Part shown: positions 1 to 64,000 of the stretch, piece by piece
Numbering within the stretch: the stretch's first letter is position 1
How the letters are laid out: each line of letters begins with the position of its first letter
From: Gemmatimonadales bacterium
GTDB lineage: Bacteria > Gemmatimonadota > Gemmatimonadetes > Gemmatimonadales > GWC2-71-9
DNA length: 64,000 nucleotides
NCBI GenBank assembly: GCA_035500495.1
Contig: DATJXC010000064.1
Coordinates: forward strand, 5,446 to 69,445
Direction: 5' to 3'
Notes under the pieces: generated by a model
Told to the model about the DNA's origin: nothing
Seen by the model: only the letters and a program-made list of their open reading frames with translations
Databases searched by the model: none
Position numbers and translations under genes: made by a program

Positions 1-13
1 AGGCTCACCACGG

Positions 14-2860
14 CTACTCGTCCAGCTTTCGTGGATCCGGTCGCACCGTGAAGGTCTGGGTGTAGCTCCTCCCGTTGACCGTGAGTTTCGCGGTGAACTC
101 GCCCGGCAGCGAAACGACCGGCTCCTGGGGCCCGCGTCGCCCCCCGCCACCCTCGAAGTCGGGAGCCCTGCCGGTGTTGGGACGCCACACGGCGCGATGC
201 AGACCGGCGGCAACCGAGAAGGACTTGGGCTCCGGGCGCCAGAGGGCGGTGGTGTTCGGAATGCCGGGTCGGGCTCGAGCTGGGGCCGGTGTCGCTGCGG
301 TGGAGAAGGTGTGCAGGCTCGTGCCTTTGGCGTCGAGAATTTCGAGGGTCGCCGGGCCGGCTGCGGTCGCCTTCAGGTAGTAGTAGATGTACGCACCATC
401 GTCCGGGTTTTCCGCCTGCGGCTCGTCCATTTGATACGGCGTGCCGTTGTCGTCCCCCTGATCCACGAGGATCGCGTCGGCCGGCTTGAAGAGGCAGGCG
501 TCGGCTCCGAGTGCCTGATCGTTCAGCTGGCGCAGGGGACTGATGTCGTCGATCACCCAGAAGCCGCGCCCGTGGGTCGCCACGATCAGGTCGTTGCCGT
601 AGATCTCGAAATCCCGCACGGAGGTGACCGGGAGGTTCAGCTGCAGCGGCTGCCAGTGGTCGCCGTCATCGAACGACACGAAGGCGCCCCGCTCGGTACC
701 GGCGAACAACAGCCCCCGCCGCGCCGGATCCTCCTTGACGGTGTGCACGTACACCCCCGCCGGGAGGCCGGTGGTGACGCGCTGCCAGGTCTTGCCCTGA
801 TCCCGAGTGCGGTAGATGTAAGGGTCGAAATCCTCGAGCTGATGACGGTCCACGCTGGCATAGGCGGTCCGGATGTCGAAATGTGACGCTTCGAGCATCG
901 TCACCCGGCTCCAGGGACCGATCGCATTCGGGGTGACGTCCTCCCAGGACTTACCGTCATTCACGGTCAGGTGAATGGCCCCGTCGTCGGTGCCGATCCA
1001 CACCGCGGCCGCGACGAGCGGCGACGGGGCGATCGTGTAGATCACACCGCGTTGCTCGTTCTGGGCCGTGTCGGCGGCGGCCGCGGCATCGAGCGTGGGC
1101 GGTACTCCAGGATCGGGTCGCGTCAGGTCGGGACTGATCTGGGTCCAGGTCCGAGTGCCGTCCGAAGACTTGAACAGGAACTGGTCGGCGTAGTAGAGCG
1201 CGTGCGGGTCGGCCTTGGAGAAGACGAGCGGCTGGGTCCAGTCGCGGCGTACCGGGGACTTGTCGGCCGGCGCGGGCAGCGCGGTACCCGGGATCCGCCG
1301 GTTCTGCTCCAGATCCCACCGGCTTCCCGCGCCGCCGAAGATGATCCCCGGGTGGAGGGGATCTCCCGCCGTATACCCGCTCTCGCCGCCGGCGCCGATC
1401 GGCTCCCAATCGCGTAGCGAAATCTGGCCGAACTTGCCACGCGAGCGCACGGCGACCGCGCCCGAGTCCTGCTGCGCGCCCGTGACCCAGTAGGGAAAGC
1501 GATAGTCCACCGACAGGTGATACAGCTGGGCCGTGGGCTGGTTGAGCCAGGAGCTCCAGGTGACGGCCCGCGGGTCCTCGGTCTTCGCGTTGCGGGTGAT
1601 GATGCATCCCTGATCGCTCGCCACGATCATGGTGTTCGGGTCGTCGGGAGAGATCCACGCCTGATGGTAGTCGTCACCGCCGGGCGAACCGCGCAGCGGG
1701 ACCCAGGTCTTGCCGCCGTCGGTCGAGCGGGAGACCGAGACGTTGGACACGTACACGACGTCGGGATCGTGGGGGTCCACGACGACGTGCTCGAAGTACC
1801 AGCCTCGACCCCACAACGCCGGATCGGACGACAACCGACTCCATGTCGTTCCGCTGTCGTCAGATCGGAAGAACCCTCCCTGGCGCGGGGTCGTGTCGCG
1901 CTGGGGAGCGCCGGGAGTGGGTGCGGGTTGGGGAGGAGCTCCTGGCTCCGGGACCAGGCAATCGATGCACGCGTACACGCGCTGCGGTTGGCTGGGGGCC
2001 ACGGCGATGCCGGTCCGGCCGATCCCGTCAGGGGGCAACCCTTGCGTGAGCTGCTGCCAGGTGTCGCCACCATCCGTGGACTTGTAGAGGCCGCCGCCGG
2101 GGCCATTGGTGGGCGCATAGACGAACCACGGGGGTCGGCGGGTGTTCCAGAGTCCCGCGTACACGACCTGCGGGTTGCTCGGGTCGATCACGACTTCGAT
2201 CGCGCCGACGTTCTCGTTCCTGTACAACACCTTCTGCCAGCTCTTGCCGCCGTCCTTCGAGCGAAACACGCCACGCTCGGCGCTCGGCGCGTAGTAATGC
2301 CCGACCGCCGCCACGAACACGAGATCCGGGTTCGCGGGGTGCACGGCGACCTTGCCGATGTGGTGCGTGTCGTCGAGGCCGATGTGCGTCCAGGTCTTTC
2401 CGGCGTCGGTGGACTTGTACATCCCGTTGCCGTAGCCCGTCGAATCCCGCAGCGTGGATTCCCCACTGCCTACGTAGATCACGTCGGGAGCGGAGGGGGC
2501 CACGGCCAGCGCACCGATCGACGCGACGGGTTGGGAGTCGAACACGGGATCCCAGGTGCGCCCCGCGTCCCGCGTCTTCCAGACACCGCCGTTGACGTGG
2601 CCGAAGTAGAACTCGTTGAGTCGGCCGGAGACACCGCTCACCGCATCGCAGCGGCCGCCGCGGAAGGGGCCCAGCATGCGCCAGGCGAGGCCGGAGAGAA
2701 CGCCCTCGGGGATGGGAGCGCTCAACTGGCGTCGAGAGCCGTCCCGCACGGGTGTCGCCGCGAGCGCGCGCACGAGGACGGGGGGCAGCGCGAGGCCGAC
2801 GCCGCCGGCCCCCGCGCCCAACAGGAATCCACGTCGCGAGATCGAGTCCATCGGTTTCAC
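14..2860 (-). CDS. BNR/Asp-box repeat beta-propeller protein (sortilin/VPS10-like, glycoside-hydrolase-like) with Tat-type signal
   Basis: 948-aa ORF with about 10 Asp-box motifs (S/T-x-D-x-G-x-T/S-W), e.g. TRDAGRTW, STDAGKTW, SKDGGKSW, STDGGDTW, STDGGKTW, TRDQGKTW. The N-terminus SRRGFLLGAGAGG looks like a twin-arginine signal. Confidence 0.85.
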   Translation of the reverse strand: MKPMDSISRRGFLLGAGAGGVGLALPPVLVRALAATPVRDGSRRQLSAPIPEGVLSGLAWRMLGPFRGGRCDAVSGVSGRLNEFYFGHVNGGVWKTRDAGRTWDPVFDSQPVASIGALAVAPSAPDVIYVGSGESTLRDSTGYGNGMYKSTDAGKTWTHIGLDDTHHIGKVAVHPANPDLVFVAAVGHYYAPSAERGVFRSKDGGKSWQKVLYRNENVGAIEVVIDPSNPQVVYAGLWNTRRPPWFVYAPTNGPGGGLYKSTDGGDTWQQLTQGLPPDGIGRTGIAVAPSQPQRVYACIDCLVPEPGAPPQPAPTPGAPQRDTTPRQGGFFRSDDSGTTWSRLSSDPALWGRGWYFEHVVVDPHDPDVVYVSNVSVSRSTDGGKTWVPLRGSPGGDDYHQAWISPDDPNTMIVASDQGCIITRNAKTEDPRAVTWSSWLNQPTAQLYHLSVDYRFPYWVTGAQQDSGAVAVRSRGKFGQISLRDWEPIGAGGESGYTAGDPLHPGIIFGGAGSRWDLEQNRRIPGTALPAPADKSPVRRDWTQPLVFSKADPHALYYADQFLFKSSDGTRTWTQISPDLTRPDPGVPPTLDAAAAADTAQNEQRGVIYTIAPSPLVAAAVWIGTDDGAIHLTVNDGKSWEDVTPNAIGPWSRVTMLEASHFDIRTAYASVDRHQLEDFDPYIYRTRDQGKTWQRVTTGLPAGVYVHTVKEDPARRGLLFAGTERGAFVSFDDGDHWQPLQLNLPVTSVRDFEIYGNDLIVATHGRGFWVIDDISPLRQLNDQALGADACLFKPADAILVDQGDDNGTPYQMDEPQAENPDDGAYIYYYLKATAAGPATLEILDAKGTSLHTFSTAATPAPARARPGIPNTTALWRPEPKSFSVAAGLHRAVWRPNTGRAPDFEGGGGRRGPQEPVVSLPGEFTAKLTVNGRSYTQTFTVRPDPRKLDE

Positions 2861-2873
2861 GAGGTCAACCTCC

Positions 2874-3848
2874 TCACCAGCGGTCCAGGTCCTTCCCGAT
2901 CACTACTCGGCCGCTATACCCGCCGGCGCGGACGCCGGCCAACAGCTCCTCATCGGTGCCACCCATCCGGACGATGTGCACGAGCACGAGCAACTTCGGA
3001 GGGGGAGTGATGCGCGCCGCGAGGGCGCCGAGCTCCCGGTCCGATGTATGGAACGCCCGCATGTACTCGGGCCAATGCTCGCCGCCGGGCCGAGGCTCCG
3101 GCGCGAGCCGCGAAGCGGGATAGACCTCGTGGATCAGCACGTCGGTACCGGCCGCGGCTTGCGCCAGCGCCTCGCTCGGGCGGGTGTCGCCGGAGATGGT
3201 GATCGAGCGGTCCGGCGTGTCGAAGCGATAGCCCAGGGCCTCCGGCCAGCTGCCGTGCTCGACGGGAATGGCGGTGACCCGGACACCGGCGGAATCGTAG
3301 ATCACTCCGGGGGCAACCTCGTGCACGTGCACCCGGTACCCTTCTGGGGATTCGCGTTCCAGTCCGGCGGTCCGGATGTGAATGTCCTCGGACCAGGCGG
3401 CGAGCAGGTGATCGGTCATGCCGCGCAATCCGTGCGGACCGTACGCCTCGAGGGGCGCGCGACGTCCCATCACCCACGAGGTCAAGATCAGGTCCGGATA
3501 TCCGAGCGTGTGGTCACTGTGGAGGTGCGTCACGAAGAGCGCGGTGACGCCGTTGACCGGGAGGCCGGCGGCCGCGAGCTGGCGCATGACGCCGGCACCG
3601 GCATCCACCAGGAAGACGCGATTGCCCACGAGGATCGCCGTCGCCGGACCCGATGCCTGGGGGTTGGGACGCGGCATTCCGGTGCCGAGCAGGACGATGG
3701 TGGTGGAATCGGTGGTGCGATGATCCGCCGAGGTGGCTGGGGTGTGAGGCCCGGAGAGCAGGAGAGCGACGAGCGACGCGAAGCGGGCACCGGCATCGAG
3801 CATGGGCGGGAAAATGTCCTCCACTCGGGCGCCGCGCCACCGGTCCAT
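2874..3848 (-). CDS. MBL-fold metallo-hydrolase (RNase Z / beta-lactamase-fold family)
   Basis: 324-aa ORF with the H-x-H-x-D-H motif (THLHSDHTLGY). An alternative ATG at 3803 would give a signal-like N-terminus (MLDAGARFASLVALLLSG). Only 13 nt separate it from the downstream gene. Confidence 0.8.
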   Translation of the reverse strand: MDRWRGARVEDIFPPMLDAGARFASLVALLLSGPHTPATSADHRTTDSTTIVLLGTGMPRPNPQASGPATAILVGNRVFLVDAGAGVMRQLAAAGLPVNGVTALFVTHLHSDHTLGYPDLILTSWVMGRRAPLEAYGPHGLRGMTDHLLAAWSEDIHIRTAGLERESPEGYRVHVHEVAPGVIYDSAGVRVTAIPVEHGSWPEALGYRFDTPDRSITISGDTRPSEALAQAAAGTDVLIHEVYPASRLAPEPRPGGEHWPEYMRAFHTSDRELGALAARITPPPKLLVLVHIVRMGGTDEELLAGVRAGGYSGRVVIGKDLDRW

Positions 3849-3931
3849 GTACGCGCGATTCCGGCCCTGTCAGCCGGCCCCGCGTGCTGGACCTCGAGGA
3901 CCTGTTCCGGCCGGCGTAGCGCGAATCGTAC

Positions 3932-4645
3932 TCACGCGGTCGCCGGTGCCAAGCCCGTCGCCTCCGCCGGCGGCCTGGCCCCTTTGATCACGAGCCACAG
4001 CATGATCGCCAGCTCTCCGAAGAGCGCGGGCTGAGAGTAGGCAAACACGCGATCCTGGTATTGCGGCATCAATACGCCCGTGAGGCTGAGGATCACATAG
4101 GCAAAGCCGTTGAGGGTGAGCCATACGGCCAGGAATCGCGGGAGGAAGCCCGACCGATAGACCAGCGTCGCCAACGGGAAGAGCCATAACCCCCACAGGA
4201 TCTCGGCGGCGGTGTTCTGATGGTCGCGCAGGTGGAGGAACAGCATGGCCAGCGCGTCCCGCTGCGGTTTGTCGAACACGGACAGGAAGTCGCCCCCGCG
4301 CACAACCATGAGGGCGCCGAGGTCGCTCACCACCCCAACGAAGATGATGACGGATGGCATCACGCCGCCGAGGATCACCACCAGCGCCGCGAGGTTCTGG
4401 TCCACGCCCTTGAACAATCGGTAGAAAGCCAGAGCGAGGAAGATCAGGATCACCGCGCAAGCCAGGTCGGCCACGACGCCGAACCGGAAGAGCCACTCGT
4501 GCGCGGCGATGTTGACGGCCGTCGCGGTCGCGTTCCCCTCCACGAACAGCTTGTTGGGGATATACATGAGGCGCAGGGGGCCGAGGACGGTGAGGAGGAG
4601 GTACCACAGTCCAGCTACTCTACCGGGATTACGGGTCGAGCTCAT
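3932..4645 (-). CDS. DUF4386-like integral membrane protein
   Basis: I start it at the internal ATG (MSSTRNPGRVAGLWYLLL...), which is preceded by GAGGAAAC. The longer track ORF (to 4825) runs through a tRNA gene and is rejected. Multiple hydrophobic helices; family assigned by recall of DUF4386-type sequences. Confidence 0.7.
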   Translation of the reverse strand: MSSTRNPGRVAGLWYLLLTVLGPLRLMYIPNKLFVEGNATATAVNIAAHEWLFRFGVVADLACAVILIFLALAFYRLFKGVDQNLAALVVILGGVMPSVIIFVGVVSDLGALMVVRGGDFLSVFDKPQRDALAMLFLHLRDHQNTAAEILWGLWLFPLATLVYRSGFLPRFLAVWLTLNGFAYVILSLTGVLMPQYQDRVFAYSQPALFGELAIMLWLVIKGARPPAEATGLAPATA

Positions 4646-4788
4646 GTTTCCTCGCTCGGTGGACGGGGCTGAAGAGAGCGTCCTGTTGGAGATACGCTGA
4701 AGTGTATCAAGGAGGTTTCGCCATATCTGGAGACCGGGACGGAAACGGCCACCGAGGTCGTCGGTGGCCGTGCGCTCAGTAGGGAAAG

Positions 4789-4870
4789 CGGAGGGCGCAG
4801 GACTCGAACCTGCAAGGGCTTTCACCCGCCGGTTTTCAAGACCGGTGCCTTACCATTCGGCCAGCCCTCC
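4789..4870 (-). tRNA. tRNA-Ser (anticodon UGA)
   Basis: Reverse complement reads GGAGGGC-TG-GCCGAATGGTAAGGC-A-CCGGT-CTTGAAA-ACCGG-CGGGTGAAAGCCCTT-GCAGG-TTCGAGT-CCTGC-GCCCTCC-G. It has a 7-bp acceptor stem, a TTCGAGT T-loop, a long variable arm (class II) and anticodon TGA. CCA is not encoded. Confidence 0.9.
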
Positions 4871-4906
4871 CGACCGGGCTAACCTAGCGGGCGCCGTCTC
4901 CCCCGG

Positions 4907-7216
4907 TCAACGCTCCGGGAGGAGCGGCGTGCGGAATGACGTGTTCTTGTTGGTCGAGTCGGCGATCATCATGGCGCGCAGCGCACTCGCGCGATCCTTG
5001 GCCTCGAGCCCCTGCGCCAACGCCCCGTAGGTGAGCCCGTAGAGGCCGAGAATTCCCTCCGAGGGCCGGTCCACCCAGCCGCGCGGCCGCGGGCGCGCCG
5101 CGGTACCGGGATGGTAGACGTCGAACGCCAGCGCTTTGGTCCGCGCGAGGTTGACGAACCCGAACCCACCCACCGGCTGGATCGAATCGCTCGCCATGAT
5201 CGGCTGGGCCTGCAGTTTCCGTGCGAACCCCTGACCCTCGAGGTTCCCGGTGAGCCCGAACTCGTCGGCATAGGTGCCGACCGTGCGCGAGAAGTAGATC
5301 GGACGGCGGCCCAACTGGTCCTTGATGGCGGTGAGCACCGCGACGTCGGCGCGCTCCAGGTAGCCCTGGCCGCCCTGCAGCGGATGGATGTACTGGGGAT
5401 CGAGGGTGACGACCACACCGCCCAGGTTCACCGTCTGCTTCTTCTCCAGCACGTAGTACAGCTGCAGCGCATCCAGCTCGGCGTCGCTCATGTTGAACAG
5501 CTTGCCGCTCGGTTTGGTCCAGACCTGGTTCCGGTAGATCGCGGGGCCCTTGGCGGCGTCGTAGTCGGCCAGGGGACGGCGCTGCAGCTGCCGCAGGTAC
5601 CAGTCGGTGTTGGCGAGCGACAGATTGATGACCGTCACGTCCTGCCGGATCCCTTCGACCTCCTGCGCGTACCACAGCGGGAAAGTGTCGTTGTCGCCGG
5701 CCGTGACCAGGATCCCGTAGGGCTCGACCGAGTTCAGGAGATCGGCGGCGAAGTCGCGGGCCAGCGTCTCCTTGGCACGCGACGCCGTCAGATGGTTCCC
5801 GTACAGCGGAATCAGCGCGACCAGGAGCACGGGGGTGGCGAGGAGCCAGCGACGCCCCTCCTCGGGAACCCGCTCCTTCAACGATTCCTGCAGCCATTCC
5901 ATCAGCGTGGCGAGTCCCATCGCTACCCAGATCCCCCACAGCCCGAACGAGCAGATGAAGAAGTAGTCGCGCTCGCGGACCTCACGCGCCAGCTGCCGGG
6001 GCAGGTACTCGGAGTACCCGTACTTGAAGTTCAGGTAGAAGATGAGCAGCAGGGTCAGCGTGAACATCAGGGCCGTCATCGCGAGCGCGTGGCGCCGGTC
6101 GGAGCGGAAATGCCGCCAGGCCCCCAGCCCGCCGAAAAAGAAGAAGAGTACGGCGAGGCCGGCCTGGATCGCATCCGAGAAATCGCGCCCCCACTGCCAC
6201 CGGAAGTACTGCACCCACATCAAGAGCTGGGCCGCGAAATCGGCCTGCCGCTCCGTGACCGGGGGCTTGCCGTACTGCACCCGGGTCAGCACCGCCCACA
6301 GCGCGCTCCAGGTGGTCGGCTCGCCCTCGTTGATGGCCGGATAGTGCGCGGCGCGGATCGGCAGGAACACGTCCACCGACACGCCGGCGACGGCGACCAG
6401 CAGCAACGCGACGGTCGTGCGCCAATTCCCCGTGAGCGCGGTCCAGATGAGCACGCCGACGTAGGCGGCGCCCGCGACTTCCAGCATCGTCACGTTTTCC
6501 ATGCCGGACGCGCCGAGCACGGTGAACACGGCACAGAAGGCGGCCCAGGTGGACCACTCGGTGGAGCGCCCTTCGTCGGTGGGGGAGCGGCGATCCATCA
6601 ATGGCGGGAACAGGAGCACCGCCACCACCGGCCCCACCAGCACGCCCATCATGTGGTTGGTGGAAGTCAGGGCCAGCAGATACACGATCAGCAGGAGATA
6701 GTGATCGTGGGCTTCGCCGGCCGGCTGGTCGTCCCAGCGCACGATGAGCCACAGAATCAGCGCAATGGAGAGGAACGACAGCGTGTACACCTTCTCGTTC
6801 ACGACCGACTGGTTCCACACCGTGAACGCGGTGGCGCAGACGATCGCGCCGGCGATCGCCGTCAGCCGCCGCACCAGCGTCAGGGAAATGATCGGTCGCA
6901 GCCAGCGCTCGGTGACGAGGAACCAGCACCCCGCGGCCACCGCGCTGGTGGTGGCGGCGAACAGGTTGATCCGCTTGGCGTACCCCGCCGCGAAGGGGAT
7001 CATCCCCCACACATGCGCCATCAGCGTGAACAGCGGGTTGCCCGGCGGATGGGGAATGCCGAGGACCTTGGCCGCCGCGATGTATTCGGAGGTGTCCCAG
7101 AACTGGGTCGTGGGTGCCAGGGTCGCGACGTACAGGGCCAGCGTCGCCACGCTCACCGCGAGGGCGAGCAGATAGGGAGGGCGCTGGTCGTCGGTCAGCT
7201 GTTCGGGGTCGGTCAT
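4907..7216 (-). CDS. DUF2723 domain membrane protein (GT-C fold, protein O-mannosyltransferase-like / TMEM260-like)
   Basis: 769-aa ORF with a polytopic N-terminal half. It contains the characteristic early motif FWDTSEYIAAAKVLGIPHPPGNPLF and a soluble C-terminal half. Confidence 0.75.
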   Translation of the reverse strand: MTDPEQLTDDQRPPYLLALAVSVATLALYVATLAPTTQFWDTSEYIAAAKVLGIPHPPGNPLFTLMAHVWGMIPFAAGYAKRINLFAATTSAVAAGCWFLVTERWLRPIISLTLVRRLTAIAGAIVCATAFTVWNQSVVNEKVYTLSFLSIALILWLIVRWDDQPAGEAHDHYLLLIVYLLALTSTNHMMGVLVGPVVAVLLFPPLMDRRSPTDEGRSTEWSTWAAFCAVFTVLGASGMENVTMLEVAGAAYVGVLIWTALTGNWRTTVALLLVAVAGVSVDVFLPIRAAHYPAINEGEPTTWSALWAVLTRVQYGKPPVTERQADFAAQLLMWVQYFRWQWGRDFSDAIQAGLAVLFFFFGGLGAWRHFRSDRRHALAMTALMFTLTLLLIFYLNFKYGYSEYLPRQLAREVRERDYFFICSFGLWGIWVAMGLATLMEWLQESLKERVPEEGRRWLLATPVLLVALIPLYGNHLTASRAKETLARDFAADLLNSVEPYGILVTAGDNDTFPLWYAQEVEGIRQDVTVINLSLANTDWYLRQLQRRPLADYDAAKGPAIYRNQVWTKPSGKLFNMSDAELDALQLYYVLEKKQTVNLGGVVVTLDPQYIHPLQGGQGYLERADVAVLTAIKDQLGRRPIYFSRTVGTYADEFGLTGNLEGQGFARKLQAQPIMASDSIQPVGGFGFVNLARTKALAFDVYHPGTAARPRPRGWVDRPSEGILGLYGLTYGALAQGLEAKDRASALRAMMIADSTNKNTSFRTPLLPER

Positions 7217-7251
7217 GCGATCGGGGTTTGAGTGGCCTATAAGGTAATGGA

Positions 7252-8781
7252 CTAATGCCGGAACTGTCGTACCCCCGTCAGCACCATGGCGATCCCGTGC
7301 TCGTTGGCCGCGGTGACGACCTCGTCGTCTCGCACCGAGCCGCCGGGTTGAATGATGGCCCGCACCCCCGCCCGGGCGGCCTCGTCCACCCCGTCCCGGA
7401 AGGGGAAAAAGGCGTCACTCGCGAGCACGGCGCCCGCCGGGTCGTGGCCGGCTCGCTGCGCTTTGTGCACGGCCAGAAAGGACGAATCCACCCGGGACAT
7501 CTGTCCCGCGCCGATCCCGATCGCCGCCTCGTCGCGCGCCAGGAGGATCGCGTTCGATTTGACGATCCCCACCGCCGCCCAGCCGAAGCGCAGGTCGTTC
7601 CATTCCGCGTCCGTGGGCGCGCGCGTGGTGGCCACCTTCCACGACGCCTCCGCCGCGGTCCCGCCGTACTGGTAACGGTCCTGCACCAGGAACCCGCCCC
7701 GCACCCGCTTGAAATCCCAGGACGGCTGTCCATCCGGGGTCGGCAGCTCGACCACGCGCAGGTTCTTCTTGCGCTTGAACACCTCGAGGGCCTTGGTGTC
7801 GACCCGCGGCGCCACGACGACCTCGACGAACAGCTCGTGCATCGCCTCGGCCGCCTCGGCGTCCACCACCGTGTTGAACGCGATCACCGAGCCGAAAGCC
7901 GACACGGGGTCGGTGGCGTGCGCGCGGCGGTAGGCCTCGGCGGGACTGCGTCCCAGCGCGATCCCGCACGGCGTCGTGTGCTTGATGATGGCGCAGGCCA
8001 CCCGGTTGGACCACGGCAGCACCGCCGTCACGGCGGCGTCCACATCGAGGAGGTTGTTGAACGACAGCTCCTTCCCATGGAGCTGCGAGAGCTGCGAGAT
8101 CCCCGGCTCGTCGGTCAGATACAGCGCGGCGCGCTGGTGCGGGTTCTCGCCGTAGCGCAACGATTGCCCGCGCTGCAGCACGAGGGCGAGGGTGGGCGGC
8201 AACACTTCGGCGGTCCGAGTCAGGTAGGCGAGAATCGTCGCGTCGTAGGCCGCCGTGTGGGCGAAGACCTTCGCCGCGAGCGCGCGCTTCTGGTCCGGCG
8301 TGACGCCGCCGGCTTTGAGGCCCGCCAGGACCGTGGGGTAATCGTCCGGATCGACGACGACGATCACCGCGGCGTGGTTCTTGGCCGCCGAGCGGAGCAT
8401 CGAGGGACCGCCGATGTCGATCTGCTCGATCGCCTGCTCGAAGGTGGTCTCCGGTTTCGCCACCGTCTGGCGGAACGGATACAGATTCACGGCGACGAGG
8501 TCGATCGGTGTGATCGCGTGCTGGGCGAGGGCCTTCACGTCTCCCGGATGATCGCGCCGGGCGAGCAGGCCGCCGTGCACCTTCGGGTGCAGCGTCTTCA
8601 CCCGGCCATCCATCATTTCCGGGAATCCGGTCACCTGCTCGATCGGAATGACCGGCACGCCGTTCTGTCGCAGCGCTTCGGCGGTGCCACCCGTGGAGAC
8701 GATCTCCCATCCCAGGTTCACGAGGCCGCGGGCGAACTCGAGTACGCCGCGTTTGTCCGATACCGACAGTAAGGCTCTCAC
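7252..8781 (-). CDS. purH: Bifunctional AICAR transformylase / IMP cyclohydrolase
   Basis: The sequence [20 protein letters not shown]...GGTAEAL...[16 protein letters not shown]...[13 protein letters not shown]...[11 protein letters not shown] matches PurH end to end. I chose GTG at 8781, which overlaps the upstream stop (GTGA). The 810-aa track ORF is an N-terminal over-extension. Confidence 0.93.
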
Positions 8782-9875
8782 CAGGTCTCCATGACAGCTT
8801 GGATCAGGTCGGCGAGGCTCGCCACATCCTTCAGGTCCACGACCTCGGCGGGCGAGTGGGAATAGCGCAGCGGCCACCCCAGGGCGACGTCCACCACGCC
8901 GTAGGGGGTGAAGGTCGATCCGTCGTTCCCGCCGCTGGTGGTCCCCACCTGCAGCGCGATCCCGCGGGCGCGCGCCACCGCGACCAGCGAATCGACGTAC
9001 GCCGCCGGAGTCACCGACGAGTTGTCGAGCGCCCGGGCCGCGGCACCGGCGCCGAGCCGCGCGACCGCGTAGTTCTGCCGCTCGAGCGGGGCGTCGGCCG
9101 AGACGAAGGTGTCGATCGCGTGCACGCGCGTGGGCCGAGTGCCGAGGGCGGCGGCGACGCGGGCCGCGCCCTCGAGTCCGATCTCCTCGCGGGTGCTCCA
9201 GATCACGATCACCTGATGATGGAGCGCCGCGCGATCGAGGTGCCGCAACGCGAGGATTTCCGCGGCCGAGCCGACCCGATCGTCGAACGATCGGCCGGTG
9301 GCGCGCGTGCCCGCGAGGCGCACGTAGCGTTTGGGCATCGTCACGCGGTCGCCCGGCGCGATCCCCAGAGCCTCGGTCGCCGCACGCGAGGCCGTCCCGA
9401 CGTTCACTCGGAAGGGCGGGGGATCGGCGCGCGTGAACCCGCTGTCGCGCGGCTGAAACACCCCCGGTACGACGCCGCGCGCCGTGTGCACCAGCGCCGG
9501 CTGGGCCTCGAACAGCGAGGCGAAGAACCCTCCCAACGGGCGGATGCGCAACGTGCCGTCGTCCCGGATGCTGTCCACGCGAAAGCCGATTTCGTCGAGA
9601 TGCGCCACGAACACGACGAGCGGGTCGCCCTGGCCGATCGTCACCCAGAGGTTGCCCGCGGTGTCGGTGACCGGCTTGGCCCACGCAGGGAGAAGCCGCT
9701 TGACCGCCTCGCGCACCGGGCCCTCGGCCCCTGATGCGCCGTACGTCTCGACGAGTGTGGATAGGACAGAGTCGGTTTCTGAGATCCGGCCGGCGGACTG
9801 GGCGGAAAGTCCGACGCCCGGACCGGTAAGCAGCAAGGGCGCCACCCAGATGATGGCTCTTCCCGTCCGGTTCAC
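8778..9875 (-). CDS. M42 family metallopeptidase (TET/FrvX-like aminopeptidase), signal-like N-terminus
   Basis: All M42 metal/catalytic motifs are present: AHLDEIG, FDDRVG, TREEIGLEGA, AIDTF, RYSHSPAE. GTG 9875 gives a GTGA overlap with the upstream stop; ATG at 9890 is the alternative start. Confidence 0.8.
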   Translation of the reverse strand: MNRTGRAIIWVAPLLLTGPGVGLSAQSAGRISETDSVLSTLVETYGASGAEGPVREAVKRLLPAWAKPVTDTAGNLWVTIGQGDPLVVFVAHLDEIGFRVDSIRDDGTLRIRPLGGFFASLFEAQPALVHTARGVVPGVFQPRDSGFTRADPPPFRVNVGTASRAATEALGIAPGDRVTMPKRYVRLAGTRATGRSFDDRVGSAAEILALRHLDRAALHHQVIVIWSTREEIGLEGAARVAAALGTRPTRVHAIDTFVSADAPLERQNYAVARLGAGAAARALDNSSVTPAAYVDSLVAVARARGIALQVGTTSGGNDGSTFTPYGVVDVALGWPLRYSHSPAEVVDLKDVASLADLIQAVMETW

Positions 9876-10750
9876 TTTCCCTCCATCCACGCGACGAGCT
9901 TCGTCCGCACGCTGTCGACGTCGGCCATCGCCACGGTTTCTACGGCCGTCTCGGCGAACTTGACCGGCACGCTGACGACGACCGCCGTATCGACCGGCCC
10001 CATGAGATTCTTGAGAGAGCTGATCCCCACGTCGGGACGCACCAGGCTCTGCACCGTGAACGCGGCGATGACCGTTCCTTTGACCTTGGGTTTGGCGAGG
10101 ACGGCGGCGGCGAGCGCCGCGCAGGCCGCGCGGCGGCCTGCGACCGGGGCCGCGAGCAAGCCGTTCCCATATGGATGCGGCGCCTTGGTGAGCGCCACCG
10201 GAGTGAGCACCTCGACCCCCAGGTCGAGCGCCTCGGACCGTGAGGTCGCCCCCACGTCGACGAAGGCCGAATCGACGCTGAACGGCTCGTCCGACGCGGT
10301 GCGTTCGCGCAGGAGATGCGTCGAATGCACGCCGACGACACCCGGCACCGGCCCGCGCCGGCCGAACAGCGTCACGCGGTGCCCTTCGAGCTGCTGGTCG
10401 AACAGTGGCGAGCGCGCGCGGCCGACCCGGCGCAGCGTGAGGTACCCGTCGTCAGTGACGTTGCCCACGACCCAGCCCATTTCGTCGAGCGGGCAGGATA
10501 GGAGCCGCTTTGGCGTCCCTCGGCCCAGCGTCATCACGACGTTCCCCGCGCGGTCGCGCGTGGCGTCCGGGAAAAGAGTCAGCAGAGAATCGGTCACCGC
10601 TCGCTCGTACCCGGTGACGGCGGTCCAGGACGCGAATCGTGTGACGAGTGCCGTGAGAGGAGGAGAGCCCTGCTGATGTGCCTGCGCGTCGCGCGCCGAG
10701 GCGTTGAGGGCGACCATGGCCACGAGGGCGATGTGGCTGCCGTACTTCAT
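9872..10750 (-). CDS. M42-like peptidase homolog with degenerate active site (probable pseudoenzyme)
   Basis: 292-aa ORF that aligns by eye to the neighbouring M42 protein (CPLDEMGWVVGNVTDDGYLTLRRVG vs AHLDEIGFRVDSIRDDGTLRIRPLG). The His of H-x-D-E, the DDR Asp and the EE pair are all replaced. The start overlaps the purN stop (ATGA). Confidence 0.7.
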   Translation of the reverse strand: MKYGSHIALVAMVALNASARDAQAHQQGSPPLTALVTRFASWTAVTGYERAVTDSLLTLFPDATRDRAGNVVMTLGRGTPKRLLSCPLDEMGWVVGNVTDDGYLTLRRVGRARSPLFDQQLEGHRVTLFGRRGPVPGVVGVHSTHLLRERTASDEPFSVDSAFVDVGATSRSEALDLGVEVLTPVALTKAPHPYGNGLLAAPVAGRRAACAALAAAVLAKPKVKGTVIAAFTVQSLVRPDVGISSLKNLMGPVDTAVVVSVPVKFAETAVETVAMADVDSVRTKLVAWMEGK

Positions 10751-11367
10751 CCCTCTCCGATCTCCAATCGCACCGGTTCCTGGGGTGCGCCGCGCCGCGC
10801 CAACTCGAGGACCACCGCCGGGAGCAGGCGATGCTCCGCTTCGAGTACGCGTGCCGCCAGTGTCTCGGGAGAATCGCCCGGAAGCACGGGCACACTCTGC
10901 TGCGCGATGATCGGGCCGCGGTCGTACTGCTCGTCGACGTAGTGCACAGTCGCTCCCGATTGATTCGTCCCACTCGCGAGGACGGCGGCATGGACCCGTT
11001 TCCCGTACATCCCCCGGCCGCCGAACCCGGGGAGCAGCGCCGGGTGGATATTAATCATGCGATGCCGGTAACGGGCGACGGCCGATGGCGGCACGAGCTT
11101 CAGATATCCGGCGAGGACGACCAGTTGGGCGTCCCCCACCGCGGCGAGAAACTCGGCGGGGTCGTTCGGATTGGCGAGCACGGTCGTGGGGACTCCCGCG
11201 CGCCGCGCCCGATCGAGTGCGCCCGCATCGGGCCGGTCGGCGATCACGCGAGTGACGCGCGCCGGCGCCGGGCCCTGAAGGGCATCGAGGAGGGCCTGCA
11301 GGTTGGTGCCGCCGCCGGAAGCGAGCACCGCGACTCGGATCGGTGCAGCAGGCACGGCGGAAGTCAC
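10747..11367 (-). CDS. purN: Phosphoribosylglycinamide formyltransferase
   Basis: Motifs IRVAVLASGGGTNLQAL, GYLKLV, MINIHPALLPGFGG and GATVHYVDEQYDRGPII. GTG 11367 overlaps the gmhB stop (GTGA). The 295-aa track ORF is over-extended. Confidence 0.9.
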   Translation of the reverse strand: MTSAVPAAPIRVAVLASGGGTNLQALLDALQGPAPARVTRVIADRPDAGALDRARRAGVPTTVLANPNDPAEFLAAVGDAQLVVLAGYLKLVPPSAVARYRHRMINIHPALLPGFGGRGMYGKRVHAAVLASGTNQSGATVHYVDEQYDRGPIIAQQSVPVLPGDSPETLAARVLEAEHRLLPAVVLELARRGAPQEPVRLEIGEG

Positions 11368-11942
11368 GCCGGACTCCGGGGCGACTTGAGGGCATCGACG
11401 ATCGCCGCGGCAGCCGCCGCGAGGTCCGGCACGATCGCAATGCCCAGGGCGGCAGCCTGATCGGCGTGTGAGTTGCCGAGGCCGGTTTGCACCAGGATGC
11501 CCACGCCGCCGAGCCGGCGAGCGGGCTCGACGTCGGACAGGCGATCCCCCACGTACCACGAGCGAGCGAGATCCAACCCCAGCTCGTCCGAGGCCCGCGT
11601 GTAGAGCAGGATCCCCGGTTTGCGGCACTCGCACGGTCCCGAGATCTCCGGGAGATGCGGGCAGTAATAGGCGGCGTCCAGGTGGGCGTCCTCCGCGGCC
11701 AGGAGCTCGGTAAGCCGGTGTTGCACGGCCTCGTAGGCGGGGACCCCGTAGAGTCCGCGCGCGATCCCCGACTGGTTGCTCACGACGACGACCACGAGCC
11801 CGGCCCGGTTCAGGTGGCGGATGGCTCCGGCCGCGCCCGGGAGCAGCCGCACCTGCGCGGGGTCGGCCAGGAACCCCGGGTCGTCCACGATCGTCCCATC
11901 GCGGTCGAGAAAGACGGCCCGGCGCAGGACCGAATCAGCCAT
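11364..11942 (-). CDS. gmhB: HAD-IIIA phosphatase, D,D-heptose 1,7-bisphosphate phosphatase-like
   Basis: Motifs FLDRDGTI (DxDGT), VVSNQSGIARG, the Zn-finger-like C-P-H...C-E-C-RKPG, and YVGDRLSDV. Confidence 0.8.
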   Translation of the reverse strand: MADSVLRRAVFLDRDGTIVDDPGFLADPAQVRLLPGAAGAIRHLNRAGLVVVVVSNQSGIARGLYGVPAYEAVQHRLTELLAAEDAHLDAAYYCPHLPEISGPCECRKPGILLYTRASDELGLDLARSWYVGDRLSDVEPARRLGGVGILVQTGLGNSHADQAAALGIAIVPDLAAAAAAIVDALKSPRSPA

Positions 11943-13296
11943 GCAGGGCGGCCGTGATGCCGCGGGCGAGCGCCGCGATCTGCGAGGGGAGGATGGTGCG
12001 GGGATCGAGGACCACGTGGTCGTCCTCGATGCGCGCGATGATGGGAGGATCGCCGAGGCGCAACCGGTCGGTGAGCGCGTCCGGGCTCACTGCCCCCCCG
12101 TCGAGGCGCACCAGCCAGGTCGGCAGCTTCGCGCCTGGGAACGAGCCGCCGCCCACCTCGGACATCCCTTCCATTATCTCCGCGCGAGCCACCGCTTCGA
12201 CCCCGGCGCGGATCTTCTCGGCGCGACGCCGGATCTCCGAACGATCCTCGGTGAGCATCCGCAGGGTGGGGATCTCCCTTCGCGCCGTTTCGGGGTCCCG
12301 GTACAACGCCAGTGTCGCGTCGAGCGCGGCGAGAGTGTACTTGTCCGCGCGCACCGCCCGGGCGAGGGGGTCGGTACGGCAGGCTTCGATGGCGGCGCTC
12401 GTACCGAGCAGGATTCCCGCCTGCGGTCCACCAAGAAGCTTGTCCCCCGAGAAGACGACGACATCCATGCCGCTCGCGACCGCTTCGCGAACCGTGGGCT
12501 CTCCGGACAATCCCCACCTGGACAGATCGGCGAGCAGGCCGGAGCCGAGGTCATAGATCCCGGCTGCACCCGAGACGCGCGCGAGCTGTGCCAGCTCCGC
12601 CGGTGGCACTTCGGCCGTGAATCCGGTGACCTGGAAGTTCGAGCGATGCACCTTCAGCACGGCCCGGGTGCGGTGCCCGATCGCCCGGGTGTAGTCGTCG
12701 ATGTGGGTGCGGTTGGTGGTGCCGACCTCGACCAGCGTGGCCCCCGAGCGGGCCAGGATGTCGGGGATGCGGAACGCGCCCCCGATCTCGACCAGCTCCC
12801 CGCGCGACACGATCGCCTCGCCGCCGCGCGCCAGGGCGGACAGGGCGAGGAGCAGCGCTCCCGCGGCGTTGTTCACGACCAGCGCATCGGACGCACCGGT
12901 CAATTCGGTCAAGAGGGCGCGCGAAATCGCGTGGCGGGAGCCGCGTGCGCCCTGACCGAGGTCGTACTCGAGGCTGACGTAGGATTGGGCGACCGCCGTC
13001 ATAGCGTTCACCGCCGCCGGGGCGAGCAGCGAGCGGCCGAGATTCGTGTGGAGCACCACTCCGGTCGCGTTGATGACCGGCACGAGCGAGGGCGCCGCGA
13101 GCTCGCCGATCCGGCCGGCGACCGCCGCCGGCCATCCCTGTTGCGGCTCGGCCCCTCCCGCGGAACGCGCGGCATCGAGCGTCTCGCGCACGGCGCGTAC
13201 GACCAGGGCGCGCGGGTGGGCGCGGGCGAGGGCCGCGACCTCGGGGCTTGCAAGCAGCACGTCGACGGCAGGGAGGTTGCGGCGCGGATCGCTCAT
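11935..13296 (-). CDS. selA: L-seryl-tRNA(Sec) selenium transferase (selenocysteine synthase)
   Basis: Starts MSDPRRNLPAVDVLL. Contains INATGVVLHTNLGRS, YVSLEYDLGQGARGSR, VVNNAAGALLL, VSRGELVEIGGAFRIPD, KVHRSNF and the PLP-Lys motif FSGDKLLGGPQAGIL. ATG 13296 overlaps the upstream stop (ATGA). The 820-aa track ORF is over-extended. Confidence 0.9.
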   Translation of the reverse strand: MSDPRRNLPAVDVLLASPEVAALARAHPRALVVRAVRETLDAARSAGGAEPQQGWPAAVAGRIGELAAPSLVPVINATGVVLHTNLGRSLLAPAAVNAMTAVAQSYVSLEYDLGQGARGSRHAISRALLTELTGASDALVVNNAAGALLLALSALARGGEAIVSRGELVEIGGAFRIPDILARSGATLVEVGTTNRTHIDDYTRAIGHRTRAVLKVHRSNFQVTGFTAEVPPAELAQLARVSGAAGIYDLGSGLLADLSRWGLSGEPTVREAVASGMDVVVFSGDKLLGGPQAGILLGTSAAIEACRTDPLARAVRADKYTLAALDATLALYRDPETARREIPTLRMLTEDRSEIRRRAEKIRAGVEAVARAEIMEGMSEVGGGSFPGAKLPTWLVRLDGGAVSPDALTDRLRLGDPPIIARIEDDHVVLDPRTILPSQIAALARGITAALHG

Positions 13297-14665
13297 GGCT
13301 TGGTCGAATCGCGCGGCGACGGCGGGGCCGAGGGAGGGACAGGCGCCGGTTTGGCGGCGTGCGTCGTATCGGTCGGCGCGGGTGGCTTGGCCTTGGGAAT
13401 GACGAGCACGTTGTGACTCGTCGCGACCGCTCCGTTCAGGTTCACCGCACCGGCCACCTCGACATAGTACTTGGCCCCCGGCACCAGCGCCGCCCCCTTG
13501 CCCAGTCGGACCACGATCTTGTCCTGGGGAACGGGGCGTTGCGCGATCAGCCGCCGCGCGGCGGAGTCGGACGCGGCGGGTCGGCCGGCGGCGGGACCGG
13601 CGGTCACGCCGGGCGCACCGCCCGGTGGTGGGGCGAATGGGCGGCGGAGCCCGGTATCGCGCGCGGGGGGCCGAACCCGGACCCGTGTCGTATCGACCTT
13701 GTGCGTCGTGTCCTTGGGGGCGAGCCGCGCCAGCGAATCCTGGCGCAGCGAGTCCGCCACCGCGCGCTCGCGTTTGGTGACCGAGTCGTATTGTGTGGAG
13801 GTGAGGACCGCGGCCACGGGGACCGGGGTCGAGTCGGGAAGCGTGAGGAAGCGCACCTTCAACGAATCGAGCGGCTGGTAGGGATCGAGCGGGAGCGTGA
13901 ACGTGATCCGGAAGGCCACCGAATCCACCGGATCGAGCGATTGCAGACGGGGGCCCAGTGTGTCGTGAATGAAGGCCCAGAGCGTGGTCTGCGCCGAGGT
14001 GTCCACGGTAACGACCGCGGAGTCGAATGCCTCGCGCCGGTCGCGCTGACGGTTGTTGTTCTGGTCCACGATGGCCATCACGACGTAGCGCCCGGGGGGA
14101 ACCTGATCGAAGCGGAATCGGCCGGCCGAGTCGGTGAGGGTCAAGTAGGCGGCGCTGTCCGGGAGCAGAGCGGCCCGGATCAGGCCATTGACCAGCACGC
14201 GCTGCTCGGTCCACATCACCGCGGTCCCCGACAGCGATGCCGACGGGATCTCCGGTCCCGTCGAAAAGACGACGGTCCGGCCCTGCTTGATCACGTTGCG
14301 CCGCAGGTCCGCGATGCCGGGGAGGATCTGCAGGTGGTAGATGCGGTTCTGCTTCCATCCTTCCTTGGGTTTGACGCCGATGGCGCTGCGATGCCACGAG
14401 ACCTTCACCGGACCCACGACCGGGGAGAGCAGGATGCGCGAGGCCAGCCCCGACACCGAGCCCCCGGTGCTCCCGCTGGCCCCCGTTCCGGGTTGTTCGT
14501 CGATGACTTCGTCGAACTGGATCACGAAGTCATCGTGAAGATCCGGCGTGATGCTCCCCGAATCGGGCCGGACCCAGATGATGGACGGAGGCGTGACGTC
14601 GGGCGGACCGCCGGGCGGCTCGCCCATGTTCGCGCAGGCGGCGGCCGCGGTGGCGGCCGCCACGC

Positions 14666-17425
<2,760 letters not shown>

Positions 17426-17431
17426 TGGCTA

Positions 17432-17437
17432 ATAATA
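17432..17437 (-). promoter_or_regulatory. -10-like hexamer TATTAT exactly 6 nt upstream of the valS ATG (leaderless-type geometry)
   Basis: The minus strand reads cc-TATTAT-tagcca-ATG. No Shine-Dalgarno sequence is possible in a 6-nt spacer. Confidence 0.4.
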
Positions 17438-17503
17438 GGCGGATCGGCGTGGAGACGGATGGGCGATCCCGAGTGCGGCTATCCGGCCATCCGCCCATCC
17501 TTC

Positions 17504-17509
17504 TATAAT
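17504..17509 (+). promoter_or_regulatory. Consensus -10 hexamer TATAAT exactly 6 nt upstream of the ATG of the 52-aa ORF
   Basis: The plus strand reads ttc-TATAAT-tccggc-ATG. I saw no convincing -35 element. Confidence 0.45.
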
Positions 17510-17515
17510 TCCGGC

Positions 17516-17674
17516 ATGGCCGACGAGCCCATCATCGTTCCCGCGAACCGTCTGTGGCGCTGGCTGGTCCTCGCCACGCTCCTGATCGGAGCGATCGCCC
17601 TGTATTTCCGCGACGCCAGCCGCCTGCAATCCTTCGATGCGGGCACGTTCCCGACCCAGAGCGACTCCCGATGA
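17516..17674 (+). CDS. 52-aa single-pass membrane micro-protein, translationally coupled to thrS
   Basis: MADEPIIVPANRLWRWLVLATLLIGAIALYFRDASRLQSFDAGTFPTQSDSR has one clear TM helix. Its stop overlaps the thrS ATG (ATGA). It is the in-frame tail of an otherwise spurious 688-aa antisense ORF. Confidence 0.5.
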   Translation: MADEPIIVPANRLWRWLVLATLLIGAIALYFRDASRLQSFDAGTFPTQSDSR

Positions 17675-19629
17675 CCGTAGCCGGCGCGGAGATCCAGGTC
17701 ACGCTCCCCGATGGGAGCGCTCGATCGCTCCCCGCGGGGGCCACCGCGGCCGATCTCGCGCAGGCGATCGGCCCGGGACTCGCCAAGGCCGCGCTCGCCG
17801 CGCGGGTCAACGGAGAAGTGCGGGATCTGCTGCGCCCGCTCCCCGACGGCGCCCAGGTCTCGATTCTGACCGATCGCGATCCGCAGGCGCTCGACGTGCT
17901 GCGGCATTCTGCGGCGCACCTGCTCGCGACGGCGGTGCGCCAGATCTTCCCGCAAGCGAAGATCGGGTTCGGGCCGGCCATCGAGGACGGCTTCTATTAC
18001 GACTTCGAAGTCCCCACGCCGTTCACGCCCGAAGACCTCCACAAGATCGAAGCGCAAATGCGCGAGGTGGCGGCGGCGAATCATCCGTTCGTGCGCGAGG
18101 AAGTGGACCGCCCCGAAGCCAAGCGGCGCTTCAAGGACGATCCCCTCAAGCTCGAGCGCATCGAGGACCTCGGCCCTGACGAAGTGATCTCCGTGTACAC
18201 CGACGGCCCGTTCGTGGACCTGTGTCGGGGCCCGCATCTGCCCGGCACCGGGAAGATCAAGCACTTCAAGCTGCTGCATGCGGCGGGGGCGTACTGGCGG
18301 GGCGATGAGCGGCGCCAGATGCTGCAGCGCATCTACGGCACCGCCTGGTTCTCCAAGGACGACCTCGAGAGCTACCTGCGTCGCCTCGAAGAGGCGCGCA
18401 AGCGCGATCACCGGGTGATCGGCAAGCAGCTCGATCTGTTTTCGATCCAGGAGGACGTCGGTCCCGGATTGATCTTCTGGCACCCCAAGGGGGCGATGAT
18501 CAACTTCCAGCTGCGCCGCTTCATCGAGGACGTGATTCTCGAGCGCGGCTACCAGCTGGTCTACACGCCCAATGTGACGCGTGAGCAGCTGTTCCTGCGC
18601 TCGGGGCACCTGCCGCTGTACGCCGAGAACCAGTTCCCGGCGATGGCCGCGGGTGAGGGCGAGTCGGAGGACGTCCGCTACCGCGTGAAGCCGATGAACT
18701 GCCCGATGCACATCCTGGTGTACGCCTCGCAGCAGCGCAGTTATCGCGACCTCCCGATCCGGCTCGCCGAGATTGCCAACGTCTACCGCAACGAGCGCTC
18801 GGGGACCCTGCACGGCATGCTGCGGGTGCGCGGCTTGTCGATGGACGACGCGCACATCTTTCTCCGCGAAGACCAGATCGAAGACGAGATCTTCAAGCTG
18901 CTCGACATCGTCGAGCTGGTACTCGGCAAGACGTTTGGACTGACCTACCGGCTCGATCTCGCGACCCGGCCGGCGAAAAAGCTCGGGGCCGACGCAATGT
19001 GGGACGTGGCCGAGCGCGGCCTCGAAGGAGCGCTCAAGCGGCGGGGGATCACCTATCGTCTGGACCAGGGCGGCGGCGCTTTCTACGGACCCAAGATCGA
19101 CGTCAAGTTCAACGACGCGATCGGCCGGGAGTGGCAGGGGGCGACGATCCAGCTCGATTTCCAGCTGCCGGAGCGGTTCCAGCTCGAGTACACGGGGGCG
19201 GACAACAAGGCGCACCGGCCGGTGATGATCCACCGGGCGATCTATGGGACCTTGGAGCGGTTCGTGGGGTTTCTGATCGAGCACTTCGCCGGGGCGTTCC
19301 CGCTGTGGCTCGCGCCGGAGCAGGTCCGGGTGTTGCCGATCGCCGACGCGCAGGTGGAGGCGGCGCGCCGCGTGGATGCCGCCCTGCGGACGGCGGGCCT
19401 CCGCTCCATGGTGGATGAACGCAGTGAGACGTTGAATTACAAGGTCCGGGACGGCGAAACGCACAAGGTGCCGTATCTCGCCGTGGTGGGGCAGCGGGAA
19501 GCGGACGCCGGGACGGTGGCGGTGCGGGTCCGGGGTTCGGCCGAGAAGCAGAAAGTGATGCCGATGGAGGAGTTCACGCGTCAGCTCGGCGATGAAGTCC
19601 GCACTCGTTCACTCAAACCACTGATCTAG
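17671..19629 (+). CDS. thrS: Threonine--tRNA ligase
   Basis: The TGS-domain start MTVAGAEIQVTLPDGS... is followed by a class II core (YRNERSGTLHGMLRVRGLSMDDAHIF; GGGAFYGPKIDV) and an anticodon-binding C-terminus. I chose the internal ATG at 17671. Confidence 0.93.
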   Translation: MTVAGAEIQVTLPDGSARSLPAGATAADLAQAIGPGLAKAALAARVNGEVRDLLRPLPDGAQVSILTDRDPQALDVLRHSAAHLLATAVRQIFPQAKIGFGPAIEDGFYYDFEVPTPFTPEDLHKIEAQMREVAAANHPFVREEVDRPEAKRRFKDDPLKLERIEDLGPDEVISVYTDGPFVDLCRGPHLPGTGKIKHFKLLHAAGAYWRGDERRQMLQRIYGTAWFSKDDLESYLRRLEEARKRDHRVIGKQLDLFSIQEDVGPGLIFWHPKGAMINFQLRRFIEDVILERGYQLVYTPNVTREQLFLRSGHLPLYAENQFPAMAAGEGESEDVRYRVKPMNCPMHILVYASQQRSYRDLPIRLAEIANVYRNERSGTLHGMLRVRGLSMDDAHIFLREDQIEDEIFKLLDIVELVLGKTFGLTYRLDLATRPAKKLGADAMWDVAERGLEGALKRRGITYRLDQGGGAFYGPKIDVKFNDAIGREWQGATIQLDFQLPERFQLEYTGADNKAHRPVMIHRAIYGTLERFVGFLIEHFAGAFPLWLAPEQVRVLPIADAQVEAARRVDAALRTAGLRSMVDERSETLNYKVRDGETHKVPYLAVVGQREADAGTVAVRVRGSAEKQKVMPMEEFTRQLGDEVRTRSLKPLI

Positions 19630-19698
19630 CTTCACCAGGCCGACGGTGGTCGTTGCTTCTCTAATGAACGGGACGTGGTCCCGAGGAATGGAGTCGTG

Positions 19699-21885
19699 AT
19701 GGACATGCGATGTCTGAAAGCGGCTGTTTGGCTTGGCCTCGTCCTCACCATCCCTGCAGCCGCCCAGGACCCGGGGTGGCCCCGCGAGATCGCGACCGAC
19801 AAGGGCAAGGTCCTGATATACCAGCCGCAACCGGACAGCCTGGTGGGCAACGTGCTCTATGCGCGCGCCGCCGCGGCGGTCACCCCCAAGTCCGCCACCC
19901 AACCGGTGTTCGGAGCGCTGTGGTTCGTGGCGCGCATCGAAACCGACCGCGAGGCGCGGATGGTGCGCATCCTCACCCTCACCGTCCCGCGCGTCCGGTT
20001 CCCCAACGTCAAGCCGGAGACGGATCAAAAGATCATCGACGCCGTCCAGGAAGGCGTGAAGACCTGGCCGCTTACCATCTCCCTCGATCGGTTGCAGGCT
20101 TCCCTCGCGGTGGCCGAGCGCGAGCAGAAGAGTGCCGAGGGCCTGAGGAACGATCCCCCGAAGATTGTGTTCGACACCGTCCCCGCGATTCTCCTGCTGT
20201 ACACCGGCGAGCCGTTGCCGCGTCCCGTGCAGGGCTCGGCCGTGCTGCGGGCGGTCAATACACCCTTCTTCGTCGTGCAGGATACCGCGACCAAGACATG
20301 GTACCTGGACGGCGGGACGCGCTGGTTCCGCGCCAGCGATCCGAAGGGACCATGGGCGGTGGGTGCCGCGCCGCCGGAGCCGATCCTCGCTCTCGCCCGT
20401 CAGGAGGTCGGCGGCAAGGCCGACTCGGCCAAGGCCGAGGCCAAGGCCGAGGGCGCCCCGCCCGATACCACGACGCCCAAGATCGTCGTCGCGACCGAAC
20501 CGACCGAGCTGATCGTCACGCAGGGGGCCCCGAAGTACTCGAAGATCACCGGTACCGATCTGTTGGTGGTGAGTAATACTGAAACCCAGCTGCTGATGGA
20601 CGTGCCGACGCAGCAGCACTACCTCCTCTTGTCCGGCCGCTGGTTCAGGAGCAAGACCCTCGAAGGGCCGTGGACGTTCGTGCGACCGGACTCGTTGCCG
20701 AAATCGTTCGGGCAGGTGCCCTCCGACAGTAAGCAGGGGTACGTGCGGACGTTCGTGCCCGGTACGCAGGAGGCGAGCGATGCCCTCGCCGATGCGCAGA
20801 TGCCGCAAACCGCCGCGATCAAGCGCAGCGACGCGAAGCTCACCGTGAAATACGACGGCGATCCGCAGTTCAAGGACGTCACGGGCACCTCGATCAAGTA
20901 CGCGGTGAACACCCAGACGCAGGTCCTGAAGATCGGCGATCTGTTCTACGCGGTGGACAAGGCGGTCTGGTTCGTATCGAAGGAGCCGACGGGGCCGTGG
21001 GTGGTGTCGGACTCGGTGCCGGCCGAAGTCCAGAAGATTCCGCCCGAAAGTCCGGTTTACAACGTGAAGTACGTCTACATCTATGACACGACGCCGGAGG
21101 TCGTTTACGTCGGCTACCTCCCCGGGTATGTCGGGGCGTATCCGTATTACGGCACGGTGGTCTACGGCACCGGCTACTACTACCCTCCGTACGTGAGCCC
21201 CGTCGTCTACTATCCGCCGCCGGCCGTGACCTACGGCTTTCACGTCACCTACAATCCCTGGTACGGCTGGGGCGTCGGGATGAGCTGGAGCTATGGGATG
21301 GTCTCCTTCGGCATCCACTTCGGCGGATACCCAATGTGGGGAATGGGCGGCTACTACCCGGTGTATCGCCCGCCGTACTACGGCGGGTATCCCGGGCGCC
21401 CGGGCGGAGTCGGCGGAGTCGGCGGAGTCGGCGGGGTCGGCGGCGTGGGAGGCGTCGGGGGAGTCGGGGGCGTTGGGGGAGTTGGAGGAGTCGGCGGCGT
21501 GGGTGGTGTTGGGGGCGTCGGCGGTCCGGGAAAACCGGGGGGGCCCTCGCAGCTTCCGGCCGGTGGCCGAGGCAACAACATCTACAACCAGCCGTCGACC
21601 AAGGACCGCAACGCCCAGGGGTCGGACTTCTCGGGCGGCAAGAACGGCCCACGCGCCTCGGGCGGTGCCAACAATGTGATGACCGACAAGAGCGGCAACG
21701 TGTACAAGCGCAATTCCAATGGGACGTACCAGCAGCGCGGTCAGAACGGGTGGCAGCAACCGTCGGCGCAGAACCGCGGGCAGCAGGGCTCGCTGAATCG
21801 GGACTACGGTGCCCGCCAGAGCGGGGCGGCCCGCTCGTACTCCGGCGGAGGGGCGCGAGGGGGAGGGGGAGGGCGGCGGCGCTGA
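19699..21885 (+). CDS. Secreted hypothetical protein with aromatic/Gly-rich, (GGV)13 and Q/N/G-rich RGG C-terminal region
   Basis: GGAG lies 5 nt upstream of the ATG. Signal peptide MDMRCLKAAVWLGLVLTIPAAAQ. The ~470-aa globular part is followed by YYPPYVSPVVYYPPP...WYGWGVGMSWSYG..., then GGV x13, then an N/Q/G/S-rich tail ending GGGARGGGGGRRR. Confidence 0.8.
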   Translation: MDMRCLKAAVWLGLVLTIPAAAQDPGWPREIATDKGKVLIYQPQPDSLVGNVLYARAAAAVTPKSATQPVFGALWFVARIETDREARMVRILTLTVPRVRFPNVKPETDQKIIDAVQEGVKTWPLTISLDRLQASLAVAEREQKSAEGLRNDPPKIVFDTVPAILLLYTGEPLPRPVQGSAVLRAVNTPFFVVQDTATKTWYLDGGTRWFRASDPKGPWAVGAAPPEPILALARQEVGGKADSAKAEAKAEGAPPDTTTPKIVVATEPTELIVTQGAPKYSKITGTDLLVVSNTETQLLMDVPTQQHYLLLSGRWFRSKTLEGPWTFVRPDSLPKSFGQVPSDSKQGYVRTFVPGTQEASDALADAQMPQTAAIKRSDAKLTVKYDGDPQFKDVTGTSIKYAVNTQTQVLKIGDLFYAVDKAVWFVSKEPTGPWVVSDSVPAEVQKIPPESPVYNVKYVYIYDTTPEVVYVGYLPGYVGAYPYYGTVVYGTGYYYPPYVSPVVYYPPPAVTYGFHVTYNPWYGWGVGMSWSYGMVSFGIHFGGYPMWGMGGYYPVYRPPYYGGYPGRPGGVGGVGGVGGVGGVGGVGGVGGVGGVGGVGGVGGVGGVGGPGKPGGPSQLPAGGRGNNIYNQPSTKDRNAQGSDFSGGKNGPRASGGANNVMTDKSGNVYKRNSNGTYQQRGQNGWQQPSAQNRGQQGSLNRDYGARQSGAARSYSGGGARGGGGGRRR
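21403..21519 (+). repeat. 13 tandem 9-bp units encoding (Gly-Gly-Val)13
   Basis: The units are ggcggagtc, ggcggagtc, ggcggagtc, ggcggggtc, ggcggcgtg, ggaggcgtc, gggggagtc, gggggcgtt, gggggagtt, ggaggagtc, ggcggcgtg, ggtggtgtt, gggggcgtc. The units differ only synonymously. Confidence 0.9.
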
Positions 21886-21905
21886 GCCGTGCCACTCGTG
21901 GGAGC

Positions 21906-24116
21906 GTGACCGTCTCACGACGGAGTTCTGTTCTTCTCATGTGCGTCGCGGGGGCCTTCGGATGCGGTTCCCACGGCGCACCACGGTACGTCGGCGCCGC
22001 GACGTGCGCCCCCTGTCATCAGCCTGAGACGCTGGCCTGGCAGCGCTCCGATCATGCCCGGGCGATGCACGAGGCGAGCGACTCCGCGGTGCTCGGTGAT
22101 TTTGCCGATCGGACGCTGGTCTACTACGGCGATACGGTGCGGTTCCGGCGGACAGACGGCCATCCCGTCGTGACCATCGGCGGACCGGACGGCCGGCCAC
22201 GCGACTACCAACCCGTCTACACGTTCGGCTTCTATCCCCTGCAACAGTACCTCGTGGCGTTCGCGCGGGGTCGCTTCCAGGCACTGCCGGTGGCCTGGGA
22301 CACGCGTCCCGCTTCCGCCGGGGGCCAACGCTGGTTTCACCTGTATCCCGACGAGCCGATCCGGGCCGGCGACGAGCTGTACTGGACGGGACGCGCGCAG
22401 AACTGGAATTACATGTGCGCCGACTGCCACTCCACGGACCTGCGCAAGCGCTACCTGGCAACGACCGACAGCTTCGCCACCGCCTGGTGGGAGATCAACG
22501 TGGCGTGCGAGGCGTGTCACGGGCCGGGGTCACTCCACGTCGCCGCCGCCCAGCGTGTGGTGCAGGGGGGAAACTGGAGAGACTCGACGCCGCTCGGGTT
22601 CCCGGTGCGTTTCGACGAGCGCGCGGGCGTGACCTGGCACTGGGACAGCGTGGCGTTGCGTCCCCGGCGGTCGCTGCCACCTTCCGGTTTCCGGCCGGAG
22701 ATCGAGACCTGCGCCCGCTGTCACGCGCGCCGCTCGCAGGTGTGGCCGGCGTTCACTCCCGGTCGCCCGCTGCTCGACAGCTATCGCCCGTCGTTGCTCG
22801 AGCCGGGGTTGTACTTCCCGGATGGTCAGATCAACGGCGAAGTGTACGAGTACGGCTCATTCCTGCAGTCGAAGATGTACCGCGCCGGCGTGACCTGCAG
22901 CGACTGTCACGACCCCCATTCTGGAAAACTGCGCACGGCGCCGGACGTCGCGTGCAGCTCGTGTCATCTGCCGAGCCGCTACGAGACACCCCAGCACCAC
23001 CATCACCAGGTCGGCAAGGCAGGGTCATCCTGTGTGGATTGCCATATGGCGACCCGGACCTACATGGTCGTGGATGTCCGGCGCGACCATTCAATGCGGA
23101 TCCCGCGCCCCGACCTCTCCGTGCGTCTCGGCGTTCCCAACGCGTGCAACGCCTGCCACGCCAATCGCTCACCGCAGTGGGCCGAGCAGGCGTTGTCGCG
23201 ATGGTTCAAGCCCCGTCGCGAGACCGGCCCGCATTGGGGGGAGGCATTCGCGCTGGCGCGCCGTCACGATACGGCGGCGACGGAGGCGCTCGTTCGCGTG
23301 GCCCTCGATACCGCCGCCGGCCCCTGGGTGCGGTCGTCGGCGCTGGCGGCGCTTTCCGATTTCCTGACCGCCCCCGCCCTCGATGCCGTGGCACCGTTGC
23401 TCGGGGATCGGGACCCGCTCGTGCGCTTCGGCGCGGTGCGGGCCCTCCAGGGCCTGGCACCCGAGGTGCGTCTCCCGCTCGTGGCTCCCCTGCTCAGCGA
23501 TTCGACGCGGGTGGTCCGGATGGAAGCGGCGAGCCTGCTCGCGCCGGTACCCGACAGCGAGATGCACCGGGCGGAGCGCCGGGCCTTCGACCAGGCAGCG
23601 TGGGAGTCTGAAACGTCCGAGAACTACAACGCCGACCAGCCCTGGGCGTACGTCAACCTCGGCGTCTTCGCGAGCGACCGGCACGATTTCCCGGGTGCGG
23701 AGCGAGCGTATCGGGAAGCCATTCACGTCGACAGCGCCTGGATCCCGGCGTACGTGAACCTCGCCGACCTGTACCGCGCCCAGAGCCGGGATTCCCTGGC
23801 CGAGCCGCTCCTGCGCAAAGCCATCGCCATTGCTCCGGCCACCGCCGAAGCCCACTACGCGTTGGGGTTGCTCCTGGTCCGCAAGCAGCGCCTGAGCGAG
23901 GCGATTCCTGAGCTGCGCCGGGCGGCCGAACTCCGACCCGACGACCAGCGTTTCCAGGAGGTACTGCGGGCGGCGGAGGGGAAGGCGGGACCGGAGCTGC
24001 AGCCGGTGCCACCGGGAAAGCCGGGAACGAAGCGAACGCCGGGAACCAAGGGCAAGCGCGGGCCCAAAGCCAAGCGGGGATCCCAGGGAGTCCCGGGAAG
24101 TCGCCCGGGCCCGTAG
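21906..24116 (+). CDS. Octaheme c-type cytochrome (cytochrome c554/NrfA-like multiheme fold) fused to TPR/HEAT-like repeats; probable lipoprotein
   Basis: Eight CxxCH motifs: CAPCH, CADCH, CEACH, CARCH, CSDCH, CSSCH, CVDCH, CNACH. The C-terminal half is helical-repeat (TPR-like, e.g. AEAHYALGLLLVRKQRLSEAIPELRRAAEL). GTG 21906 gives VTVSRRSSVLLMCVAGAFGC (lipobox-like); ATG 21939 is the alternative. The upstream part of the 926-aa track ORF overlaps the previous gene and is rejected. Confidence 0.8.
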   Translation: MTVSRRSSVLLMCVAGAFGCGSHGAPRYVGAATCAPCHQPETLAWQRSDHARAMHEASDSAVLGDFADRTLVYYGDTVRFRRTDGHPVVTIGGPDGRPRDYQPVYTFGFYPLQQYLVAFARGRFQALPVAWDTRPASAGGQRWFHLYPDEPIRAGDELYWTGRAQNWNYMCADCHSTDLRKRYLATTDSFATAWWEINVACEACHGPGSLHVAAAQRVVQGGNWRDSTPLGFPVRFDERAGVTWHWDSVALRPRRSLPPSGFRPEIETCARCHARRSQVWPAFTPGRPLLDSYRPSLLEPGLYFPDGQINGEVYEYGSFLQSKMYRAGVTCSDCHDPHSGKLRTAPDVACSSCHLPSRYETPQHHHHQVGKAGSSCVDCHMATRTYMVVDVRRDHSMRIPRPDLSVRLGVPNACNACHANRSPQWAEQALSRWFKPRRETGPHWGEAFALARRHDTAATEALVRVALDTAAGPWVRSSALAALSDFLTAPALDAVAPLLGDRDPLVRFGAVRALQGLAPEVRLPLVAPLLSDSTRVVRMEAASLLAPVPDSEMHRAERRAFDQAAWESETSENYNADQPWAYVNLGVFASDRHDFPGAERAYREAIHVDSAWIPAYVNLADLYRAQSRDSLAEPLLRKAIAIAPATAEAHYALGLLLVRKQRLSEAIPELRRAAELRPDDQRFQEVLRAAEGKAGPELQPVPPGKPGTKRTPGTKGKRGPKAKRGSQGVPGSRPGP

Positions 24117-24169
24117 ATTTCATATTCGCGTTTCGAACCTCGCATTGCGCACTCGAAAGCTGGGAAGTC

Positions 24170-25360
24170 ATGAGCGCCGATAGCACCACCCCCGTGATTC
24201 TGTCCGCGGTCCGCACCCCCATCGGCAGGTACCTGGGGGGACTCTCACCGCTCCCGGCGCCGAGACTCGGTGCGCTCGTCATCCAGGAGGCCGTCGGTCG
24301 AGCCGGCGTCGACGGCGCCCTGGTGGACGAGATCATCATGGGCAACGTCCTGCAGGGTGGGGAGGGTCAGGCGCCGGCGCGGCAGGCCGCCATTCACGCC
24401 GGGCTCCCCGGCACGGCACCGAGCCTCACGATCAACAAAGTCTGCGGGTCCGGCCTCAAGGCCGTGATGCTCGCCGCGCAGGCCATCAAAGCCGGCGACG
24501 CCCAGTGCCTGGTGGCGGGCGGCATGGAGTCGATGTCGAACTCGCCCCACTACCTCTTCGGGATGCGCACCGGCATCAAGGCGGGGAACACGAACCTCGT
24601 GGATGGAATGATCCACGACGGGTTGTGGGACTCTTTCGGCAACGTGCACATGGGCAACCTCGCCGAGTACACGGCCAAGAAGGCCGGCGTGTCGCGCCAG
24701 GATCAGGATCGGTTCGCGCTCGAGAGCCACCAGAAGGCGGTGGCGGCGATGGAGGCGTGCCGCTTCAAGGCCGAGACCGTGGCCGTGGAGATCCCCGGGA
24801 AGAAGGGGCCGACGATCGTCGACAAGGACGAGGGCCCGCGGAAGGACACGAGTCTTGAGGCGCTCGGCTCCCTCAAGCCCTCGTTCGAGAAGGACGGCAC
24901 CGTCACCGCCGGCAACGCCCCGGGGCTGAATGACGGAGCCAGCGCGCTCGTCGTGGCCTCGCTCGCATTCGCCAGGAGCCATGGGCTCGCACCGCTCGCC
25001 AAGGTGACGGCGTATGCGACGGGCGGGGGAGAGCCGAAGGATCTGTTTTTCGCGCCGATCGTGGCGGTGCAGAATCTGATGAAGAAGGCCGGGACCAAGA
25101 TCTCGGACTACGGCTTGATCGAGGCGAACGAAGCGTTCGCGGTCCAGGCGCTGGCCGACGGGCGGGCGCTGCGGTGGGACTGGAATCGGGTCAACGTGAA
25201 CGGGGGCGCGATCGCGCTCGGCCATCCCATCGGCGCTTCCGGGGCGCGCGTCCTCACGACCCTGCTGTACGCGATGCGAGACCGCAAGGTCGCGACCGGC
25301 CTCGCCACGCTATGTCTCGGTGGCGGCAACGCGGTCGCCTTGAGTGTGGAGGCGGTGTGA
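24170..25360 (+). CDS. Acetyl-CoA C-acetyltransferase (thiolase II)
   Basis: Motifs [11 protein letters not shown] (active-site Cys), [20 protein letters not shown] and [10 protein letters not shown]. Confidence 0.93.
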
Positions 25361-25379
25361 CGATCGCGGCGCGCGCCTG

Positions 25380-26264
25380 ATGGCGCGCGTTTTGTTTCTC
25401 CACCGACTCAAGGACTCGGGTTGGGCGGTCGCCTGGCTGCTGCTGTTCGCGGTGGTAGGCGTCGCGGTGACCGTCGGACTGGCCCAGGTCGTCCCGGGTA
25501 TCGGGGGCCGGGATTGGGAGCTGGCACGACAGGCCGGCTATCAGGCCGTCGGCTTCCTGGTCGCGACAACGGTGGTCGGCCGCTGGTGGAACCGGCACCG
25601 CTGGGCGCGGATGGGATGGCGGGGGAGTTGGAGCGCTCCATCGGCCTGGGTGCGTGGCACCGGTATCGGTATCGCCATGGCGATCGTGGCGGTGGGGCTG
25701 GCCGCGCTCCTCGGGGGGGCATCCGTACACCACACCCCCACCCAAGGGGCCTGGCTCGCCGCCGTGGCCCCTGTGTTCATCGGGCTGCTGCTGGCCGCGC
25801 TGTCGGAGGAGTTGATGTTCCGGGGCTATCCGCTGCGACGCCTGGCGGACGCGGTCACTCCGCCGGCCGCGACAGCACTGCTCGCCTTGGGCTTCGGGCT
25901 CGTCCATGTGGGCAATCCGAACGCCACCGTCGGGAGTACGGTGAACGTGATGCTCGCGGGGGTGTTTCTCTCCCTCGCGTTTTTCTCTCGGCGGGGGATG
26001 CCGCTGGCGTGGGGACTGCACCTGGGCTGGAACGCCGGCCTGGCGTTGCTCTTGGACGCACCCGTGAGCGGCTACGTCTTCCATATTCCCGGCGTGATGT
26101 ACACGCCCGGGCCGCACCCGTGGCTGGACGGCGGGGCGTTCGGGCCCGAAGGGGGGCTCGTCGCGACCGTGACGCTGCTCGCTGGATGCGCGGCAGTGCT
26201 TGGAGAAAGGTTGCGGAGTCCGGCCCGCTGGTGGAGCGCCGAACCGGCGAGGGAGATGGCATGA
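25380..26264 (+). CDS. CPBP family intramembrane glutamic endopeptidase (CAAX protease-like)
   Basis: Polytopic protein with the EELMFRGY motif and a second motif FGLVHVGN. Its stop overlaps the hbd start (ATGA). Confidence 0.8.
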
Positions 26265-27109
26265 GTCGGGTGGCGGTGGTGGGCGCGGGGACGATGGGGA
26301 ACGGAATCGCCCATGTGTTCGCTGTGCACGGGTGGGAGACGACGCTCCTCGATGTGTCGCCCGGCGCCCTTGAAACGGCGATGCGGACGATTGCCGGCAA
26401 CCTCGAGCGCCAGGTGAAGAAGGGCACCCTGACCGCGGCGCAGAAGGATGCCGCGCTGGGGCGTCTCCGCACCGGCTCAAAGCTCGACGGGGCCGGGCAG
26501 GCCGACCTCGTTGTCGAGGCGGCCGGCGAGCGGCCCGAGACGAAGTTTGCGATCTTCCGGGAGCTCGACGCCGCGGCACCGGCCGCGGCCATCCTCGCCA
26601 CCAACACGTCATCCATCCCGATCACCTCGATCGCCGCTCAGACCAAACGACCGGCCCAGGTCATCGGCATGCATTTCATGAATCCGGTGCCGGTGATGCA
26701 GCTGGTCGAGATCATTCGCGGTCTCGAGACCTCGGACGAGACGACCCACCGGACCGTCGAGATCGCCCAAGCCCTCGGCAAGACCCCGGTGGAGGTGCAC
26801 GATGCGCCGGGGTTCGTCTCGAACCGCGTGCTGATGCCGATGATCAACGAGGCGGTCTACTGCGTGATGGAGGGGGTGGCGACTCCCGAGGCCGTGGACA
26901 CCGTCATGAAGCTGGGGATGAACCATCCGGTGGGACCGCTGGCGCTCGCCGACCTGATCGGGCTGGACGTGTGCCTGGCGATCCTGGAAGTCCTGCAGCG
27001 CGACCTGGGGGACGACAAGTACCGGCCCTGTCCGTTGCTGCGGAAGATGGTCGCGGCCGGCCGCCTGGGCCGGAAGAGCGGACGTGGGTTCCATGACTAT
27101 CGCGGTTAG
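26261..27109 (+). CDS. hbd: 3-hydroxybutyryl-CoA dehydrogenase
   Basis: Motifs VAVVGAGTMGNGIA (Rossmann), NTSSIPIT, GMHFMNPVPVM, PGFVSNRVL and MGPLALADLIGLD. Confidence 0.92.
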   Translation: MSRVAVVGAGTMGNGIAHVFAVHGWETTLLDVSPGALETAMRTIAGNLERQVKKGTLTAAQKDAALGRLRTGSKLDGAGQADLVVEAAGERPETKFAIFRELDAAAPAAAILATNTSSIPITSIAAQTKRPAQVIGMHFMNPVPVMQLVEIIRGLETSDETTHRTVEIAQALGKTPVEVHDAPGFVSNRVLMPMINEAVYCVMEGVATPEAVDTVMKLGMNHPVGPLALADLIGLDVCLAILEVLQRDLGDDKYRPCPLLRKMVAAGRLGRKSGRGFHDYRG

Positions 27110-28265
27110 CGAGCTGCCGCCCGGTCTCTCCGAGACGCAACGCCAGGTGGTGGAGCTGGCGCGGGACTTCGCGCGCTCCAAGATCGAACCGTTCGCACCC
27201 GAGTGGGACCGGACGGAGCGATTCCCCCGCGATGTGATCCGGGAGCTCGGGGAGCTCGGCTTTTTCGGGATGACGGTCCCGGAAGAGTTCGAGGGCATGG
27301 GCCTCGATACGCAGACCTACTTGCTGGCTCTGGAAGAGATCGCCGCGGCCGACGCGAGCATCGCCGTCTCGCTCTCCATTCAGAATGCGATTCCAGTGAC
27401 GATGCTGCTGCGCCATGGCACGCCGGCGCAGCAGGAGCGCTGGCTCAAACCGATGGCCCGGGGCGAGCTGCTTGCCGGATTCGCCCTGTCGGAACCGGAT
27501 GCCGGATCCGACCCCGCCGGGATGCGGGCTCAAGCCGAACGCCGCGGCGACGGCTGGGTCTTGAATGGAATGAAGGCCTGGGCCACGAACGGCGGCACGG
27601 CAGACCTCATGATGGTGATGGTGCGCACCGATACGACCGGGGCGCGGCGCGGCGCGAAGGGAATTTCAACGTTCATCGTTCCGACAGGCACGGCCGGGTA
27701 CAAGCCGGGGAAGCCCGAAGACAAGATGGGATTGCGGGCGTCGAATACCGTCACGATCGCGCTCGAGGATCTGCGGCTTCCCGCAGACGCCCTCCTCGGT
27801 GACGCTGGGATGGGGTTCGTGTACTCCATGGAAGGGCTCGACGCCGGCCGCCTCGGCATCGCCGCGCAGGCGATCGGTATCGCGCGCCGAGCGACCGAGC
27901 ATGCGCTCGCGTATTGCGCGGAGCGCAAGCAGTTTGACCGCCCGATCCGGGAATTCGAAGCGGTGCAGTTCAAGTTGGCGGATATGGCCACCCGCGTGGC
28001 CGCGGCACGGGCCCTCACCCAGGCGGCGGCAGCGGCCAAGGATCGGGGTGAGATGATCGGCCCGCAGGCCAGCATGGCCAAGCTGTTCGCCTCCGAGACC
28101 GCCATGTGGGTCACGACCCAGGCGGTCCAGCTGTTCGGCGGCTACGGCTATATGCGTGACTATCCGGTGGAAAAGCTCTTCCGTGACGCCAAGGTCACCG
28201 AGATCTATGAAGGCACCAGCGAAGTCCAGCGTCTCGTCATCGCCAGGAGCCTCTATGGCCGGTGA
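27093..28265 (+). CDS. Acyl-CoA dehydrogenase (short/branched-chain type)
   Basis: Motifs [27 protein letters not shown] and [14 protein letters not shown] (catalytic Glu region). The start could instead be ATG 27084. Confidence 0.9.
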
Positions 28266-29322
28266 CGCCGACCTGTTCAAGCTGCTTGCCGAGCACGACC
28301 ACGAGCAGGTGAGTTTCGCCTACGAGCCGTCCTCCGGGTACCGGGGGATCATCGCGATCCACAACACAACGCTCGGCCCCGCGCTCGGCGGCACCCGCTT
28401 CTGGCATTACGCGAGCGACCGCGAGGCCCTGGTCGACGTGCTCCGCCTGTCGCGTGGGATGACGTACAAGGCTGCCGTCGCCGGGCTGAACCTGGGCGGC
28501 GGGAAAGGCGTGATCATCGGTGACAACCGCCTGGTCGACCGCGAGCCGGTGTTCCGGGCCCACGGCCGGCACGTGCAATCGCTCGGCGGCCGCTACATCA
28601 CCGCCGAGGACGTCGGCACCAGTACCGCCGACATGGAGCTGATCCGCGCGGAGACCCAGCACGTGACGGGATTGATGGGGAAGTCGGGGGACCCGTCACC
28701 CGTCACCGCGTTCGGCGTGTACCGCGGCATGAAGGCGTGCGCCAAGGTGCGGTGGGGCTCGGACAGCCTGACCGGCAAGACGGTGGCGATTCAGGGGTGC
28801 GGCCATGTCGGGTACTTCCTCGCCAAGCAGTTGTACGAGGAAGGCGCGAAGTTGATCGTGACCGATATCGATCCGAACCGGGTCAAGGCGATGGTCCAGG
28901 ATTTCCACGCCACCGCCGTGAAGCCGGAAGAGATCTACGGTCAGAAGGCCGACGTCTTCGCGCCCTGCGCGCTCGGCGCGATCATCAACGACGACACGCT
29001 CCGCCAGCTCAAGGCCGAGGTCGTCGCCGGAGGCGCGAACAATCAGCTCGCCGAGGACCGGCATGGTGACGCCCTCGCCCAGCGCGGGATTACCTATGCG
29101 CCGGACTACGTGATCAACGGTGGGGGATTGATCAACGTGAATGCCGAGCTGCTGGGCTGGTCGCTCGAGCGCGCCAAGAATAAAGCCGGAGAAATCTACG
29201 AGACGATCCTGCGGGTCTTCGAGATCGCCAAGCAGCAGGGGATCCCCTCCTACGAAGCGGCCGACCGGCTCGCCGAACAGCGCATCGCGGCCGTCGCGAA
29301 GGTGAGGCAGAACTTTGTCTGA
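28255..29322 (+). CDS. Leucine (Leu/Val/Phe) dehydrogenase, Glu/Leu/Phe/Val dehydrogenase family
   Basis: Motifs [24 protein letters not shown] (catalytic Lys), [11 protein letters not shown] and [11 protein letters not shown] chose the internal ATG (MAGDADLF). Confidence 0.88.
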
Positions 29323-29752
29323 GAAAGTCTACGTCGGCGCCGACCACGCGGGCTTCGAGTTGAAGCAGCGCCTGGTGGAGGAGCTGAAGCGGCTCGGTTA
29401 CGATCCGGTGGACGTCGGTCCCAAGACGCTCGATCCTGGGGACGACTTTCCCGACTACGCCAAGCCGGTCGCGCAGGCCGTGAGCGACGGCACCGCTCCC
29501 CTGGGCGTCCTGACCTGCGGCACCGGGCTGGGGATGTCCTACGTCGCCAACCGCTATCCGCATGTGCGGGCCGCCGTGGTGTGGAATCCCGAGATCGCGG
29601 AGCTGTCGCGGCGCCATAACGATGCCAACATCCTGGTCCTCCCGGCCCGCTGCTTGAGCGATGCCGACAGCCTGGCCATCCTGCGGACCTGGCTGAAGAC
29701 GCCCTTCGAAGGCGGTCGTCACCTCCGCCGAGTGGAGAAGATCGACCAATGA
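29315..29752 (+). CDS. rpiB: Ribose-5-phosphate isomerase B
   Basis: Motifs [23 protein letters not shown] and NILVLPAR. The TTG start is preceded by GGTGAGG at 7 nt. Confidence 0.88.
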
Positions 29753-31029
29753 GCGACCGGCTCGCCCCGCTCGCACAGATCGACCCGGCCGTCGCCGCCC
29801 TGATCCGTCGCGAGGTCGAGCGCCAGGAGCATGGCCTCGAGCTGATCGCGAGCGAGAACTTCGTGTCGGTCGCGGTCCTCGAGGCGATGGGCACGGCGCT
29901 CACCAACAAGTACGCCGAGGGGCTGCCCGGGAAGCGGTACTACGGCGGGTGCGAAGTGGTGGACGAGGTGGAGCAGCTGGCGATCGATCGCGCCAAGGCG
30001 CTGTTCGGCGCGGACCATGCCAACGTCCAACCGCACTCGGGCGCGCAGGCGAACATGGCGGCCTACCTGGCGGTGATCAAACCAGGCGATACGCTGCTGG
30101 GCCTGGCACTGTCGCACGGGGGGCATCTGACGCACGGAGCCACCGTGAACTTTTCCGGGTCGCTCTTCCGGGCGATCACCTACGGGGTGCGGGAGGAGAC
30201 CGGGAGGATCGACTACGATCAGGTGCGCACCCTCGCCCGAACCGAGCGGCCGCGACTGCTGATCGCGGGCGGGTCGGCCTACGCCCGGATCATCGATTTT
30301 CCGGCGATGCGGGCCATTGCCGACGAGGTGGGCGCGGTCTTCCTCGTGGACATGGCCCACTTCGCGGGGCTGGTGGCGGGCGGGGTGCATCCCTCGCCGG
30401 TACCGCACGCGCACATTGTCACCACCACGACCCACAAGACCCTGCGGGGGCCGCGGGGCGGGATGATCCTCTGCAAGGCCGAGCTGGCCAAGGCGGTGGA
30501 CAAGCAGGTGTTCCCGGGAACGCAAGGGGGACCGTTGGAGCACGTCATCGCCGCCAAGGCCGTCGCCCTGAGGGAGGCGATGACGGAGGACTTCAAACGC
30601 TACGCCGCGCAGGTCGTGCGCAACGCCGCCGCCCTTGCCGCGGCACTGGTGGCCCGGGGGTACGCCATTGTGTCCGGCGGGACCGATACCCACCTTCTCC
30701 TCGTCGACCTCCGGCCCAAGGGGCTCACCGGGAAGGAGGCCGAGCAGCTGCTGGACCGCGCCGCCATCACCGTCAACAAGAACACCATCCCGGGGGACCC
30801 ACAGTCTCCCTTCGTGACGAGCGGAATCCGGCTCGGCACGCCCGCGCTGACCACCCGCGGCTTCGGCGTTGGCGAGATGAAGCAGGTGGCCGAGCTGATC
30901 GATACGGTCTTGACGGGGAAAGATGAAGCGACGCTGGGCCGGGTTCGCGGCCAGGTGCGGGAGCTCACGGAAGAGTTCCCGCTCTACGCCGAGCGGCGTG
31001 CCGGCGTCGGGGTGGGGGCCGGCAAGTAG
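29749..31029 (+). CDS. glyA: Serine hydroxymethyltransferase
   Basis: Motifs [20 protein letters not shown] and [14 protein letters not shown] (PLP Lys). ATGA overlap with the rpiB stop. Confidence 0.95.
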
Positions 31030-31100
31030 GTCCTCCGCGACGCCGGTCGGACGCCGTCGGCCCCACACTTCCTGCGCGTCACCCCCTCCGAGCATTATCT

Positions 31101-31118
31101 TATCGCCCATGGCGGATA
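31101..31118. promoter_or_regulatory. Imperfect 18-bp palindrome TATCgcCCATGGcgGATA upstream of hsp20, just downstream of a -10-like CATTAT (31093..31098)
   Basis: Read directly. The outer TATC/GATA arms and the central CCATGG are symmetric; the inner dinucleotides are not. It does not match CIRCE or HAIR consensus sequences. Confidence 0.3.
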
Positions 31119-31156
31119 GCGGCTCGCATCGCGCCCGCGGGTCAGGGGCGTACATC

Positions 31157-31558
31157 ATGCATATGGCCGACGAGTTGGAGGTCTATTTCAACGAGGTCGG
31201 TCCCGGCCGCCCCGTCGGATTCGTCGCCTCCCCCAAGTGGAAGCCCCCTACCGACGTCTACGAAACCGCCGACGCCCTGGTGGTGCTGCTGGAGATCGGC
31301 GGGATGCGTCCCGAAGACTTCACCGTCGAGCTCGGCGAAGGGATTCTGACGATCTCCGGTGAGCGCTCCCCACAGCGGGAGGGGAAGCGCCACTACCACT
31401 ATATGGAGGTGCAGATCGGCCCCTTCGAGCGCCGGTTGCGCCTGCCCGTGCCGGTCGAGCCGCAGAGCCTCAAGGCCACCTACGAACAGGGGTTCCTCGA
31501 GGTCCGGCTCACCAAGCTGCCGCGGGGATCCGGGCCACACTCGGTCAAGGTGACCTGA
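31157..31558 (+). CDS. Hsp20/alpha-crystallin family small heat-shock protein
   Basis: Alpha-crystallin core: PPTDVYETADALVVLLEIGGMRPEDFTVELGEGILTISGER...FERRLRLPVPVEPQSLKATYEQGFLEVRL. AGGGG lies 9 nt upstream of ATG 31157; ATG 31163 is the alternative. Confidence 0.88.
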   Translation: MHMADELEVYFNEVGPGRPVGFVASPKWKPPTDVYETADALVVLLEIGGMRPEDFTVELGEGILTISGERSPQREGKRHYHYMEVQIGPFERRLRLPVPVEPQSLKATYEQGFLEVRLTKLPRGSGPHSVKVT

Positions 31559-31559
31559 G

Positions 31560-33998
31560 GTGGATCGCCTCCCGGTCCTGCCCCTGAGTCAGGTCGTGGT
31601 GTATCCGCACGTCGTCCTCCCACTGGCCCTCACCGATCCACGCGCCGTCCGGCTGGTGGACGAGGTCGTGGAGGGAAGCAAGCGGCTCTTGCTCGCCGTG
31701 GTGAAGCCAGGACATGGTGCGACCACCCCTGAGGCCGGCGGAGGGGGGGGCGCGGGCGGCGGCGGGGCGATGATGGACGTTCAGCCCGACGACCTCTACG
31801 AGGTCGGCACGCTGGGCTCGGTCGTCCGGATGCTGAAGCTCGCCGACGGCTCGATGCGCGTAATGGTCCAGGGACACGAGCGGGCCCGGATGCGGGAGTA
31901 CGCCACGGCTGACGGCCGGCTCACGGCGGCCTACGAGCGATTCGTCCCCGCCGGGGGGGATGAGGCCCGCGTTGAAGCGCTGAAGCGCAATGTCACCGCG
32001 CAGTTCGCCCGCATCATCGATCTCGCGCCATATCTCTCCGACGAGCTGCACGAAGTCCTCGAAGGGATCGCCGATGCGGGCAAGCTCGCCGATTTCATCG
32101 CGGCGAACCTGGACATCGCGCTCCCCGCCGCGGCCGAGCTGCTCTCCATCGGCGACGTCTCGAAGCGTCTCGAGCGGTTGAGCGAGCTCTTGGCCGAAGA
32201 GCTGCAGGTGCTCGAGGTGGGCAGCCAGATCCAGGAGAAGGTGAAGGCCCGGCTCGACGACCATCAGCGCGAGTACGTGCTGCGCGAGCAGATGCGGGTG
32301 ATCCGCCAGGAGCTCGGCGAGGAAACTACCGACGAGGAAATCGAAGAACTGTCCAACCGCCTTGCCGCGGCGGGACTGTCGGCGGAGGCGCGCAAGGTGG
32401 CCGACCGGGAGCTCAAGCGGCTGCGGCAGATGTCACCCCAATCGGCCGAGTATCACGTCGCCCGCACCTATCTCGACGTGATCGTCGGGCTGCCCTGGGA
32501 TCGCGTGTCGCAGGATCGCCTCGACCTCAAGGCGGCGCGCGCGATCCTGGACCGGGATCACTTCGATCTCGAGACGGTCAAAGAGCGCATTCTCGAGTAT
32601 CTGGCGGTCCGCACCCTCAATCCTGAGGCGCGCGGCAGCATTCTCTGCTTCGTGGGCCCGCCGGGGGTGGGCAAGACCTCGCTCGGACAGAGTATCGCCG
32701 AGGCGCTGGGTCGCCGGTTCACGCGCGTCTCGCTCGGCGGGGTGCGCGACGAGGCGGAGATCCGCGGACATCGGCGCACCTACGTCGGCGCCATTCCGGG
32801 GCGGATCCTGCACGCTCTCCAGCGCGGGGAGACGCGCAACCCGGTCCTGATGCTGGACGAGGTGGACAAGATGGGCGCGGATGTGCGGGGCGACCCGACC
32901 GCCGCGCTGCTGGAGGTGCTCGACCCCGCCCAGAACGCCGGGTTCGTGGACCATTACCTCGAGGTCCCCTTCGACCTCTCCGGCGTCATGTTCATCGCCA
33001 CCGCGAACAACCTGAGCGAGATCCCGACGCCGCTGTTCGATCGGATGGAGGTGCTGACGCTTTCCGGGTATACGCCGGCGGAAAAGCTCGCCATCGCCAA
33101 ACGCTACCTGCTGCCGCGCCAGCTGCGCGAAACGGGCCTCGCCGATCAGCGGGCGAAGCTCGAAGATCTCGCCCTGGAGCGGCTGATCGGCGAGTACACC
33201 CGGGAAGCCGGCGTGCGGCAGCTCGAGCGGGAAATCCAGGGCGTCCTGCGCAAGGTGGCGCTGCAAATCGTGGAGGACGGGAGCCGGCCGGCGGTCGCCG
33301 TCACGTCAAGAAACCTGGAGGAGTTTGCCGGACAGCCGAAGGTGCTGAACGAAGTGGCGGGCCGCAGTCCGGAAATCGGGATGGCGACGGGACTGGCGTG
33401 GACGCCCGCGGGGGGAGACATCATGTTCGTCGAGGCGATCATGATGCCGGGACGCGGACACATCACCCTCACGGGACAGCTGGGGGACGTCATGCGGGAG
33501 TCCGCCCAAGCCGCCTGGAGCCTGCTGCGCGCCCGCGCGGTCGGTCTCGGCATCCCTCCCGCGAGCTTCTCCAACGCGGACGTGCACGTCCACGTGCCGG
33601 CGGGGGCCGTCCCCAAGGACGGCCCGAGCGCGGGGATCACGATCGCGACGGCGCTGGCCTCGCTGTTGTGCCGCCGGCCGGCTCGCCCCGAGGTGGCGAT
33701 GACCGGAGAGCTGACGCTGCGCGGCAAGGTCCTGCCGGTCGGGGGCCTGCGTGAGAAGCTCACCGCCGCCGTGCGCGCCGGCATCCGGACGGTGCTCGTC
33801 CCCGGCCGCAATCGGGGGGACGTCGCCGAAGCCCCGCCGGAGGTGCAGAGCTTCCTGCAGATCCACTTTGTCGACACGGTGGATGAGGTCCTGGCGGCTG
33901 CCCTTCTGGAGCCCGCACCCGTACCCGGGGGGGGGGCGGCTCGGGAGCGAGGGCGACGGGGCGGGGGCCGCCGTCCGGCCCGTGGAGCGCGCGCGTGA
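31560..33998 (+). CDS. lon: ATP-dependent Lon protease (endopeptidase La)
   Basis: LON N-domain start LPVLPLSQVVVYPHVVLPL. Walker A motif GPPGVGKTS. Protease Ser motif PKDGPSAGI. GTG start 1 nt after the hsp20 stop. Confidence 0.95.
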   Translation: MDRLPVLPLSQVVVYPHVVLPLALTDPRAVRLVDEVVEGSKRLLLAVVKPGHGATTPEAGGGGGAGGGGAMMDVQPDDLYEVGTLGSVVRMLKLADGSMRVMVQGHERARMREYATADGRLTAAYERFVPAGGDEARVEALKRNVTAQFARIIDLAPYLSDELHEVLEGIADAGKLADFIAANLDIALPAAAELLSIGDVSKRLERLSELLAEELQVLEVGSQIQEKVKARLDDHQREYVLREQMRVIRQELGEETTDEEIEELSNRLAAAGLSAEARKVADRELKRLRQMSPQSAEYHVARTYLDVIVGLPWDRVSQDRLDLKAARAILDRDHFDLETVKERILEYLAVRTLNPEARGSILCFVGPPGVGKTSLGQSIAEALGRRFTRVSLGGVRDEAEIRGHRRTYVGAIPGRILHALQRGETRNPVLMLDEVDKMGADVRGDPTAALLEVLDPAQNAGFVDHYLEVPFDLSGVMFIATANNLSEIPTPLFDRMEVLTLSGYTPAEKLAIAKRYLLPRQLRETGLADQRAKLEDLALERLIGEYTREAGVRQLEREIQGVLRKVALQIVEDGSRPAVAVTSRNLEEFAGQPKVLNEVAGRSPEIGMATGLAWTPAGGDIMFVEAIMMPGRGHITLTGQLGDVMRESAQAAWSLLRARAVGLGIPPASFSNADVHVHVPAGAVPKDGPSAGITIATALASLLCRRPARPEVAMTGELTLRGKVLPVGGLREKLTAAVRAGIRTVLVPGRNRGDVAEAPPEVQSFLQIHFVDTVDEVLAAALLEPAPVPGGGAARERGRRGGGRRPARGARA

Positions 33999-34381
33999 GC
34001 GAGTTCGGTACGCTCGAGGAAGCGCTGGCGAAGATCGGCGAGCGCGACGGGCGGTACCACGAACGCGGGTACCTCTTCGTCCTCGCGGCGTTGGAGTACG
34101 CCCAGGCGCGGCTGCCGGCGCGGCGGCACCTGAACGGCGGGGAGCTGGCGTGGGCGTGCCGCGACTTCGCCCTCGAGCAGTTCGGTCTCCTCGCGCCGAC
34201 CGTCCTGGCGCATTGGGGGATCGGCGCCACGGAGGATCTGGGGCGGATCGTCTTCGCCCTGATCGACGTGGGCCTCCTGGCGCGCCAGCCCAGTGACAAG
34301 CTCGAGGATTTCAGCGGGGTCTTCGATTTCGCCGCCGAATTCCGGGACGGCTATCGGTGGCCCGGCGTGGAGCGCGCCTAG
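33995..34381 (+). CDS. Conserved hypothetical protein (resembles the Minf_1886/TIGR04138-type family; tentative)
   Basis: 128-aa ORF whose GTG start overlaps the lon stop (GTGA). The motif run RYHERGYLFV..ALEY......RHLNGGELAWACRDFALEQFGLLAPTVLAHWGI..TEDLGRIVFALIDVGLL is assigned from memory only. Confidence 0.6.
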   Translation: MSEFGTLEEALAKIGERDGRYHERGYLFVLAALEYAQARLPARRHLNGGELAWACRDFALEQFGLLAPTVLAHWGIGATEDLGRIVFALIDVGLLARQPSDKLEDFSGVFDFAAEFRDGYRWPGVERA

Positions 34382-34408
34382 CGCGCGGGTGAGGGAGCGA
34401 GGTGGCGT

Positions 34409-34603
34409 ATGGAAGGCAAGGAGTGGCCCGCCTGCTTGAAGTGCCAACGTGGTGTGCTGATACCGCTGTCCGACTACGGACGGGATGGGGCGCCGATCAC
34501 CTACAAGGCGTGGGTCTGCAGCAATCCCGAGTGCGGGTTCAACGTCCGGATTGACAACGGCGATATCTCGTTCGGTCGGGCCATCGGCCAGAGCCAGAAG
34601 TAG
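34409..34603 (+). CDS. Small zinc-ribbon protein (64 aa)
   Basis: Two Cys pairs, CLKC...(31 aa)...CSNPEC. Compact ORF in the gap between neighbouring genes. Confidence 0.55.
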   Translation: MEGKEWPACLKCQRGVLIPLSDYGRDGAPITYKAWVCSNPECGFNVRIDNGDISFGRAIGQSQK

Positions 34604-34604
34604 C

Positions 34605-35432
34605 TTGGCCTCCGTTCGCCCCCCTGCCGTCGCCGGCCGATTCTATCCGGAGGCGCGGGAACAGCTGGCGCGTGAGGTGCGCGCGCTGCTCGACCCCGTG
34701 CAGCGGTTCACCCATCCGGCCGACGCGCGCGGCGCCATCGCGCCGCATGCAGGGTACCTCTACTCCGGCGTGACGGCGGCGTTCGTGTTCAGCCGGATCC
34801 GCCTGCCGCGTCTGGTCGTCATCCTTGCCCCGAACCATACCGGAATCTGCGACGCCCCGGGCGGCGCGTCTCTGTGGGAGTCGGGGGCCTTCGCTACGCC
34901 CCTCGGCAACGTCCCCGTCGATGTCGAGCTCGCGGCCGCCTTGGCGGAGGCCTGTCCGCTCGTCGCCCCGGATCATGCGGCGCATCGCGACGAGCACGCC
35001 ATCGAAGTCGAGCTGCCTTTTCTGCAAACGCTGCGCCCGGACGTCCGCATCGTGCCGCTGCTGCTCGCCTGGGATACGTGGCCGGAAGCGCGCACCCTCG
35101 CGGAGGCCCTGGCCGTTCTGGTCAAACGCTGGCCGGAGCCCGTACTCCTGCTCGCCTCGAGCGACCTCAATCATTACGAATCGGCGGCGATCTCCGAGAT
35201 CAAGGACGCGCAGGCCCTGGCCGCCGTACAGACGCTGGACGGGGCGGAGCTCCTGGACCGGTGCCGCCGGGAACGGATCTCGATGTGCGGGCGCGGACCG
35301 GCGGCCACCGTGCTTGCCGCGGCGCGCGCGCTCGGTGCCACCCGGGCCGAGGTCGTCGACTACCGCCATTCCGGTTGGGTCACGGGTGACGAGGGGCGTG
35401 TCGTCGGCTACGCGGGGGTGCTGATCACATGA
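34605..35432 (+). CDS. MEMO1 family protein (AmmeMemoRadiSam system protein B)
   Basis: Motifs PAVAGRFYP, APHAGYLYSG, EHAIEVELPFLQ and SSDLNHY. The TTG start at 34605 immediately follows the previous stop. The upstream part of the track ORF overlaps the zinc-ribbon gene. Confidence 0.8.
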   Translation: MASVRPPAVAGRFYPEAREQLAREVRALLDPVQRFTHPADARGAIAPHAGYLYSGVTAAFVFSRIRLPRLVVILAPNHTGICDAPGGASLWESGAFATPLGNVPVDVELAAALAEACPLVAPDHAAHRDEHAIEVELPFLQTLRPDVRIVPLLLAWDTWPEARTLAEALAVLVKRWPEPVLLLASSDLNHYESAAISEIKDAQALAAVQTLDGAELLDRCRRERISMCGRGPAATVLAAARALGATRAEVVDYRHSGWVTGDEGRVVGYAGVLIT

Positions 35433-36955
35433 GCCTGCTGCCCGTGCTTTCGGCGACCGAGGCAGCGGCCTGGGACGCGGCTGCGCGCACGCAATTTCGC
35501 ATCCCCAGCCGCGTGCTCATGGAGAGTGCCGGCCGGGCCTGCGCGGGCGTGCTGTGTGCGGAGTACCCCGAGGTGGCCCAGCGCGGCGCGCTGGTGGTGG
35601 TGGGGGCGGGCAACAACGGCGGCGACGGGTGGGTCTGCGCCCGAGCCCTGCACGCCGCCCGCATCCCCGTGTGGGTGACCGGACTCGATCCCAAGACCGA
35701 CGATGCCGTGGACTCGCGGGCGCTGGCGCGGCTCGACGGCGTTCCAGAGGTGGGGCGCCAGGAGCAATGGCCCGCCACGGCGGTGATCGTGGACGCGGTG
35801 CTCGGGACCGGCGCGTCCGGCCCGGCCCGGGGGGAGGGACTCGCCCTGGCGGAGCGCATCGCGGCCGCGGGGTCACCGGTCCTCGCGATCGACGGGCCGA
35901 CCGGGCTCGACCTCTCGAGCGGGGAGGCGCACGGGCCGGTCCGGGCCCGGTGCAGCGTCACTTTCGGGGGACCGCGCCGCGGCCACCTGCTGGCGCGCGA
36001 ATGGTGCGGAAAGCTGATTGTCGTGGATATCGGATTCCCGCCGGCTGATCCGTCGATCCCGGTGCTCGTAACCGATGCCTGGGCGGCGGCCCGCCTCCCG
36101 CGGCTGAATCCGACGATGCACAAGGGCGATCGCGGACGAGTGACGATCGTTGGGGGAGACGCCGGGATGACGGGCGCGGCGTTGCACGCCGCGCGCGCGG
36201 CCCTCGCGGCCGGGGCCGGGCTCGTCAAACTCGTGGCCGGCGCTGAAACGATCGCGGCGGCGCGCGCGAGTCTCCCCGACGTGCTGACCGTGGAGTCCCG
36301 CCTGGGTCCGGCCCTGGAACCGGCCGCCGCCGAAGCGCTCGCCTGGGCCGATGCGGTGGTGATCGGACCTGGACTGGGCCGCGATCCCGCCCGACGTGAG
36401 TTTCTCACGGCCGCGCTCGCCACCCGAGCCGTGCCGAGCGTCATCGATGCCGACGCGCTGGTCCAATTCCCCGGCCACTCCGCCGAGCGCCCTCTCGTCT
36501 TCACTCCCCACCTGGGGGAGTTCCGCGCGCTCGTGGGCGACGCCCTGGCCGACACGGCCGCCAACGACCGCTGGGCCGCTGCCTCCAAGGCCGCCGCCAA
36601 ACTCCACGGAACCGTGCTCTTGAAAGGCGTGCCCACCGTGATCGCCGACATTCGCGGCCCGATGCACGTCGTGGCCAGCGGGAATCCCGGGCTCGCCACG
36701 GGAGGCAGCGGAGATCTGTTGTCGGGGTTCATCGCCGCCTACCTGGCGCGCGGCACCGCGGCGGTCGAGGCGGCGGCACTGGGTGCGCACACCCTGGGCC
36801 GGGCCGCCGAGCTGGGCGCCCGGCAGTGGACCGCCCGCTCGTTGCGTCCGGCCGACGTCCTCGCCGCACTCCCCGACCTCTGGCGGGCGTGGGGATCGAT
36901 CCGGCCGTGGCATCCACCGGTGCTCGAAGTGATCGAGCTGCCGGAGGCGACCTGA
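35429..36955 (+). CDS. nnr: Bifunctional NAD(P)H-hydrate repair enzyme (epimerase / ADP-dependent dehydratase)
   Basis: YjeF-N motif GAGNNGGDG. The C-terminal kinase-like half has HKGDRGRVTIVGG and GGSGDLLSG. ATGA overlap with the previous stop. Confidence 0.9.
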   Translation: MSLLPVLSATEAAAWDAAARTQFRIPSRVLMESAGRACAGVLCAEYPEVAQRGALVVVGAGNNGGDGWVCARALHAARIPVWVTGLDPKTDDAVDSRALARLDGVPEVGRQEQWPATAVIVDAVLGTGASGPARGEGLALAERIAAAGSPVLAIDGPTGLDLSSGEAHGPVRARCSVTFGGPRRGHLLAREWCGKLIVVDIGFPPADPSIPVLVTDAWAAARLPRLNPTMHKGDRGRVTIVGGDAGMTGAALHAARAALAAGAGLVKLVAGAETIAAARASLPDVLTVESRLGPALEPAAAEALAWADAVVIGPGLGRDPARREFLTAALATRAVPSVIDADALVQFPGHSAERPLVFTPHLGEFRALVGDALADTAANDRWAAASKAAAKLHGTVLLKGVPTVIADIRGPMHVVASGNPGLATGGSGDLLSGFIAAYLARGTAAVEAAALGAHTLGRAAELGARQWTARSLRPADVLAALPDLWRAWGSIRPWHPPVLEVIELPEAT

Positions 36956-36957
36956 TC

Positions 36958-38544
36958 GTGCTGGGACAGCTTCGCGCGACGCGTCCCGCCATTCTGGTAT
37001 TGCTGACCAGCGTTCTATCCGTGTCTCTGTCCGCCCAAACCAGGCTGTGGCGACCGGATGAGCGGGTGTTGCTGAGCGATTTCTCCTGGGTCACCGCGGT
37101 CGCGGCCTCGAACTGGCGCGTGTACGCGGCGACGCGGCACGGTCTGCTGATCTACGATCGGGGTGCCCAGGCATGGCGTGCCCCGGTCACCGCCCTGGAC
37201 GGATATCCGGCGTCGCTGGCGCTGGTCGCCCTGGCGGACGTCACGGGGAACGCCGTGTGGCTGGGTCTCACCGATGGATGGGCGCGCTATGACGAGGACC
37301 TTAATCGCTGGGAGCGCGGCTATGTCGCCGGTGGCGTCCGAGGTCTGATGCTCGACAACCAGGACCTGGCGGGCGGCGTCTATCTCCGTGGCCCCTCGGG
37401 GTGGGCGCACCTCTCGCGGGGGGCGCTGTCGCCGGATCCGGGGCCCGCCCGACTGCCGCCGGGCAACGCCCGCGTGACGACGATCGATCCCGAGACGGCG
37501 CTGCAACAATCTCCCTCGGCGAGCGCGTTCCGGTCCCTCATGTTGACCGACCGGCGCCTGCAATCCCACCGGTTCACGGCGGCCTCGAGCGCGCCGCTGC
37601 AGCACGAGCTGTACCTGGGGACCGACGGCATTGGTCTGATCAAGATGGAAGACATCAGCGGCCAGTGGGACGTGTTGTCGTACGGCCTGCTGCAGTCGCG
37701 AGCCGATGCCGTCGCCGCTGGAGCGCGCGGCGTGTGGGTCGCCGGCACCGCCTACGGCGGTGAGCGGCGCGGCCTCACCTGGCTCCCGGAAGACCTGTCG
37801 TCGACCACCTATCTCGAGTCCGCGGTCGGTTTCGGCAGCGCTGAAGTGCGCCGCATGCTGGGGGTGGGCGACGTGATGTGGGTCGCCACGAACGCCGGGC
37901 TGTTTCGCGTGAGGACATCGGGCGCAGGCGACATGCGCCGCTTCGACCTGGGGAGCGGGCTCGCGTCCGAAGATGTTCGCTGCCTCGCCCCGGCTCCGGA
38001 CGGGGTGTGGGTCGGGACCGCGCACGGCCTGTCGATCGTCACGGCCGACGACCGGGTGACCAACTTCGGGTCCGGGGGGACCACGATTCTGAGCCTCCTC
38101 CAGGTCCGCGAAAGTCTCTGGGTCGGGTCGGCGGCGGGGCTGGCCCTGCTCGCCCCGGGGGAGAATGCCCCCCGCTTCGTGGACGCCGATGCCGCGCTGC
38201 GCTCGCCGATCGTCGCCCTCGCGCGGGTGGGCGACACCCTGGTCGCGGCCACGGCCGATCAGCTCGCCTGGCGGGATCCCGCGGGTGGGCAGTGGACCCT
38301 GATGCGGCCGGGCGCTTCCAGCGTCGGAGCGATCACGGTTCTGGCGGCGGACCAGGGCGGGGTCTGGGTGGGCGGCTCGATCGGCCTCGCGTTCTGGAGC
38401 ATCGGCCGCTCCACCTTTCGCTCGTTACGCGTGCCCGGGGACCTGCCGGCGACGATCAGAGATCTGATTGCCCTTCCACCCTACGTCTGGGTCGCGACCG
38501 ACAGCGGGCTCGTCCGGCTGCGGCGCGATGCCGTGAGACCATGA
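36958..38544 (+). CDS. Secreted beta-propeller repeat protein (two-component-regulator-propeller/Reg_prop-like repeats)
   Basis: GTG start 2 nt after the nnr stop gives the signal peptide VLGQLRATRPAILVLLTSVLSVSLSAQ. Recurrent motifs VW(V/L)G(T/S)..GL..(e.g. VWVGTAHGLSIV, MWVATNAGLFRV, LWVGSAAGLALL, VWVATDSGLVRL). Confidence 0.65.
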   Translation: MLGQLRATRPAILVLLTSVLSVSLSAQTRLWRPDERVLLSDFSWVTAVAASNWRVYAATRHGLLIYDRGAQAWRAPVTALDGYPASLALVALADVTGNAVWLGLTDGWARYDEDLNRWERGYVAGGVRGLMLDNQDLAGGVYLRGPSGWAHLSRGALSPDPGPARLPPGNARVTTIDPETALQQSPSASAFRSLMLTDRRLQSHRFTAASSAPLQHELYLGTDGIGLIKMEDISGQWDVLSYGLLQSRADAVAAGARGVWVAGTAYGGERRGLTWLPEDLSSTTYLESAVGFGSAEVRRMLGVGDVMWVATNAGLFRVRTSGAGDMRRFDLGSGLASEDVRCLAPAPDGVWVGTAHGLSIVTADDRVTNFGSGGTTILSLLQVRESLWVGSAAGLALLAPGENAPRFVDADAALRSPIVALARVGDTLVAATADQLAWRDPAGGQWTLMRPGASSVGAITVLAADQGGVWVGGSIGLAFWSIGRSTFRSLRVPGDLPATIRDLIALPPYVWVATDSGLVRLRRDAVRP

Positions 38545-39482
38545 ACGAAGAACACCTGGCCCTTGGATCCGGCGGCGAATTCGATCGCCTGCGCGCCATC
38601 TACGAACGTCTCGGGGAATCGGGGCACTCGTTGGGCGACGATTGCGCGTTGCTCGGCGTTCAGAACGCGACGCTCGCCGTCTCCATCGATCTCTCCATCG
38701 AAGGCGTGCACTTCCGGCGCGACTGGATGTCCGCCACCGACATCGGGTACCGGGCGGCGAGCGCGGCCCTGTCGGACCTCGCCGCCGAGGGCGGGCGGCC
38801 CGCCGGGCTGCTGGTCTCGCTCGGCGTTCCGGATCGGGGCGAGATCGCGCCCGACATCATGGCCGGCGTCGGCGAGTGCGCGACCGAGGTGGGCGCCAAG
38901 GTTCTGGGAGGCGACCTCACGCAATCGGATCGGATCATCGTGGATGTGTGCGTCATCGGTACCGCGCCGCGCCCGATCCGGCGGATCGGCGCCCAGGTGG
39001 GCGATGGGGTGTGGGTGACGGGATCCCTCGGGGCGATGCGCCTGGCGCTGAATGCGTATCGGGGTGGGCGGCGGCCGTCGCCGGACATCGCGCGGCGGTT
39101 TGCCCGACCCACGCCGCGCCTCGCCGCGGGCCAGTGGCTCGCGGCCCAGGGCGCGACGGCGATGATCGATCTGTCCGACGGGCTGACCGGGGACGCGGGA
39201 CACTTGGCGGCCGCCTCCCGGGTGGCCATGGAGGTGGCGCTGGAGCGGGTGCCGTGCTGGTTGGGCGCGGAACCCCTGGTGGCGGCGGCGAGCGGCGAGG
39301 AATACGAGCTGCTCGTCACCATGCCGGCGCGGTTCGGAGAAAAGCAGGCGCAGGCGTTCACCGAGCAGCTGGGCCTGGCACTCACCAGGATCGGCAGCTG
39401 CCTCGTCGGCAGCGGAGTCCGGTTTACCGACCGCGGCAACGCCGTACGGGCGCCGGCGGGCTACGACCATTTTGCCGAGTAA
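38541..39482 (+). CDS. thiL: Thiamine-monophosphate kinase
   Basis: Motifs GDDCALL, DLSIEGVHF, AASAALSDLAAEG and GGDLTQS. ATGA overlap with the upstream stop. Confidence 0.88.
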   Translation: MNEEHLALGSGGEFDRLRAIYERLGESGHSLGDDCALLGVQNATLAVSIDLSIEGVHFRRDWMSATDIGYRAASAALSDLAAEGGRPAGLLVSLGVPDRGEIAPDIMAGVGECATEVGAKVLGGDLTQSDRIIVDVCVIGTAPRPIRRIGAQVGDGVWVTGSLGAMRLALNAYRGGRRPSPDIARRFARPTPRLAAGQWLAAQGATAMIDLSDGLTGDAGHLAAASRVAMEVALERVPCWLGAEPLVAAASGEEYELLVTMPARFGEKQAQAFTEQLGLALTRIGSCLVGSGVRFTDRGNAVRAPAGYDHFAE

Positions 39483-40216
39483 TGCTGCGGACCCTGTGGT
39501 ACTACATCGTGCTGTTCATTTCTACGGTGATCCACGCCAGCACCGCGGTCGTCGCCAGCCTGCTCGGCGTATCGCTCAAACCGGGCGGGATCTACGACTG
39601 GTGCGCCCGGGACTGGGTGCGCTGGGACCTTTGGGCGGCGGGGACGCCGGTGCTGGTGGACGGGATGGAGCGCATTCCCCATGGGACGCCGTTCGTGGCC
39701 GCGGCTAATCACACCTCCCTGTTCGACATCCTGGCCCTGAGTTTGGTGCTTCCCGGGTCGGTGCGGTTCGTCGCCAAGGAGGAGCTGACACGGATTCCGC
39801 TGTTCGGCCGCGCGATGCGGGTCGCGGGGAACGTGCCGATCGAGCGCACCCACAAAGCGCACGCGATCGAGGCCTATCATGTCGCGGCGGACACGATCCG
39901 GCGCGGCGTGTCGATGGTCGTGTTTCCCGAGGGGACGCGGAGCCGCACCGGCGATCTGCTGCCCTTCAAGAATGCGCCGTTCGGGCTCGCGATCGCGGCC
40001 CAGGTGCCGCTGATCCCGGTGTACGTGCAGGACACGTTCCGGATACTCCCCAAGGGGGCGTGGCGCCTGCACCCCCAGCCGATCCGCGTCTTCATCGGCG
40101 AGCCGATCCCTACCGACGGGCTCACACTCCAAGATCGGATCGACCTGCGCGACCGCACCCGGGCCGCGATTCAGGCGCTGCGGACGCGCGTTGACGCGCC
40201 GCCGCCTCACCCTTAA
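39482..40216 (+). CDS. plsC: 1-acyl-sn-glycerol-3-phosphate acyltransferase
   Basis: N-terminal TM segment, the acyltransferase motifs AANHTSLFD (HxxxxD) and FPEGTRS. TAATG junction with thiL. Confidence 0.88.
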   Translation: MLRTLWYYIVLFISTVIHASTAVVASLLGVSLKPGGIYDWCARDWVRWDLWAAGTPVLVDGMERIPHGTPFVAAANHTSLFDILALSLVLPGSVRFVAKEELTRIPLFGRAMRVAGNVPIERTHKAHAIEAYHVAADTIRRGVSMVVFPEGTRSRTGDLLPFKNAPFGLAIAAQVPLIPVYVQDTFRILPKGAWRLHPQPIRVFIGEPIPTDGLTLQDRIDLRDRTRAAIQALRTRVDAPPPHP

Positions 40217-41781
<1,565 letters not shown>

Positions 41782-41784
<3 letters not shown>

Positions 41785-41806
41785 GGCTCGTCGATTTGCT
41801 GCCTCA
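41782..41806. terminator. Weak hairpin between convergent ftsB and the beta-barrel gene; both stop codons lie in the stem (TGAGGC...GCCTCA)
   Basis: 6-bp stem TGAGGC/GCCTCA with a 13-nt loop and no U-tract. Confidence 0.25.
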
Positions 41807-42448
41807 CCTGAACGCGTAGCCCACACCAAACACCACCCGCTGCACCGTTTCCTTCCACACGTCGCCGGTGAGGCGGGCTTGCTCGACGGAGTAGCCGAGC
41901 CGGCCCCACAGCGGGAGTCGGTGACTGTGATAGGTGAGGCCACCCTGTCCTCCTACGCCCGACCCGAACGACTGGGCTGCATTCACGCTGCCGCCCAACG
42001 CCGTCCATAGCTCGAAGTAGGTGGAGAGGGTCGGGCTGAGGAGCGCGCCTTCGGCGCGGAGCCGGGCCTCGAAGAGTGCCCAGCGTTGCGTTCCGGCGTT
42101 GGCGGTGTACGCCCACGCATGGGGGCCCAGCTTCAGCTCGAGCCACGGCAGGATCTTCCCGCCGACGAGCGCGTACCCCTCGACGACGTCGCGCGAGGCC
42201 GTGCCGGTCGAGTCGGGCTGCAACGACCCTTGCCAGTACCCGAGATAGAGGGCGAACCGGCGCCACCCGACCGAGCCGTCGCCGCCGAAGCTCCACCCGG
42301 ACAAGCTCTGGCTTGTCGTGCCGATCGCCGTGTGCGTCCACCAGCCGACCGCGCTCGGTTCCACGGCCAGGTGAACGGTGTGTTGGGCCGCGAGAGAAGC
42401 CGGGGACACCAGCAGCAGCCGGATCAGCAGACGCCCGCAGCGATTCAC
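41804..42448 (-). CDS. Small outer-membrane beta-barrel protein (hypothetical)
   Basis: Signal peptide VNRCGRLLIRLLLVSPASLAAQ. Alternating aromatic/Gly beta-strand pattern with a C-terminal GVGYAFR. The GTG start overlaps the upstream stop (GTGA). Confidence 0.65.
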   Translation of the reverse strand: MNRCGRLLIRLLLVSPASLAAQHTVHLAVEPSAVGWWTHTAIGTTSQSLSGWSFGGDGSVGWRRFALYLGYWQGSLQPDSTGTASRDVVEGYALVGGKILPWLELKLGPHAWAYTANAGTQRWALFEARLRAEGALLSPTLSTYFELWTALGGSVNAAQSFGSGVGGQGGLTYHSHRLPLWGRLGYSVEQARLTGDVWKETVQRVVFGVGYAFR

Positions 42449-43509
42449 GGCAGGCCGCCGATCACTGATGGCGCCCCGGCGTGCAGGTTCAACCGCACCT
42501 GACGCTTGAGATCGGCATTTTGCCGCGCGATCGACGCGTGCTCGGTGCTCCAGCGATCTCGCACGGCCTGGTTCGCGGCGATGTTGTCGGGGAGTGGCCG
42601 GCCCGGACGCTGCACGAAGAATCCGACGATGGAGGCTACGGCGATGCCGCCGGCCACGACGGCTTTGGGCCCGGATGGACCCACGCCGTTTGCCACGAGC
42701 GAGGGGAGCACCAGGACGCCGGCCGTCACGAGCCCGCCGCGCAGCAGGCTCTTGGTGCCCGCATTCCCCGTCACATGCTCGGGCAAGAACAGCGAATCCG
42801 GTGGAGCCGCGGGGAGGGGGAGGGTGTCGCGCCGCAGCAACCGGAAACCGATCCGGATCCGCAGGACGCGCTGCCCCTGGCCGGCGACGCTCGGAAGTGA
42901 GGTGACGGTCAACCGGTAGCTCCCGGTGTCTCCCACGATTCCGACGGTGTCGGTGCCGTCCCAGCGCACATCCAGGCTGTCCGAAATCGGCCCGGAGTAG
43001 AGGGTCCGCACCGTGTACCCGTCCTCCCGATTCAGCGTAACGGTGATCTGATGGAACGAGCTGGCGAACAAGTGAACCGGATAGCGATCGCTGCCGAGGT
43101 TCAGGGAGGTGTCGGCCGCGTACTCCGCCACGACGACCTTCGTGGCCTCCCGGGCAAAGTCGAAGACGTTGGTGACTTCCGGGGGGAAGATCAGCGGGTC
43201 TGGCCGGAACCGCGGGTTGAACGCCACCAGGCGACGGAACACCGCGAAGGCTGAATCCCGACGTCCCCGGAACAGATCGCTCGCCCCGAGATAGACGAAC
43301 GCGCGGGCTCGCTCGGTGCCCGCGAGGGTATCGGCGCTGGCGTGAAGGGCGAAGGCGCGGCGGAGCATTCCGGCCGCCGCGGCGTAGTCGAGGTTCTGAT
43401 AGGCCTTCACACCCTGGGCGACGTATTGCGCGGCGGTCTGCCCGGATAATGGCGACACGGCGGCGAGCACCGTGGCCGCGGCGCCGAGCAGGCGGCCCCG
43501 CCTTCTCAC
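42445..43509 (-). CDS. Hypothetical secreted/membrane protein: signal peptide, TPR-like N-domain, beta-sandwich region, two C-terminal TM helices
   Basis: Features in order: VRRRGRLLGAAATVLAAVSPLSGQ; AQGVKAYQNLDYAAAAGMLRRAF; YRLTVTS beta-rich middle; hydrophobic segments LLRGGLVTAGVLVLPSLVA and AVVAGGIAVASIVGFFV. GTGA overlap with the kinase-like gene. Confidence 0.65.
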   Translation of the reverse strand: MRRRGRLLGAAATVLAAVSPLSGQTAAQYVAQGVKAYQNLDYAAAAGMLRRAFALHASADTLAGTERARAFVYLGASDLFRGRRDSAFAVFRRLVAFNPRFRPDPLIFPPEVTNVFDFAREATKVVVAEYAADTSLNLGSDRYPVHLFASSFHQITVTLNREDGYTVRTLYSGPISDSLDVRWDGTDTVGIVGDTGSYRLTVTSLPSVAGQGQRVLRIRIGFRLLRRDTLPLPAAPPDSLFLPEHVTGNAGTKSLLRGGLVTAGVLVLPSLVANGVGPSGPKAVVAGGIAVASIVGFFVQRPGRPLPDNIAANQAVRDRWSTEHASIARQNADLKRQVRLNLHAGAPSVIGGLP

Positions 43510-45098
43510 GGCTTCAGCTCTCGCAGGACGATGTCAGTGAGGCGGAGCACCTCGCCGGGTCTGACAGTGACCGTCCGCTCCCACGGTTCGAATCCATCGC
43601 GCGTGACGCTGATTCGGTGGGTCCCAGGGGTCACCTGAAGGTCGGCCTTCGGCGTGTTGCCGAGCGACTGACCGTCGAGCGACAGCTCGCCCCAGGGGTT
43701 CGCATTGATGAACAGCCGGGCTGGCCGCTGCGGCGTGGCCACCAGTGGCGGAGGCGTCGGACGCCGCACGATGGTGGTCTCCACGGGCGCTCGCGACGGA
43801 GGCGGTTCCACCGGTGCCGCGTGCGGGGCAGCCGACGGTCCCACCGCGGGGGGCGCAGAATCGAGCGGAAAGGAGGAGGTCTGCGTCGTCGCCGGGCCAG
43901 CAGACGGTGACCCAGGGGACGTCCACCACCACAGGAGGGTCCCTAGGGCAGCGACGAGGAGAATCCCGGCTGCGATCCGGGGGGTCCGTCGAGGGGGCCG
44001 CGGCGGCGGGAGCCGATCGCGTGGCAACACGCCTTCCGGCTCGCCCTCGGGCATCATCAGGGGGCCGGTGACCGGCGTCGTTGTTCGCCCGGGGCTTGGC
44101 GTCACGCGTGGCGGAGGCAGCGCCGGCGTCGCGGTGCCGGCGGGCGTGAAGCGGGAAGTCCCGACACCGGCGAGCGCGGTTGAGAAGTCGAGGATCGTAG
44201 GGAACCGCTCCGCCGCCTTCTTGCTCAGCGCGCGGCCCACGGCCAGCGTCACATGCGGGGGAACCCCCGAGCGCACGTCTGCGAGACGTGGCGGCGGTGT
44301 GGTGAGGTGAGCCCGGGCGATCTCCTCCACGGTGTCCCCGCTGAACGGCTGCCGGCCCGCCAGGCAGGCATAGATCAGGATGGCCAGGGAATACTGATCG
44401 GACGCGGGTCCGAACAAGGGCGACGTGCCGAACCGTTCGGGCGCGACGTGACCGTAGCTCTCCTCGATGGACGCGTCGGGCTTGCGGGGAGGGAGCGGAC
44501 CGAACGCGGTGTGCATGCCGAAGTCGGCGACCCGGACCCACCCGTCGGCGTCGACCAGGACGTTGGAGAGCTTCAAGCTGCCGTGCAGGACGCCGCGGCG
44601 ATGCCCGTAGTCGAGGGCGCTGGCCACCTGTTCCACGAGCCGGAGGCAGGCGCGCAGCTCCATCGGCCCCGCCGCGCGGAGCACCTCGCCGAGCGAGCGG
44701 CTCTGGCAGTGCTCCATCGTATACCAGAGGCAGGTGTCCGTGACCCCGAAGTGAAACACGGGGACGATATGCGGATGGTCCAGTGCGGCGGCGAGAGCCG
44801 ACTCCGAGCGGAACCGGTCGATCACGTCGGGGCCGTACTGGGGCGTCAGTGGCAGCACCTTAAGCGCCGCCAGTCGGCCGGACACGAGGTCGCGTGCCAG
44901 GTAGACGCTCGAGATGGCGCCCCGCCGCAACACTCCTTCGATCCGGAACTGGCGGTCGAGCGAGCGGACGGCGGGGTCTTCGAGGTCGTTCCACTGCGGG
45001 GTATCGACCAGCACACCGGCGGTGGGCGAATAGCCGCACACCACGCATTCCTGCGTGGCTTCGGAGATTTCTCCGACGGAGCAGCGGGGGCAGATCAT
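43506..45098 (-). CDS. Zinc-ribbon / Ser-Thr kinase-fold / PEGA-domain protein; catalytic HRD replaced by HGS (predicted pseudokinase or atypical kinase)
   Basis: Features in order: CPRC...CVVC zinc ribbon; kinase subdomains LAALK (Lys), ESALAAAL (Glu), HGSLKLSN (in place of HRDLKxxN), ADFG and VAPE; Pro-rich linker; TM segment IAAGILLVAALGTLLWWW; C-terminal PEGA-like FINANPWGELSLDGQSLGNTP...GTHRISVTRDGFEPWERTV. Confidence 0.8.
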   Translation of the reverse strand: MICPRCSVGEISEATQECVVCGYSPTAGVLVDTPQWNDLEDPAVRSLDRQFRIEGVLRRGAISSVYLARDLVSGRLAALKVLPLTPQYGPDVIDRFRSESALAAALDHPHIVPVFHFGVTDTCLWYTMEHCQSRSLGEVLRAAGPMELRACLRLVEQVASALDYGHRRGVLHGSLKLSNVLVDADGWVRVADFGMHTAFGPLPPRKPDASIEESYGHVAPERFGTSPLFGPASDQYSLAILIYACLAGRQPFSGDTVEEIARAHLTTPPPRLADVRSGVPPHVTLAVGRALSKKAAERFPTILDFSTALAGVGTSRFTPAGTATPALPPPRVTPSPGRTTTPVTGPLMMPEGEPEGVLPRDRLPPPRPPRRTPRIAAGILLVAALGTLLWWWTSPGSPSAGPATTQTSSFPLDSAPPAVGPSAAPHAAPVEPPPSRAPVETTIVRRPTPPPLVATPQRPARLFINANPWGELSLDGQSLGNTPKADLQVTPGTHRISVTRDGFEPWERTVTVRPGEVLRLTDIVLRELKP

Positions 45099-45156
45099 CG
45101 GGAGCCGGGCGCCTGGGCTTTCACAGTATACACCAGTCCCCGGGGCCGGGAAATCA

Positions 45157-48100
45157 TCATTGGAACATGACGGTTGCGGTTTGCGAGATCGCCACGCCGT
45201 TCACGGTGGCCGACACGACGGAGGTTTCGGCGCCGGCCGCCTTCACATAGCCTGTCGCCACGCCGTTGCTGTCCGTTGATCCCGGCTGCTGGTAGGTGTC
45301 GGTCCCATCCGAACTGATCGTGACGGATGCTCCGCTGATGGGGTTGCCCGCGCGGTCCAGCGCGGTCACCGTGACGGTTGACGAATCGCTGGCGGCCGTG
45401 ATCGGCGAGGTCGCCACGACCGTAGACTGCGACGCCGAGACGTTGCCGGGGTTCACGGTGGCGCTGAAGCCAACCGGAGAGCCGGTGAGACCCGCAACCG
45501 TGGCCGTCGCGGTGGCGCTTCCGGCTGTCGTGCCGAGCGCGCGCGTGGCGGAGGCGATCCCGCTCGCGTTGGTCGTCGAGCTCGGGGTAATCGAGCCCCC
45601 GCCCCCGGTCACGGCCCAGGTCACCGTCGTGCCCGAGACCGGATTCCCGTTGCGGTCGGTCACGAGCACAGTGTACGCCGTGGCGAGTGTCGCGCCGATC
45701 GTATCGGTCTGTGCGTTGCCGCCGCTGAGAGCGATCGTCTTGGCGTGGCCGGCGGTCGCCGTGGCGGTGAAGGCCACGGGGGAGCCCGTGAGCCCGGTGA
45801 CGGTGGCCGTGGCGGTCTGGGCATTAGCGCCCAGGGTAGTGCCCAGCACGCGGGTCGCACTGGCGATGCCGCTCGCGTTGGTGGTCGAGCTGGGGGTGAT
45901 CGACCCAGCGCCGCCCGTCACCGCCCAGGTCACGACCGTGCCGGAGACCGGGTTCCCGTTGCGGTCAGTCACGAGCACAGTGTAAGCCGTGGCGAGCGTG
46001 GCGCCGATCGTATCGGTCTGCGCATTGCCAGCCGACAATGCCATCGTCTTTGCGTTGCCCACCGTAGCGGTGGCGGTGAAGGTGACCGGCGAACCGGTGA
46101 GGCCCGTGACCGTTGCGGTGGCGGTTTGCGCGTTAGCGCCGAGCGTAGAGCCGAGCACGCGGGTCGCCGAGGCAATGCCGCTCGCGTTGGTCGTCGAACT
46201 CGGCGTGATCGACCCGCCGCCCCCGGTCACCGCCCAGGTCACGACCGTGCCGGAGACCGGATCCCCGTTGCGGTCGGTCACCAATACCGTGTATGGGGTC
46301 GCGAGCGTGGCGCCGATCGTATCGGTCTGCGCATTGCCGGCCGACAACGCAATGGTCTTGGCGTTGCCCGCGATGGCCGTGGCGGTGAACGTCACCGGAG
46401 AACCCGTCAACCCCGTGACCGTGGCGGTCGCGGTCTGCGCATTGGCGCCGGTCGTAGTACCGAGAACGCGGGTCGCCGAGGCAATGCCGCTCGCGTTGGT
46501 CGTCGAACTCGGCGTGATCGACCCGCCACCCCCGGTCGCCGCCCAGGTCACGGTCACATTCTGGACCGGATTGGCGAGGCGATCCGTGACCAGCACGCTA
46601 TAGGCTGTGGCGAGGGTGGCGCCGATCGTATCGGTCTGCGCGTTGCCCGCCGATAGGGCGATCGTCTTCGCGTTGCCGACGGTGGCCGTGGCGGTGAAGG
46701 CGACCGGGGAGCCCGTGAGCCCCGTGACGGTGGCGGTCGCTGTCTGCGCATTGGCGCCCAGCGTGTTGCCCAGCACCCGCGTGGCACTGGCGATGCCGCT
46801 GGCGTTGGTGATGGACGACGGAGTGATCGAACCGCCCCCACCGGTCACCGCCCACGTGACCGTGGTACCCGAGACCGGGTTCCCGCCAGCGTCGGTGACG
46901 AGCACGCTATAGGCCGTGCCGAGCGTAGCGCCGATCGTGTCGGTCTGCGCATTGCCCGCCGACAAGGCGATGGTCTTGGCGTTACCCGCAGTGGCGGTGG
47001 CGGTGAACGCCACGGGGGAACCAGTCAACCCGGTGACCGTGGCGGTGGCCGTCTGTGCGTTGGCCCCAAGCGTGGTTCCCAGAACCCGCGTGGCCGAGGC
47101 GATGCCGCTCGCATTAGTCGTGGATGATGGCGTGATTGACCCGCCGCCCCCCGTCGCGGCCCAGGTGACGGTCACGTTGGCGACCGGGTTCGCCAAGCGG
47201 TCCGTCACCAGGACGGTGTAGGGGGTGGCGAGGGTAGCCCCGACGGTATCGGTTTGGGCGTTCCCCGCGTTGAGGGCGATCGTCTTGGCGTTGCCCGCCT
47301 TTGCCGTGGCGGTGAACGCAATCGGGGAGCCGGTGAGCCCGGTGACCGTGGCGCTCGCCGTCTGGGCGTTGGCCCCAAGGGTCGTGCCCAGCACCCGCGT
47401 GGCGCTTGCTATGCCACTGGCATTGGTGGTGGATGAAGGGGTGATCGAGCCGCCTCCACCGGTCGTCGCCCACGTCACGGTCGTGCCGGAGACGGGATTG
47501 CTGCCCCGATCAGTGACGAGCACGGTGTAGGCCGTGGCGAGCGTCGCGCTAATCGTGTCGGACTGGGCGTTTCCGCCGTTCAGGGCGATCGTCGCGGCAT
47601 GGCCCGCGGTGGCGGTCGCCGTGAATGCCACAGGCGAGCCAGTGAGACCGGTGACCGTTGCTGACGCGCCCTGGGGCCCTGCGGTCGTCCCCAGCACCCG
47701 CGTGGCTGACGCGATGCCGCTGGCATTGGTGACCGAGCTGGGGGTGATGGACCCGCCACCCGACGCTGTCCAGGTGACCGTTACACCGGCGACCGGGTTG
47801 CTCACCGCATCCGTGACGAGGACGGTGTAGGCTGTGGCGAGCGTAGCGCCGATGGTGTCGGTCTGCGCGTTGCCGCCGGCGAGGCCGATCGTCTTGGCGC
47901 TACCGGCGGTCGCCGTGGCGGTGAAGGTGACCGGCGAGCCGGTGAGTCCCGTGACCGCAGCGGTGGCGGTCTGCGCATTGGCGCCGGTCGTAGTACCGAG
48001 GACCCGGGTCGCGCTGGCGATGCCGCTGGCGTTGGTCGTCGAACTCGGCGTGATCGACCCGCCGCCTCCAGTCACGGCCCAGGTGACGGTCACGTTGGCA

Positions 48101-51100
48101 ACCGGGTTCGCCAAACGGTCGGTCACCAGGACGGTGTAAGGTGTGGCCAGGGTGGCCCCGACCGTATCGGTTTGGGCGTTACCGCCGCTGAGCGCGATGG
48201 TCTTCGCGTTGCCGACGGTGGCGGTGGCGGTGAAGCTGACCGGGGAGCCCGTGAGCCCTGTGACCGTAGCGGTCGCGGTCTGGGCGCTGGCACCGAGCGT
48301 GCTGCCCAGCACCCGCGTGGCACTCGCAAGGCCACTCGCGTTAGTCGTCGAGCTCGGCGTGATCGATCCGCCGCCCCCGGTCGCCGCCCAGGTCACGGTC
48401 ACATTCTGGACCGGATTGGCGAGGCGATCCGTGACCAGCACGCTATAGGCTGTGGCGAGGGTGGCCCCGATCGTATCGGTTTGGGCGTTGCCCGCCGACA
48501 AGGCGATCGTCTTGGCGTTGCCGACGGTGGCCGTGGCGGTAAACGTCACCGGAGAGCCCGTGAGTCCAGTGACGGTGGCGGTGGCGGTCTGCGCATTGGC
48601 GCCCAGCGTATTGCCCAGCACCCGCGTGGCACTGGCGATGCCGCTGGCATTGGTGATGGACGACGGAGTGATCGAACCACCCCCACCGGTCGCCGCCCAC
48701 GTGACGGTGATACCCGCAACTGGGTTCCCGCCACCATCGGTGACGAGCACGCTATAGGCCGTGCCGAGCGTGGCGCCGATCGTATCGGTCTGGGCGTTGC
48801 CCGCCGACAGGACAATGGTCTTGGCGTTGCCCGCGGTGGCGGTGGCGGTGAACGTCACCGGAGAACCGGTGAGGCCTGTGACCGTGGCGGTCGCGGTCTG
48901 GGCGTTGGCGCCGAGCGTCGTGCCGAGGACCCGCGTGGCCGAGGCGATGCCGCTCGCACTGGTCGTGGATGATGGCGTGATCGAGCCACCGCCCCCCGTT
49001 ACGGCCCAGGTGACCGTCACATTCGCCACGGGGTTGGCCAGCCGATCGGTGACCAGCACGGTGTAGGAGATAGCCAGGGTCGCCCCTGCCGTATCGGTTT
49101 GGGCGTTCCCCGCGTTGAGGGCGATCGTCTTGGCGTTGCCCACCGTCGCGGTGGCGGCGAAGGCGACTGGGGACCCCGTGAGCCCGGTGACCGTGGCGCT
49201 CGCCGTCTGGGCGTTGGTCCCGAGGGTTGTGCCCAGCACCCGCGTGGCACTTGCAATACCACTGGCATTGGTAGCGGAGGACGGGGTGATCGAGCCGCCG
49301 CCCCCGGTCACGGCCCACGTCACCGTCGTGCCGGAGACCGGATTCCCGTTGCGATCGGTGACCAGAACGGCATAGGCCGTGGTGAGTGTGGCGCCGATCG
49401 TATCGGTCTGCGCGTTGCCCGCCGACAACGCGATCGTCTTCGCGTTGCCGACGGTGGCCGTGGCGGTGAACGTCACGGGAGAACCAGTGAGTCCCGTCAC
49501 CGTAGCAGTCGCGATCTGGGCGTTGGCGCCGAGCGTGGTGCCGAGGACCCGGGTGGCCGAGGCGATGCCGCTCGCATTGGTCGTGGATGATGGCGTGATC
49601 GACCCGCCGCCCCCGGTCACGGCCCAGGTGACGGTCACGTTCTGAACTGGATTAGCGAGGCGATCCGTGACGAGAACCGTGTAGGCCGTGACGAGGGTAG
49701 CGCCGATCGTGTCGGTCTGGGTGTTACCACCCGACAGCGCGATCGTCTTCGCCGCTCCGACGGTGGCCGTGGCGGTGAAGGCCACGGGGGAGCCGGTGAG
49801 CCCGGTCACCGTAGCGGTCGCGGTCTGAGCATTGGCGCCGAGCGTGGTCCCGAGCACGCGCGTGGCGGAGGCGATGCCACTAGCGTTGGTCGTCGAGCTC
49901 GGCGTGATCGAGCCGCCGCCCCCGGTCACGGCCCAGGTGACGGTGGTCCCGGAAACTGGATTCCCGAGGCGGTCGGTGACGAGCACGGTGTAGGCGGTGG
50001 GGAGGGTCGCACCGATCGTATCCGTCTGGGTGTTGCCACCGTTCAAGGCAATGGTCTTCGCGTTGCCGGCGGTCGCGGTAGCGGTGAAAACCACCGGGGA
50101 GCCTGTGAGCCCGGTGACGGTGGCCGTCGCGGTTTGCGCGTTGGCGCCGAGCGTGCTCCCCAGCACCCGCGTCGCGGTGGCGATCCCGCTCGCGTTGGTG
50201 ACGGACGACGGAGTAATCGAGCCGCCGCCGCCGGTCGCCGCCCAGGTGACGGTGGTCCCGGAAACCGGATTGCCGAGGCGGTCGGTCACGAGGACCGTGT
50301 AGGCCGTGGCGAGCGTGGCCCCGATCGTGTCCGTCTGCGTGTTCCCGGCACTGAGGGCGATGGTCTTCGCGTTGCCCGCGGTCGCCGTGGCGGTGAAGGC
50401 CACGGGGGAGCCCGTGAGCCCGGTGACCGTGGCCGTGGCCGTCTGCGCGTTGGCGCCCAGCGTCGGGCCGAGTACGCGCGTCACGCTGGCGATCCCGCTT
50501 GCGTTGGTGGTCGAGCTCGGCGTGATCGACCCGCCGCCGCCGGTGACGGCCCAAGTGACGGTGGTGCCGGCCACGGGGTTCGCGGCCCGATCCGTGACGA
50601 GCACGGTGTACGCCGTGGCGAGGGTTGCGCCGATCGTATCGGTCTGCGCGTTGCCTCCGTTGAGAGCGATGGTCGCCGCGTGGCCGGCGTTCACGGTGGC
50701 CCCGAACGCGACCGGGGAGCCGGTGAGCCCGGTGACAGTGGCCGACGCGGTGGCGCTGCCGGGCGTGGTGCCGAGCACCCGAGTCGCACTCGCGATCCCA
50801 CTCGCGTTGGTGGTCGAGCTCGGCGTGATCGACCCGCCGCCGCCGGTCACCGCCCAGGTCACCGTGGTGCCCAAGACGGGGTTGCCGCTCCGGTCGGTGA
50901 CCAGGACGGCGTAGGCTGTGCCGAGCGACGCCCCGATCGTATCAGTCTGAGCATCGCCGCTGTTCAAGGCCATGATCGCGGCGTGGCCGGTCGTGACGGT
51001 GGCGGTAAACGCGACCGGGGAGCCGGTGAGCCCGGCGACGGTGGCCGAGGCGCTGGCGCTGCCGGGCGTCGTCCCGAGCATTCGGGTCGCACTCGCAATC

Positions 51101-54100
51101 CCACTCGCGTTGGTGGTGGAAGACGGCGTGATCGACCCGCCGCCGGTGGTGACGGCCCAGGTGACCGTGGTGCCCGAGACGGGGTTGCCGCCGCGATCGG
51201 TGACGAGGACCGCATAGGCGGTGGCCAGTGTGGCGCCGATCGTGTCGGTCTGGGCATTGCCCGCGTTGAGCGCGATCGTCGTGGCGTGACCCGCGGTCAC
51301 CGTGGCGGTGAAGGCGACTGGAGACCCACTGAGTCCCGCGACCGTGGCCGAGGCGGTGGCGCTCCCGGCGGTCGTGCCGAGCACACGGCTCGCCGTGGCG
51401 ATGCCGCTGACACTAGTCACCGAGCTCGGCGTGATCGAGCCACCGCCCCCCGTCACGGCCCAGGTCACCGTGGTGCCCGAAACGGGGTTGCCACTGCGGT
51501 CGGTTACGAGGACGGCATAGGCCGTAGCGAGCGTGGCGCCGATGGTGTCGGTCTGCGCGTTGCCCGCATTGAGGGCGATCGTCGCTGCATGTCCGGTGGT
51601 CGCGGTGGCCGTGAAAGTCACGGGAGACCCCGTGAGTCCGGTGACGCTGGCCGTCGCCGTGGCGCTGCCTGGTGCCGTGCCGAGCACTCGGGTTGCCGTG
51701 GCGACCCCGCTGGCGTTGGTCACCGAGCTCGGCGTGATCGACCCGCCGCCGCCGGTCACGGCCCAGGTCACCGTGGTGCCGGAGACGGGATTGCCGCTAC
51801 GATCGGTCACCAGGACTGTGTAGGGCGTGGCGAGCGTCGCCCCGATGGTGTCGGTCTGCGCGTTGCCGGCGTCGAGGGCAATGGTGGCGGCGTGACCGGC
51901 GTTCACGGTGGCGGTGAACGCGACCGGGGAGCCGGTGAGCCCGGTGACGGCGGCCGAGGCGGTGGCGCTACCGGGTGTCGTGCCGAGCACCCGGGTGGCA
52001 CTGGCGATTCCGCTCGCATTGGTGGTCGAGGATGGCGTGATCGACCCACCGCCGCCGGTCACGGCCCAGGTCACGACGGTGCCGGAGACCGAATTCCCGT
52101 TGCGATCGGTTACCACCACCGTGTAGAGCGTGGCGAGCGTCGCCCCGATGGTGTCGGTCTGGGTGTTACCACCGGATAGCGCGATGGTCTTCGCCGTCCC
52201 AGCGGTGGCCGTGGCGGTGAAGCCGACTGGAGAACCGGTGAGCCCGGTGACGGTGGCGGAGGCCGTTTGCGCGTTGGCGCCGAGCGTCGTGCCCAGCACC
52301 CGCGTTGCCGTGGCGATGCCACTCGCGTTGGTGGTCGAGCTGGGGGTGATCGACCCGCCGCCCCCGGTCACCGCCCAGGTCACGATAGTACCGGCGACCG
52401 GATCCCCGTTGCGGTCGGTGACCAGGACCGTGTAGGGCGAGGTGAGTGTGGCCCCGATAGTGTCGGTCTGGGCGTTGCCCGCGTTGAGGGCGATGGTGGC
52501 CGCGTGTCCGGCCGTCGCGGTCGCCGTGAAGCCGACAGGCGAGCCGGTCAGGCCCGCCACGGTCGCGCTCGCGGTCTGGCTGCCGAGCGTCGTGCCGAGC
52601 ACCCGGGTGGCGCTGGCGATTCCGCTCGCGTTGGTGGTCGAGGATGGCGTGATCGACCCACCGCCGCCGGTCACGGCCCAGGTCACGACCGTGCCGGAGA
52701 CCGGATTCGCATTGCGGTCGGTGACGAGCACGGTGTACGCCGTGGCGAGGGTCGCCCCGATCGTATCGGTTTGCGCGTTGCCCGCGCTGAGGGCGATGGT
52801 CGCCGCGTGGCCGACGGTTGCAGTGGCGCTGAATACGATCGGGGAGCCGGTGAGCCCGGTGACCGCGGCGGTGGCGGTCTGGAGGTTGGCGCCGAGCGTC
52901 GTGCCGAGCACCCGGGTGGCGCTGGCGATTCCGCTCGCGTTGGTGGTCGAGGATGGTGTGATCGACCCACCGCCGCCGGTCACGGCCCAGGTCACGACCG
53001 TGCCCGCGACCGGATTTCCATTGCGATCGGTTACGAGCACGGCGTAGGGCGTGGCGAGCGTGGCGCCGATCGTGTCGGTCTGGGCATTGCCGCTGGACAA
53101 GGCGATAGTCTTGGCGTCGCCGGCCGTGGCCGTCGCGGTGAAGGCGACTGGCGAACCGGTGAGTCCGGTGACGGCCGCCGTCGCGGTCTGCGCATTGGCG
53201 CCGAGCGTCGTGCCGAGCACGCGGGTGGCGGTGGCGATGCCACTCGCATTGGTCGTCGAGGACGGCGTGATCGACCCGCCCCCGCCGGTCACCGCCCAGG
53301 TAACCGTCACGTTGGAGACCGGGTTACCGAGACGGTCGGTGACGAGCACCGTGTACGCGGTAGCGAGTGTCGCGCCGATGGTGTCGGTCTGGGCGTTGCC
53401 CGCGTTGAGGGCGATAGTTGCCGCGTGTCCGAACGTCGCGGTCGCCGTGAAGCCGACGGGGGAGCCGGTCAGGCCCGTCCCGGTCGCGCTCGCCGTCTGG
53501 CTGCCGAGGGCCGCGCCGAGGACCCGTGTGGCGCTGGCGATCCCGCTGGCGTTAGTCGTGGAAGACGGGGTGATCGACCCACCGCCCCCGGTCACGGCCC
53601 AGGTCACGACCGTGCCGGCGACCGGATTTCCGTTGCGGTCGGTTACGAGCACCGTGTAGGGCGTGGCGAGGGTCGCTCCGACGGTGTCCGTCTGCGAGTT
53701 ACCGCCAGAGAGGGCGATGGCGTTCGCCGCCCCGGCGGTGGCTGTGGCGGTGAACGTGATGGGGGAGCCGGTGAGCCCGGTGACCGTGGCGGTGGCGGTC
53801 TGGGCGCTGGCGCCGAGCGTCGTGCCGAGCACCCGAGTGGCGCTGGCAATCCCGCTCGCGTTGGTGCTCGAAGATGGGGTGATCGACCCGCCGCCGCCGG
53901 TCACTGCCCAGGTGACGGTCACGCTGGGCACCGGATTGCCCAGACGATCCGTGACGAGCACGGTGTAAGCGGTCGCCAGCGTCGCCCCGATCGTATCGGT
54001 CTGAGCGTTGCCGGCCGACAAGGCGATCGTTTTCGCGTTGCCGATCGTCGCGGTGGCTGTGAACGTGACCGGCGAGCCGGTGAGCCCGCTGACGGTGGCG

Positions 54101-57100
54101 GTTGCCGTCTGGGCGTTCGCGCCGAGCGTATTGCCCAGCACGCGCGTCGCCGTGGCGATTCCACTCGCGTTCGTATTCGAGCTGGGGGTGATCGAGCCGC
54201 CGCCCCCGGTCGCGGCCCAGGTGACGGTGGTGCCGGACACGGGGTTGCCGCCCGCATCAGTGACCAGCACCGTGTAGGCCGTCGCGAGTGTGGCCCCGAT
54301 CGTGTCGGTCTGGGCGTTGCCGCCGGCGAGCGAGATGACCGATGCAGTCCCTGTGGTGATGTCGAACGCCGTACTCACGTCGTTCGTCAATCCCGTGGCC
54401 GTCGCGTCGAGCGTGTAGCCGGTGCCCACCTTGTTGACGCTCAGATCGGAGAACGTGGCCACTCCGCTTGCCGCCATGATCTGTTTGGTCCCGGCCAAGG
54501 TCGCGCCGCCCGGATTACTGCCGAAGGCCATGGTGACCTGGTTCGTGGCGGTGGTGACACGGTTCGAGAACTGGTCCAGGATCTCGACTTCCACCGCCGT
54601 CAGCGTGGCCGTGGCGGTGGTGCTGATCGGCTGGGTGAAGAACTTGACTGACGCGGCGTTCGCCGGCGTGACAGTGACCGTGGCCTGCTGGGTGATCGCC
54701 ACTCCGCCCACGGTGGCGGACACCATCTTGGACTCGGCTCTCGTGGAGCTCAGTGTCCCACTCGCGGCACCACTCACGTCCGTATTGCCGGAGGGGGGCG
54801 TCAGGGTATTCCCGTTCGTCGGGTTGGCAGCGAGGACCACCGCCTTGTTCTTGATCACGTTGCCGAACTGATCGCGTGCCGTGACGGTGATCGTGCTGAC
54901 GATGGATCCGCTCGAAGCGGCGATCGAGGCCGGGGAGGCCACGACGCTCGTCTGCGACGCGCTCACCGCATCGGGGACCGTGAACGCGGTGAACGTCAGC
55001 GGTGAGGCGACGGCGGTAGCCTGGACGAGCTGCACGCTGTCGGTCGGGCTCATCGCCGTCCCCAGCGTCCAGCTGATCGAGGCGATGCCGCTCCCGTTCG
55101 TGACCGACGTCGGAGCACTGACCGAGCCGCCACCGTCGATCACCGACCACGACACGGTCACCCCCGAGACGGGGTTGTTCGAGGCATCGCGCACGAGCAC
55201 GGAGAGCGGAGTCGGCAACGTCTTCCCGACCGTGTCGGTCTGCCGGTCCCCGGCGTTGATGGTCATCTGGGTCGCGCCACCCGCCTGCGCCGTAATGCTG
55301 AACGTCACCGAGTCCGGCCCCCCGGTGAGCGTGGCTTTCGCGATCGTTGTCTGCGTCCCAGCCGTTCCGCCGAGCATGCGAGTCGTCTGCGCGTGCCCCG
55401 TGGCGTCGGTCACTGAGGACGGCGGGCTCACGGTCCCGAGTCCGCCGCCGGCCGTCCACGTGACGGTGACCCCGGGCACCGGATTGCCGTTGGCGTCGGT
55501 GATGAGCACGTCGTGGGGCGTCGCGAGCGTGGTGCTGACCTGCCCCGTCAGGTTGTCCCCGGAGAACTTGGCCAGGTTCGCGGCGGCGCCGACCTTGGCA
55601 GTGTCGACGAAGGTGAGGGGGCTCCCGGTGAGGCCCGTCGAGGTGGCGGTGACGGTGTCGGGCTTGGCGACCGTTGAGAGCGTCCAACTCGTGAGCAGCG
55701 CGATGCCGCTCGGGTTCGTCGTTTGGGAGGCGCCGGTGATCGAGCCGTTGGACGTTCCCACGGCGGCGAACGTCACCGGCACGCCGGCCACCGGATTGCC
55801 GCTCGAGTCGCTGACGATCACCGAGGGCGGCACCGCCACCGCCGTGTTGGCGGTCGCGGTCTGGTGGTTGCCGCCGTTGATCGCGACCTGCGTCGGGTCA
55901 CCCGCGGTGATACTAATGGTCCCCGAGGTCACGGCGTTGAGACCCGTGGCCGTGAAGGTGAGCGTGCGGGCGCCGACGGTGCCGGCGATCGCCAGGTTCG
56001 TGAATTGCGCGATTCCGGAGGCGTTACTCGTCGCGGTCGTCGTGCCCCAAAGGGCGCCACCACCCGTGGCGATCGCCGCGGTGACGACGATGCCCGCCTG
56101 ACCGACCGGGTTCCCGACCGAATCTTCGACCTGGATTTCCGGCTGCTGGCTGAAGGGCTTGTTGCTCTGCGCACTGGCCGACGGCTGGGTCGCAATCGCG
56201 AGCCGCTGCGCGCCGCCGGTCAGGATGTTGAAGGGGGCGGAGGTGGCGCCGACCAGTCCCGTGGCCTGCGCCGTCAGGATATAGCCGGCACCGGCTTTGT
56301 TGATGCTCAGGTTCGAGAATTGCGCGACCCCGGCCACGGCATTCACGGGATTGGTTCCGCCGAGGGTGCCACCTCCCGGGTTCGCGGCAAACCCGAGGGT
56401 CACCGCATTCGTGGCCCCGGTGACGCGGTTGCTGTCCAGATCCTGCACCTCGACCTGCACCGTCGGGATCGTCGCTCCCGCCGCCGTCGTCACAGGCGGA
56501 ACGATGAACTTGAGGTGGTCGGCAGCGCCGGGGTTGACGACGACCGATGCGGTCTGCGTCACCACCACATGGTTGATGGTCACCGAAACGGTCTTGGTCT
56601 CGGCGACCGTCGAGGTGAACGAGCCGGTGGCCACGCCGGATGCGTTGGTCAGACTGCTCGGCGGGGTCACGTTGGTGCCGCCCGGCGGGGTCACCGTGAT
56701 CGCCACGGTGTCCCCACTAATCAGATTGCCAAATGCATCCTTGGCAGTGACCGTGACGGTCGACGCCGCTCCGCCCGCCGTGATCGGCGATGCCGCTGTC
56801 ACGGTTGATTGGGAGGCCGAGACGGGGGCAGGGGTGACGATCACGGTCTGCGTTTGCGTCACATTGACTCCGCCGATCTTGGCGGAGACGGTCTTGGTCT
56901 CGGCAACCGTTGAGCCGAAGGAACCCTTCGCGTTCCCATTCACATCGGTCACCACGGCTGGCTGGGTGACGGTATCTCCGGTGGCGGGGGAAACGAGGAT
57001 CTTTACCGTGTCCCCTGAGACCGGGTTGCCGCTCGAGTCCCGCGCCGTGACGGTGACGGTGTCGGTCCCGGAGCCGGCGACGATGGAGCCCAGCGCCACC

Positions 57101-60100
57101 GCGAGGGTGGACTGGGTCCCGGACACGCCGCCGGCGGTGATGCTGAACGGAGTGCTGAGGGTGTCCCGCAGCCCGGTGGCCGTTGCGAGGAGGTTGTATC
57201 CCGTGCCGGCCTTGTCCACCGACAGGTTGCTGAACGTCGCGACTCCGGCCACGGCGGACATGGTCTTGTTGCCCGCGAGAGTGGCGGAGCCCGCGTTGGC
57301 GAGCGCGACCGTGACTGCCGCAACGAAGCCGGTGTCGGTGTTGCCGAACGTGTCGCGCGCCGCGACCTGTACCGGGGGAGCGAGGGTCGCGTTGGCGTTG
57401 CCGCCACCGGGTTGCACCGCGAACTCGAGGTGATTCGCCGGCCGCGGCCGGATGTTGAAGGCGGTGCTCGTGTCGCCGGCGAGCCCACTCGACGATGCGG
57501 TGAGAGTATAACCAGCGCCACTCTTGTCGAGATTCAGATCGCCAAAGGTGGCCACCCCGGCCGTGGCGGTCACGGTCAGCGTGCCGCGCAGCGTGCTGCC
57601 GCCGGGGTTGTTGCCTCGCGCGATGGTGATGGGCCCGGTAAAGCTCGGGACCGTATTCCCCTGCAGGTCCTGCGCGGCGACCTGCACCGCGGGCGCGATG
57701 CTCGTGCCGGCGGTGGTACTGCTCGGCTGCACGATGAACCGCACCCGCGCGGCCCCTCCAGCCGTGACGTTGAACGTCGAGCTCGTGGCGGGGGAGGGGC
57801 CGGTGGCGGTGGCCTTGAGGGTATATCCGGTTCCGGCCTTATCGATCGTGAGATTGGAGAATGTCGCCACGCCCGCCACCGCCGCCTTGCTCAAGGTCCC
57901 CGTCAACGTGCCACCGCTCGGGTTCGTGGCGATCGCGATGCCAATGCTGCCGGTGAACGCCGTCGCGACGTTGCCGAACGCGTCCTGGGCGGTCACCTGG
58001 ACGGCCGGGATGGTCGCTCCCGCGACGGCGTCCGCGGGTGGCACCGAGAAAATCAGGGTGGCTGCCGTCGCCGGCTTGACAATCACGGTCGCCGTCTGGG
58101 TGATCGTGTCCGTCCCGATCGTGGCGAAGACCGTCTTCGCGCCCGCGAGGGTCGAGGCGAGCGACCCGGTCGTCATTCCGTTCACGCCGGTCGCGGCCGA
58201 AGGTTGGTTCAGCGTATTCCCGTTTCCGGGCGTGGCCACGAGGTTGACGGTCGCGCCGCTCACTGGGTTCCCGAGACTGTCCCGGGCGGTCACGGTGATC
58301 ACCGCCGTTCCACTTCCCGCCACGATGGTATCGGGACTCGGCGCCACGGTGGAAAGGGACCGGGAGATGGACCCCGGCTGCACATTGAACGGCGAGCTCG
58401 TCACCGTGAGCGTGGAGCTGCTGGCGCGCAGTGTGTATCCCGTGCCCGCCTTGTCGATCGACAGGTTCGAGAAGGTCGCCACTCCGCTCACGGCCCTCAC
58501 CGTCCTTGTTCCGGAAAGCGTGCCACCGCCTGGGTTGGTGCCGATCACGATCGTGATGCTGTCGCCAAAGCTCGCGAGGGTGTTCCCGAGTGCGTCTTGC
58601 GCGGCAACCTTGATGGCCGGCGCGATGGCGCTGCCGGCAGTGGTGCTGCCCGGTGGCTGCGTGGTGAAGACGAGCTGCGACGGCGTGCGCGCGACCACGA
58701 AGGCCGTGTCTGGGTTGCTGCCGAAGTGAGTCCACGCGCTCCGCCGATTGGTGTTGTCGACCGCCCGCGCCTGCCAGTGATAGGCCACGTTGTCGCTGAC
58801 CAGAATGGAGAGGCTCGCGACGGAGTTGTTGGCGACGGCGCTGCTCGACCCCGTGGCCGTATCGGCGAAGGCATTACCGGCCGGCTCCAGCTCGATCTCG
58901 AGCCGCACCAGGGCTCCCGAGTCGGGGTCGGCGAGGGTGCCCTTGAAGACGACGCTCGACTGCTTCGCAATACCGCCAACCGGAATTGGCGTCACCCCGT
59001 CGGCCTGGAACTGACCGAGGGTGGCTGGGGGATCGGGTGGGGACTGCAGGACGACGCGGAAGTCGGTGGCGCTCTCGGCGTTGGCCCCGAAGCTCACCCA
59101 CGCGCTCAGCCGGCCCGTCTGGTCTTCCGTACGAGCCTGCCAGTGGTAGCTGGTGTTGTTGATCAGGCTGGTCACCCGGACAGCGGCGATGCCGGTGGTC
59201 GAAACCGCTGTGCTGGAATCGGTCGGGTTTTGGTTAAACGTCTGCCCGACTGGGCGCACTTCGATCAACAGTTTCAGTTGGTCGCCGGGATCGGGATCGG
59301 TGAGTGTGCCCTTCAGCACAACACACGCGGTATCCACCGTCACTCCGGTCGTAATGCTCGTGACGCTGTCACACTTGAACATGCCAAGTGATGCTGGCAC
59401 GAACGGGGGCTGAGGAATCGATACGATGAAATCCGGAGCCCCCGGGATGGTACCGAACGGGGTCCAGTTTCCCCGCCTCCCAGTCTGGTCCACCGCGCGC
59501 ACGCGCCAGTGATACGGGGTGTCGTCGCTCAACCCCGTGACGAGCACCTGTGCGCGTTTGCCGTTTCCCACGACCGTCCCGGTCGCGGTGACGGCGCCGG
59601 CGAAACCCTGCGAATTGGGAATGACTTCGGCTTCGAGGTACAGACTGTCGCCTAGGTCCGGGTCGGTCACCCGCGCCTCGATCACCATCTGCGACTTCGC
59701 AACGGCGCCGCCCAGGGGGATGACGGTCGTGGAGTCGTCCTGGAACTGGGCGGGCGAATCCGGCGGGTTCGGAATGCGCGGGTGCGCCACGTGCAGAACG
59801 AAAGCGCCGGTGTCCCCCGCTGCCGCGGTCGTCGCCTCGATCGTGTACGTCCCGGTACGCGGCAGCACCACGTAAGGAAGGCAGACCTCACCGGCGATCC
59901 CGCTGCAACCGCCCGATTCCCCCATCGGCGGCACCGCCGGAGCGGTATTGGTATCGAGCACGAGGTGCCCGTTGAAGGCGGCGGAGTCGAGCTGGATCGT
60001 GATCGTGTCGCCGGCGGTGCCGCCGAAGCTGAACAGCTTCGCGAAGCTGCCGGCGCGGTGCGGGGCACCGCAGTCCGCCGAGGTCAGCGTGTCGGCCACC

Positions 60101-60600
60101 CGCGCGCCCGCGAGCAGCGGCGTGACGGCGCAGGACTGAACGGTGAGCCGTACGCCGATGGGAAGTGATCCGCCCGACGCCCCGGTGGATGAGACCAGCA
60201 GCGTATCGCGGTAGGTGCCGGCCGCGAGTCCCGCGGGATTCAGGAAGACCCGGACCTTCGACGCGCCGGCGGGTGTGGCGGTGCCGCTCGTCGCGCTGAA
60301 CGAAAGCCAGGGACTCGCGCCTTTGGTCGTCAGCCGCCAGTCGAGCGATCCGGCACCGAGATTGCCGATGATGAGCGTGTCGGTCCGCTTGGCCGTGGCG
60401 CCCGCGAAGGCGGAATCCGCGAGGCTGTCGGGAGCGAGTTTCAAGAGCCCACCTTCAGGCGGGTTCACCAGCTTGTCGAGCTGACAGGTCGCGAGGACGG
60501 CGGTGGCGGCCATGACGAAGACCGCCGCCAAGCGGTTGGTGGCTGCGCGTGGCCGCGCTGGGCGAATGTCCAGAGGTTCTAAACGCACGAGAGGACGCAA
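45157..60600 (-). CDS. Giant (5,147 aa) putative cell-surface lipoprotein built from tandem bacterial Ig-like domains
   Basis: Single uninterrupted 15.4-kb ORF. N-terminus ...RLAAVFVMAATAVLATC (lipobox-like). It is followed by BACON-like, PPC-like and three FN3-like modules, alternating Ig-like modules, then about 29 near-identical units and a terminal Big_1-like domain. Start TTG 60600 or GTG 60588 (uncertain). Confidence 0.85.
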   Translation of the reverse strand: MRPLVRLEPLDIRPARPRAATNRLAAVFVMAATAVLATCQLDKLVNPPEGGLLKLAPDSLADSAFAGATAKRTDTLIIGNLGAGSLDWRLTTKGASPWLSFSATSGTATPAGASKVRVFLNPAGLAAGTYRDTLLVSSTGASGGSLPIGVRLTVQSCAVTPLLAGARVADTLTSADCGAPHRAGSFAKLFSFGGTAGDTITIQLDSAAFNGHLVLDTNTAPAVPPMGESGGCSGIAGEVCLPYVVLPRTGTYTIEATTAAAGDTGAFVLHVAHPRIPNPPDSPAQFQDDSTTVIPLGGAVAKSQMVIEARVTDPDLGDSLYLEAEVIPNSQGFAGAVTATGTVVGNGKRAQVLVTGLSDDTPYHWRVRAVDQTGRRGNWTPFGTIPGAPDFIVSIPQPPFVPASLGMFKCDSVTSITTGVTVDTACVVLKGTLTDPDPGDQLKLLIEVRPVGQTFNQNPTDSSTAVSTTGIAAVRVTSLINNTSYHWQARTEDQTGRLSAWVSFGANAESATDFRVVLQSPPDPPATLGQFQADGVTPIPVGGIAKQSSVVFKGTLADPDSGALVRLEIELEPAGNAFADTATGSSSAVANNSVASLSILVSDNVAYHWQARAVDNTNRRSAWTHFGSNPDTAFVVARTPSQLVFTTQPPGSTTAGSAIAPAIKVAAQDALGNTLASFGDSITIVIGTNPGGGTLSGTRTVRAVSGVATFSNLSIDKAGTGYTLRASSSTLTVTSSPFNVQPGSISRSLSTVAPSPDTIVAGSGTAVITVTARDSLGNPVSGATVNLVATPGNGNTLNQPSAATGVNGMTTGSLASTLAGAKTVFATIGTDTITQTATVIVKPATAATLIFSVPPADAVAGATIPAVQVTAQDAFGNVATAFTGSIGIAIATNPSGGTLTGTLSKAAVAGVATFSNLTIDKAGTGYTLKATATGPSPATSSTFNVTAGGAARVRFIVQPSSTTAGTSIAPAVQVAAQDLQGNTVPSFTGPITIARGNNPGGSTLRGTLTVTATAGVATFGDLNLDKSGAGYTLTASSSGLAGDTSTAFNIRPRPANHLEFAVQPGGGNANATLAPPVQVAARDTFGNTDTGFVAAVTVALANAGSATLAGNKTMSAVAGVATFSNLSVDKAGTGYNLLATATGLRDTLSTPFSITAGGVSGTQSTLAVALGSIVAGSGTDTVTVTARDSSGNPVSGDTVKILVSPATGDTVTQPAVVTDVNGNAKGSFGSTVAETKTVSAKIGGVNVTQTQTVIVTPAPVSASQSTVTAASPITAGGAASTVTVTAKDAFGNLISGDTVAITVTPPGGTNVTPPSSLTNASGVATGSFTSTVAETKTVSVTINHVVVTQTASVVVNPGAADHLKFIVPPVTTAAGATIPTVQVEVQDLDSNRVTGATNAVTLGFAANPGGGTLGGTNPVNAVAGVAQFSNLSINKAGAGYILTAQATGLVGATSAPFNILTGGAQRLAIATQPSASAQSNKPFSQQPEIQVEDSVGNPVGQAGIVVTAAIATGGGALWGTTTATSNASGIAQFTNLAIAGTVGARTLTFTATGLNAVTSGTISITAGDPTQVAINGGNHQTATANTAVAVPPSVIVSDSSGNPVAGVPVTFAAVGTSNGSITGASQTTNPSGIALLTSWTLSTVAKPDTVTATSTGLTGSPLTFVDTAKVGAAANLAKFSGDNLTGQVSTTLATPHDVLITDANGNPVPGVTVTWTAGGGLGTVSPPSSVTDATGHAQTTRMLGGTAGTQTTIAKATLTGGPDSVTFSITAQAGGATQMTINAGDRQTDTVGKTLPTPLSVLVRDASNNPVSGVTVSWSVIDGGGSVSAPTSVTNGSGIASISWTLGTAMSPTDSVQLVQATAVASPLTFTAFTVPDAVSASQTSVVASPASIAASSGSIVSTITVTARDQFGNVIKNKAVVLAANPTNGNTLTPPSGNTDVSGAASGTLSSTRAESKMVSATVGGVAITQQATVTVTPANAASVKFFTQPISTTATATLTAVEVEILDQFSNRVTTATNQVTMAFGSNPGGATLAGTKQIMAASGVATFSDLSVNKVGTGYTLDATATGLTNDVSTAFDITTGTASVISLAGGNAQTDTIGATLATAYTVLVTDAGGNPVSGTTVTWAATGGGGSITPSSNTNASGIATATRVLGNTLGANAQTATATVSGLTGSPVTFTATATIGNAKTIALSAGNAQTDTIGATLATAYTVLVTDRLGNPVPSVTVTWAVTGGGGSITPSSSTNASGIASATRVLGTTLGASAQTATATVTGLTGSPITFTATATAGAANAIALSGGNSQTDTVGATLATPYTVLVTDRNGNPVAGTVVTWAVTGGGGSITPSSTTNASGIASATRVLGAALGSQTASATGTGLTGSPVGFTATATFGHAATIALNAGNAQTDTIGATLATAYTVLVTDRLGNPVSNVTVTWAVTGGGGSITPSSTTNASGIATATRVLGTTLGANAQTATAAVTGLTGSPVAFTATATAGDAKTIALSSGNAQTDTIGATLATPYAVLVTDRNGNPVAGTVVTWAVTGGGGSITPSSTTNASGIASATRVLGTTLGANLQTATAAVTGLTGSPIVFSATATVGHAATIALSAGNAQTDTIGATLATAYTVLVTDRNANPVSGTVVTWAVTGGGGSITPSSTTNASGIASATRVLGTTLGSQTASATVAGLTGSPVGFTATATAGHAATIALNAGNAQTDTIGATLTSPYTVLVTDRNGDPVAGTIVTWAVTGGGGSITPSSTTNASGIATATRVLGTTLGANAQTASATVTGLTGSPVGFTATATAGTAKTIALSGGNTQTDTIGATLATLYTVVVTDRNGNSVSGTVVTWAVTGGGGSITPSSTTNASGIASATRVLGTTPGSATASAAVTGLTGSPVAFTATVNAGHAATIALDAGNAQTDTIGATLATPYTVLVTDRSGNPVSGTTVTWAVTGGGGSITPSSVTNASGVATATRVLGTAPGSATATASVTGLTGSPVTFTATATTGHAATIALNAGNAQTDTIGATLATAYAVLVTDRSGNPVSGTTVTWAVTGGGGSITPSSVTSVSGIATASRVLGTTAGSATASATVAGLSGSPVAFTATVTAGHATTIALNAGNAQTDTIGATLATAYAVLVTDRGGNPVSGTTVTWAVTTGGGSITPSSTTNASGIASATRMLGTTPGSASASATVAGLTGSPVAFTATVTTGHAAIMALNSGDAQTDTIGASLGTAYAVLVTDRSGNPVLGTTVTWAVTGGGGSITPSSTTNASGIASATRVLGTTPGSATASATVTGLTGSPVAFGATVNAGHAATIALNGGNAQTDTIGATLATAYTVLVTDRAANPVAGTTVTWAVTGGGGSITPSSTTNASGIASVTRVLGPTLGANAQTATATVTGLTGSPVAFTATATAGNAKTIALSAGNTQTDTIGATLATAYTVLVTDRLGNPVSGTTVTWAATGGGGSITPSSVTNASGIATATRVLGSTLGANAQTATATVTGLTGSPVVFTATATAGNAKTIALNGGNTQTDTIGATLPTAYTVLVTDRLGNPVSGTTVTWAVTGGGGSITPSSTTNASGIASATRVLGTTLGANAQTATATVTGLTGSPVAFTATATVGAAKTIALSGGNTQTDTIGATLVTAYTVLVTDRLANPVQNVTVTWAVTGGGGSITPSSTTNASGIASATRVLGTTLGANAQIATATVTGLTGSPVTFTATATVGNAKTIALSAGNAQTDTIGATLTTAYAVLVTDRNGNPVSGTTVTWAVTGGGGSITPSSATNASGIASATRVLGTTLGTNAQTASATVTGLTGSPVAFAATATVGNAKTIALNAGNAQTDTAGATLAISYTVLVTDRLANPVANVTVTWAVTGGGGSITPSSTTSASGIASATRVLGTTLGANAQTATATVTGLTGSPVTFTATATAGNAKTIVLSAGNAQTDTIGATLGTAYSVLVTDGGGNPVAGITVTWAATGGGGSITPSSITNASGIASATRVLGNTLGANAQTATATVTGLTGSPVTFTATATVGNAKTIALSAGNAQTDTIGATLATAYSVLVTDRLANPVQNVTVTWAATGGGGSITPSSTTNASGLASATRVLGSTLGASAQTATATVTGLTGSPVSFTATATVGNAKTIALSGGNAQTDTVGATLATPYTVLVTDRLANPVANVTVTWAVTGGGGSITPSSTTNASGIASATRVLGTTTGANAQTATAAVTGLTGSPVTFTATATAGSAKTIGLAGGNAQTDTIGATLATAYTVLVTDAVSNPVAGVTVTWTASGGGSITPSSVTNASGIASATRVLGTTAGPQGASATVTGLTGSPVAFTATATAGHAATIALNGGNAQSDTISATLATAYTVLVTDRGSNPVSGTTVTWATTGGGGSITPSSTTNASGIASATRVLGTTLGANAQTASATVTGLTGSPIAFTATAKAGNAKTIALNAGNAQTDTVGATLATPYTVLVTDRLANPVANVTVTWAATGGGGSITPSSTTNASGIASATRVLGTTLGANAQTATATVTGLTGSPVAFTATATAGNAKTIALSAGNAQTDTIGATLGTAYSVLVTDAGGNPVSGTTVTWAVTGGGGSITPSSITNASGIASATRVLGNTLGANAQTATATVTGLTGSPVAFTATATVGNAKTIALSAGNAQTDTIGATLATAYSVLVTDRLANPVQNVTVTWAATGGGGSITPSSTTNASGIASATRVLGTTTGANAQTATATVTGLTGSPVTFTATAIAGNAKTIALSAGNAQTDTIGATLATPYTVLVTDRNGDPVSGTVVTWAVTGGGGSITPSSTTNASGIASATRVLGSTLGANAQTATATVTGLTGSPVTFTATATVGNAKTMALSAGNAQTDTIGATLATAYTVLVTDRNGNPVSGTVVTWAVTGGAGSITPSSTTNASGIASATRVLGTTLGANAQTATATVTGLTGSPVAFTATATAGHAKTIALSGGNAQTDTIGATLATAYTVLVTDRNGNPVSGTTVTWAVTGGGGSITPSSTTNASGIASATRALGTTAGSATATATVAGLTGSPVGFSATVNPGNVSASQSTVVATSPITAASDSSTVTVTALDRAGNPISGASVTISSDGTDTYQQPGSTDSNGVATGYVKAAGAETSVVSATVNGVAISQTATVMFQ
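45445..54350 (-). repeat. In-frame tandem array of about 29 near-identical ~303-309-bp units (101-103 aa Ig-like domains)
   Basis: Unit consensus: GNAKTIALSAGNAQTDTIGATLATAYTVLVTDRLGNPVSGTTVTWAVTGGGGSITPSSTTNASGIASATRVLGTTLGANAQTATATVTGLTGSPVAFTATATA. I counted 29 SITPSS motifs. The antisense ORFs in the track recur every 309 nt (46607, 46916, 47225, 47534, 48143, 48452, 48761...). Boundaries are +/- 30 nt. Confidence 0.9.
58700..59760 (-). repeat. Three divergent ~120-aa FN3-like modules, each ending in Y-H-W-(R/Q)-x-R-x-x-D-x-T-x-R-x-(G/S)-x-W-x-x-F-G
   Basis: The three motifs are PYHWRVRAVDQTGRRGNWTPFG (~59.5 kb), SYHWQARTEDQTGRLSAWVSFG (~59.14 kb) and AYHWQARAVDNTNRRSAWTHFG (~58.78 kb). 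Spacing is ~365 nt. Boundaries are approximate. Confidence 0.6.
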
Positions 60601-60644
60601 TTTATCCCGCGAAGCATCACTTGGTGCAGGACGTGTGCCACACC

Positions 60645-60674
60645 TTGACCGTGACTTATGGACGCAGCTAGGCT
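60645..60674 (+). promoter_or_regulatory. Candidate sigma70-type promoter for tRNA(CAT): TTGACC - 18 nt - TAGGCT
   Basis: TTGACC at 60645..60650 and TAGGCT at 60669..60674. The mature tRNA 5' end lies 10 nt downstream of the -10 hexamer. Confidence 0.35.
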
Positions 60675-60683
60675 TTCCGCTAC

Positions 60684-60757
60684 GGCGGCGTAGCTCAGCT
60701 GGTTAGAGCAGCGGAATCATAATCCGCGGGTCGGGGGTTCGAGTCCCTCCGCCGCTA
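60684..60757 (+). tRNA. tRNA with anticodon CAT: elongator tRNA-Met or tRNA-Ile2 (lysidine-modified); not initiator-like
   Basis: Reads GGCGGCG-TA-GCTC-AGCTGGTTA-GAGC-A-GCGGA-ATCATAA-TCCGC-GGGTC-GGGGG-TTCGAGT-CCCTC-CGCCGCT-A. The cloverleaf is complete. Position 1:72 is a G-U wobble. The anticodon stem lacks the three consecutive G-C pairs of initiator tRNA. Confidence 0.88.
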
Positions 60758-60781
60758 TTGGCGGGCACGGAAGTGTTTGAG

Positions 60782-60806
60782 CGAGGCCGGGTTACGCCCG
60801 GCCTCG
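60782..60806. terminator. GC-rich hairpin (10-bp stem CGAGGCCGGG/CCCGGCCTCG, 5-nt loop) between tRNA(CAT) and the convergent flavin reductase gene; a second 6-bp hairpin follows at 60806..60821
   Basis: Read directly. The second hairpin is GTTGCG-TCAA-CGCAAC. There is no clear U-tract on either strand, so intrinsic-terminator function is inferred only from position. Confidence 0.45.
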
Positions 60807-60825
60807 TTGCGTCAACGCAACGCTT

Positions 60826-61425
60826 CTATCGAGGCATGTCGCGCCAGGTAAGCGCCCGGATATCCCGGGAGTGGGCCCGCGCGACCGCCTGGGCCGCGCC
60901 GAGGTGGTGCTCGTAGGCCTCTCGCCAGCTGGCCGGGAGGTTGGCGCGGAAATACGCGGCGGTCATGACCTGGCCCCTGGGCTTCGCCGCCGCTCCGTAG
61001 CCGACGGCGACGACGTCGCCTAAAAAACAGGTCGAAGAGCCGGTGTCCATCGCATTGATGACGCGGCATTCAAAATGAGCGTGGCACTCGTCGAGCACCG
61101 GAGCGCCCAACGTCCCCAGGCGGTGGGGGATCCCAGCGAGCTTGTCGCGATCGCGCCCACTGGCGAACCCCAGGGCATGAATCAGATCGAACTGGTCCTG
61201 GCGCAGCAGGTGCAGCACGAACCGGCCGCTGTCGAAAATCAGGTCGTGACTGAAATTGAACTTGTGGATGAAGACCGCGAGGCGCGGGATGTCGGGGACG
61301 ATGGAGGCACGCACGGCGCTGTCGATGATCATGCCGTTCCGCTTCCCCCCGCGCTCCGATGTAATGGCGACCACCGGCGAGGTGAGGTTGCGGAGCAGCT
61401 GGTAGGTCGCCTGCGGATCGAACAT
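60826..61425 (-). CDS. Flavin reductase-like FMN-binding domain protein
   Basis: 199 aa. The run LTSPVVAITSERGGKRNGMIIDSAV...RFVLHLL matches the flavin reductase (split-barrel) family pattern by recall. TATCTT lies 7 nt upstream of the ATG. Confidence 0.7.
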   Translation of the reverse strand: MFDPQATYQLLRNLTSPVVAITSERGGKRNGMIIDSAVRASIVPDIPRLAVFIHKFNFSHDLIFDSGRFVLHLLRQDQFDLIHALGFASGRDRDKLAGIPHRLGTLGAPVLDECHAHFECRVINAMDTGSSTCFLGDVVAVGYGAAAKPRGQVMTAAYFRANLPASWREAYEHHLGAAQAVARAHSRDIRALTWRDMPR

Positions 61426-61432
61426 GGAACGG

Positions 61433-61438
61433 AAGATA
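61433..61438 (-). promoter_or_regulatory. -10-like TATCTT 7 nt upstream of the flavin reductase ATG (possible leaderless start)
   Basis: The minus strand reads catg-TATCTT-ccgttcc-ATG. The hexamer sits in the 14-bp gap between the divergent flavin reductase and tilS start codons. Confidence 0.3.
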
Positions 61439-61439
61439 C

Positions 61440-62831
61440 ATGAGCACCCTGCTCGCGCGATTCCAGAGGCATCTCGACCGCGGCCGGCTCCTCACGGAGC
61501 CGGGGACCGCGCTGGCGGCGGTATCGGGGGGCGCGGATTCGGTGGCGTTGCTCGATCTGCTCTCCGAGGTGGCCGCGGCGCGCGGCGTGTCGCTCGTGGT
61601 GGGCCACCTGGACCACGGCATCTCCGGCGACAGCGCCGCCGTCGCGGAAGCAGTGCGTGACTTGGCGGCGCAGTATCATCTGCCGTTCGAGCTCGGACAA
61701 TTGGCTCCACCCCTCGGTCCCGGCGCTTCGGAAACCGCGGCGCGACGCGCGCGCTACGCCTGGCTGCGCGACACGCAGCGGAACGTCGGCGCCCGCTACC
61801 TCGTCACCGCGCACCACCGGGACGACCAGGTGGAGACCGTGCTGTTGCGCTTCCTGCACGGGAGCGGACCCGCCGGGCTCGCCGGCGTGCCGGCCAAGGC
61901 GCGGGGCGGACTGGTGCGTCCGCTGCTGCCCTTCACCCGTGCGGAGCTCGAGGCCCACTGCGCGGCACGCGGGCTGGCGTGGCACCGCGACCCGGCCAAC
62001 CGGGACCCGCGGCACCTCCGCTCGTGGATCCGCACGACCCTGCTTCCGCTCATCGAGCAGCGGATCGGCGGAGACGCCCGACAGCGGATTCTCGACGTGG
62101 GTCGGCAGGCCGCCCGGGATCGCCAGGCGTGGAACTCGGTCCTCGATCTGCTTCCCGGCCTTGAACTTCGGATCGAAGCCTCCGGTTACGACGTTGTCCG
62201 CGCTTCCTTGGCGGGGTATGATGAAGTGTTGGCCGAAACGGTGTTGCGCGCGGCGGGGCGACGTGTCGGCTGCCGGCTGGGGGAACGCCAGGCTCGCCGC
62301 CTGCTCGAGCTGGCCGGTCGCCCCTCCGGTCGACGGATCTCACTCGGCGCGGGCTGGTCGGGAGAGGTCGCCTTCGACCGGCTCCGGGTACGACGGGAAG
62401 GGCCAGCACCGGTGACGGCTCTCGCTCCCGCCGGCGAGCGCGGTCGAGCCACGTTCGGTGGCTGGCGGGTTGGTTGGGAGCCGGAGCCGGCGCCGCCGCA
62501 CATGGAGCGCGGCGGCTGGCGCACCTGGATTCCCGGTGCAGGGTGGAGCGTGCGGGCGCCGCGCGCCGGAGATGTTGTCCTGCCGCTCGGCGGCGTGGGA
62601 CACCGGCCGCTGCGCCGCCTGCTCATGGAAGCGCGCGTGCCGCGCAGCGACCGGGCGTCGTATCCGGTGGTCGTGCGCGGTGAAACCATTCTCTGGGTGC
62701 CGGGCATCTGTCGCAGTGCGGAGCAGCTCCCGGACCCAGGAACCCCGGCGGTGCGGCTTGACGTTACCGAACGTAGCGACACTAAAGCAGACGGGCGGGA
62801 CCAAGCTCGCCAGGATCGTCTACGACGCTGA
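61440..62831 (+). CDS. tilS: tRNA(Ile)-lysidine synthase
   Basis: PP-loop motif AVSGGADSVALL, then HLDHGI and VTAHHRDDQVETVLLR. Located in the conserved tilS-hpt-ftsH arrangement. Confidence 0.9.
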   Translation: MSTLLARFQRHLDRGRLLTEPGTALAAVSGGADSVALLDLLSEVAAARGVSLVVGHLDHGISGDSAAVAEAVRDLAAQYHLPFELGQLAPPLGPGASETAARRARYAWLRDTQRNVGARYLVTAHHRDDQVETVLLRFLHGSGPAGLAGVPAKARGGLVRPLLPFTRAELEAHCAARGLAWHRDPANRDPRHLRSWIRTTLLPLIEQRIGGDARQRILDVGRQAARDRQAWNSVLDLLPGLELRIEASGYDVVRASLAGYDEVLAETVLRAAGRRVGCRLGERQARRLLELAGRPSGRRISLGAGWSGEVAFDRLRVRREGPAPVTALAPAGERGRATFGGWRVGWEPEPAPPHMERGGWRTWIPGAGWSVRAPRAGDVVLPLGGVGHRPLRRLLMEARVPRSDRASYPVVVRGETILWVPGICRSAEQLPDPGTPAVRLDVTERSDTKADGRDQARQDRLRR

Positions 62832-63315
62832 GACGATCGCCCGGCGGGTGGCCGAGCTGGGGGCCGAGATCACCGCGGCCTATCGGGATGGCGACCTGCT
62901 GGTGCTGGGATTGCTCAAGGGCAGCTTCATCTTCTTGAGCGACCTGGTGCGCCGGATCGACCGGCCGCTGCAGGTCGATTTCCTGGTGGCCGCGAGCTAC
63001 GGCAGCGACACGGTATCGAGCGGCCAGGTACGCTTGCTGTACGACCCGGAAACCGACCTGACTGGACGCCATATCCTGCTGGTCGAGGACATCATCGAAA
63101 CCGGCCAGACGCTGAACCGGTTGGTGACGCTGCTGCGGCTGCGCCGGCCGAAGAGCCTCAGCATCTGTGCGCTGCTGCACAAGCACGTGGCGCCGCACCT
63201 GGAGTCGGAGGCGAGATTCGTGGGTTTTGACGCTCCGCCGGCCTTTCTCGTGGGGTACGGCCTGGACCATGCGGAGAACTTCCGGCACCTTCCTTATATT
63301 GCAAGTCTGACTTGA
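62758..63315 (+). CDS. hpt: Hypoxanthine phosphoribosyltransferase
   Basis: Motifs LLKGSFIFLSDL, VDFLVAASYG, the PRPP motif ILLVEDIIETGQTL, and VGYGLD. The only plausible start upstream of the conserved N-terminus is TTG 62758, which overlaps tilS by 74 nt. The start is uncertain. Confidence 0.82.
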   Translation: MTLPNVATLKQTGGTKLARIVYDAETIARRVAELGAEITAAYRDGDLLVLGLLKGSFIFLSDLVRRIDRPLQVDFLVAASYGSDTVSSGQVRLLYDPETDLTGRHILLVEDIIETGQTLNRLVTLLRLRRPKSLSICALLHKHVAPHLESEARFVGFDAPPAFLVGYGLDHAENFRHLPYIASLT

Positions 63316-63335
63316 GCCTGGTGAGCGTGACCTAG

Positions 63336-64000
63336 ATGGCGAATCGTGTTCCCCCGCCGCCGCGGGATTTCCAATGGGGCCGGATGCTGCGGACGCTCTC
63401 GTTCTGGGCGTTCCTCATCCTGGGCACCGTGCTGCTCGTCCAGTTCGCGGCCAAGACCCGCCAGGACGCGGCGGACATTCCGTACTCCGAGTTCACCGAG
63501 CAGGTCGATTCCGGCAACGTGGCCGCGGTGGAAATCACCGAGCGCGTCCGCATCAAGGGCGACTTCCGCCGCTCGGTCGGCGAAGGCCGGCGCAGTGTAA
63601 ACCACTTCACCACGCTGCTGCCCTTCGAAGCGACCGACGCCTGGGTGACGGGAATCCGCGCCAAGGGTGTGGAAGTCAGCGCCAAGGACATTCGCCCATC
63701 GTTCGGCGTGCTGTTCTTGAACTTCCTGCCGTACCTGCTGATGCTCGGGCTCATCATTTTCATGCTGCGGCAGATGCAGCAGGGTGGGAACCGGGCGTTC
63801 GCGTTCGGGAAATCGAAAGCGAAGCTCCTGGCGGGCGACACCCCGAAGATCACCTTCGCGGACGTGGCCGGCTGCGACGAGGCCAAGCAGGAGCTCGAGG
63901 AGATCATCGACTTCCTCAAGGATCCGCAGAAATTCTCCCGCTTGGGCGGCCGGCTCCCCAAGGGCGCCCTCCTCGTCGGCCCGCCGGGAACCGGGAAGAC
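63336..64000 (+). CDS. ftsH: ATP-dependent zinc metalloprotease FtsH (5' partial; continues beyond the window)
   Basis: Own translation from ATG 63336; this ORF is not in the track because it has no stop inside the window. It reads MANRVPPPPRDFQWGRMLRTLSFWAFLILG...(TM1)...FLNFLPYLLMLGLIIFMLRQMQQGGNRAFAFGKSKAKLL...ITFADVAGCDEAKQELEEIIDFLKDPQKFSRLGGRLPKGALLVGPPGTGK (Walker A at the window edge). Confidence 0.93.
   Translation, partial: MANRVPPPPRDFQWGRMLRTLSFWAFLILGTVLLVQFAAKTRQDAADIPYSEFTEQVDSGNVAAVEITERVRIKGDFRRSVGEGRRSVNHFTTLLPFEATDAWVTGIRAKGVEVSAKDIRPSFGVLFLNFLPYLLMLGLIIFMLRQMQQGGNRAFAFGKSKAKLLAGDTPKITFADVAGCDEAKQELEEIIDFLKDPQKFSRLGGRLPKGALLVGPPGTGK

Follow-up and report, generated by a model that had tools for sequence, protein, structure and literature searches.

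A block of four minus-strand genes, found in a 64,000-nt stretch of Gemmatimonadales DNA (the window), may specify a Gemmatimonadota-specific trans-envelope complex that anchors or displays a lipoprotein. The interactions are deduced from synteny and predicted folds, and a probability of about 0.45 is assigned to this tentative reading. Sequence comparison identifies the N-terminal lipoprotein handle, and not the giant fibre, as the conserved partner.

The four-gene block

An earlier sequence-only reading had described a four-gene block with two GTGA start/stop overlaps (43506-43509 and 42445-42448) and a 58-nt gap, bounded by a convergent ftsB gene and a tRNA. The open reading frames and direct reading of the sequence reproduced the layout to the base, and both flanks were upheld. 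The genes and boundaries are:

45157..60600, minus strand: giant probable lipoprotein gene (5147 aa; ORF and translation)
45099..45156, minus strand: intergenic gap of 58 nt separating the giant gene from the pseudokinase gene (sequence read)
43506..45098, minus strand: zinc-ribbon / pseudokinase / TM / Pro-rich linker / PEGA gene (530 aa; Pfam Pkinase 4e-32, PEGA 3.5e-11)
42445..43509, minus strand: 354-aa adaptor gene (AF2 model and FlgD_ig match)
41804..42448, minus strand: gene for the predicted 214-aa outer-membrane barrel (AF2 model and Foldseek)
41506..41784, plus strand: convergent ftsB/DivIC gene, a boundary outside the module (Pfam DivIC, 2.7e-13)
60684..60757, plus strand: tRNA-Met (CAT) on the opposite strand, a boundary outside the module (ARAGORN, Rfam)

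A search of the 58-nt gap turned up nothing resembling a terminator or promoter; at other loci the two genes often overlap by 4 nt instead. At 0.67-0.71, the block has the same GC content as the remainder of the window, and thus gives no mark of foreign DNA. An enolase gene precedes the DivIC/FtsB family gene.

The probable lipoprotein: a constant handle and a variable fibre

The length of 5147 aa is counted from the longest ORF start, and translation may in fact begin a few codons further on. The protein had been called a giant Ig-repeat lipoprotein, and Pfam confirmed Big_1 and Invasin_D3 repeats (best E-values 4e-60 and 3e-36, respectively). Its parts, all encoded on the minus strand, are:

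60484..60600, minus strand: signal peptide up to the lipobox L-A-T-C, Cys39 (sequence read)
60448..60486, minus strand: post-Cys tether CQLDKLVNPPEGG (conserved across orthologue N-termini)
60130..60447, minus strand: first Ig-like domain, BACON_2-like, aa 52-157 (Pfam BACON_2 E 3.5e-5, just below the gathering score)
59776..60132, minus strand: PPC-like (pre-peptidase C-terminal-like) beta-sandwich with conserved Cys residues, aa 157-275 ('ADCGAPHR' block)
58687..59775, minus strand: three FN3-like domains, aa ~276-638 (weak Pfam matches to Pur_ac_phosph_N, fn3, and Ig_Rha78A_N)
54326..58686, minus strand: heterogeneous Big_1 / Invasin_D3 domains, aa ~639-2090 (Pfam)
45441..54325, minus strand: array of 29 near-identical Big_1-type repeats of 101-103 aa each (TRF and protein motif spacing)

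Lipidation at the Cys residue is probable. This residue, which follows the hydrophobic stretch, was invariant in the 12 orthologue N-termini read (window included). The assignment is not certain because the lipobox has Thr at -1, a non-canonical residue that nonetheless recurs in most orthologues. The same 12 N-termini yielded the tether consensus C-[KRQ]-[LIV]-x-[DK]-L-[ILV], with N-x-P-P as a frequent continuation, and the motif was absent from other lipobox-like ORFs within the window. The 'ADCGAPHR' block was kept in every orthologue N-terminus that reaches into the PPC-like domain. No significant Pfam match was obtained for the PPC-like region of the window protein; one orthologue (L137) has faint precomputed matches to PF04151 PPC and BACON_2. 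A YHW[RQ][AV]R motif occurs once in each FN3-like domain (positions 363, 485, and 607). Pfam delineated seven Big_1 and five Invasin_D3 stretches in the first 2000 aa, and TRF resolved the repeat array as 28.9 copies with a period of 309 nt and 77% matches.

Across loci, the handle consists of the tether C-[KRQ]-L-x-[DK]-L with its invariant Cys, followed by domains of the BACON-like, PPC-like, and FN3-like types, whereas the length of the Ig fibre ranges from 0 to about 50 domains, with a repeat type that switches between Big_1 and Big_3_5. The lipoproteins at orthologous loci measure about 130 aa (L022), 330 aa (L133), 609 aa (L137, the handle only), 2143 aa, and 5526 aa, the orthologues of 2143-5526 aa having been called independently in other assemblies. 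The L022 position is orthologous, with an upstream flavin reductase that is 75% identical; here only the ~130-aa lipoprotein, homologous to aa 30-150 of the giant protein (E 7e-15), precedes an intact trio of downstream genes. The whole of this small protein is homologous to the first Ig-like domain. The sequence-only reading had envisaged an apparatus dedicated to the giant protein; the linkage to a lipoprotein proved to be conserved, but the conserved partner is the handle, on lipoproteins as small as about 130 aa.

The three downstream proteins

The assignment of the 530-aa protein as a zinc-ribbon, kinase-fold, TM, and PEGA protein was borne out by the following features:

45033..45092, minus strand: N-terminal zinc ribbon CPRC-x12-CVVC (sequence; conserved in most orthologues)
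44151..44963, minus strand: kinase-fold domain (Pfam Pkinase 4e-32 and motif table)
44562..44588, minus strand: catalytic loop HGSLKLSN in place of HRDLKxxN (motif read)
43923..43976, minus strand: single TM helix IAAGILLVAALGTLLWWW (read from sequence)
43536..43721, minus strand: C-terminal periplasmic PEGA domain, residues 462-521 (Pfam PF08308, 3.5e-11)

With HGS in place of HRD, the kinase fold is without the catalytic Asp; its Gly-rich loop is degenerate, but DFG is retained. An orthologue motif table revealed that the catalytic motifs are degenerate family-wide, indicating that the protein is a pseudokinase. The PEGA domain also matches CarboxypepD_reg weakly. The gene is missing in 7 loci, one clade has no kinase gene, and L053 has no kinase domain. 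On this pattern of gene content the kinase-fold protein is dispensable, and cannot be essential to the core mechanism. The signalling-like fold noted earlier is present, but belongs to a pseudokinase that some loci do without.

The 354-aa adaptor had been described as a signal-peptide protein with a TPR-like domain, a beta-sandwich, and two TM helices, in agreement with the AF2 model (pLDDT 85), which contains a signal peptide, five TPR-like helices (aa 26-122), a FlgD-like Ig beta-sandwich (126-226), a TM hairpin (255-275 / 283-299), and a C-terminal helix. The Ig domain matched FlgD_ig (6e-6, Pfam) and FlgD (2.6e-4, profile against PDB), and domain-level Foldseek searches returned the TPR-like peptide-binding domain of collagen prolyl hydroxylase, PilF, and MamA. 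A total of 195 homologues were found, and the linker DTLPxPxPPxDSLFLPE is conserved. In L142/P0319, a singleton on a 1.9-kb contig, the adaptor TPR domain is fused via a Pro-rich linker to the barrel, directly after the PEGA gene (hhalign probability of 99.8% for each half), which would place the TPR domain at the barrel.

The 214-aa protein, previously proposed to be a small outer-membrane beta-barrel, is modelled as a 10-stranded outer-membrane barrel and represents a new family. The AF2 model (pLDDT 91.5) has 10 antiparallel strands and very short loops, and its top Foldseek matches are the 10-stranded outer-membrane barrels OpcA and OmpT/Pla. No sequence match was found in Pfam, NCBIfam, or PDB. 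The family carries conserved YxQG, RDVVEG, and ETV motifs and forms 548 clusters in 1.84 billion representatives, the listed ones being nearly all stand-alone proteins of 200-225 aa. No relatives outside Gemmatimonadota were identified, in a representative library that carries no taxonomy.

Synteny across Gemmatimonadota

A total of 134 loci were examined (54 species-level genomes and 80 metagenome contigs), those with a named source all belonging to Gemmatimonadota. The gene order (lipoprotein, PEGA protein, 354-aa adaptor, barrel) was kept in both sets wherever the sequence is visible, and the genes are mostly packed by 4-nt overlaps, in independent gene calls as in the window. The barrel follows the adaptor gene in 51/52 informative genome loci and 63/64 informative metagenome loci; L054 and L101 were scored as barrel-less, but their barrels lie just past the scoring window, so that every informative locus has one. 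The PEGA gene precedes the adaptor gene in 45/51 genomes and 73/74 metagenome loci, and an Ig/handle gene precedes the PEGA gene in 38/41 and 47/51, respectively, most misses being contigs that start inside the kinase gene. The sequence-only reading had proposed asking whether homologues of the 354- and 214-aa proteins recur beside Ig-repeat genes, and had held that a trio conserved without such a gene would speak against functional linkage. The homologues lie beside an Ig-repeat lipoprotein gene at essentially every informative locus. Only in two divergent loci is the trio without a neighbouring lipoprotein gene, none lying within 20 kb in L053 or within 6 kb in L124.

The downstream context is of at least five kinds (DivIC/enolase, PfkB/Wzi-like, DnaJ/GrpE, ECF-sigma/CBM48, and GGDEF-EAL), which indicates that the adjacency is maintained rather than simply inherited. 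Down to about 33% adaptor identity, the lipoprotein gene is still found directly upstream. The trio of L053 has a sigma-54 activator and a PAS-GGDEF-EAL protein as neighbours, and a GAF/PAS sensor adjoins the block in L138.

Proposed mechanism and alternative explanations

The client of the complex would be a probable lipoprotein with the constant N-terminal handle and a C-terminal fibre of variable length. Its partners would be the dedicated 10-stranded barrel and an inner-membrane-anchored periplasmic TPR-Ig adaptor, usually accompanied by a further inner-membrane protein, whose zinc-ribbon pseudokinase faces the cytoplasm and whose PEGA domain lies in the periplasm at the end of a long Pro-rich linker. 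Most likely the handle is taken up at the outer membrane by barrel and TPR adaptor, which insert it there or anchor it, and the fibre would thereby be displayed on the cell surface. The two inner-membrane proteins may span the periplasm as a scaffold by which the complex is positioned or regulated. The modelled barrel, with its 10 strands and short loops, is too narrow for folded Ig domains, and no energy source is encoded in the block; translocation would thus need BAM or another machine, and simple anchoring fits better. We infer physical interaction, surface exposure, and a role in anchoring or export rather than signalling.

An Rcs-like surface or envelope sensor appears rather unlikely. 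Here an antenna lipoprotein at the barrel would be read in the periplasm by the TPR-Ig adaptor and PEGA, and the signal passed through the inner membrane to the zinc-ribbon pseudokinase, which would scaffold a cytoplasmic partner allosterically. RcsF-OmpA-IgaA likewise consists of a lipoprotein, an outer-membrane barrel, and an inner-membrane sensor, and the overall architecture is similar; a single protein of the block spans cytoplasm to periplasm and bears a signalling fold, and the neighbours at L053 and L138 also point this way. However, the catalytic motifs are degenerate, no conserved response regulator, FHA protein, or phosphatase partner was found in the block, and the kinase domain or the whole PEGA gene has been lost in several lineages in which lipoprotein, adaptor, and barrel persist. 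We also consider it unlikely that the trio is a general envelope module with a function of its own (e.g., an OM-IM tether or biogenesis factor), the lipoprotein gene being merely a long-standing co-transcribed neighbour whose product does not physically partner with it. L053 and L124 and the 548 barrel clusters of uniform stand-alone size would suit such a module. Against it, the lipoprotein gene remains directly upstream through the differing contexts and deep divergence described above, the handle stays in place where the fibre is lost, and the tether and handle domains are confined to this lipoprotein family among the sequences examined.

It is quite improbable that lipoprotein and fibre are periplasmic, forming a scaffold or coat under the outer membrane organised by the trio. 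The conserved domains are membrane-proximal, the TPR, Ig, and PEGA partner domains are all periplasmic, and no translocon-sized pore is encoded; however, given the dimensions of Ig domains, about 50 of them would reach far past the width of the periplasm, and, going by their Pfam descriptions, the Big_1, Invasin_D3, BACON, and PPC domains typically occur in proteins that are secreted or lie at the surface. Anchoring and display at the cell surface remains the preferred reading.

Comparison with known systems

Membership in a divergent known pathway (inverse autotransporter, T1SS adhesin, T9SS type-B cargo with PorP, or Slam/T11SS) is highly improbable. The lipoprotein shares the passenger-type Big_1 and Invasin_D3 domains of intimin and invasin. 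PorP-like barrels serve T9SS cargo of type B, among it the giant adhesin SprB, by binding and anchoring it, and their partner PorE combines TPR and carboxypeptidase-regulatory-like folds (PMC9143113); Slam proteins combine a TPR domain with a barrel and serve surface lipoproteins (PMC5449769, PMC8406197). In its pairing of a barrel with a TPR protein the module recalls both, and it would act in the manner of PorP/PorE or Slam, but is a member of neither. Its modelled barrel has 10 strands rather than 12 or 14, the cargo N-terminus is of the Sec/lipoprotein type, and ABC, MFP, and TolC genes are absent from the block. As the sequence-only reading had maintained for T1SS, T5SS, and T9SS, family models for these systems and for Slam matched none of the four proteins (Pfam, NCBIfam); IAT_beta, LysM, RTX, T9SS CTD, PorP_SprF, and DUF560 gave no match at E <= 0.1 in the scanned segments, which for the giant protein are those on either side of aa 2001-4648. 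Kept in more than 130 Gemmatimonadota loci and matching no known secretion system, the module is a good candidate for a novel mechanism by which surface lipoproteins are anchored or displayed.

Gene organization of the block

The block consists of four genes on the minus strand, and the coordinates assigned to them in the sequence-only reading agreed exactly with the six-frame ORF list.

Genes of the block, from the six-frame ORF list
45157..60600, minus strand, giant gene, encoding the Ig-repeat probable lipoprotein (5147 aa)
43506..45098, minus strand, PEGA/pseudokinase gene (530 aa)
42445..43509, minus strand, adaptor gene (354 aa)
41804..42448, minus strand, barrel gene (214 aa)

The two GTGA start/stop overlaps that had been claimed within the last three genes (the trio) were both seen in the sequence. 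The giant stop is separated from the next ATG by 58 nt, and neither a terminator-like nor a promoter-like site was found in this gap; scans for sigma-70 promoters and terminators, run around either end of the giant gene and over the trio, gave no useful signal. The sole Rfam matches were two tRNAs, indicating that no riboswitch lies ahead of the giant gene. The window derives from a Gemmatimonadales MAG. In GC content, the block does not differ from the remainder of the window, and no island signature was found in the composition profile.

On the left, the block is flanked by a convergent DivIC/FtsB gene and enolase, and on the right by an opposite-strand tRNA-Met, followed by a flavin-reductase gene, TilS, and a phosphoribosyltransferase-domain (HPRT-like) gene. 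The left neighbourhood (29749..41784) is syntenic with several related genomes (loci L135, L138, and L139), with which it shares genes for Lon protease, a Memo-like protein, YjeF/Nnr, a Reg_prop protein, an acyltransferase, enolase, and DivIC. A G+C-rich inverted repeat without a T-run, GAGGCCGGG-CGTAA-CCCGGCCTC (60780..60830, minus strand), is placed after the flavin-reductase gene and before the antisense tRNA-Met. Given this position, the giant gene is probably transcribed from a promoter of its own, within or close to 60601..60683.

Conservation of the gene linkage

Scanning genomes with the adaptor alignment as seed yielded 54 species-level loci, all labelled Gemmatimonadota except two marked only "bacterium", and a metagenome scan added 80 further loci, apparently mostly from soil samples. 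The metagenome scan started from the most divergent adaptors, with the aim of finding relatives outside the family. The peptide pattern it could use was the conserved YLGA[SA]E[FL][FY][RL]G, however, and for this reason most of what it recovered belonged to the clades already sampled. Mapping by tblastn revealed that the gene order and strand of the block are identical wherever sequence is available. The barrel gene directly follows the adaptor gene in 51 of 52 informative genome loci and 63 of 64 informative metagenome loci, and since the barrels of L054 and L101 lie just past the scoring window, a barrel is present in every informative locus. The PEGA gene precedes the adaptor gene in 45/51 genome and 73/74 metagenome loci. 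A gene with Ig repeats or with the handle (the constant N-terminal part of the lipoprotein) is found ahead of the PEGA gene in 38/41 and 47/51 loci, respectively, and in five of the seven misses, the contig begins within the kinase gene or adjacent to it. Many MAG contigs stop 1-4 kb upstream of the adaptor gene, that is, inside the repeat gene, as a result of its repeat-rich sequence in short-read assembly. In the independent gene calls of other assemblies, consecutive genes overlap by 4 nt, with lipoproteins of 5526 and 2143 aa and one of at least 3495 aa. The packing of the block is thus close, conserved, and operon-like.

Downstream of the block, at least five contexts were distinguished (DivIC/enolase; PfkB/Wzi-like; DnaJ/GrpE; CBM48/ECF-sigma; GGDEF-EAL). 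Clustering of the ORFs downstream of the barrel, which is noisy because the high GC content creates many spurious ORFs, was used only to separate these groups. The upstream neighbours are also of several kinds, so the adjacency is maintained while the surroundings change, and it persists down to about 33% adaptor identity. The synteny test proposed in the sequence-only reading, namely whether homologues of the adaptor and barrel recur beside Ig-repeat genes, was thus positive. The block finding is real, with stronger support after testing than before, and the probability that the four genes are functionally linked is estimated at about 0.8.

The lipoprotein: handle and fibre

The N-terminal signal peptide of the giant is long and ends in L-A-T-C (Cys39); the tether CQLDKLVNPPEGG comes after it. 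Next come a BACON_2-like Ig domain (E 3.5e-5, slightly below threshold), a Cys-containing beta-sandwich with a faint PPC match in an orthologue, and three FN3-like domains, each marked by a YHW[RQ][AV]R motif. The variable Ig part, or fibre, consists of a heterogeneous Big_1/Invasin_D3 stretch, a tandem array of 29 repeats of 101-103 aa, and one last Big_1 domain; the passenger domains identified with Pfam were Big_1 (4e-60) and Invasin_D3 (3e-36). At the DNA level, the array spans 45441..54325 with 29 units at 77% identity, a copy number that is provisional in a short-read assembly. The domain scans (Pfam and NCBIfam) covered residues 1-2000 and the last 499 residues of the giant, and no T9SS C-terminal domain, RTX repeat, IAT_beta, or LysM match was found in these parts. 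The last 499 residues matched zero NCBIfam families, and gave Ig-type Pfam domains together with one weak holin match. No Cys that could serve as disulfide partner for the lipoprotein Cys was found in the other three mature proteins.

A lipobox was defined as a signal peptide plus [LVI][ASTVI][GAS]C, with an invariant Cys. In the 12 N-termini that were read, the window's included, the Cys is invariant after a hydrophobic h-region, position -1 is Thr in most, and the Cys opens the motif C-[KRQ]-[LIV]-x-[DK]-L-[ILV]; the other lipobox-like ORFs of the window do not have this tether. The lipobox reads GTTC, IGTC, LPTC, GATC, or VATC among the orthologues, and the window site lies at 60484..60498. 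The presence of Thr at -1, outside the canonical [GAS], hints at a relaxed specificity of signal peptidase II in the phylum, or at another processing route.

The PEGA/pseudokinase protein

The 530-aa protein contains, in order, a CPRC...CVVC zinc ribbon, a Pkinase fold, a Pro-rich segment, one transmembrane (TM) helix, a second Pro-rich linker, and a C-terminal PEGA domain. Both the Pkinase (PF00069, 4e-32) and PEGA (PF08308, 3.5e-11) matches are above the gathering score, and the PEGA part also scores weakly against CarboxypepD_reg. The window protein has LRRGAISS as its Gly loop and HGS in place of HRD (catalytic loop HGSLKLSN), and it retains the Lys and DFG. Alignment of 40 orthologues revealed a degenerate Gly-rich loop in all 40, and the HRD Arg is kept in none. 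In most, N, G, S, or A stands at the position of the catalytic Asp; a minority keep this Asp, and most of these have DFW or DFA rather than DFG. The full set of active-kinase motifs (GxGxxG, VAIK Lys, HRD Asp, and DFG) was found in 0 of the 40 orthologues. Judged by these motifs, the family comprises pseudokinases, or at best very atypical kinases.

The adaptor and the barrel

The window adaptor was deposited as hypothetical protein VMH88_08655. Among the 195 adaptor homologues detected, only a minority have a precomputed Pfam match (TPR-type or FlgD_ig), and Pfam and NCBIfam scans of the window protein gave nothing besides a sub-threshold FlgD_ig match (6e-6); the resemblance of its Ig domain to FlgD was also seen in a PDB profile search (2.6e-4). 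The AF2 model, built from a 50-sequence alignment (pLDDT 85), consists of a signal peptide, five TPR-like helices (26-122), a beta-sandwich (126-226), a TM hairpin, and a long C-terminal helix. The window adaptor has no TPR match in Pfam, and its model has paired helices. Foldseek related the helical domain to the TPR-like peptide-binding domain of collagen prolyl hydroxylase, to PilF, and to MamA; matches were at the level of the TPR and Ig domains, and none to the whole adaptor was found. The linker DTLPxPxPPxDSLFLPE is conserved in the family.

Neither Pfam nor NCBIfam contained a family matching the 214-aa protein at E <= 0.1, and its profile gave only chance matches to PDB sequences (E > 0.5). 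Its AF2 model (49 sequences, pLDDT 91.5) has ten antiparallel strands with very short loops. Comparison with PDB structures returned 87 matches at E <= 0.001, nearly all outer-membrane barrels among the 50 listed, and the 10-stranded OpcA and OmpT/Pla rank best, at about 10% identity. With a signal peptide, an even number of strands, and an aromatic C-terminal strand (GVGYAFR), the protein is predicted to be an outer-membrane beta-barrel. In a HMMER search of the complete set of 1.84 billion representatives, 548 clusters fell into the family, and nearly all of the 150 listed are stand-alone proteins of 200-225 aa. The conserved polar residues (YxQG, RDVVEG, R122, and E200-T201) would lie near the extracellular half of strands 3, 4, 6, and 10, if the strand boundaries of the model and standard topology hold.

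Variation of the module

The sequence-only reading had proposed the block as a candidate apparatus dedicated to the giant protein. The linkage of the block was upheld, whereas giant size as its conserved feature was not, since short lipoproteins (clients) occur at three loci. In L022, where the upstream flavin-reductase gene is the counterpart of that in the window (75% identity), an intact trio stands behind a lipoprotein of ~130 aa, which has a signal peptide, CRLDKLINTPPP, and one BACON-like domain, and is homologous to residues 30-150 of the giant (E 7e-15). The L137 lipoprotein (609 aa) has BACON, PPC, and FN3-like domains without Big_1, and that of L133 (330 aa) has three Big_1 domains. 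In another clade, C-terminal Big_3_5 repeats replace Big_1 or stand alongside it. The conserved feature of the lipoprotein is, therefore, not its giant size.

The PEGA gene is absent in seven loci (L027, L031, L035, L036, L041, L044, and L065), in which the Ig gene abuts the adaptor gene. The most divergent locus, L053:7152-14694, retains TM and PEGA without the kinase domain, and its TM+PEGA protein, adaptor, and barrel genes are chained by 4-nt overlaps between a gene for a sigma-54-dependent response regulator on the upstream side and one for a PAS-GGDEF-EAL protein on the downstream side; within 20 kb, no gene for a handle lipoprotein was found. In L124:979-5549, the adaptor homologue (563 aa) has a triplicated TPR-like module, and a 283-aa signal-peptide protein ending in MQFGVF (OMP-like) is found upstream of the kinase, in place of the Ig lipoprotein. 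There are also signs of tandem or partly duplicated modules: a broken second adaptor copy is located upstream of the 330-aa lipoprotein (L133:196-2116), and a second handle-type gene begins about 130 nt past the barrel in L062:3914-4108.

The 344-aa protein P0319 (L142:219-1253) unites the adaptor signal peptide and TPR domain, a Pro-rich linker, and a 10-stranded barrel in one polypeptide. Its gene directly follows the PEGA gene with a 4-nt overlap, and its halves align with the adaptor and the barrel at an hhalign probability of 99.8% each. This fusion was seen once, on a 1.9-kb contig, but it puts the TPR-like domain at the barrel. A second, apparent adaptor-barrel fusion (L045:1912-3453) was rejected as a Rosetta-stone case, because the in-frame junction keeps the barrel's own Met and signal peptide. 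There, the adaptor is cut short within its second TM helix and shares one open frame with the barrel, and the junction is probably an in-frame deletion or an assembly artefact.

Proposed mechanism and alternatives

We infer that the four proteins form one trans-envelope assembly. The barrel and TPR adaptor would dock the tether and handle at the outer membrane; the docked handle would be anchored there, with the fibre displayed on the surface. The inner-membrane parts would act as scaffold or regulator. Among them, the pseudokinase/PEGA protein is optional in the module, and is predicted to place its pseudokinase in the cytoplasm and its PEGA domain in the periplasm on a long Pro-rich linker. 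Docking and anchoring of the handle, with surface display of the fibre, is tentatively preferred at somewhat under even odds. On geometric grounds, the modelled 10-stranded barrel is unlikely to be a pure translocon, and fibre export would require BAM or another machine. A more doubtful extension is that a phylum-specific pathway, independent of Slam, T9SS, and T5SS, takes lipoproteins to the surface and holds them there. A short tether beside the lipidated Cys, acting in sorting, and the BACON/PPC handle would be read by a dedicated TPR adaptor and a minimal 10-stranded barrel, coupled to the cytoplasm via the transmembrane pseudokinase.

The same parts could be arranged for sensing. The RcsF-OmpA/C/F-IgaA system of Enterobacteria is an envelope stress sensor, in which a lipoprotein and a small outer-membrane barrel are monitored by an inner-membrane protein with periplasmic domains. 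The block likewise pairs a probable lipoprotein with a small barrel and an inner-membrane protein having periplasmic domains; however, its lipoprotein reaches more than 5000 aa, and its cytoplasmic output is a pseudokinase rather than a phosphorelay. No sequence relationship to the RcsF system was found, and an Rcs-like sensing device is considered unlikely. Less likely again is an independent envelope trio to which the lipoprotein gene is merely a neighbour. The divergent loci L053 and L124, which have the trio and no lipoprotein gene in the available sequence, speak for it, and the adjacency kept through changing surroundings speaks against it. The predicted topology of the adaptor, with its folded domains in the periplasm and its hairpin in the inner membrane, is compatible with a periplasmic scaffold; this reading is improbable. 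It is highly improbable that the block is a divergent member of a known secretion system, despite the likenesses described below; the sequence-only reading had set it apart from T1SS, T5SS, sortase, and T9SS, and the features specific to T1SS, T5e, T9SS, and Slam were not found in the parts scanned.

Significance

Gemmatimonadota are abundant soil bacteria whose envelope biology has hardly been described. To our knowledge, lipoprotein transport to the surface and the holding of very long adhesin-like fibres are largely unknown in diderms outside Proteobacteria and Bacteroidota. The module is a concrete candidate for both, with few parts, a recognisable sorting-like motif, and a client whose natural size range runs from a ~130-aa handle to over 5000 aa. 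The barrel (548 clusters) and adaptor are new families, whose members bear no annotation beyond "hypothetical protein". Should the model hold, the module would represent a new solution to surface display, the first dedicated surface-structure machinery for Gemmatimonadota, and a case in which an envelope complex incorporates a bacterial transmembrane pseudokinase. The reading of the tether, adaptor, and barrel, if true, would define a new outer-membrane lipoprotein display pathway.

Comparison with known systems

No description of the module came up in literature searches on PEGA (pseudo)kinases and on giant Ig-like/adhesin lipoproteins of Gemmatimonadota. In contrast to the giant adhesins of T1SS (LapA/SiiE type), which are marked by RTX repeats or a secretion signal at the C-terminus, the cargo has an N-terminus of the Sec/lipoprotein type, and where T1SS has an adjacent ABC transporter, MFP, and TolC, the downstream genes of the block encode the pseudokinase-PEGA protein, the TPR-Ig adaptor, and the small barrel, with housekeeping genes in the flanks. 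Inverse autotransporters (type 5e: intimin, invasin) share the Big_1 and Invasin_D3 arrays, which in the block would likewise project from an outer-membrane barrel anchor. Their 12-stranded IAT_beta is part of the same polypeptide, whereas the barrel of the block is separate and 10-stranded, and the fibre protein has a probable lipobox. Like bacterial pseudokinases and the PknB-like Hanks-type Ser/Thr kinases, whose sensor domains are extracytoplasmic, the 530-aa protein has a cytoplasmic kinase fold, one TM helix, and an extracytoplasmic domain, but its family differs from active Hanks-type kinases in the lost HRD Arg and degenerate Gly-rich loop.

Slam/T11SS uses TPR and barrel domains for the surface lipoproteins of Proteobacteria (PMC5449769, PMC8406197). 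The block also has a probable lipoprotein client, a periplasmic TPR-like domain, and a predicted outer-membrane barrel, the last two joined in one polypeptide in P0319. Slam has 14 strands and DUF560, whereas the block barrel has 10 strands and no DUF560 match, and its TPR protein is normally separate and anchored in the inner membrane, the singleton P0319 being the exception. The clients differ as well, with a conserved N-terminal tether in the block, and a C-terminal barrel domain in Slam substrates (PMC5449769).

By mode of working, the closest analogue appears to be the PorP/PorE complex. In Bacteroidota, a PorP-like barrel binds and anchors type-B T9SS cargo, such as SprF with the giant adhesin SprB, and PorE combines TPR and carboxypeptidase-regulatory-like folds (PMC9143113); the genes for the cargo and for the PorP-like and PorE-like proteins often lie side by side (PMC9143113; also PMC12635249). 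Similarly, the block places the gene of a very large repetitive protein beside that of its own small outer-membrane barrel, in one cluster, and its accessory proteins carry TPR-like and carboxypeptidase-regulatory-like (PEGA-like) folds. Unlike type-B T9SS, however, the cargo lacks a C-terminal sorting domain and has a probable N-terminal lipobox anchor instead of a C-terminal signal, and the barrel has no PorP_SprF match. The TPR and PEGA folds are, unlike those of PorE, distributed over two inner-membrane-anchored proteins, one with a cytoplasmic pseudokinase. The block is built from known domain types and, while a member of none of these systems, works at most like PorP/PorE, Slam, and intimin/invasin.

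Follow-up and report, generated by a model that had tools for sequence, protein, structure and literature searches.

The window analyzed here, a stretch of 64,000 nucleotides from an uncultured Gemmatimonadales bacterium, has on its minus strand one uninterrupted reading frame for 5,147 amino acids (45157..60600), which takes up 24% of its length. This agrees with the earlier note, which had described a single open frame of this extent over about a quarter of the window and had given no strand. The start codon is TTG, with an alternative GTG possible at codon 5, and the mature protein has a mass of ~490 kDa and a pI of ~6. By codon-position GC, the GC3 of the frame is 0.864, against 0.84–0.86 in the neighbouring genes. 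Long plus-strand ORFs above the repeat array described below (up to 794 aa) show a high GC1 instead of a high GC3 and were therefore rejected as shadow ORFs.

The N-terminus (60484..60600, minus strand) is a predicted signal peptide with an Arg-rich n-region and an h-region at aa 23–38, the sole hydrophobic segment of the protein, which ends in a lipobox-like L-A-T-C (Cys39) followed by Q-L-D-K-L. The '...VLATC' sequence had been recognized before as lipobox-like, and it proved to be part of a family motif: [LVA][ATS]-T-C-[RQ]-[LV]-D-[KQ]-L was present in 102 of 120 homologues, the remainder being mostly N-truncated fragments. Judged from the family alignment (A1), the lipobox-like Cys is not there by chance, since Cys39 is invariant throughout the family. 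The Thr at −1, shared by the window protein and 81 of the 102 motif-bearing homologues, lies outside the canonical lipobox [LVI][ASTVI][GAS]C; the n-region, h-region and Cys are present. Another predicted lipoprotein of the window has a canonical A-A-A-C. Read as sequence, V-L-A|T-C is compatible with a signal-peptidase-I site too, so Cys39 could alternatively be conserved but unlipidated. The giant protein has seven Cys, whose positions suggest three close pairs plus the free Cys39, and this odd number would fit an exported, acylated protein.

AlphaFold2 modeled aa 1–650 as five β-sandwich domains (pLDDT 87), with nothing enzymatic in this N-terminal module. The first domain (60133..60447, minus strand, aa ~52–156) is BACON-like: it matched Pfam BACON_2 with an E value of 4.6e-5 and 23.7 bits (cutoff 25), its W88 and W98 are invariant in A1, its pLDDT is >90, and homologues carry a precomputed PF19190. 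The second (59746..60132, minus strand, aa ~157–285) resembles a pre-peptidase C-terminal (PPC) domain, with a Pfam PPC E value of 0.086, an invariant C157/C177 pair, the motif DCGAPHR, and PF04151 precomputed in many homologues. Three FN3-like modules, each with Y-H-W, follow (58684..59745, minus strand, aa ~286–639; Pfam and AlphaFold2). They scored 33.1 bits on Pur_ac_phosph_N (cutoff 30), 33.2 on Ig_Rha78A_N (27.4) and 24 on fn3 (25), and H364/W365 and Y485/H486/W487 are invariant in A1. This is the succession of BACON-like, PPC-like and three YHW-type modules that the earlier note had proposed; the Pfam matches are below or just at threshold, and AlphaFold2 agrees with them. Foldseek matched the N-terminal module only to generic Ig/FN3 chains (PTP-delta, contactins, ciliary HYDIN-like proteins, complement MG domains) and therefore gave no functional lead.

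Next to this module are fourteen heterogeneous Ig-like stalk domains (54355..58683, minus strand, aa 640–2082). Six are of 'type A', which had no match in Pfam, one is a variant, four are Big_1/Invasin_D3 domains, and the other three are related to the array unit but diverged from it. The B-type stalk domains pass both Big_1 and Invasin_D3; a diverged unit scored 43.4 bits on Big_1, and multi-domain segments 108–165 bits. The array itself (45445..54354, minus strand, aa ~2083–5052; aa ~2081–5052 by motif anchoring) consists of 29 tandem Big_1 units of 100–103 aa with no linkers between them and makes up 58% of the giant protein, as had been estimated earlier; TRF gave a 309-bp period with 28.9 copies at 45441..54325. 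The protein ends, with nothing after it, in a 95-aa Big_1/Invasin_D3 domain (45160..45444, minus strand, aa 5053–5147) that scored 49.1 bits on Invasin_D3 and, like the B-type domains, 48 bits on Big_1, so that five domains beyond the array units are Big_1/Invasin_D3. This C-terminal domain would be the distal tip, provided that the N-terminus anchors the protein.

The earlier note had held that neither the repeat unit nor the N-terminal combination could be assigned to a named family, and had suggested a search with Ig-like models. In that search, a lone array unit passed the gathering threshold of Pfam Big_1 (PF02369; 37.4 bits, cutoff 34.9), which names the unit, whereas the family as a whole is nameless, NCBIfam having no named family for the giant protein. 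The rod comprises 44 contiguous Ig-like domains, of which 37 pass Big_1 (four of the 29 array units having been scanned directly), six have no Pfam family and one is a sub-threshold variant. With the five N-terminal domains, the single chain has 49 β-sandwich domains; at ~3.6 nm each, the fibre would be about 175 nm long, and the previous figure of more than 100 nm was conservative.

The units had been thought to differ by very few substitutions. In pairwise comparisons, however, they share on average 83% of their protein sequence (73–95%) and 76% of their DNA sequence (67–91%); dS between units is ~0.94 and dN/dS ~0.15, and the same codon is used at only 53% of the identical residues. Units R18–R21 resemble R24–R27, a duplication at a six-unit lag. 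In composition the array has 22.6% Thr, 17.8% Ala, 13.8% Gly and 0% Glu; being rich in Thr, it may carry glycans.

This divergence bears on the integrity of the assembly. The longest exact DNA repeat in the array is 92 bp, no k-mer of 99 or more recurs, and the contig names imply an assembly k of 141, which exceeds the longest exact repeat. The earlier caveat about misassembly presumed near-identical repeats; because the units have diverged, the worry that an assembler had collapsed them is largely gone. A metagenome assembly made independently (L003, ERZ27256589) aligns collinearly with 11.9 kb of the window, the entire array included, and shows 31 mismatches and no gaps (99.74% identity). 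It covers 9.9 kb of the giant gene, also without gaps, and the differences there are 18 synonymous and 5 non-synonymous. Since the array appears in this assembly in full and free of indels, it is unlikely that repeats were collapsed or mis-joined, and the giant ORF is a genuine gene of this bacterium, probably intact. That it should be an artefact, either a chimeric or mis-joined repeat assembly or a decaying pseudogene still open by chance, is very improbable. The supporting assemblies are all short-read, four related contigs (L001, L002, L081, L082) end within the array, and the SNPs between assemblies are grouped in patches; against these facts stand the lack of exact repeats of ≥99 bp, the structural identity of the independent assembly, purifying selection that is strong among units as well as among strains, a coding GC3 across 15.4 kb and the existence of other family members of 4,425–5,517 aa. 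Because its synonymous sites have diverged, the 29-copy array is stable to recombination and can be assembled from short reads.

The N-terminal module had 190 homologues at E ≤ 1e-5 and was found at 75 genome loci. Alignment A1 has 46 invariant columns, including Cys39, C157/C177 and the YHW motifs, and all source-named homologues belong to Gemmatimonadales or Gemmatimonadota. On the basis of sequence, the BACON-PPC-3xFN3 module defines a large, nameless family confined to Gemmatimonadales, and the window protein has both of its marks, the T-C-[RQ]-[LV]-D-[KQ]-L motif and the five domains. The combination, which the earlier note could not assign, is common to a family with many giants: numerous members have 2,000 to >4,000 aa and the largest 5,517 aa, the giants up to that size also bear the Cys motif, and the short members have 617–780 aa. 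The best N-terminal match among GTDB representative genomes is only 49% identical. The 29-copy array is specific to the lineage of the window and its sister species, in which the orthologue ends in the same type of unit. Our literature search found nothing relevant on giant Ig-like proteins or surface lipoproteins of Gemmatimonadetes/Gemmatimonadota.

A conserved cluster of four genes opens with the giant gene; the three partner genes downstream were missing from the earlier note. Gene 2 (43506..45098, minus strand) starts 58 nt past the giant gene, with no terminator predicted between the two, and encodes a kinase-like protein that combines a Zn-ribbon, a Ser/Thr-kinase-like domain, a single TM helix (aa 374–393) and a Pro-rich linker with a C-terminal PEGA domain. 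Its catalytic loop reads H-G-S-L-K-L-S-N, versus the standard H-R-D-x-K-x-x-N, and this degenerate kinase is probably a pseudokinase; of the three other members of >1,500 aa that are linked to the cluster, two (L046 and L062) have a degenerate kinase as well. Gene 3 (42445..43509, minus strand) overlaps gene 2 by 4 bp and codes for a predicted inner-membrane protein with a signal sequence, a TPR-like region, an FlgD-type Ig domain (profile match to the FlgD structure 7eh9, E 2.6e-7) and two TM helices (aa 254–301). Gene 4 (41804..42448, minus strand), which overlaps gene 3 by 4 bp, encodes 214 aa, which include a signal peptide and are predicted to form an outer-membrane β-barrel of 10 strands. 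The barrel was identified by structure prediction (AlphaFold2 pLDDT 88.2, 10 strands) and Foldseek only, with OpcA (TM 0.63), Pla and OmpT as top matches; there was no match in Pfam, PDB sequences or NCBIfam, and the latter has no named family for gene 3 either. Gene 4 belongs to an unannotated family of 197 homologues of 202–224 aa, whose source-named members are all Gemmatimonadales. The resemblance of the model to the 10-stranded OpcA, OmpT and Pla folds supports a two-membrane envelope.

The order of the four genes is complete in nine loci (L046, L056, L060, L062, L068–L070 and L072, with L084 and L086 found via the barrel search) and partial in six more (L004/L047, L048, L051, L063, L064), at least 15 other loci in all. 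These counts cover the stretches that could be read; for most giant homologues the locus breaks off, at the limit of its 10-kb flank or of the contig, before the downstream end. The proteins of these loci are 32–54% identical to those of the window's cluster, and the 4-bp overlaps are conserved across loci. In locus L085, a second set of kinase, gene 3 and barrel stands ahead of a family protein with its gene 3 and barrel, and a contig of the sister species (L081, ~78% nucleotide identity) has the end of the giant gene and all three partners. The cluster is absent from part of the family, namely L034, L023 and a 743–776-aa clade. We infer that the cluster genes are co-transcribed, and the partners probably assemble, anchor or monitor the fibre.

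Like intimin and invasin (type Ve), the giant protein is a single-chain rod of tandem Big_1/Invasin_D3 domains, the passenger typical of these proteins, with a distal C-terminus and a variable number of repeats; 2–47 BIg repeats are reported for the intimin/invasin family (PMC9704523). Unlike them, it lacks an in-cis IAT_beta barrel, LysM and a C-type-lectin-like tip, and has a lipobox-like anchor instead. Neither IAT_beta (PF11924) nor LysM was detected in Pfam scans of aa 1–1700 (E ≤ 0.01) and aa 1–300 (E ≤ 5). We rejected its classification as an inverse autotransporter, as the N-terminal 12-stranded IAT_beta is missing, the AlphaFold2 model of aa 1–650 contains only β-sandwiches and the C-terminal tip is not a lectin. 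The co-encoded barrel also differs from that of intimin/invasin in having 10 strands and an unrelated sequence.

A split version of such a system, in which the gene 4 barrel would act in trans as an outer-membrane conduit or socket that threads and holds the N-terminal region of the fibre, with the TPR/FlgD-Ig protein as a periplasmic chaperone, is improbable. Its polarity would be that of intimin/invasin, a Big_1/Invasin_D3 rod with the C-terminus distal, and the barrel, whose fold is confidently predicted, is always co-encoded with the fibre family and found only alongside it. However, 10-stranded barrels of the OpcA/OmpT type have narrow lumens, and autotransporter barrels have 12 strands. 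Moreover, besides the missing IAT_beta and LysM, the barrel has no sequence similarity to known translocators, a threaded passenger would need no anchor of the conserved lipobox-like kind that the fibre has, and the cluster is missing in some family members.

Three other classes were considered and rejected. Giant T1SS RTX adhesins such as SiiE, LapA and MpIBP range from several hundred kDa to MDa, with a tandem Ig-like extender over most of their length (PMC4083281, PMC12607715), and the giant protein shares this size class and type of extender. It has, however, no GGxGxD RTX motif anywhere in its sequence, a C-terminal T1SS signal and an N-terminal retention module are lacking, ABC, MFP and TolC genes are absent among the window's genes, and a classical signal peptide stands at the N-terminus instead. 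T9SS export and anchoring by sortase or PEP-CTERM were discarded too, for the giant protein has no C-terminal hydrophobic segment or TM helix, LPxTG, PEP motif or T9SS CTD, and a Pfam scan of its last 414 aa matched Ig-like families only. Periscope proteins are likewise monomeric surface rods of tandem, individually folding domains whose homologues vary in length, and the class has highly identical coding-sequence repeats with variation of repeat number among close strains (PMC9704523). The DNA identity between our units averages 76% and reaches 91% at most, and the two strains compared, the window and L003, have the same copy number without gaps.

Two further comparisons are with proteins that have a long stalk on an anchor. 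Leptospira LigA and LigB have a lipobox signal peptide followed by a long tandem run of bacterial Ig-like domains and form a surface fibre. The position of the lipobox Cys directly before this run is shared with the giant protein; the Lig domains, however, are Big_2 instead of Big_1 and number 12–13 instead of 44, the phylum is different, and the BACON/PPC/FN3 base module and the kinase, TPR-Ig and barrel partners are absent. Fibrillar adhesin-like proteins are extracellular single chains with a long stalk of recognised stalk domains, an anchoring motif and an adhesive region that is mostly terminal (PMC8286594). The giant protein is predicted to be an anchored extracellular single chain too, with Big_1 as its stalk domain, and its 44 contiguous Ig-like domains without linkers form a stalk of this kind; it differs in that neither Pfam, AlphaFold2 nor Foldseek revealed an adhesive domain of known type at either end. 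The lipobox is not among the anchor types in the methods of that survey (PMC8286594).

The phylum Gemmatimonadota is commonly grouped close to FCB, and a lipobox directly before a BACON-like domain is the arrangement of Bacteroidetes, whose BACON-first lipoproteins are surface exposed. The giant protein has the same succession of lipobox Cys, short polar/acidic motif and BACON-type domain. The lipoprotein export signal of Bacteroidetes is K-(D/E)2 or Q-A-(D/E)2 (PMC5080379), whereas the post-Cys motif of the giant protein, C-Q-L-D-K-L (C-[R/Q]-[L/V]-D-[K/Q]-L in the family), has a single acidic residue and conserved Leu at +3/+6; it also differs in the Thr at −1 and in the absence of a Sus-type partner. 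The likeness is one of motif arrangement. The same arrangement would suit a surface lipoprotein that captures glycans or other polymers, with the BACON-like and PPC-like domains binding carbohydrate in the manner of Sus-type SGBPs and the Ig array presenting or multiplying binding surfaces. SusC/SusD-type genes do lie ~7–10 kb away in L004, L085 and L086, but there is no SusC/D pair in the window and none adjacent at most loci, Pfam scans found no CBM or glycoside hydrolase domain, and the conserved neighbours are kinase-like, TPR/Ig and small barrel proteins, not a TonB-dependent transporter. This nutritional role, which overlaps with the reading that we prefer and would replace an adhesive or coat function, is improbable.

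We interpret the giant protein as a fibrillar-adhesin-like, lipid-anchored surface fibre, with a probability of roughly 60%; its lipidation, its outer-membrane or surface location and its function are predicted. Sec would export the protein, and Cys39 would most likely be acylated; it lies in an unusual family-wide lipobox with Thr at −1, and the conserved Q/R-L/V-D-K/Q-L behind it may serve as a sorting signal. Its N-terminus would hold it at the outer membrane of a two-membrane cell, with the five β-sandwich domains (one BACON-like, one PPC-like, three FN3-like) beside the anchor and the 44-domain single-chain Ig-like rod projecting ~160 nm beyond this base. The signal peptide, together with the lipobox-like Cys39 and the apparent Cys pairs, suggests surface exposure. 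The role of the fibre could be that of adhesin, spacer or coat. The BACON-like/PPC-like module is the candidate adhesive region, yet it is at the anchored end, and for an adhesin it is atypical to have the module of greatest conservation beside the anchor and not at the distal tip. This position and the lack of a known adhesive domain fit a coat or spacer at least equally well.

As to the route of a 490-kDa lipoprotein across the outer membrane, T1SS, T2SS, T9SS and Slam genes are absent among the window's genes. This would favour a scaffold within the envelope, in which the protein, anchored in the inner membrane or in the inner leaflet of the outer membrane, stays periplasmic and runs alongside the membranes, where it gives structure or spacing and interacts with the PEGA and TPR/FlgD-Ig domains that its two inner-membrane partners have in the periplasm. 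The conserved module near the membrane, the periplasmic domains of these partners and the family members of 617–780 aa, which would fit in the periplasm, point the same way. We consider such a scaffold unlikely. A rigid rod of ~175 nm far exceeds the width of the periplasm, the BACON-first lipoproteins of the related Bacteroidetes are surface exposed, and the Thr-rich, charge-poor array looks exposed and possibly glycosylated. In addition, the other known stalks of tandem Big_1 domains belong to surface proteins (PMC9704523, PMC8286594).

The surface fibre could also be part of something larger. In a tentative extension, to which we give a small chance, the four genes would encode an undescribed, Gemmatimonadales-specific apparatus that spans the envelope, with the fibre mounted on or threaded through a dedicated 10-stranded outer-membrane barrel and coupled to the PEGA kinase via the TPR/FlgD-Ig protein. 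The fibre would then carry a non-canonical Thr(−1) lipobox and, behind the Cys, a phylum-specific sorting motif, and the apparatus may report fibre load or integrity to the cytoplasm, loosely like RcsF, which is threaded through outer-membrane proteins and signals inward, or may be a new display pathway for lipoprotein fibres.

Soils are rich in Gemmatimonadota, yet the cell biology of these bacteria has barely been studied. The gene described here is a well-resolved example of a large, phylum-restricted family of probable giant surface fibres of up to ~5,500 aa, which offers a distinctive, testable anchoring signal in the lipobox with Thr at −1 and the C-[R/Q]-L-D-K-L motif. Its three partner genes match no known secretion or anchoring system. 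Should they have another role, the protein would be one more fibrillar-adhesin-like protein, still useful for its diverged 29-copy array; should they form a display or sensing machine, it would represent a new way for two-membrane bacteria to mount very large lipoproteins.

The giant Ig-repeat gene is real and correctly delimited. The single open reading frame claimed in the earlier note held: an uninterrupted minus-strand frame of 5,147 aa with a TTG start occupies 45157..60600. Its GC3 (0.864) matches that of the neighbouring genes (0.84-0.86), which indicates that the minus-strand frame is the coding one. Numerous long ORFs on the plus strand over the array were rejected, as their GC-rich position is codon position 1 and not position 3; these are shadow ORFs of a gene with 69% GC. 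The candidate starts were TTG at codon 1, GTG at codon 5, TTG at codon 24, and ATG at codon 30. Starting at codon 24 or 30 would strip the hydrophobic stretch of its charged n-region, which makes the long form the plausible one. No obvious Shine-Dalgarno sequence preceded the TTG at codon 1. A divergent tRNA-Met (CAT) gene (60684..60757, plus strand) lies 83 bp upstream of the start, and the 15.4-kb gene must have its promoter within this short spacer or overlapping it.

Tandem Repeats Finder detected a 309-bp period with 28.9 copies and 77% matches at 45441..54325. Anchoring on conserved motifs gave 29 units of 100-103 aa each between aa ~2081 and 5052, or 58% of the protein, in agreement with the copy number (~29) and share (~58%) proposed earlier. 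The units were not nearly identical, as had been supposed: "very few substitutions" between them is contradicted by a mean pairwise identity of 83% for protein (range 73%-95%) and 76% for DNA (range 67%-91%). Only 53% of the residues identical between units used the same codon. The Nei-Gojobori method gave a mean dS of ~0.94, a mean dN of ~0.14, and a median dN/dS of ~0.145. The longest exact repeat in the array was 92 bp, and no k-mer of at least 99 occurred twice in it. This divergence, together with the low dN/dS and the short exact repeats, shows that the array is old and under purifying selection; with a longest exact repeat of 92 bp it is also resolvable by short reads, and the earlier worry about misassembly started from a wrong premise. 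The composition of the array was 22.6% Thr, 17.8% Ala, 13.8% Gly, and 0% Glu.

An exact-sequence lookup of the adjacent kinase-like protein retrieved three ENA MEGAHIT (k141) contigs from other samples. L003, a contig of the independent metagenome assembly ERZ27256589, could be aligned with 11.9 kb of the window, a stretch that takes in the entire array, without a single gap and at 99.74% identity; within the giant gene there were 18 synonymous and five non-synonymous differences. The contigs L001 and L002 terminated within the array, as did two contigs of a sister species (L081 and L082; ~78% nucleotide identity), which share the unit type, the C-terminal domain, and the downstream genes. Given the divergence of the units, the gap-free alignment with L003, and the sister-species contigs with the same unit type and genes, an assembly artefact or a pseudogene is very unlikely.

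The differences from L003 were bunched at aa 2647-2660, 2724-2739, and 4603-4620 of the giant ORF, with, for example, six synonymous changes in 14 codons. Such bunching looks less like scattered point mutations than like gene conversion over short tracts between units, or like an assembler that switched between strains. The most similar pairs of units stood six apart, R18-R21 against R24-R27 (window ~46.3-50.1 kb). At this lag, DNA identity reached 91% for R19/R25, 87% for R20/R26, and 85% for R18/R24, and the 92-bp exact repeat had the same lag. These values point to the relatively recent duplication of a block of ~6 units inside an otherwise old array. When searched with the HMM of the window's unit, relatives had fewer and more diverged Big_1 domains of this type (50-80 bits vs. 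~159 bits for the window's own), which makes the homogeneous 29-copy array a feature of this lineage and the sister species alone.

The domain anatomy of the protein begins with a signal peptide (aa 1-39) that has an Arg-rich n-region and ends in L-A-T-C39; the segment at aa 23-42 is the sole hydrophobic one. It is followed by a BACON-like domain (aa ~52-156; BACON_2, 23.7 bits vs. a cutoff of 25), a PPC-like domain (aa ~157-285; E 0.086 here, with invariant C157 and C177, and PF04151 precomputed in homologues), and three FN3-like modules with Y-H-W motifs (aa ~286-639; Pur_ac_phosph_N and Ig_Rha78A_N just over their cutoffs). The AlphaFold2 model of this N-terminal module, built from a family alignment of 27 sequences, had five beta-sandwich domains with a pLDDT of 87, and Foldseek matched it to generic Ig/FN3 chains only. 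The next 14 Ig-like domains (aa 640-2082) comprise six of a type that we call A, one variant, four Big_1/Invasin_D3 domains, and three diverged domains of the unit type. The 29-unit array (aa 2083-5052) comes next, and a last Big_1/Invasin_D3 domain (aa 5053-5147) ends immediately before the stop codon. One array unit alone passed the Big_1 model (37.4 bits vs. a cutoff of 34.9).

Type A domains (aa 641-742, 845-947, 950-1051, 1055-1156, 1360-1461, and 1981-2082) had no match in the Pfam copy that was searched, and their homologues carry the newer accessions PF26198, PF26182, and PF26918. Their consensus is ...Q-P...AG..I.P.V.V.A.D..GN....F.G.I......GG.L.G......A..GVATF.NL.I.KAG.GY.L.A... A family profile that included this domain had tens of thousands of protein matches; among the giants with the highest scores (up to 6,874 aa), most were hit through it, each many times.

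The giant protein had no RTX motif, C-terminal hydrophobic segment, sortase/PEP motif, or T9SS CTD. Cysteines occur only at positions 39, 157/177, 232/240, and 410/426, a pattern suggesting that six of them form three pairs and leave one free. After maturation the protein has a mass of ~490 kDa. The five domains of the invasin extracellular region form an 18-nm rod, that is, ~3.6 nm per domain; at this spacing, 49 domains would give a fibre of roughly 175 nm.

Among 120 listed homologues, 102 had a signal peptide ending in [LVA]-[ATS]-T-C-[R/Q]-[L/V]-D-[K/Q]-L, and the other 18 were mostly N-truncated fragments. Thr was at position -1 in 81 of the motif-bearing sequences, and the C39 column was invariant in the family alignment. 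A Thr at this position is outside the canonical lipobox, and V-L-A|T-C could instead be a signal-peptidase-I site. Another predicted lipoprotein of the window (13293..14858, minus strand; Big_5, E 4e-10) has a canonical lipobox, ...AAAAC, so the organism uses ordinary lipoboxes too and Thr(-1) is specific to the giant-fibre family. In position, and to some degree in character, the conserved residues behind the Cys are similar to the K-(D/E)2 or Q-A-(D/E)2 signal for lipoprotein export in Bacteroidetes (PMC5080379); by analogy, they may act as a surface-sorting signal.

With the first 650 aa of the giant protein, 190 homologues were found (identity 35%-47%, E <= 1e-5), and all those with a named source were Gemmatimonadales or Gemmatimonadetes. 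A scan of GTDB species representatives gave 75 loci, essentially all in MAGs of Gemmatimonadales (L052 and L053 in MAGs of Gemmatimonas), and the highest identity was 49%. This places the window in an uncultured Gemmatimonadales of a species that the representatives do not include. Members fell into a short class of 617-780 aa, with the module and one type A domain, and a long class with complete ORFs of 1,510-2,908 aa; further long ORFs, of at least 3,000-4,000 aa, ran past the DNA examined. Searching 1.84 billion representative proteins with a profile added four giants (3,949, 4,425, 4,959, and 5,517 aa) with the module at the extreme N-terminus and the Cys motif. A length of 5,147 aa is thus large, not unique. 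The giant protein belongs to the Big_1-containing proteins and to a Gemmatimonadales family that has no name and whose defining features are the N-terminal motif and module. The earlier view that it could not be assigned therefore stands for the N-terminal module and falls for the repeat unit, which Pfam recognizes as Big_1.

Three genes follow the giant gene on the same strand. The first begins 58 nt downstream, with no terminator predicted in the gap, and the second and third each share 4 bp with the gene before. The product of the first (43506..45098, minus strand) has a Zn-ribbon and a Ser/Thr-kinase-like domain, then one TM helix, a Pro-rich linker, and a PEGA domain. Its catalytic motif is H-G-S-L-K-L-S-N, with Ser for the catalytic Asp of the Hanks motif H-R-D-x-K-x-x-N in an alignment that had PknB as its reference. 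Orthologues beside two other long fibres are degenerate too and have HGDFQPAH, with GFA for DFG (L046), and HGNVTPAN (L062), and HRDVKPAN and DFG are kept beside short members (L056, L060, L068-L070) and the 1,510-aa member L072. These motifs make a pseudokinase probable in the window, L046, and L062. In the product of the second gene (42445..43509, minus strand), a signal sequence and a TPR-like region are accompanied by a FlgD-type Ig domain and two TM helices.

The third gene (41804..42448, minus strand) encodes a 214-aa protein with no match in Pfam, PDB sequences, or NCBIfam. It had 197 homologues of 202-224 aa, and the source-named ones were all Gemmatimonadales. The AlphaFold2 model (55 sequences; pLDDT 88.2) had ten long antiparallel strands behind a signal peptide, and its best Foldseek matches were 10-stranded OpcA (TM 0.63), Pla, and OmpT. 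On this model, the prediction of a 10-stranded outer-membrane barrel for the family is a confident one.

The barrel gene closed the cluster in every context examined. The four-gene order was complete in L046, L056, L060, L062, L068, L069, L070, and L072 and partial in L004/L047, L048, L051, L063, and L064; L081 carried the end of the giant gene and all three partners. Three barrel homologues on long contigs were looked up (L084, L085, L086), and each was in the cluster. Partner proteins elsewhere were 32%-54% identical to those of the window, and the 4-bp overlaps were kept. The soil metagenome contig L085 (ERZ923197, 1..6630) had two tandem clusters, neither a full four-gene set: one with a kinase-PEGA protein, a 365-aa protein, and a 219-aa barrel, and another with two BACON_2 proteins (244 and 694 aa), a FlgD_ig protein, and a 209-aa barrel. 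The module is thus open to duplication, and its first gene to splitting. A rough neighbour-joining tree built on the N-terminal module placed cluster-linked members of 617-5,147 aa in several clades, so the linkage looks ancestral and stalk length highly variable. The cluster was absent beside the family members L034 and L023 and beside those of one clade (743-776 aa).

Of the partners, one is predicted to lie in the outer membrane and two in the inner membrane, the latter with periplasmic domains. A device for assembly, anchoring, or sensing would be expected to have components of this kind, and the set does not indicate which of these it is. That the cluster constitutes a new display or sensing apparatus is a tentative proposal, which we consider rather improbable.

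The other genes of the window were housekeeping ones (ValRS, ThrRS, PurH, SHMT, Lon, enolase, TilS, and HPRT). A 948-aa Sortilin/BNR-repeat protein (14..2860, minus strand) and a 926-aa ORF with cytochrome c7-like, HEAT, and TPR regions (21336..24116, plus strand), which overlaps the preceding ORF, appear unrelated to the giant fibre. D-T-I was conserved in every unit (29 of the 57 D-[ST]-[AILVMT] sites of the protein, vs. 25 +/- 4 in shuffles). These sites correspond to the Bacteroidetes general O-glycosylation sequon. As the repeat itself produces the excess, it does not count as independent evidence. A 769-aa TMEM260-like protein O-mannosyltransferase (PF11028, E 6.6e-41) is encoded at 4907..7216 on the minus strand, ~38 kb from the gene of the Thr-rich giant protein. 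The human enzyme TMEM260 is an O-mannosyltransferase specific for Ig-like IPT domains (PMC10214176). To regard the giant protein as a substrate of this enzyme would be pure speculation.

The protein would work like the tandem-Ig fibres of intimin/invasin, Leptospira Lig, giant RTX adhesins, and FA-like proteins (PMC8286594, PMC9704523, PMC4083281). Membership in each specific family was rejected: unlike intimin/invasin, it has no IAT barrel or LysM; its domains are Big_1, whereas those of Lig are Big_2; unlike the RTX adhesins, it has no RTX repeats and no T1SS genes nearby; and it has no C-terminal sorting signal. It is not a Periscope protein either, as these are defined by repeat identity at the DNA level and by copy-number variation among strains (PMC9704523), both of which were missing, the latter in a comparison of two strains.

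The best-supported reading is a fibrillar-adhesin-like fibre that would serve as an adhesin, spacer, or coat. The protein would be exported by Sec, Cys39 would probably be acylated, and the N-terminus would be held at the outer membrane, with the conserved five-domain base adjoining the membrane and a single-chain rod of the Big_1 type, ~160 nm long, pointing outward. The earlier proposal of a lipobox-anchored extended fibre was thus broadly right, apart from the premise of its misassembly caveat. Against this reading, the Thr at -1 is non-canonical and the most conserved module is at the anchored end; no adhesive domain was recognizable in the protein, and the window had no T1SS, T2SS, or T9SS genes and no evident translocation route. 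Giant tandem-Ig surface proteins are of a kind already known; what is new in this one is the phylum-specific anchor motif, the base module, and the conserved kinase-like, TPR-Ig, and barrel partners.
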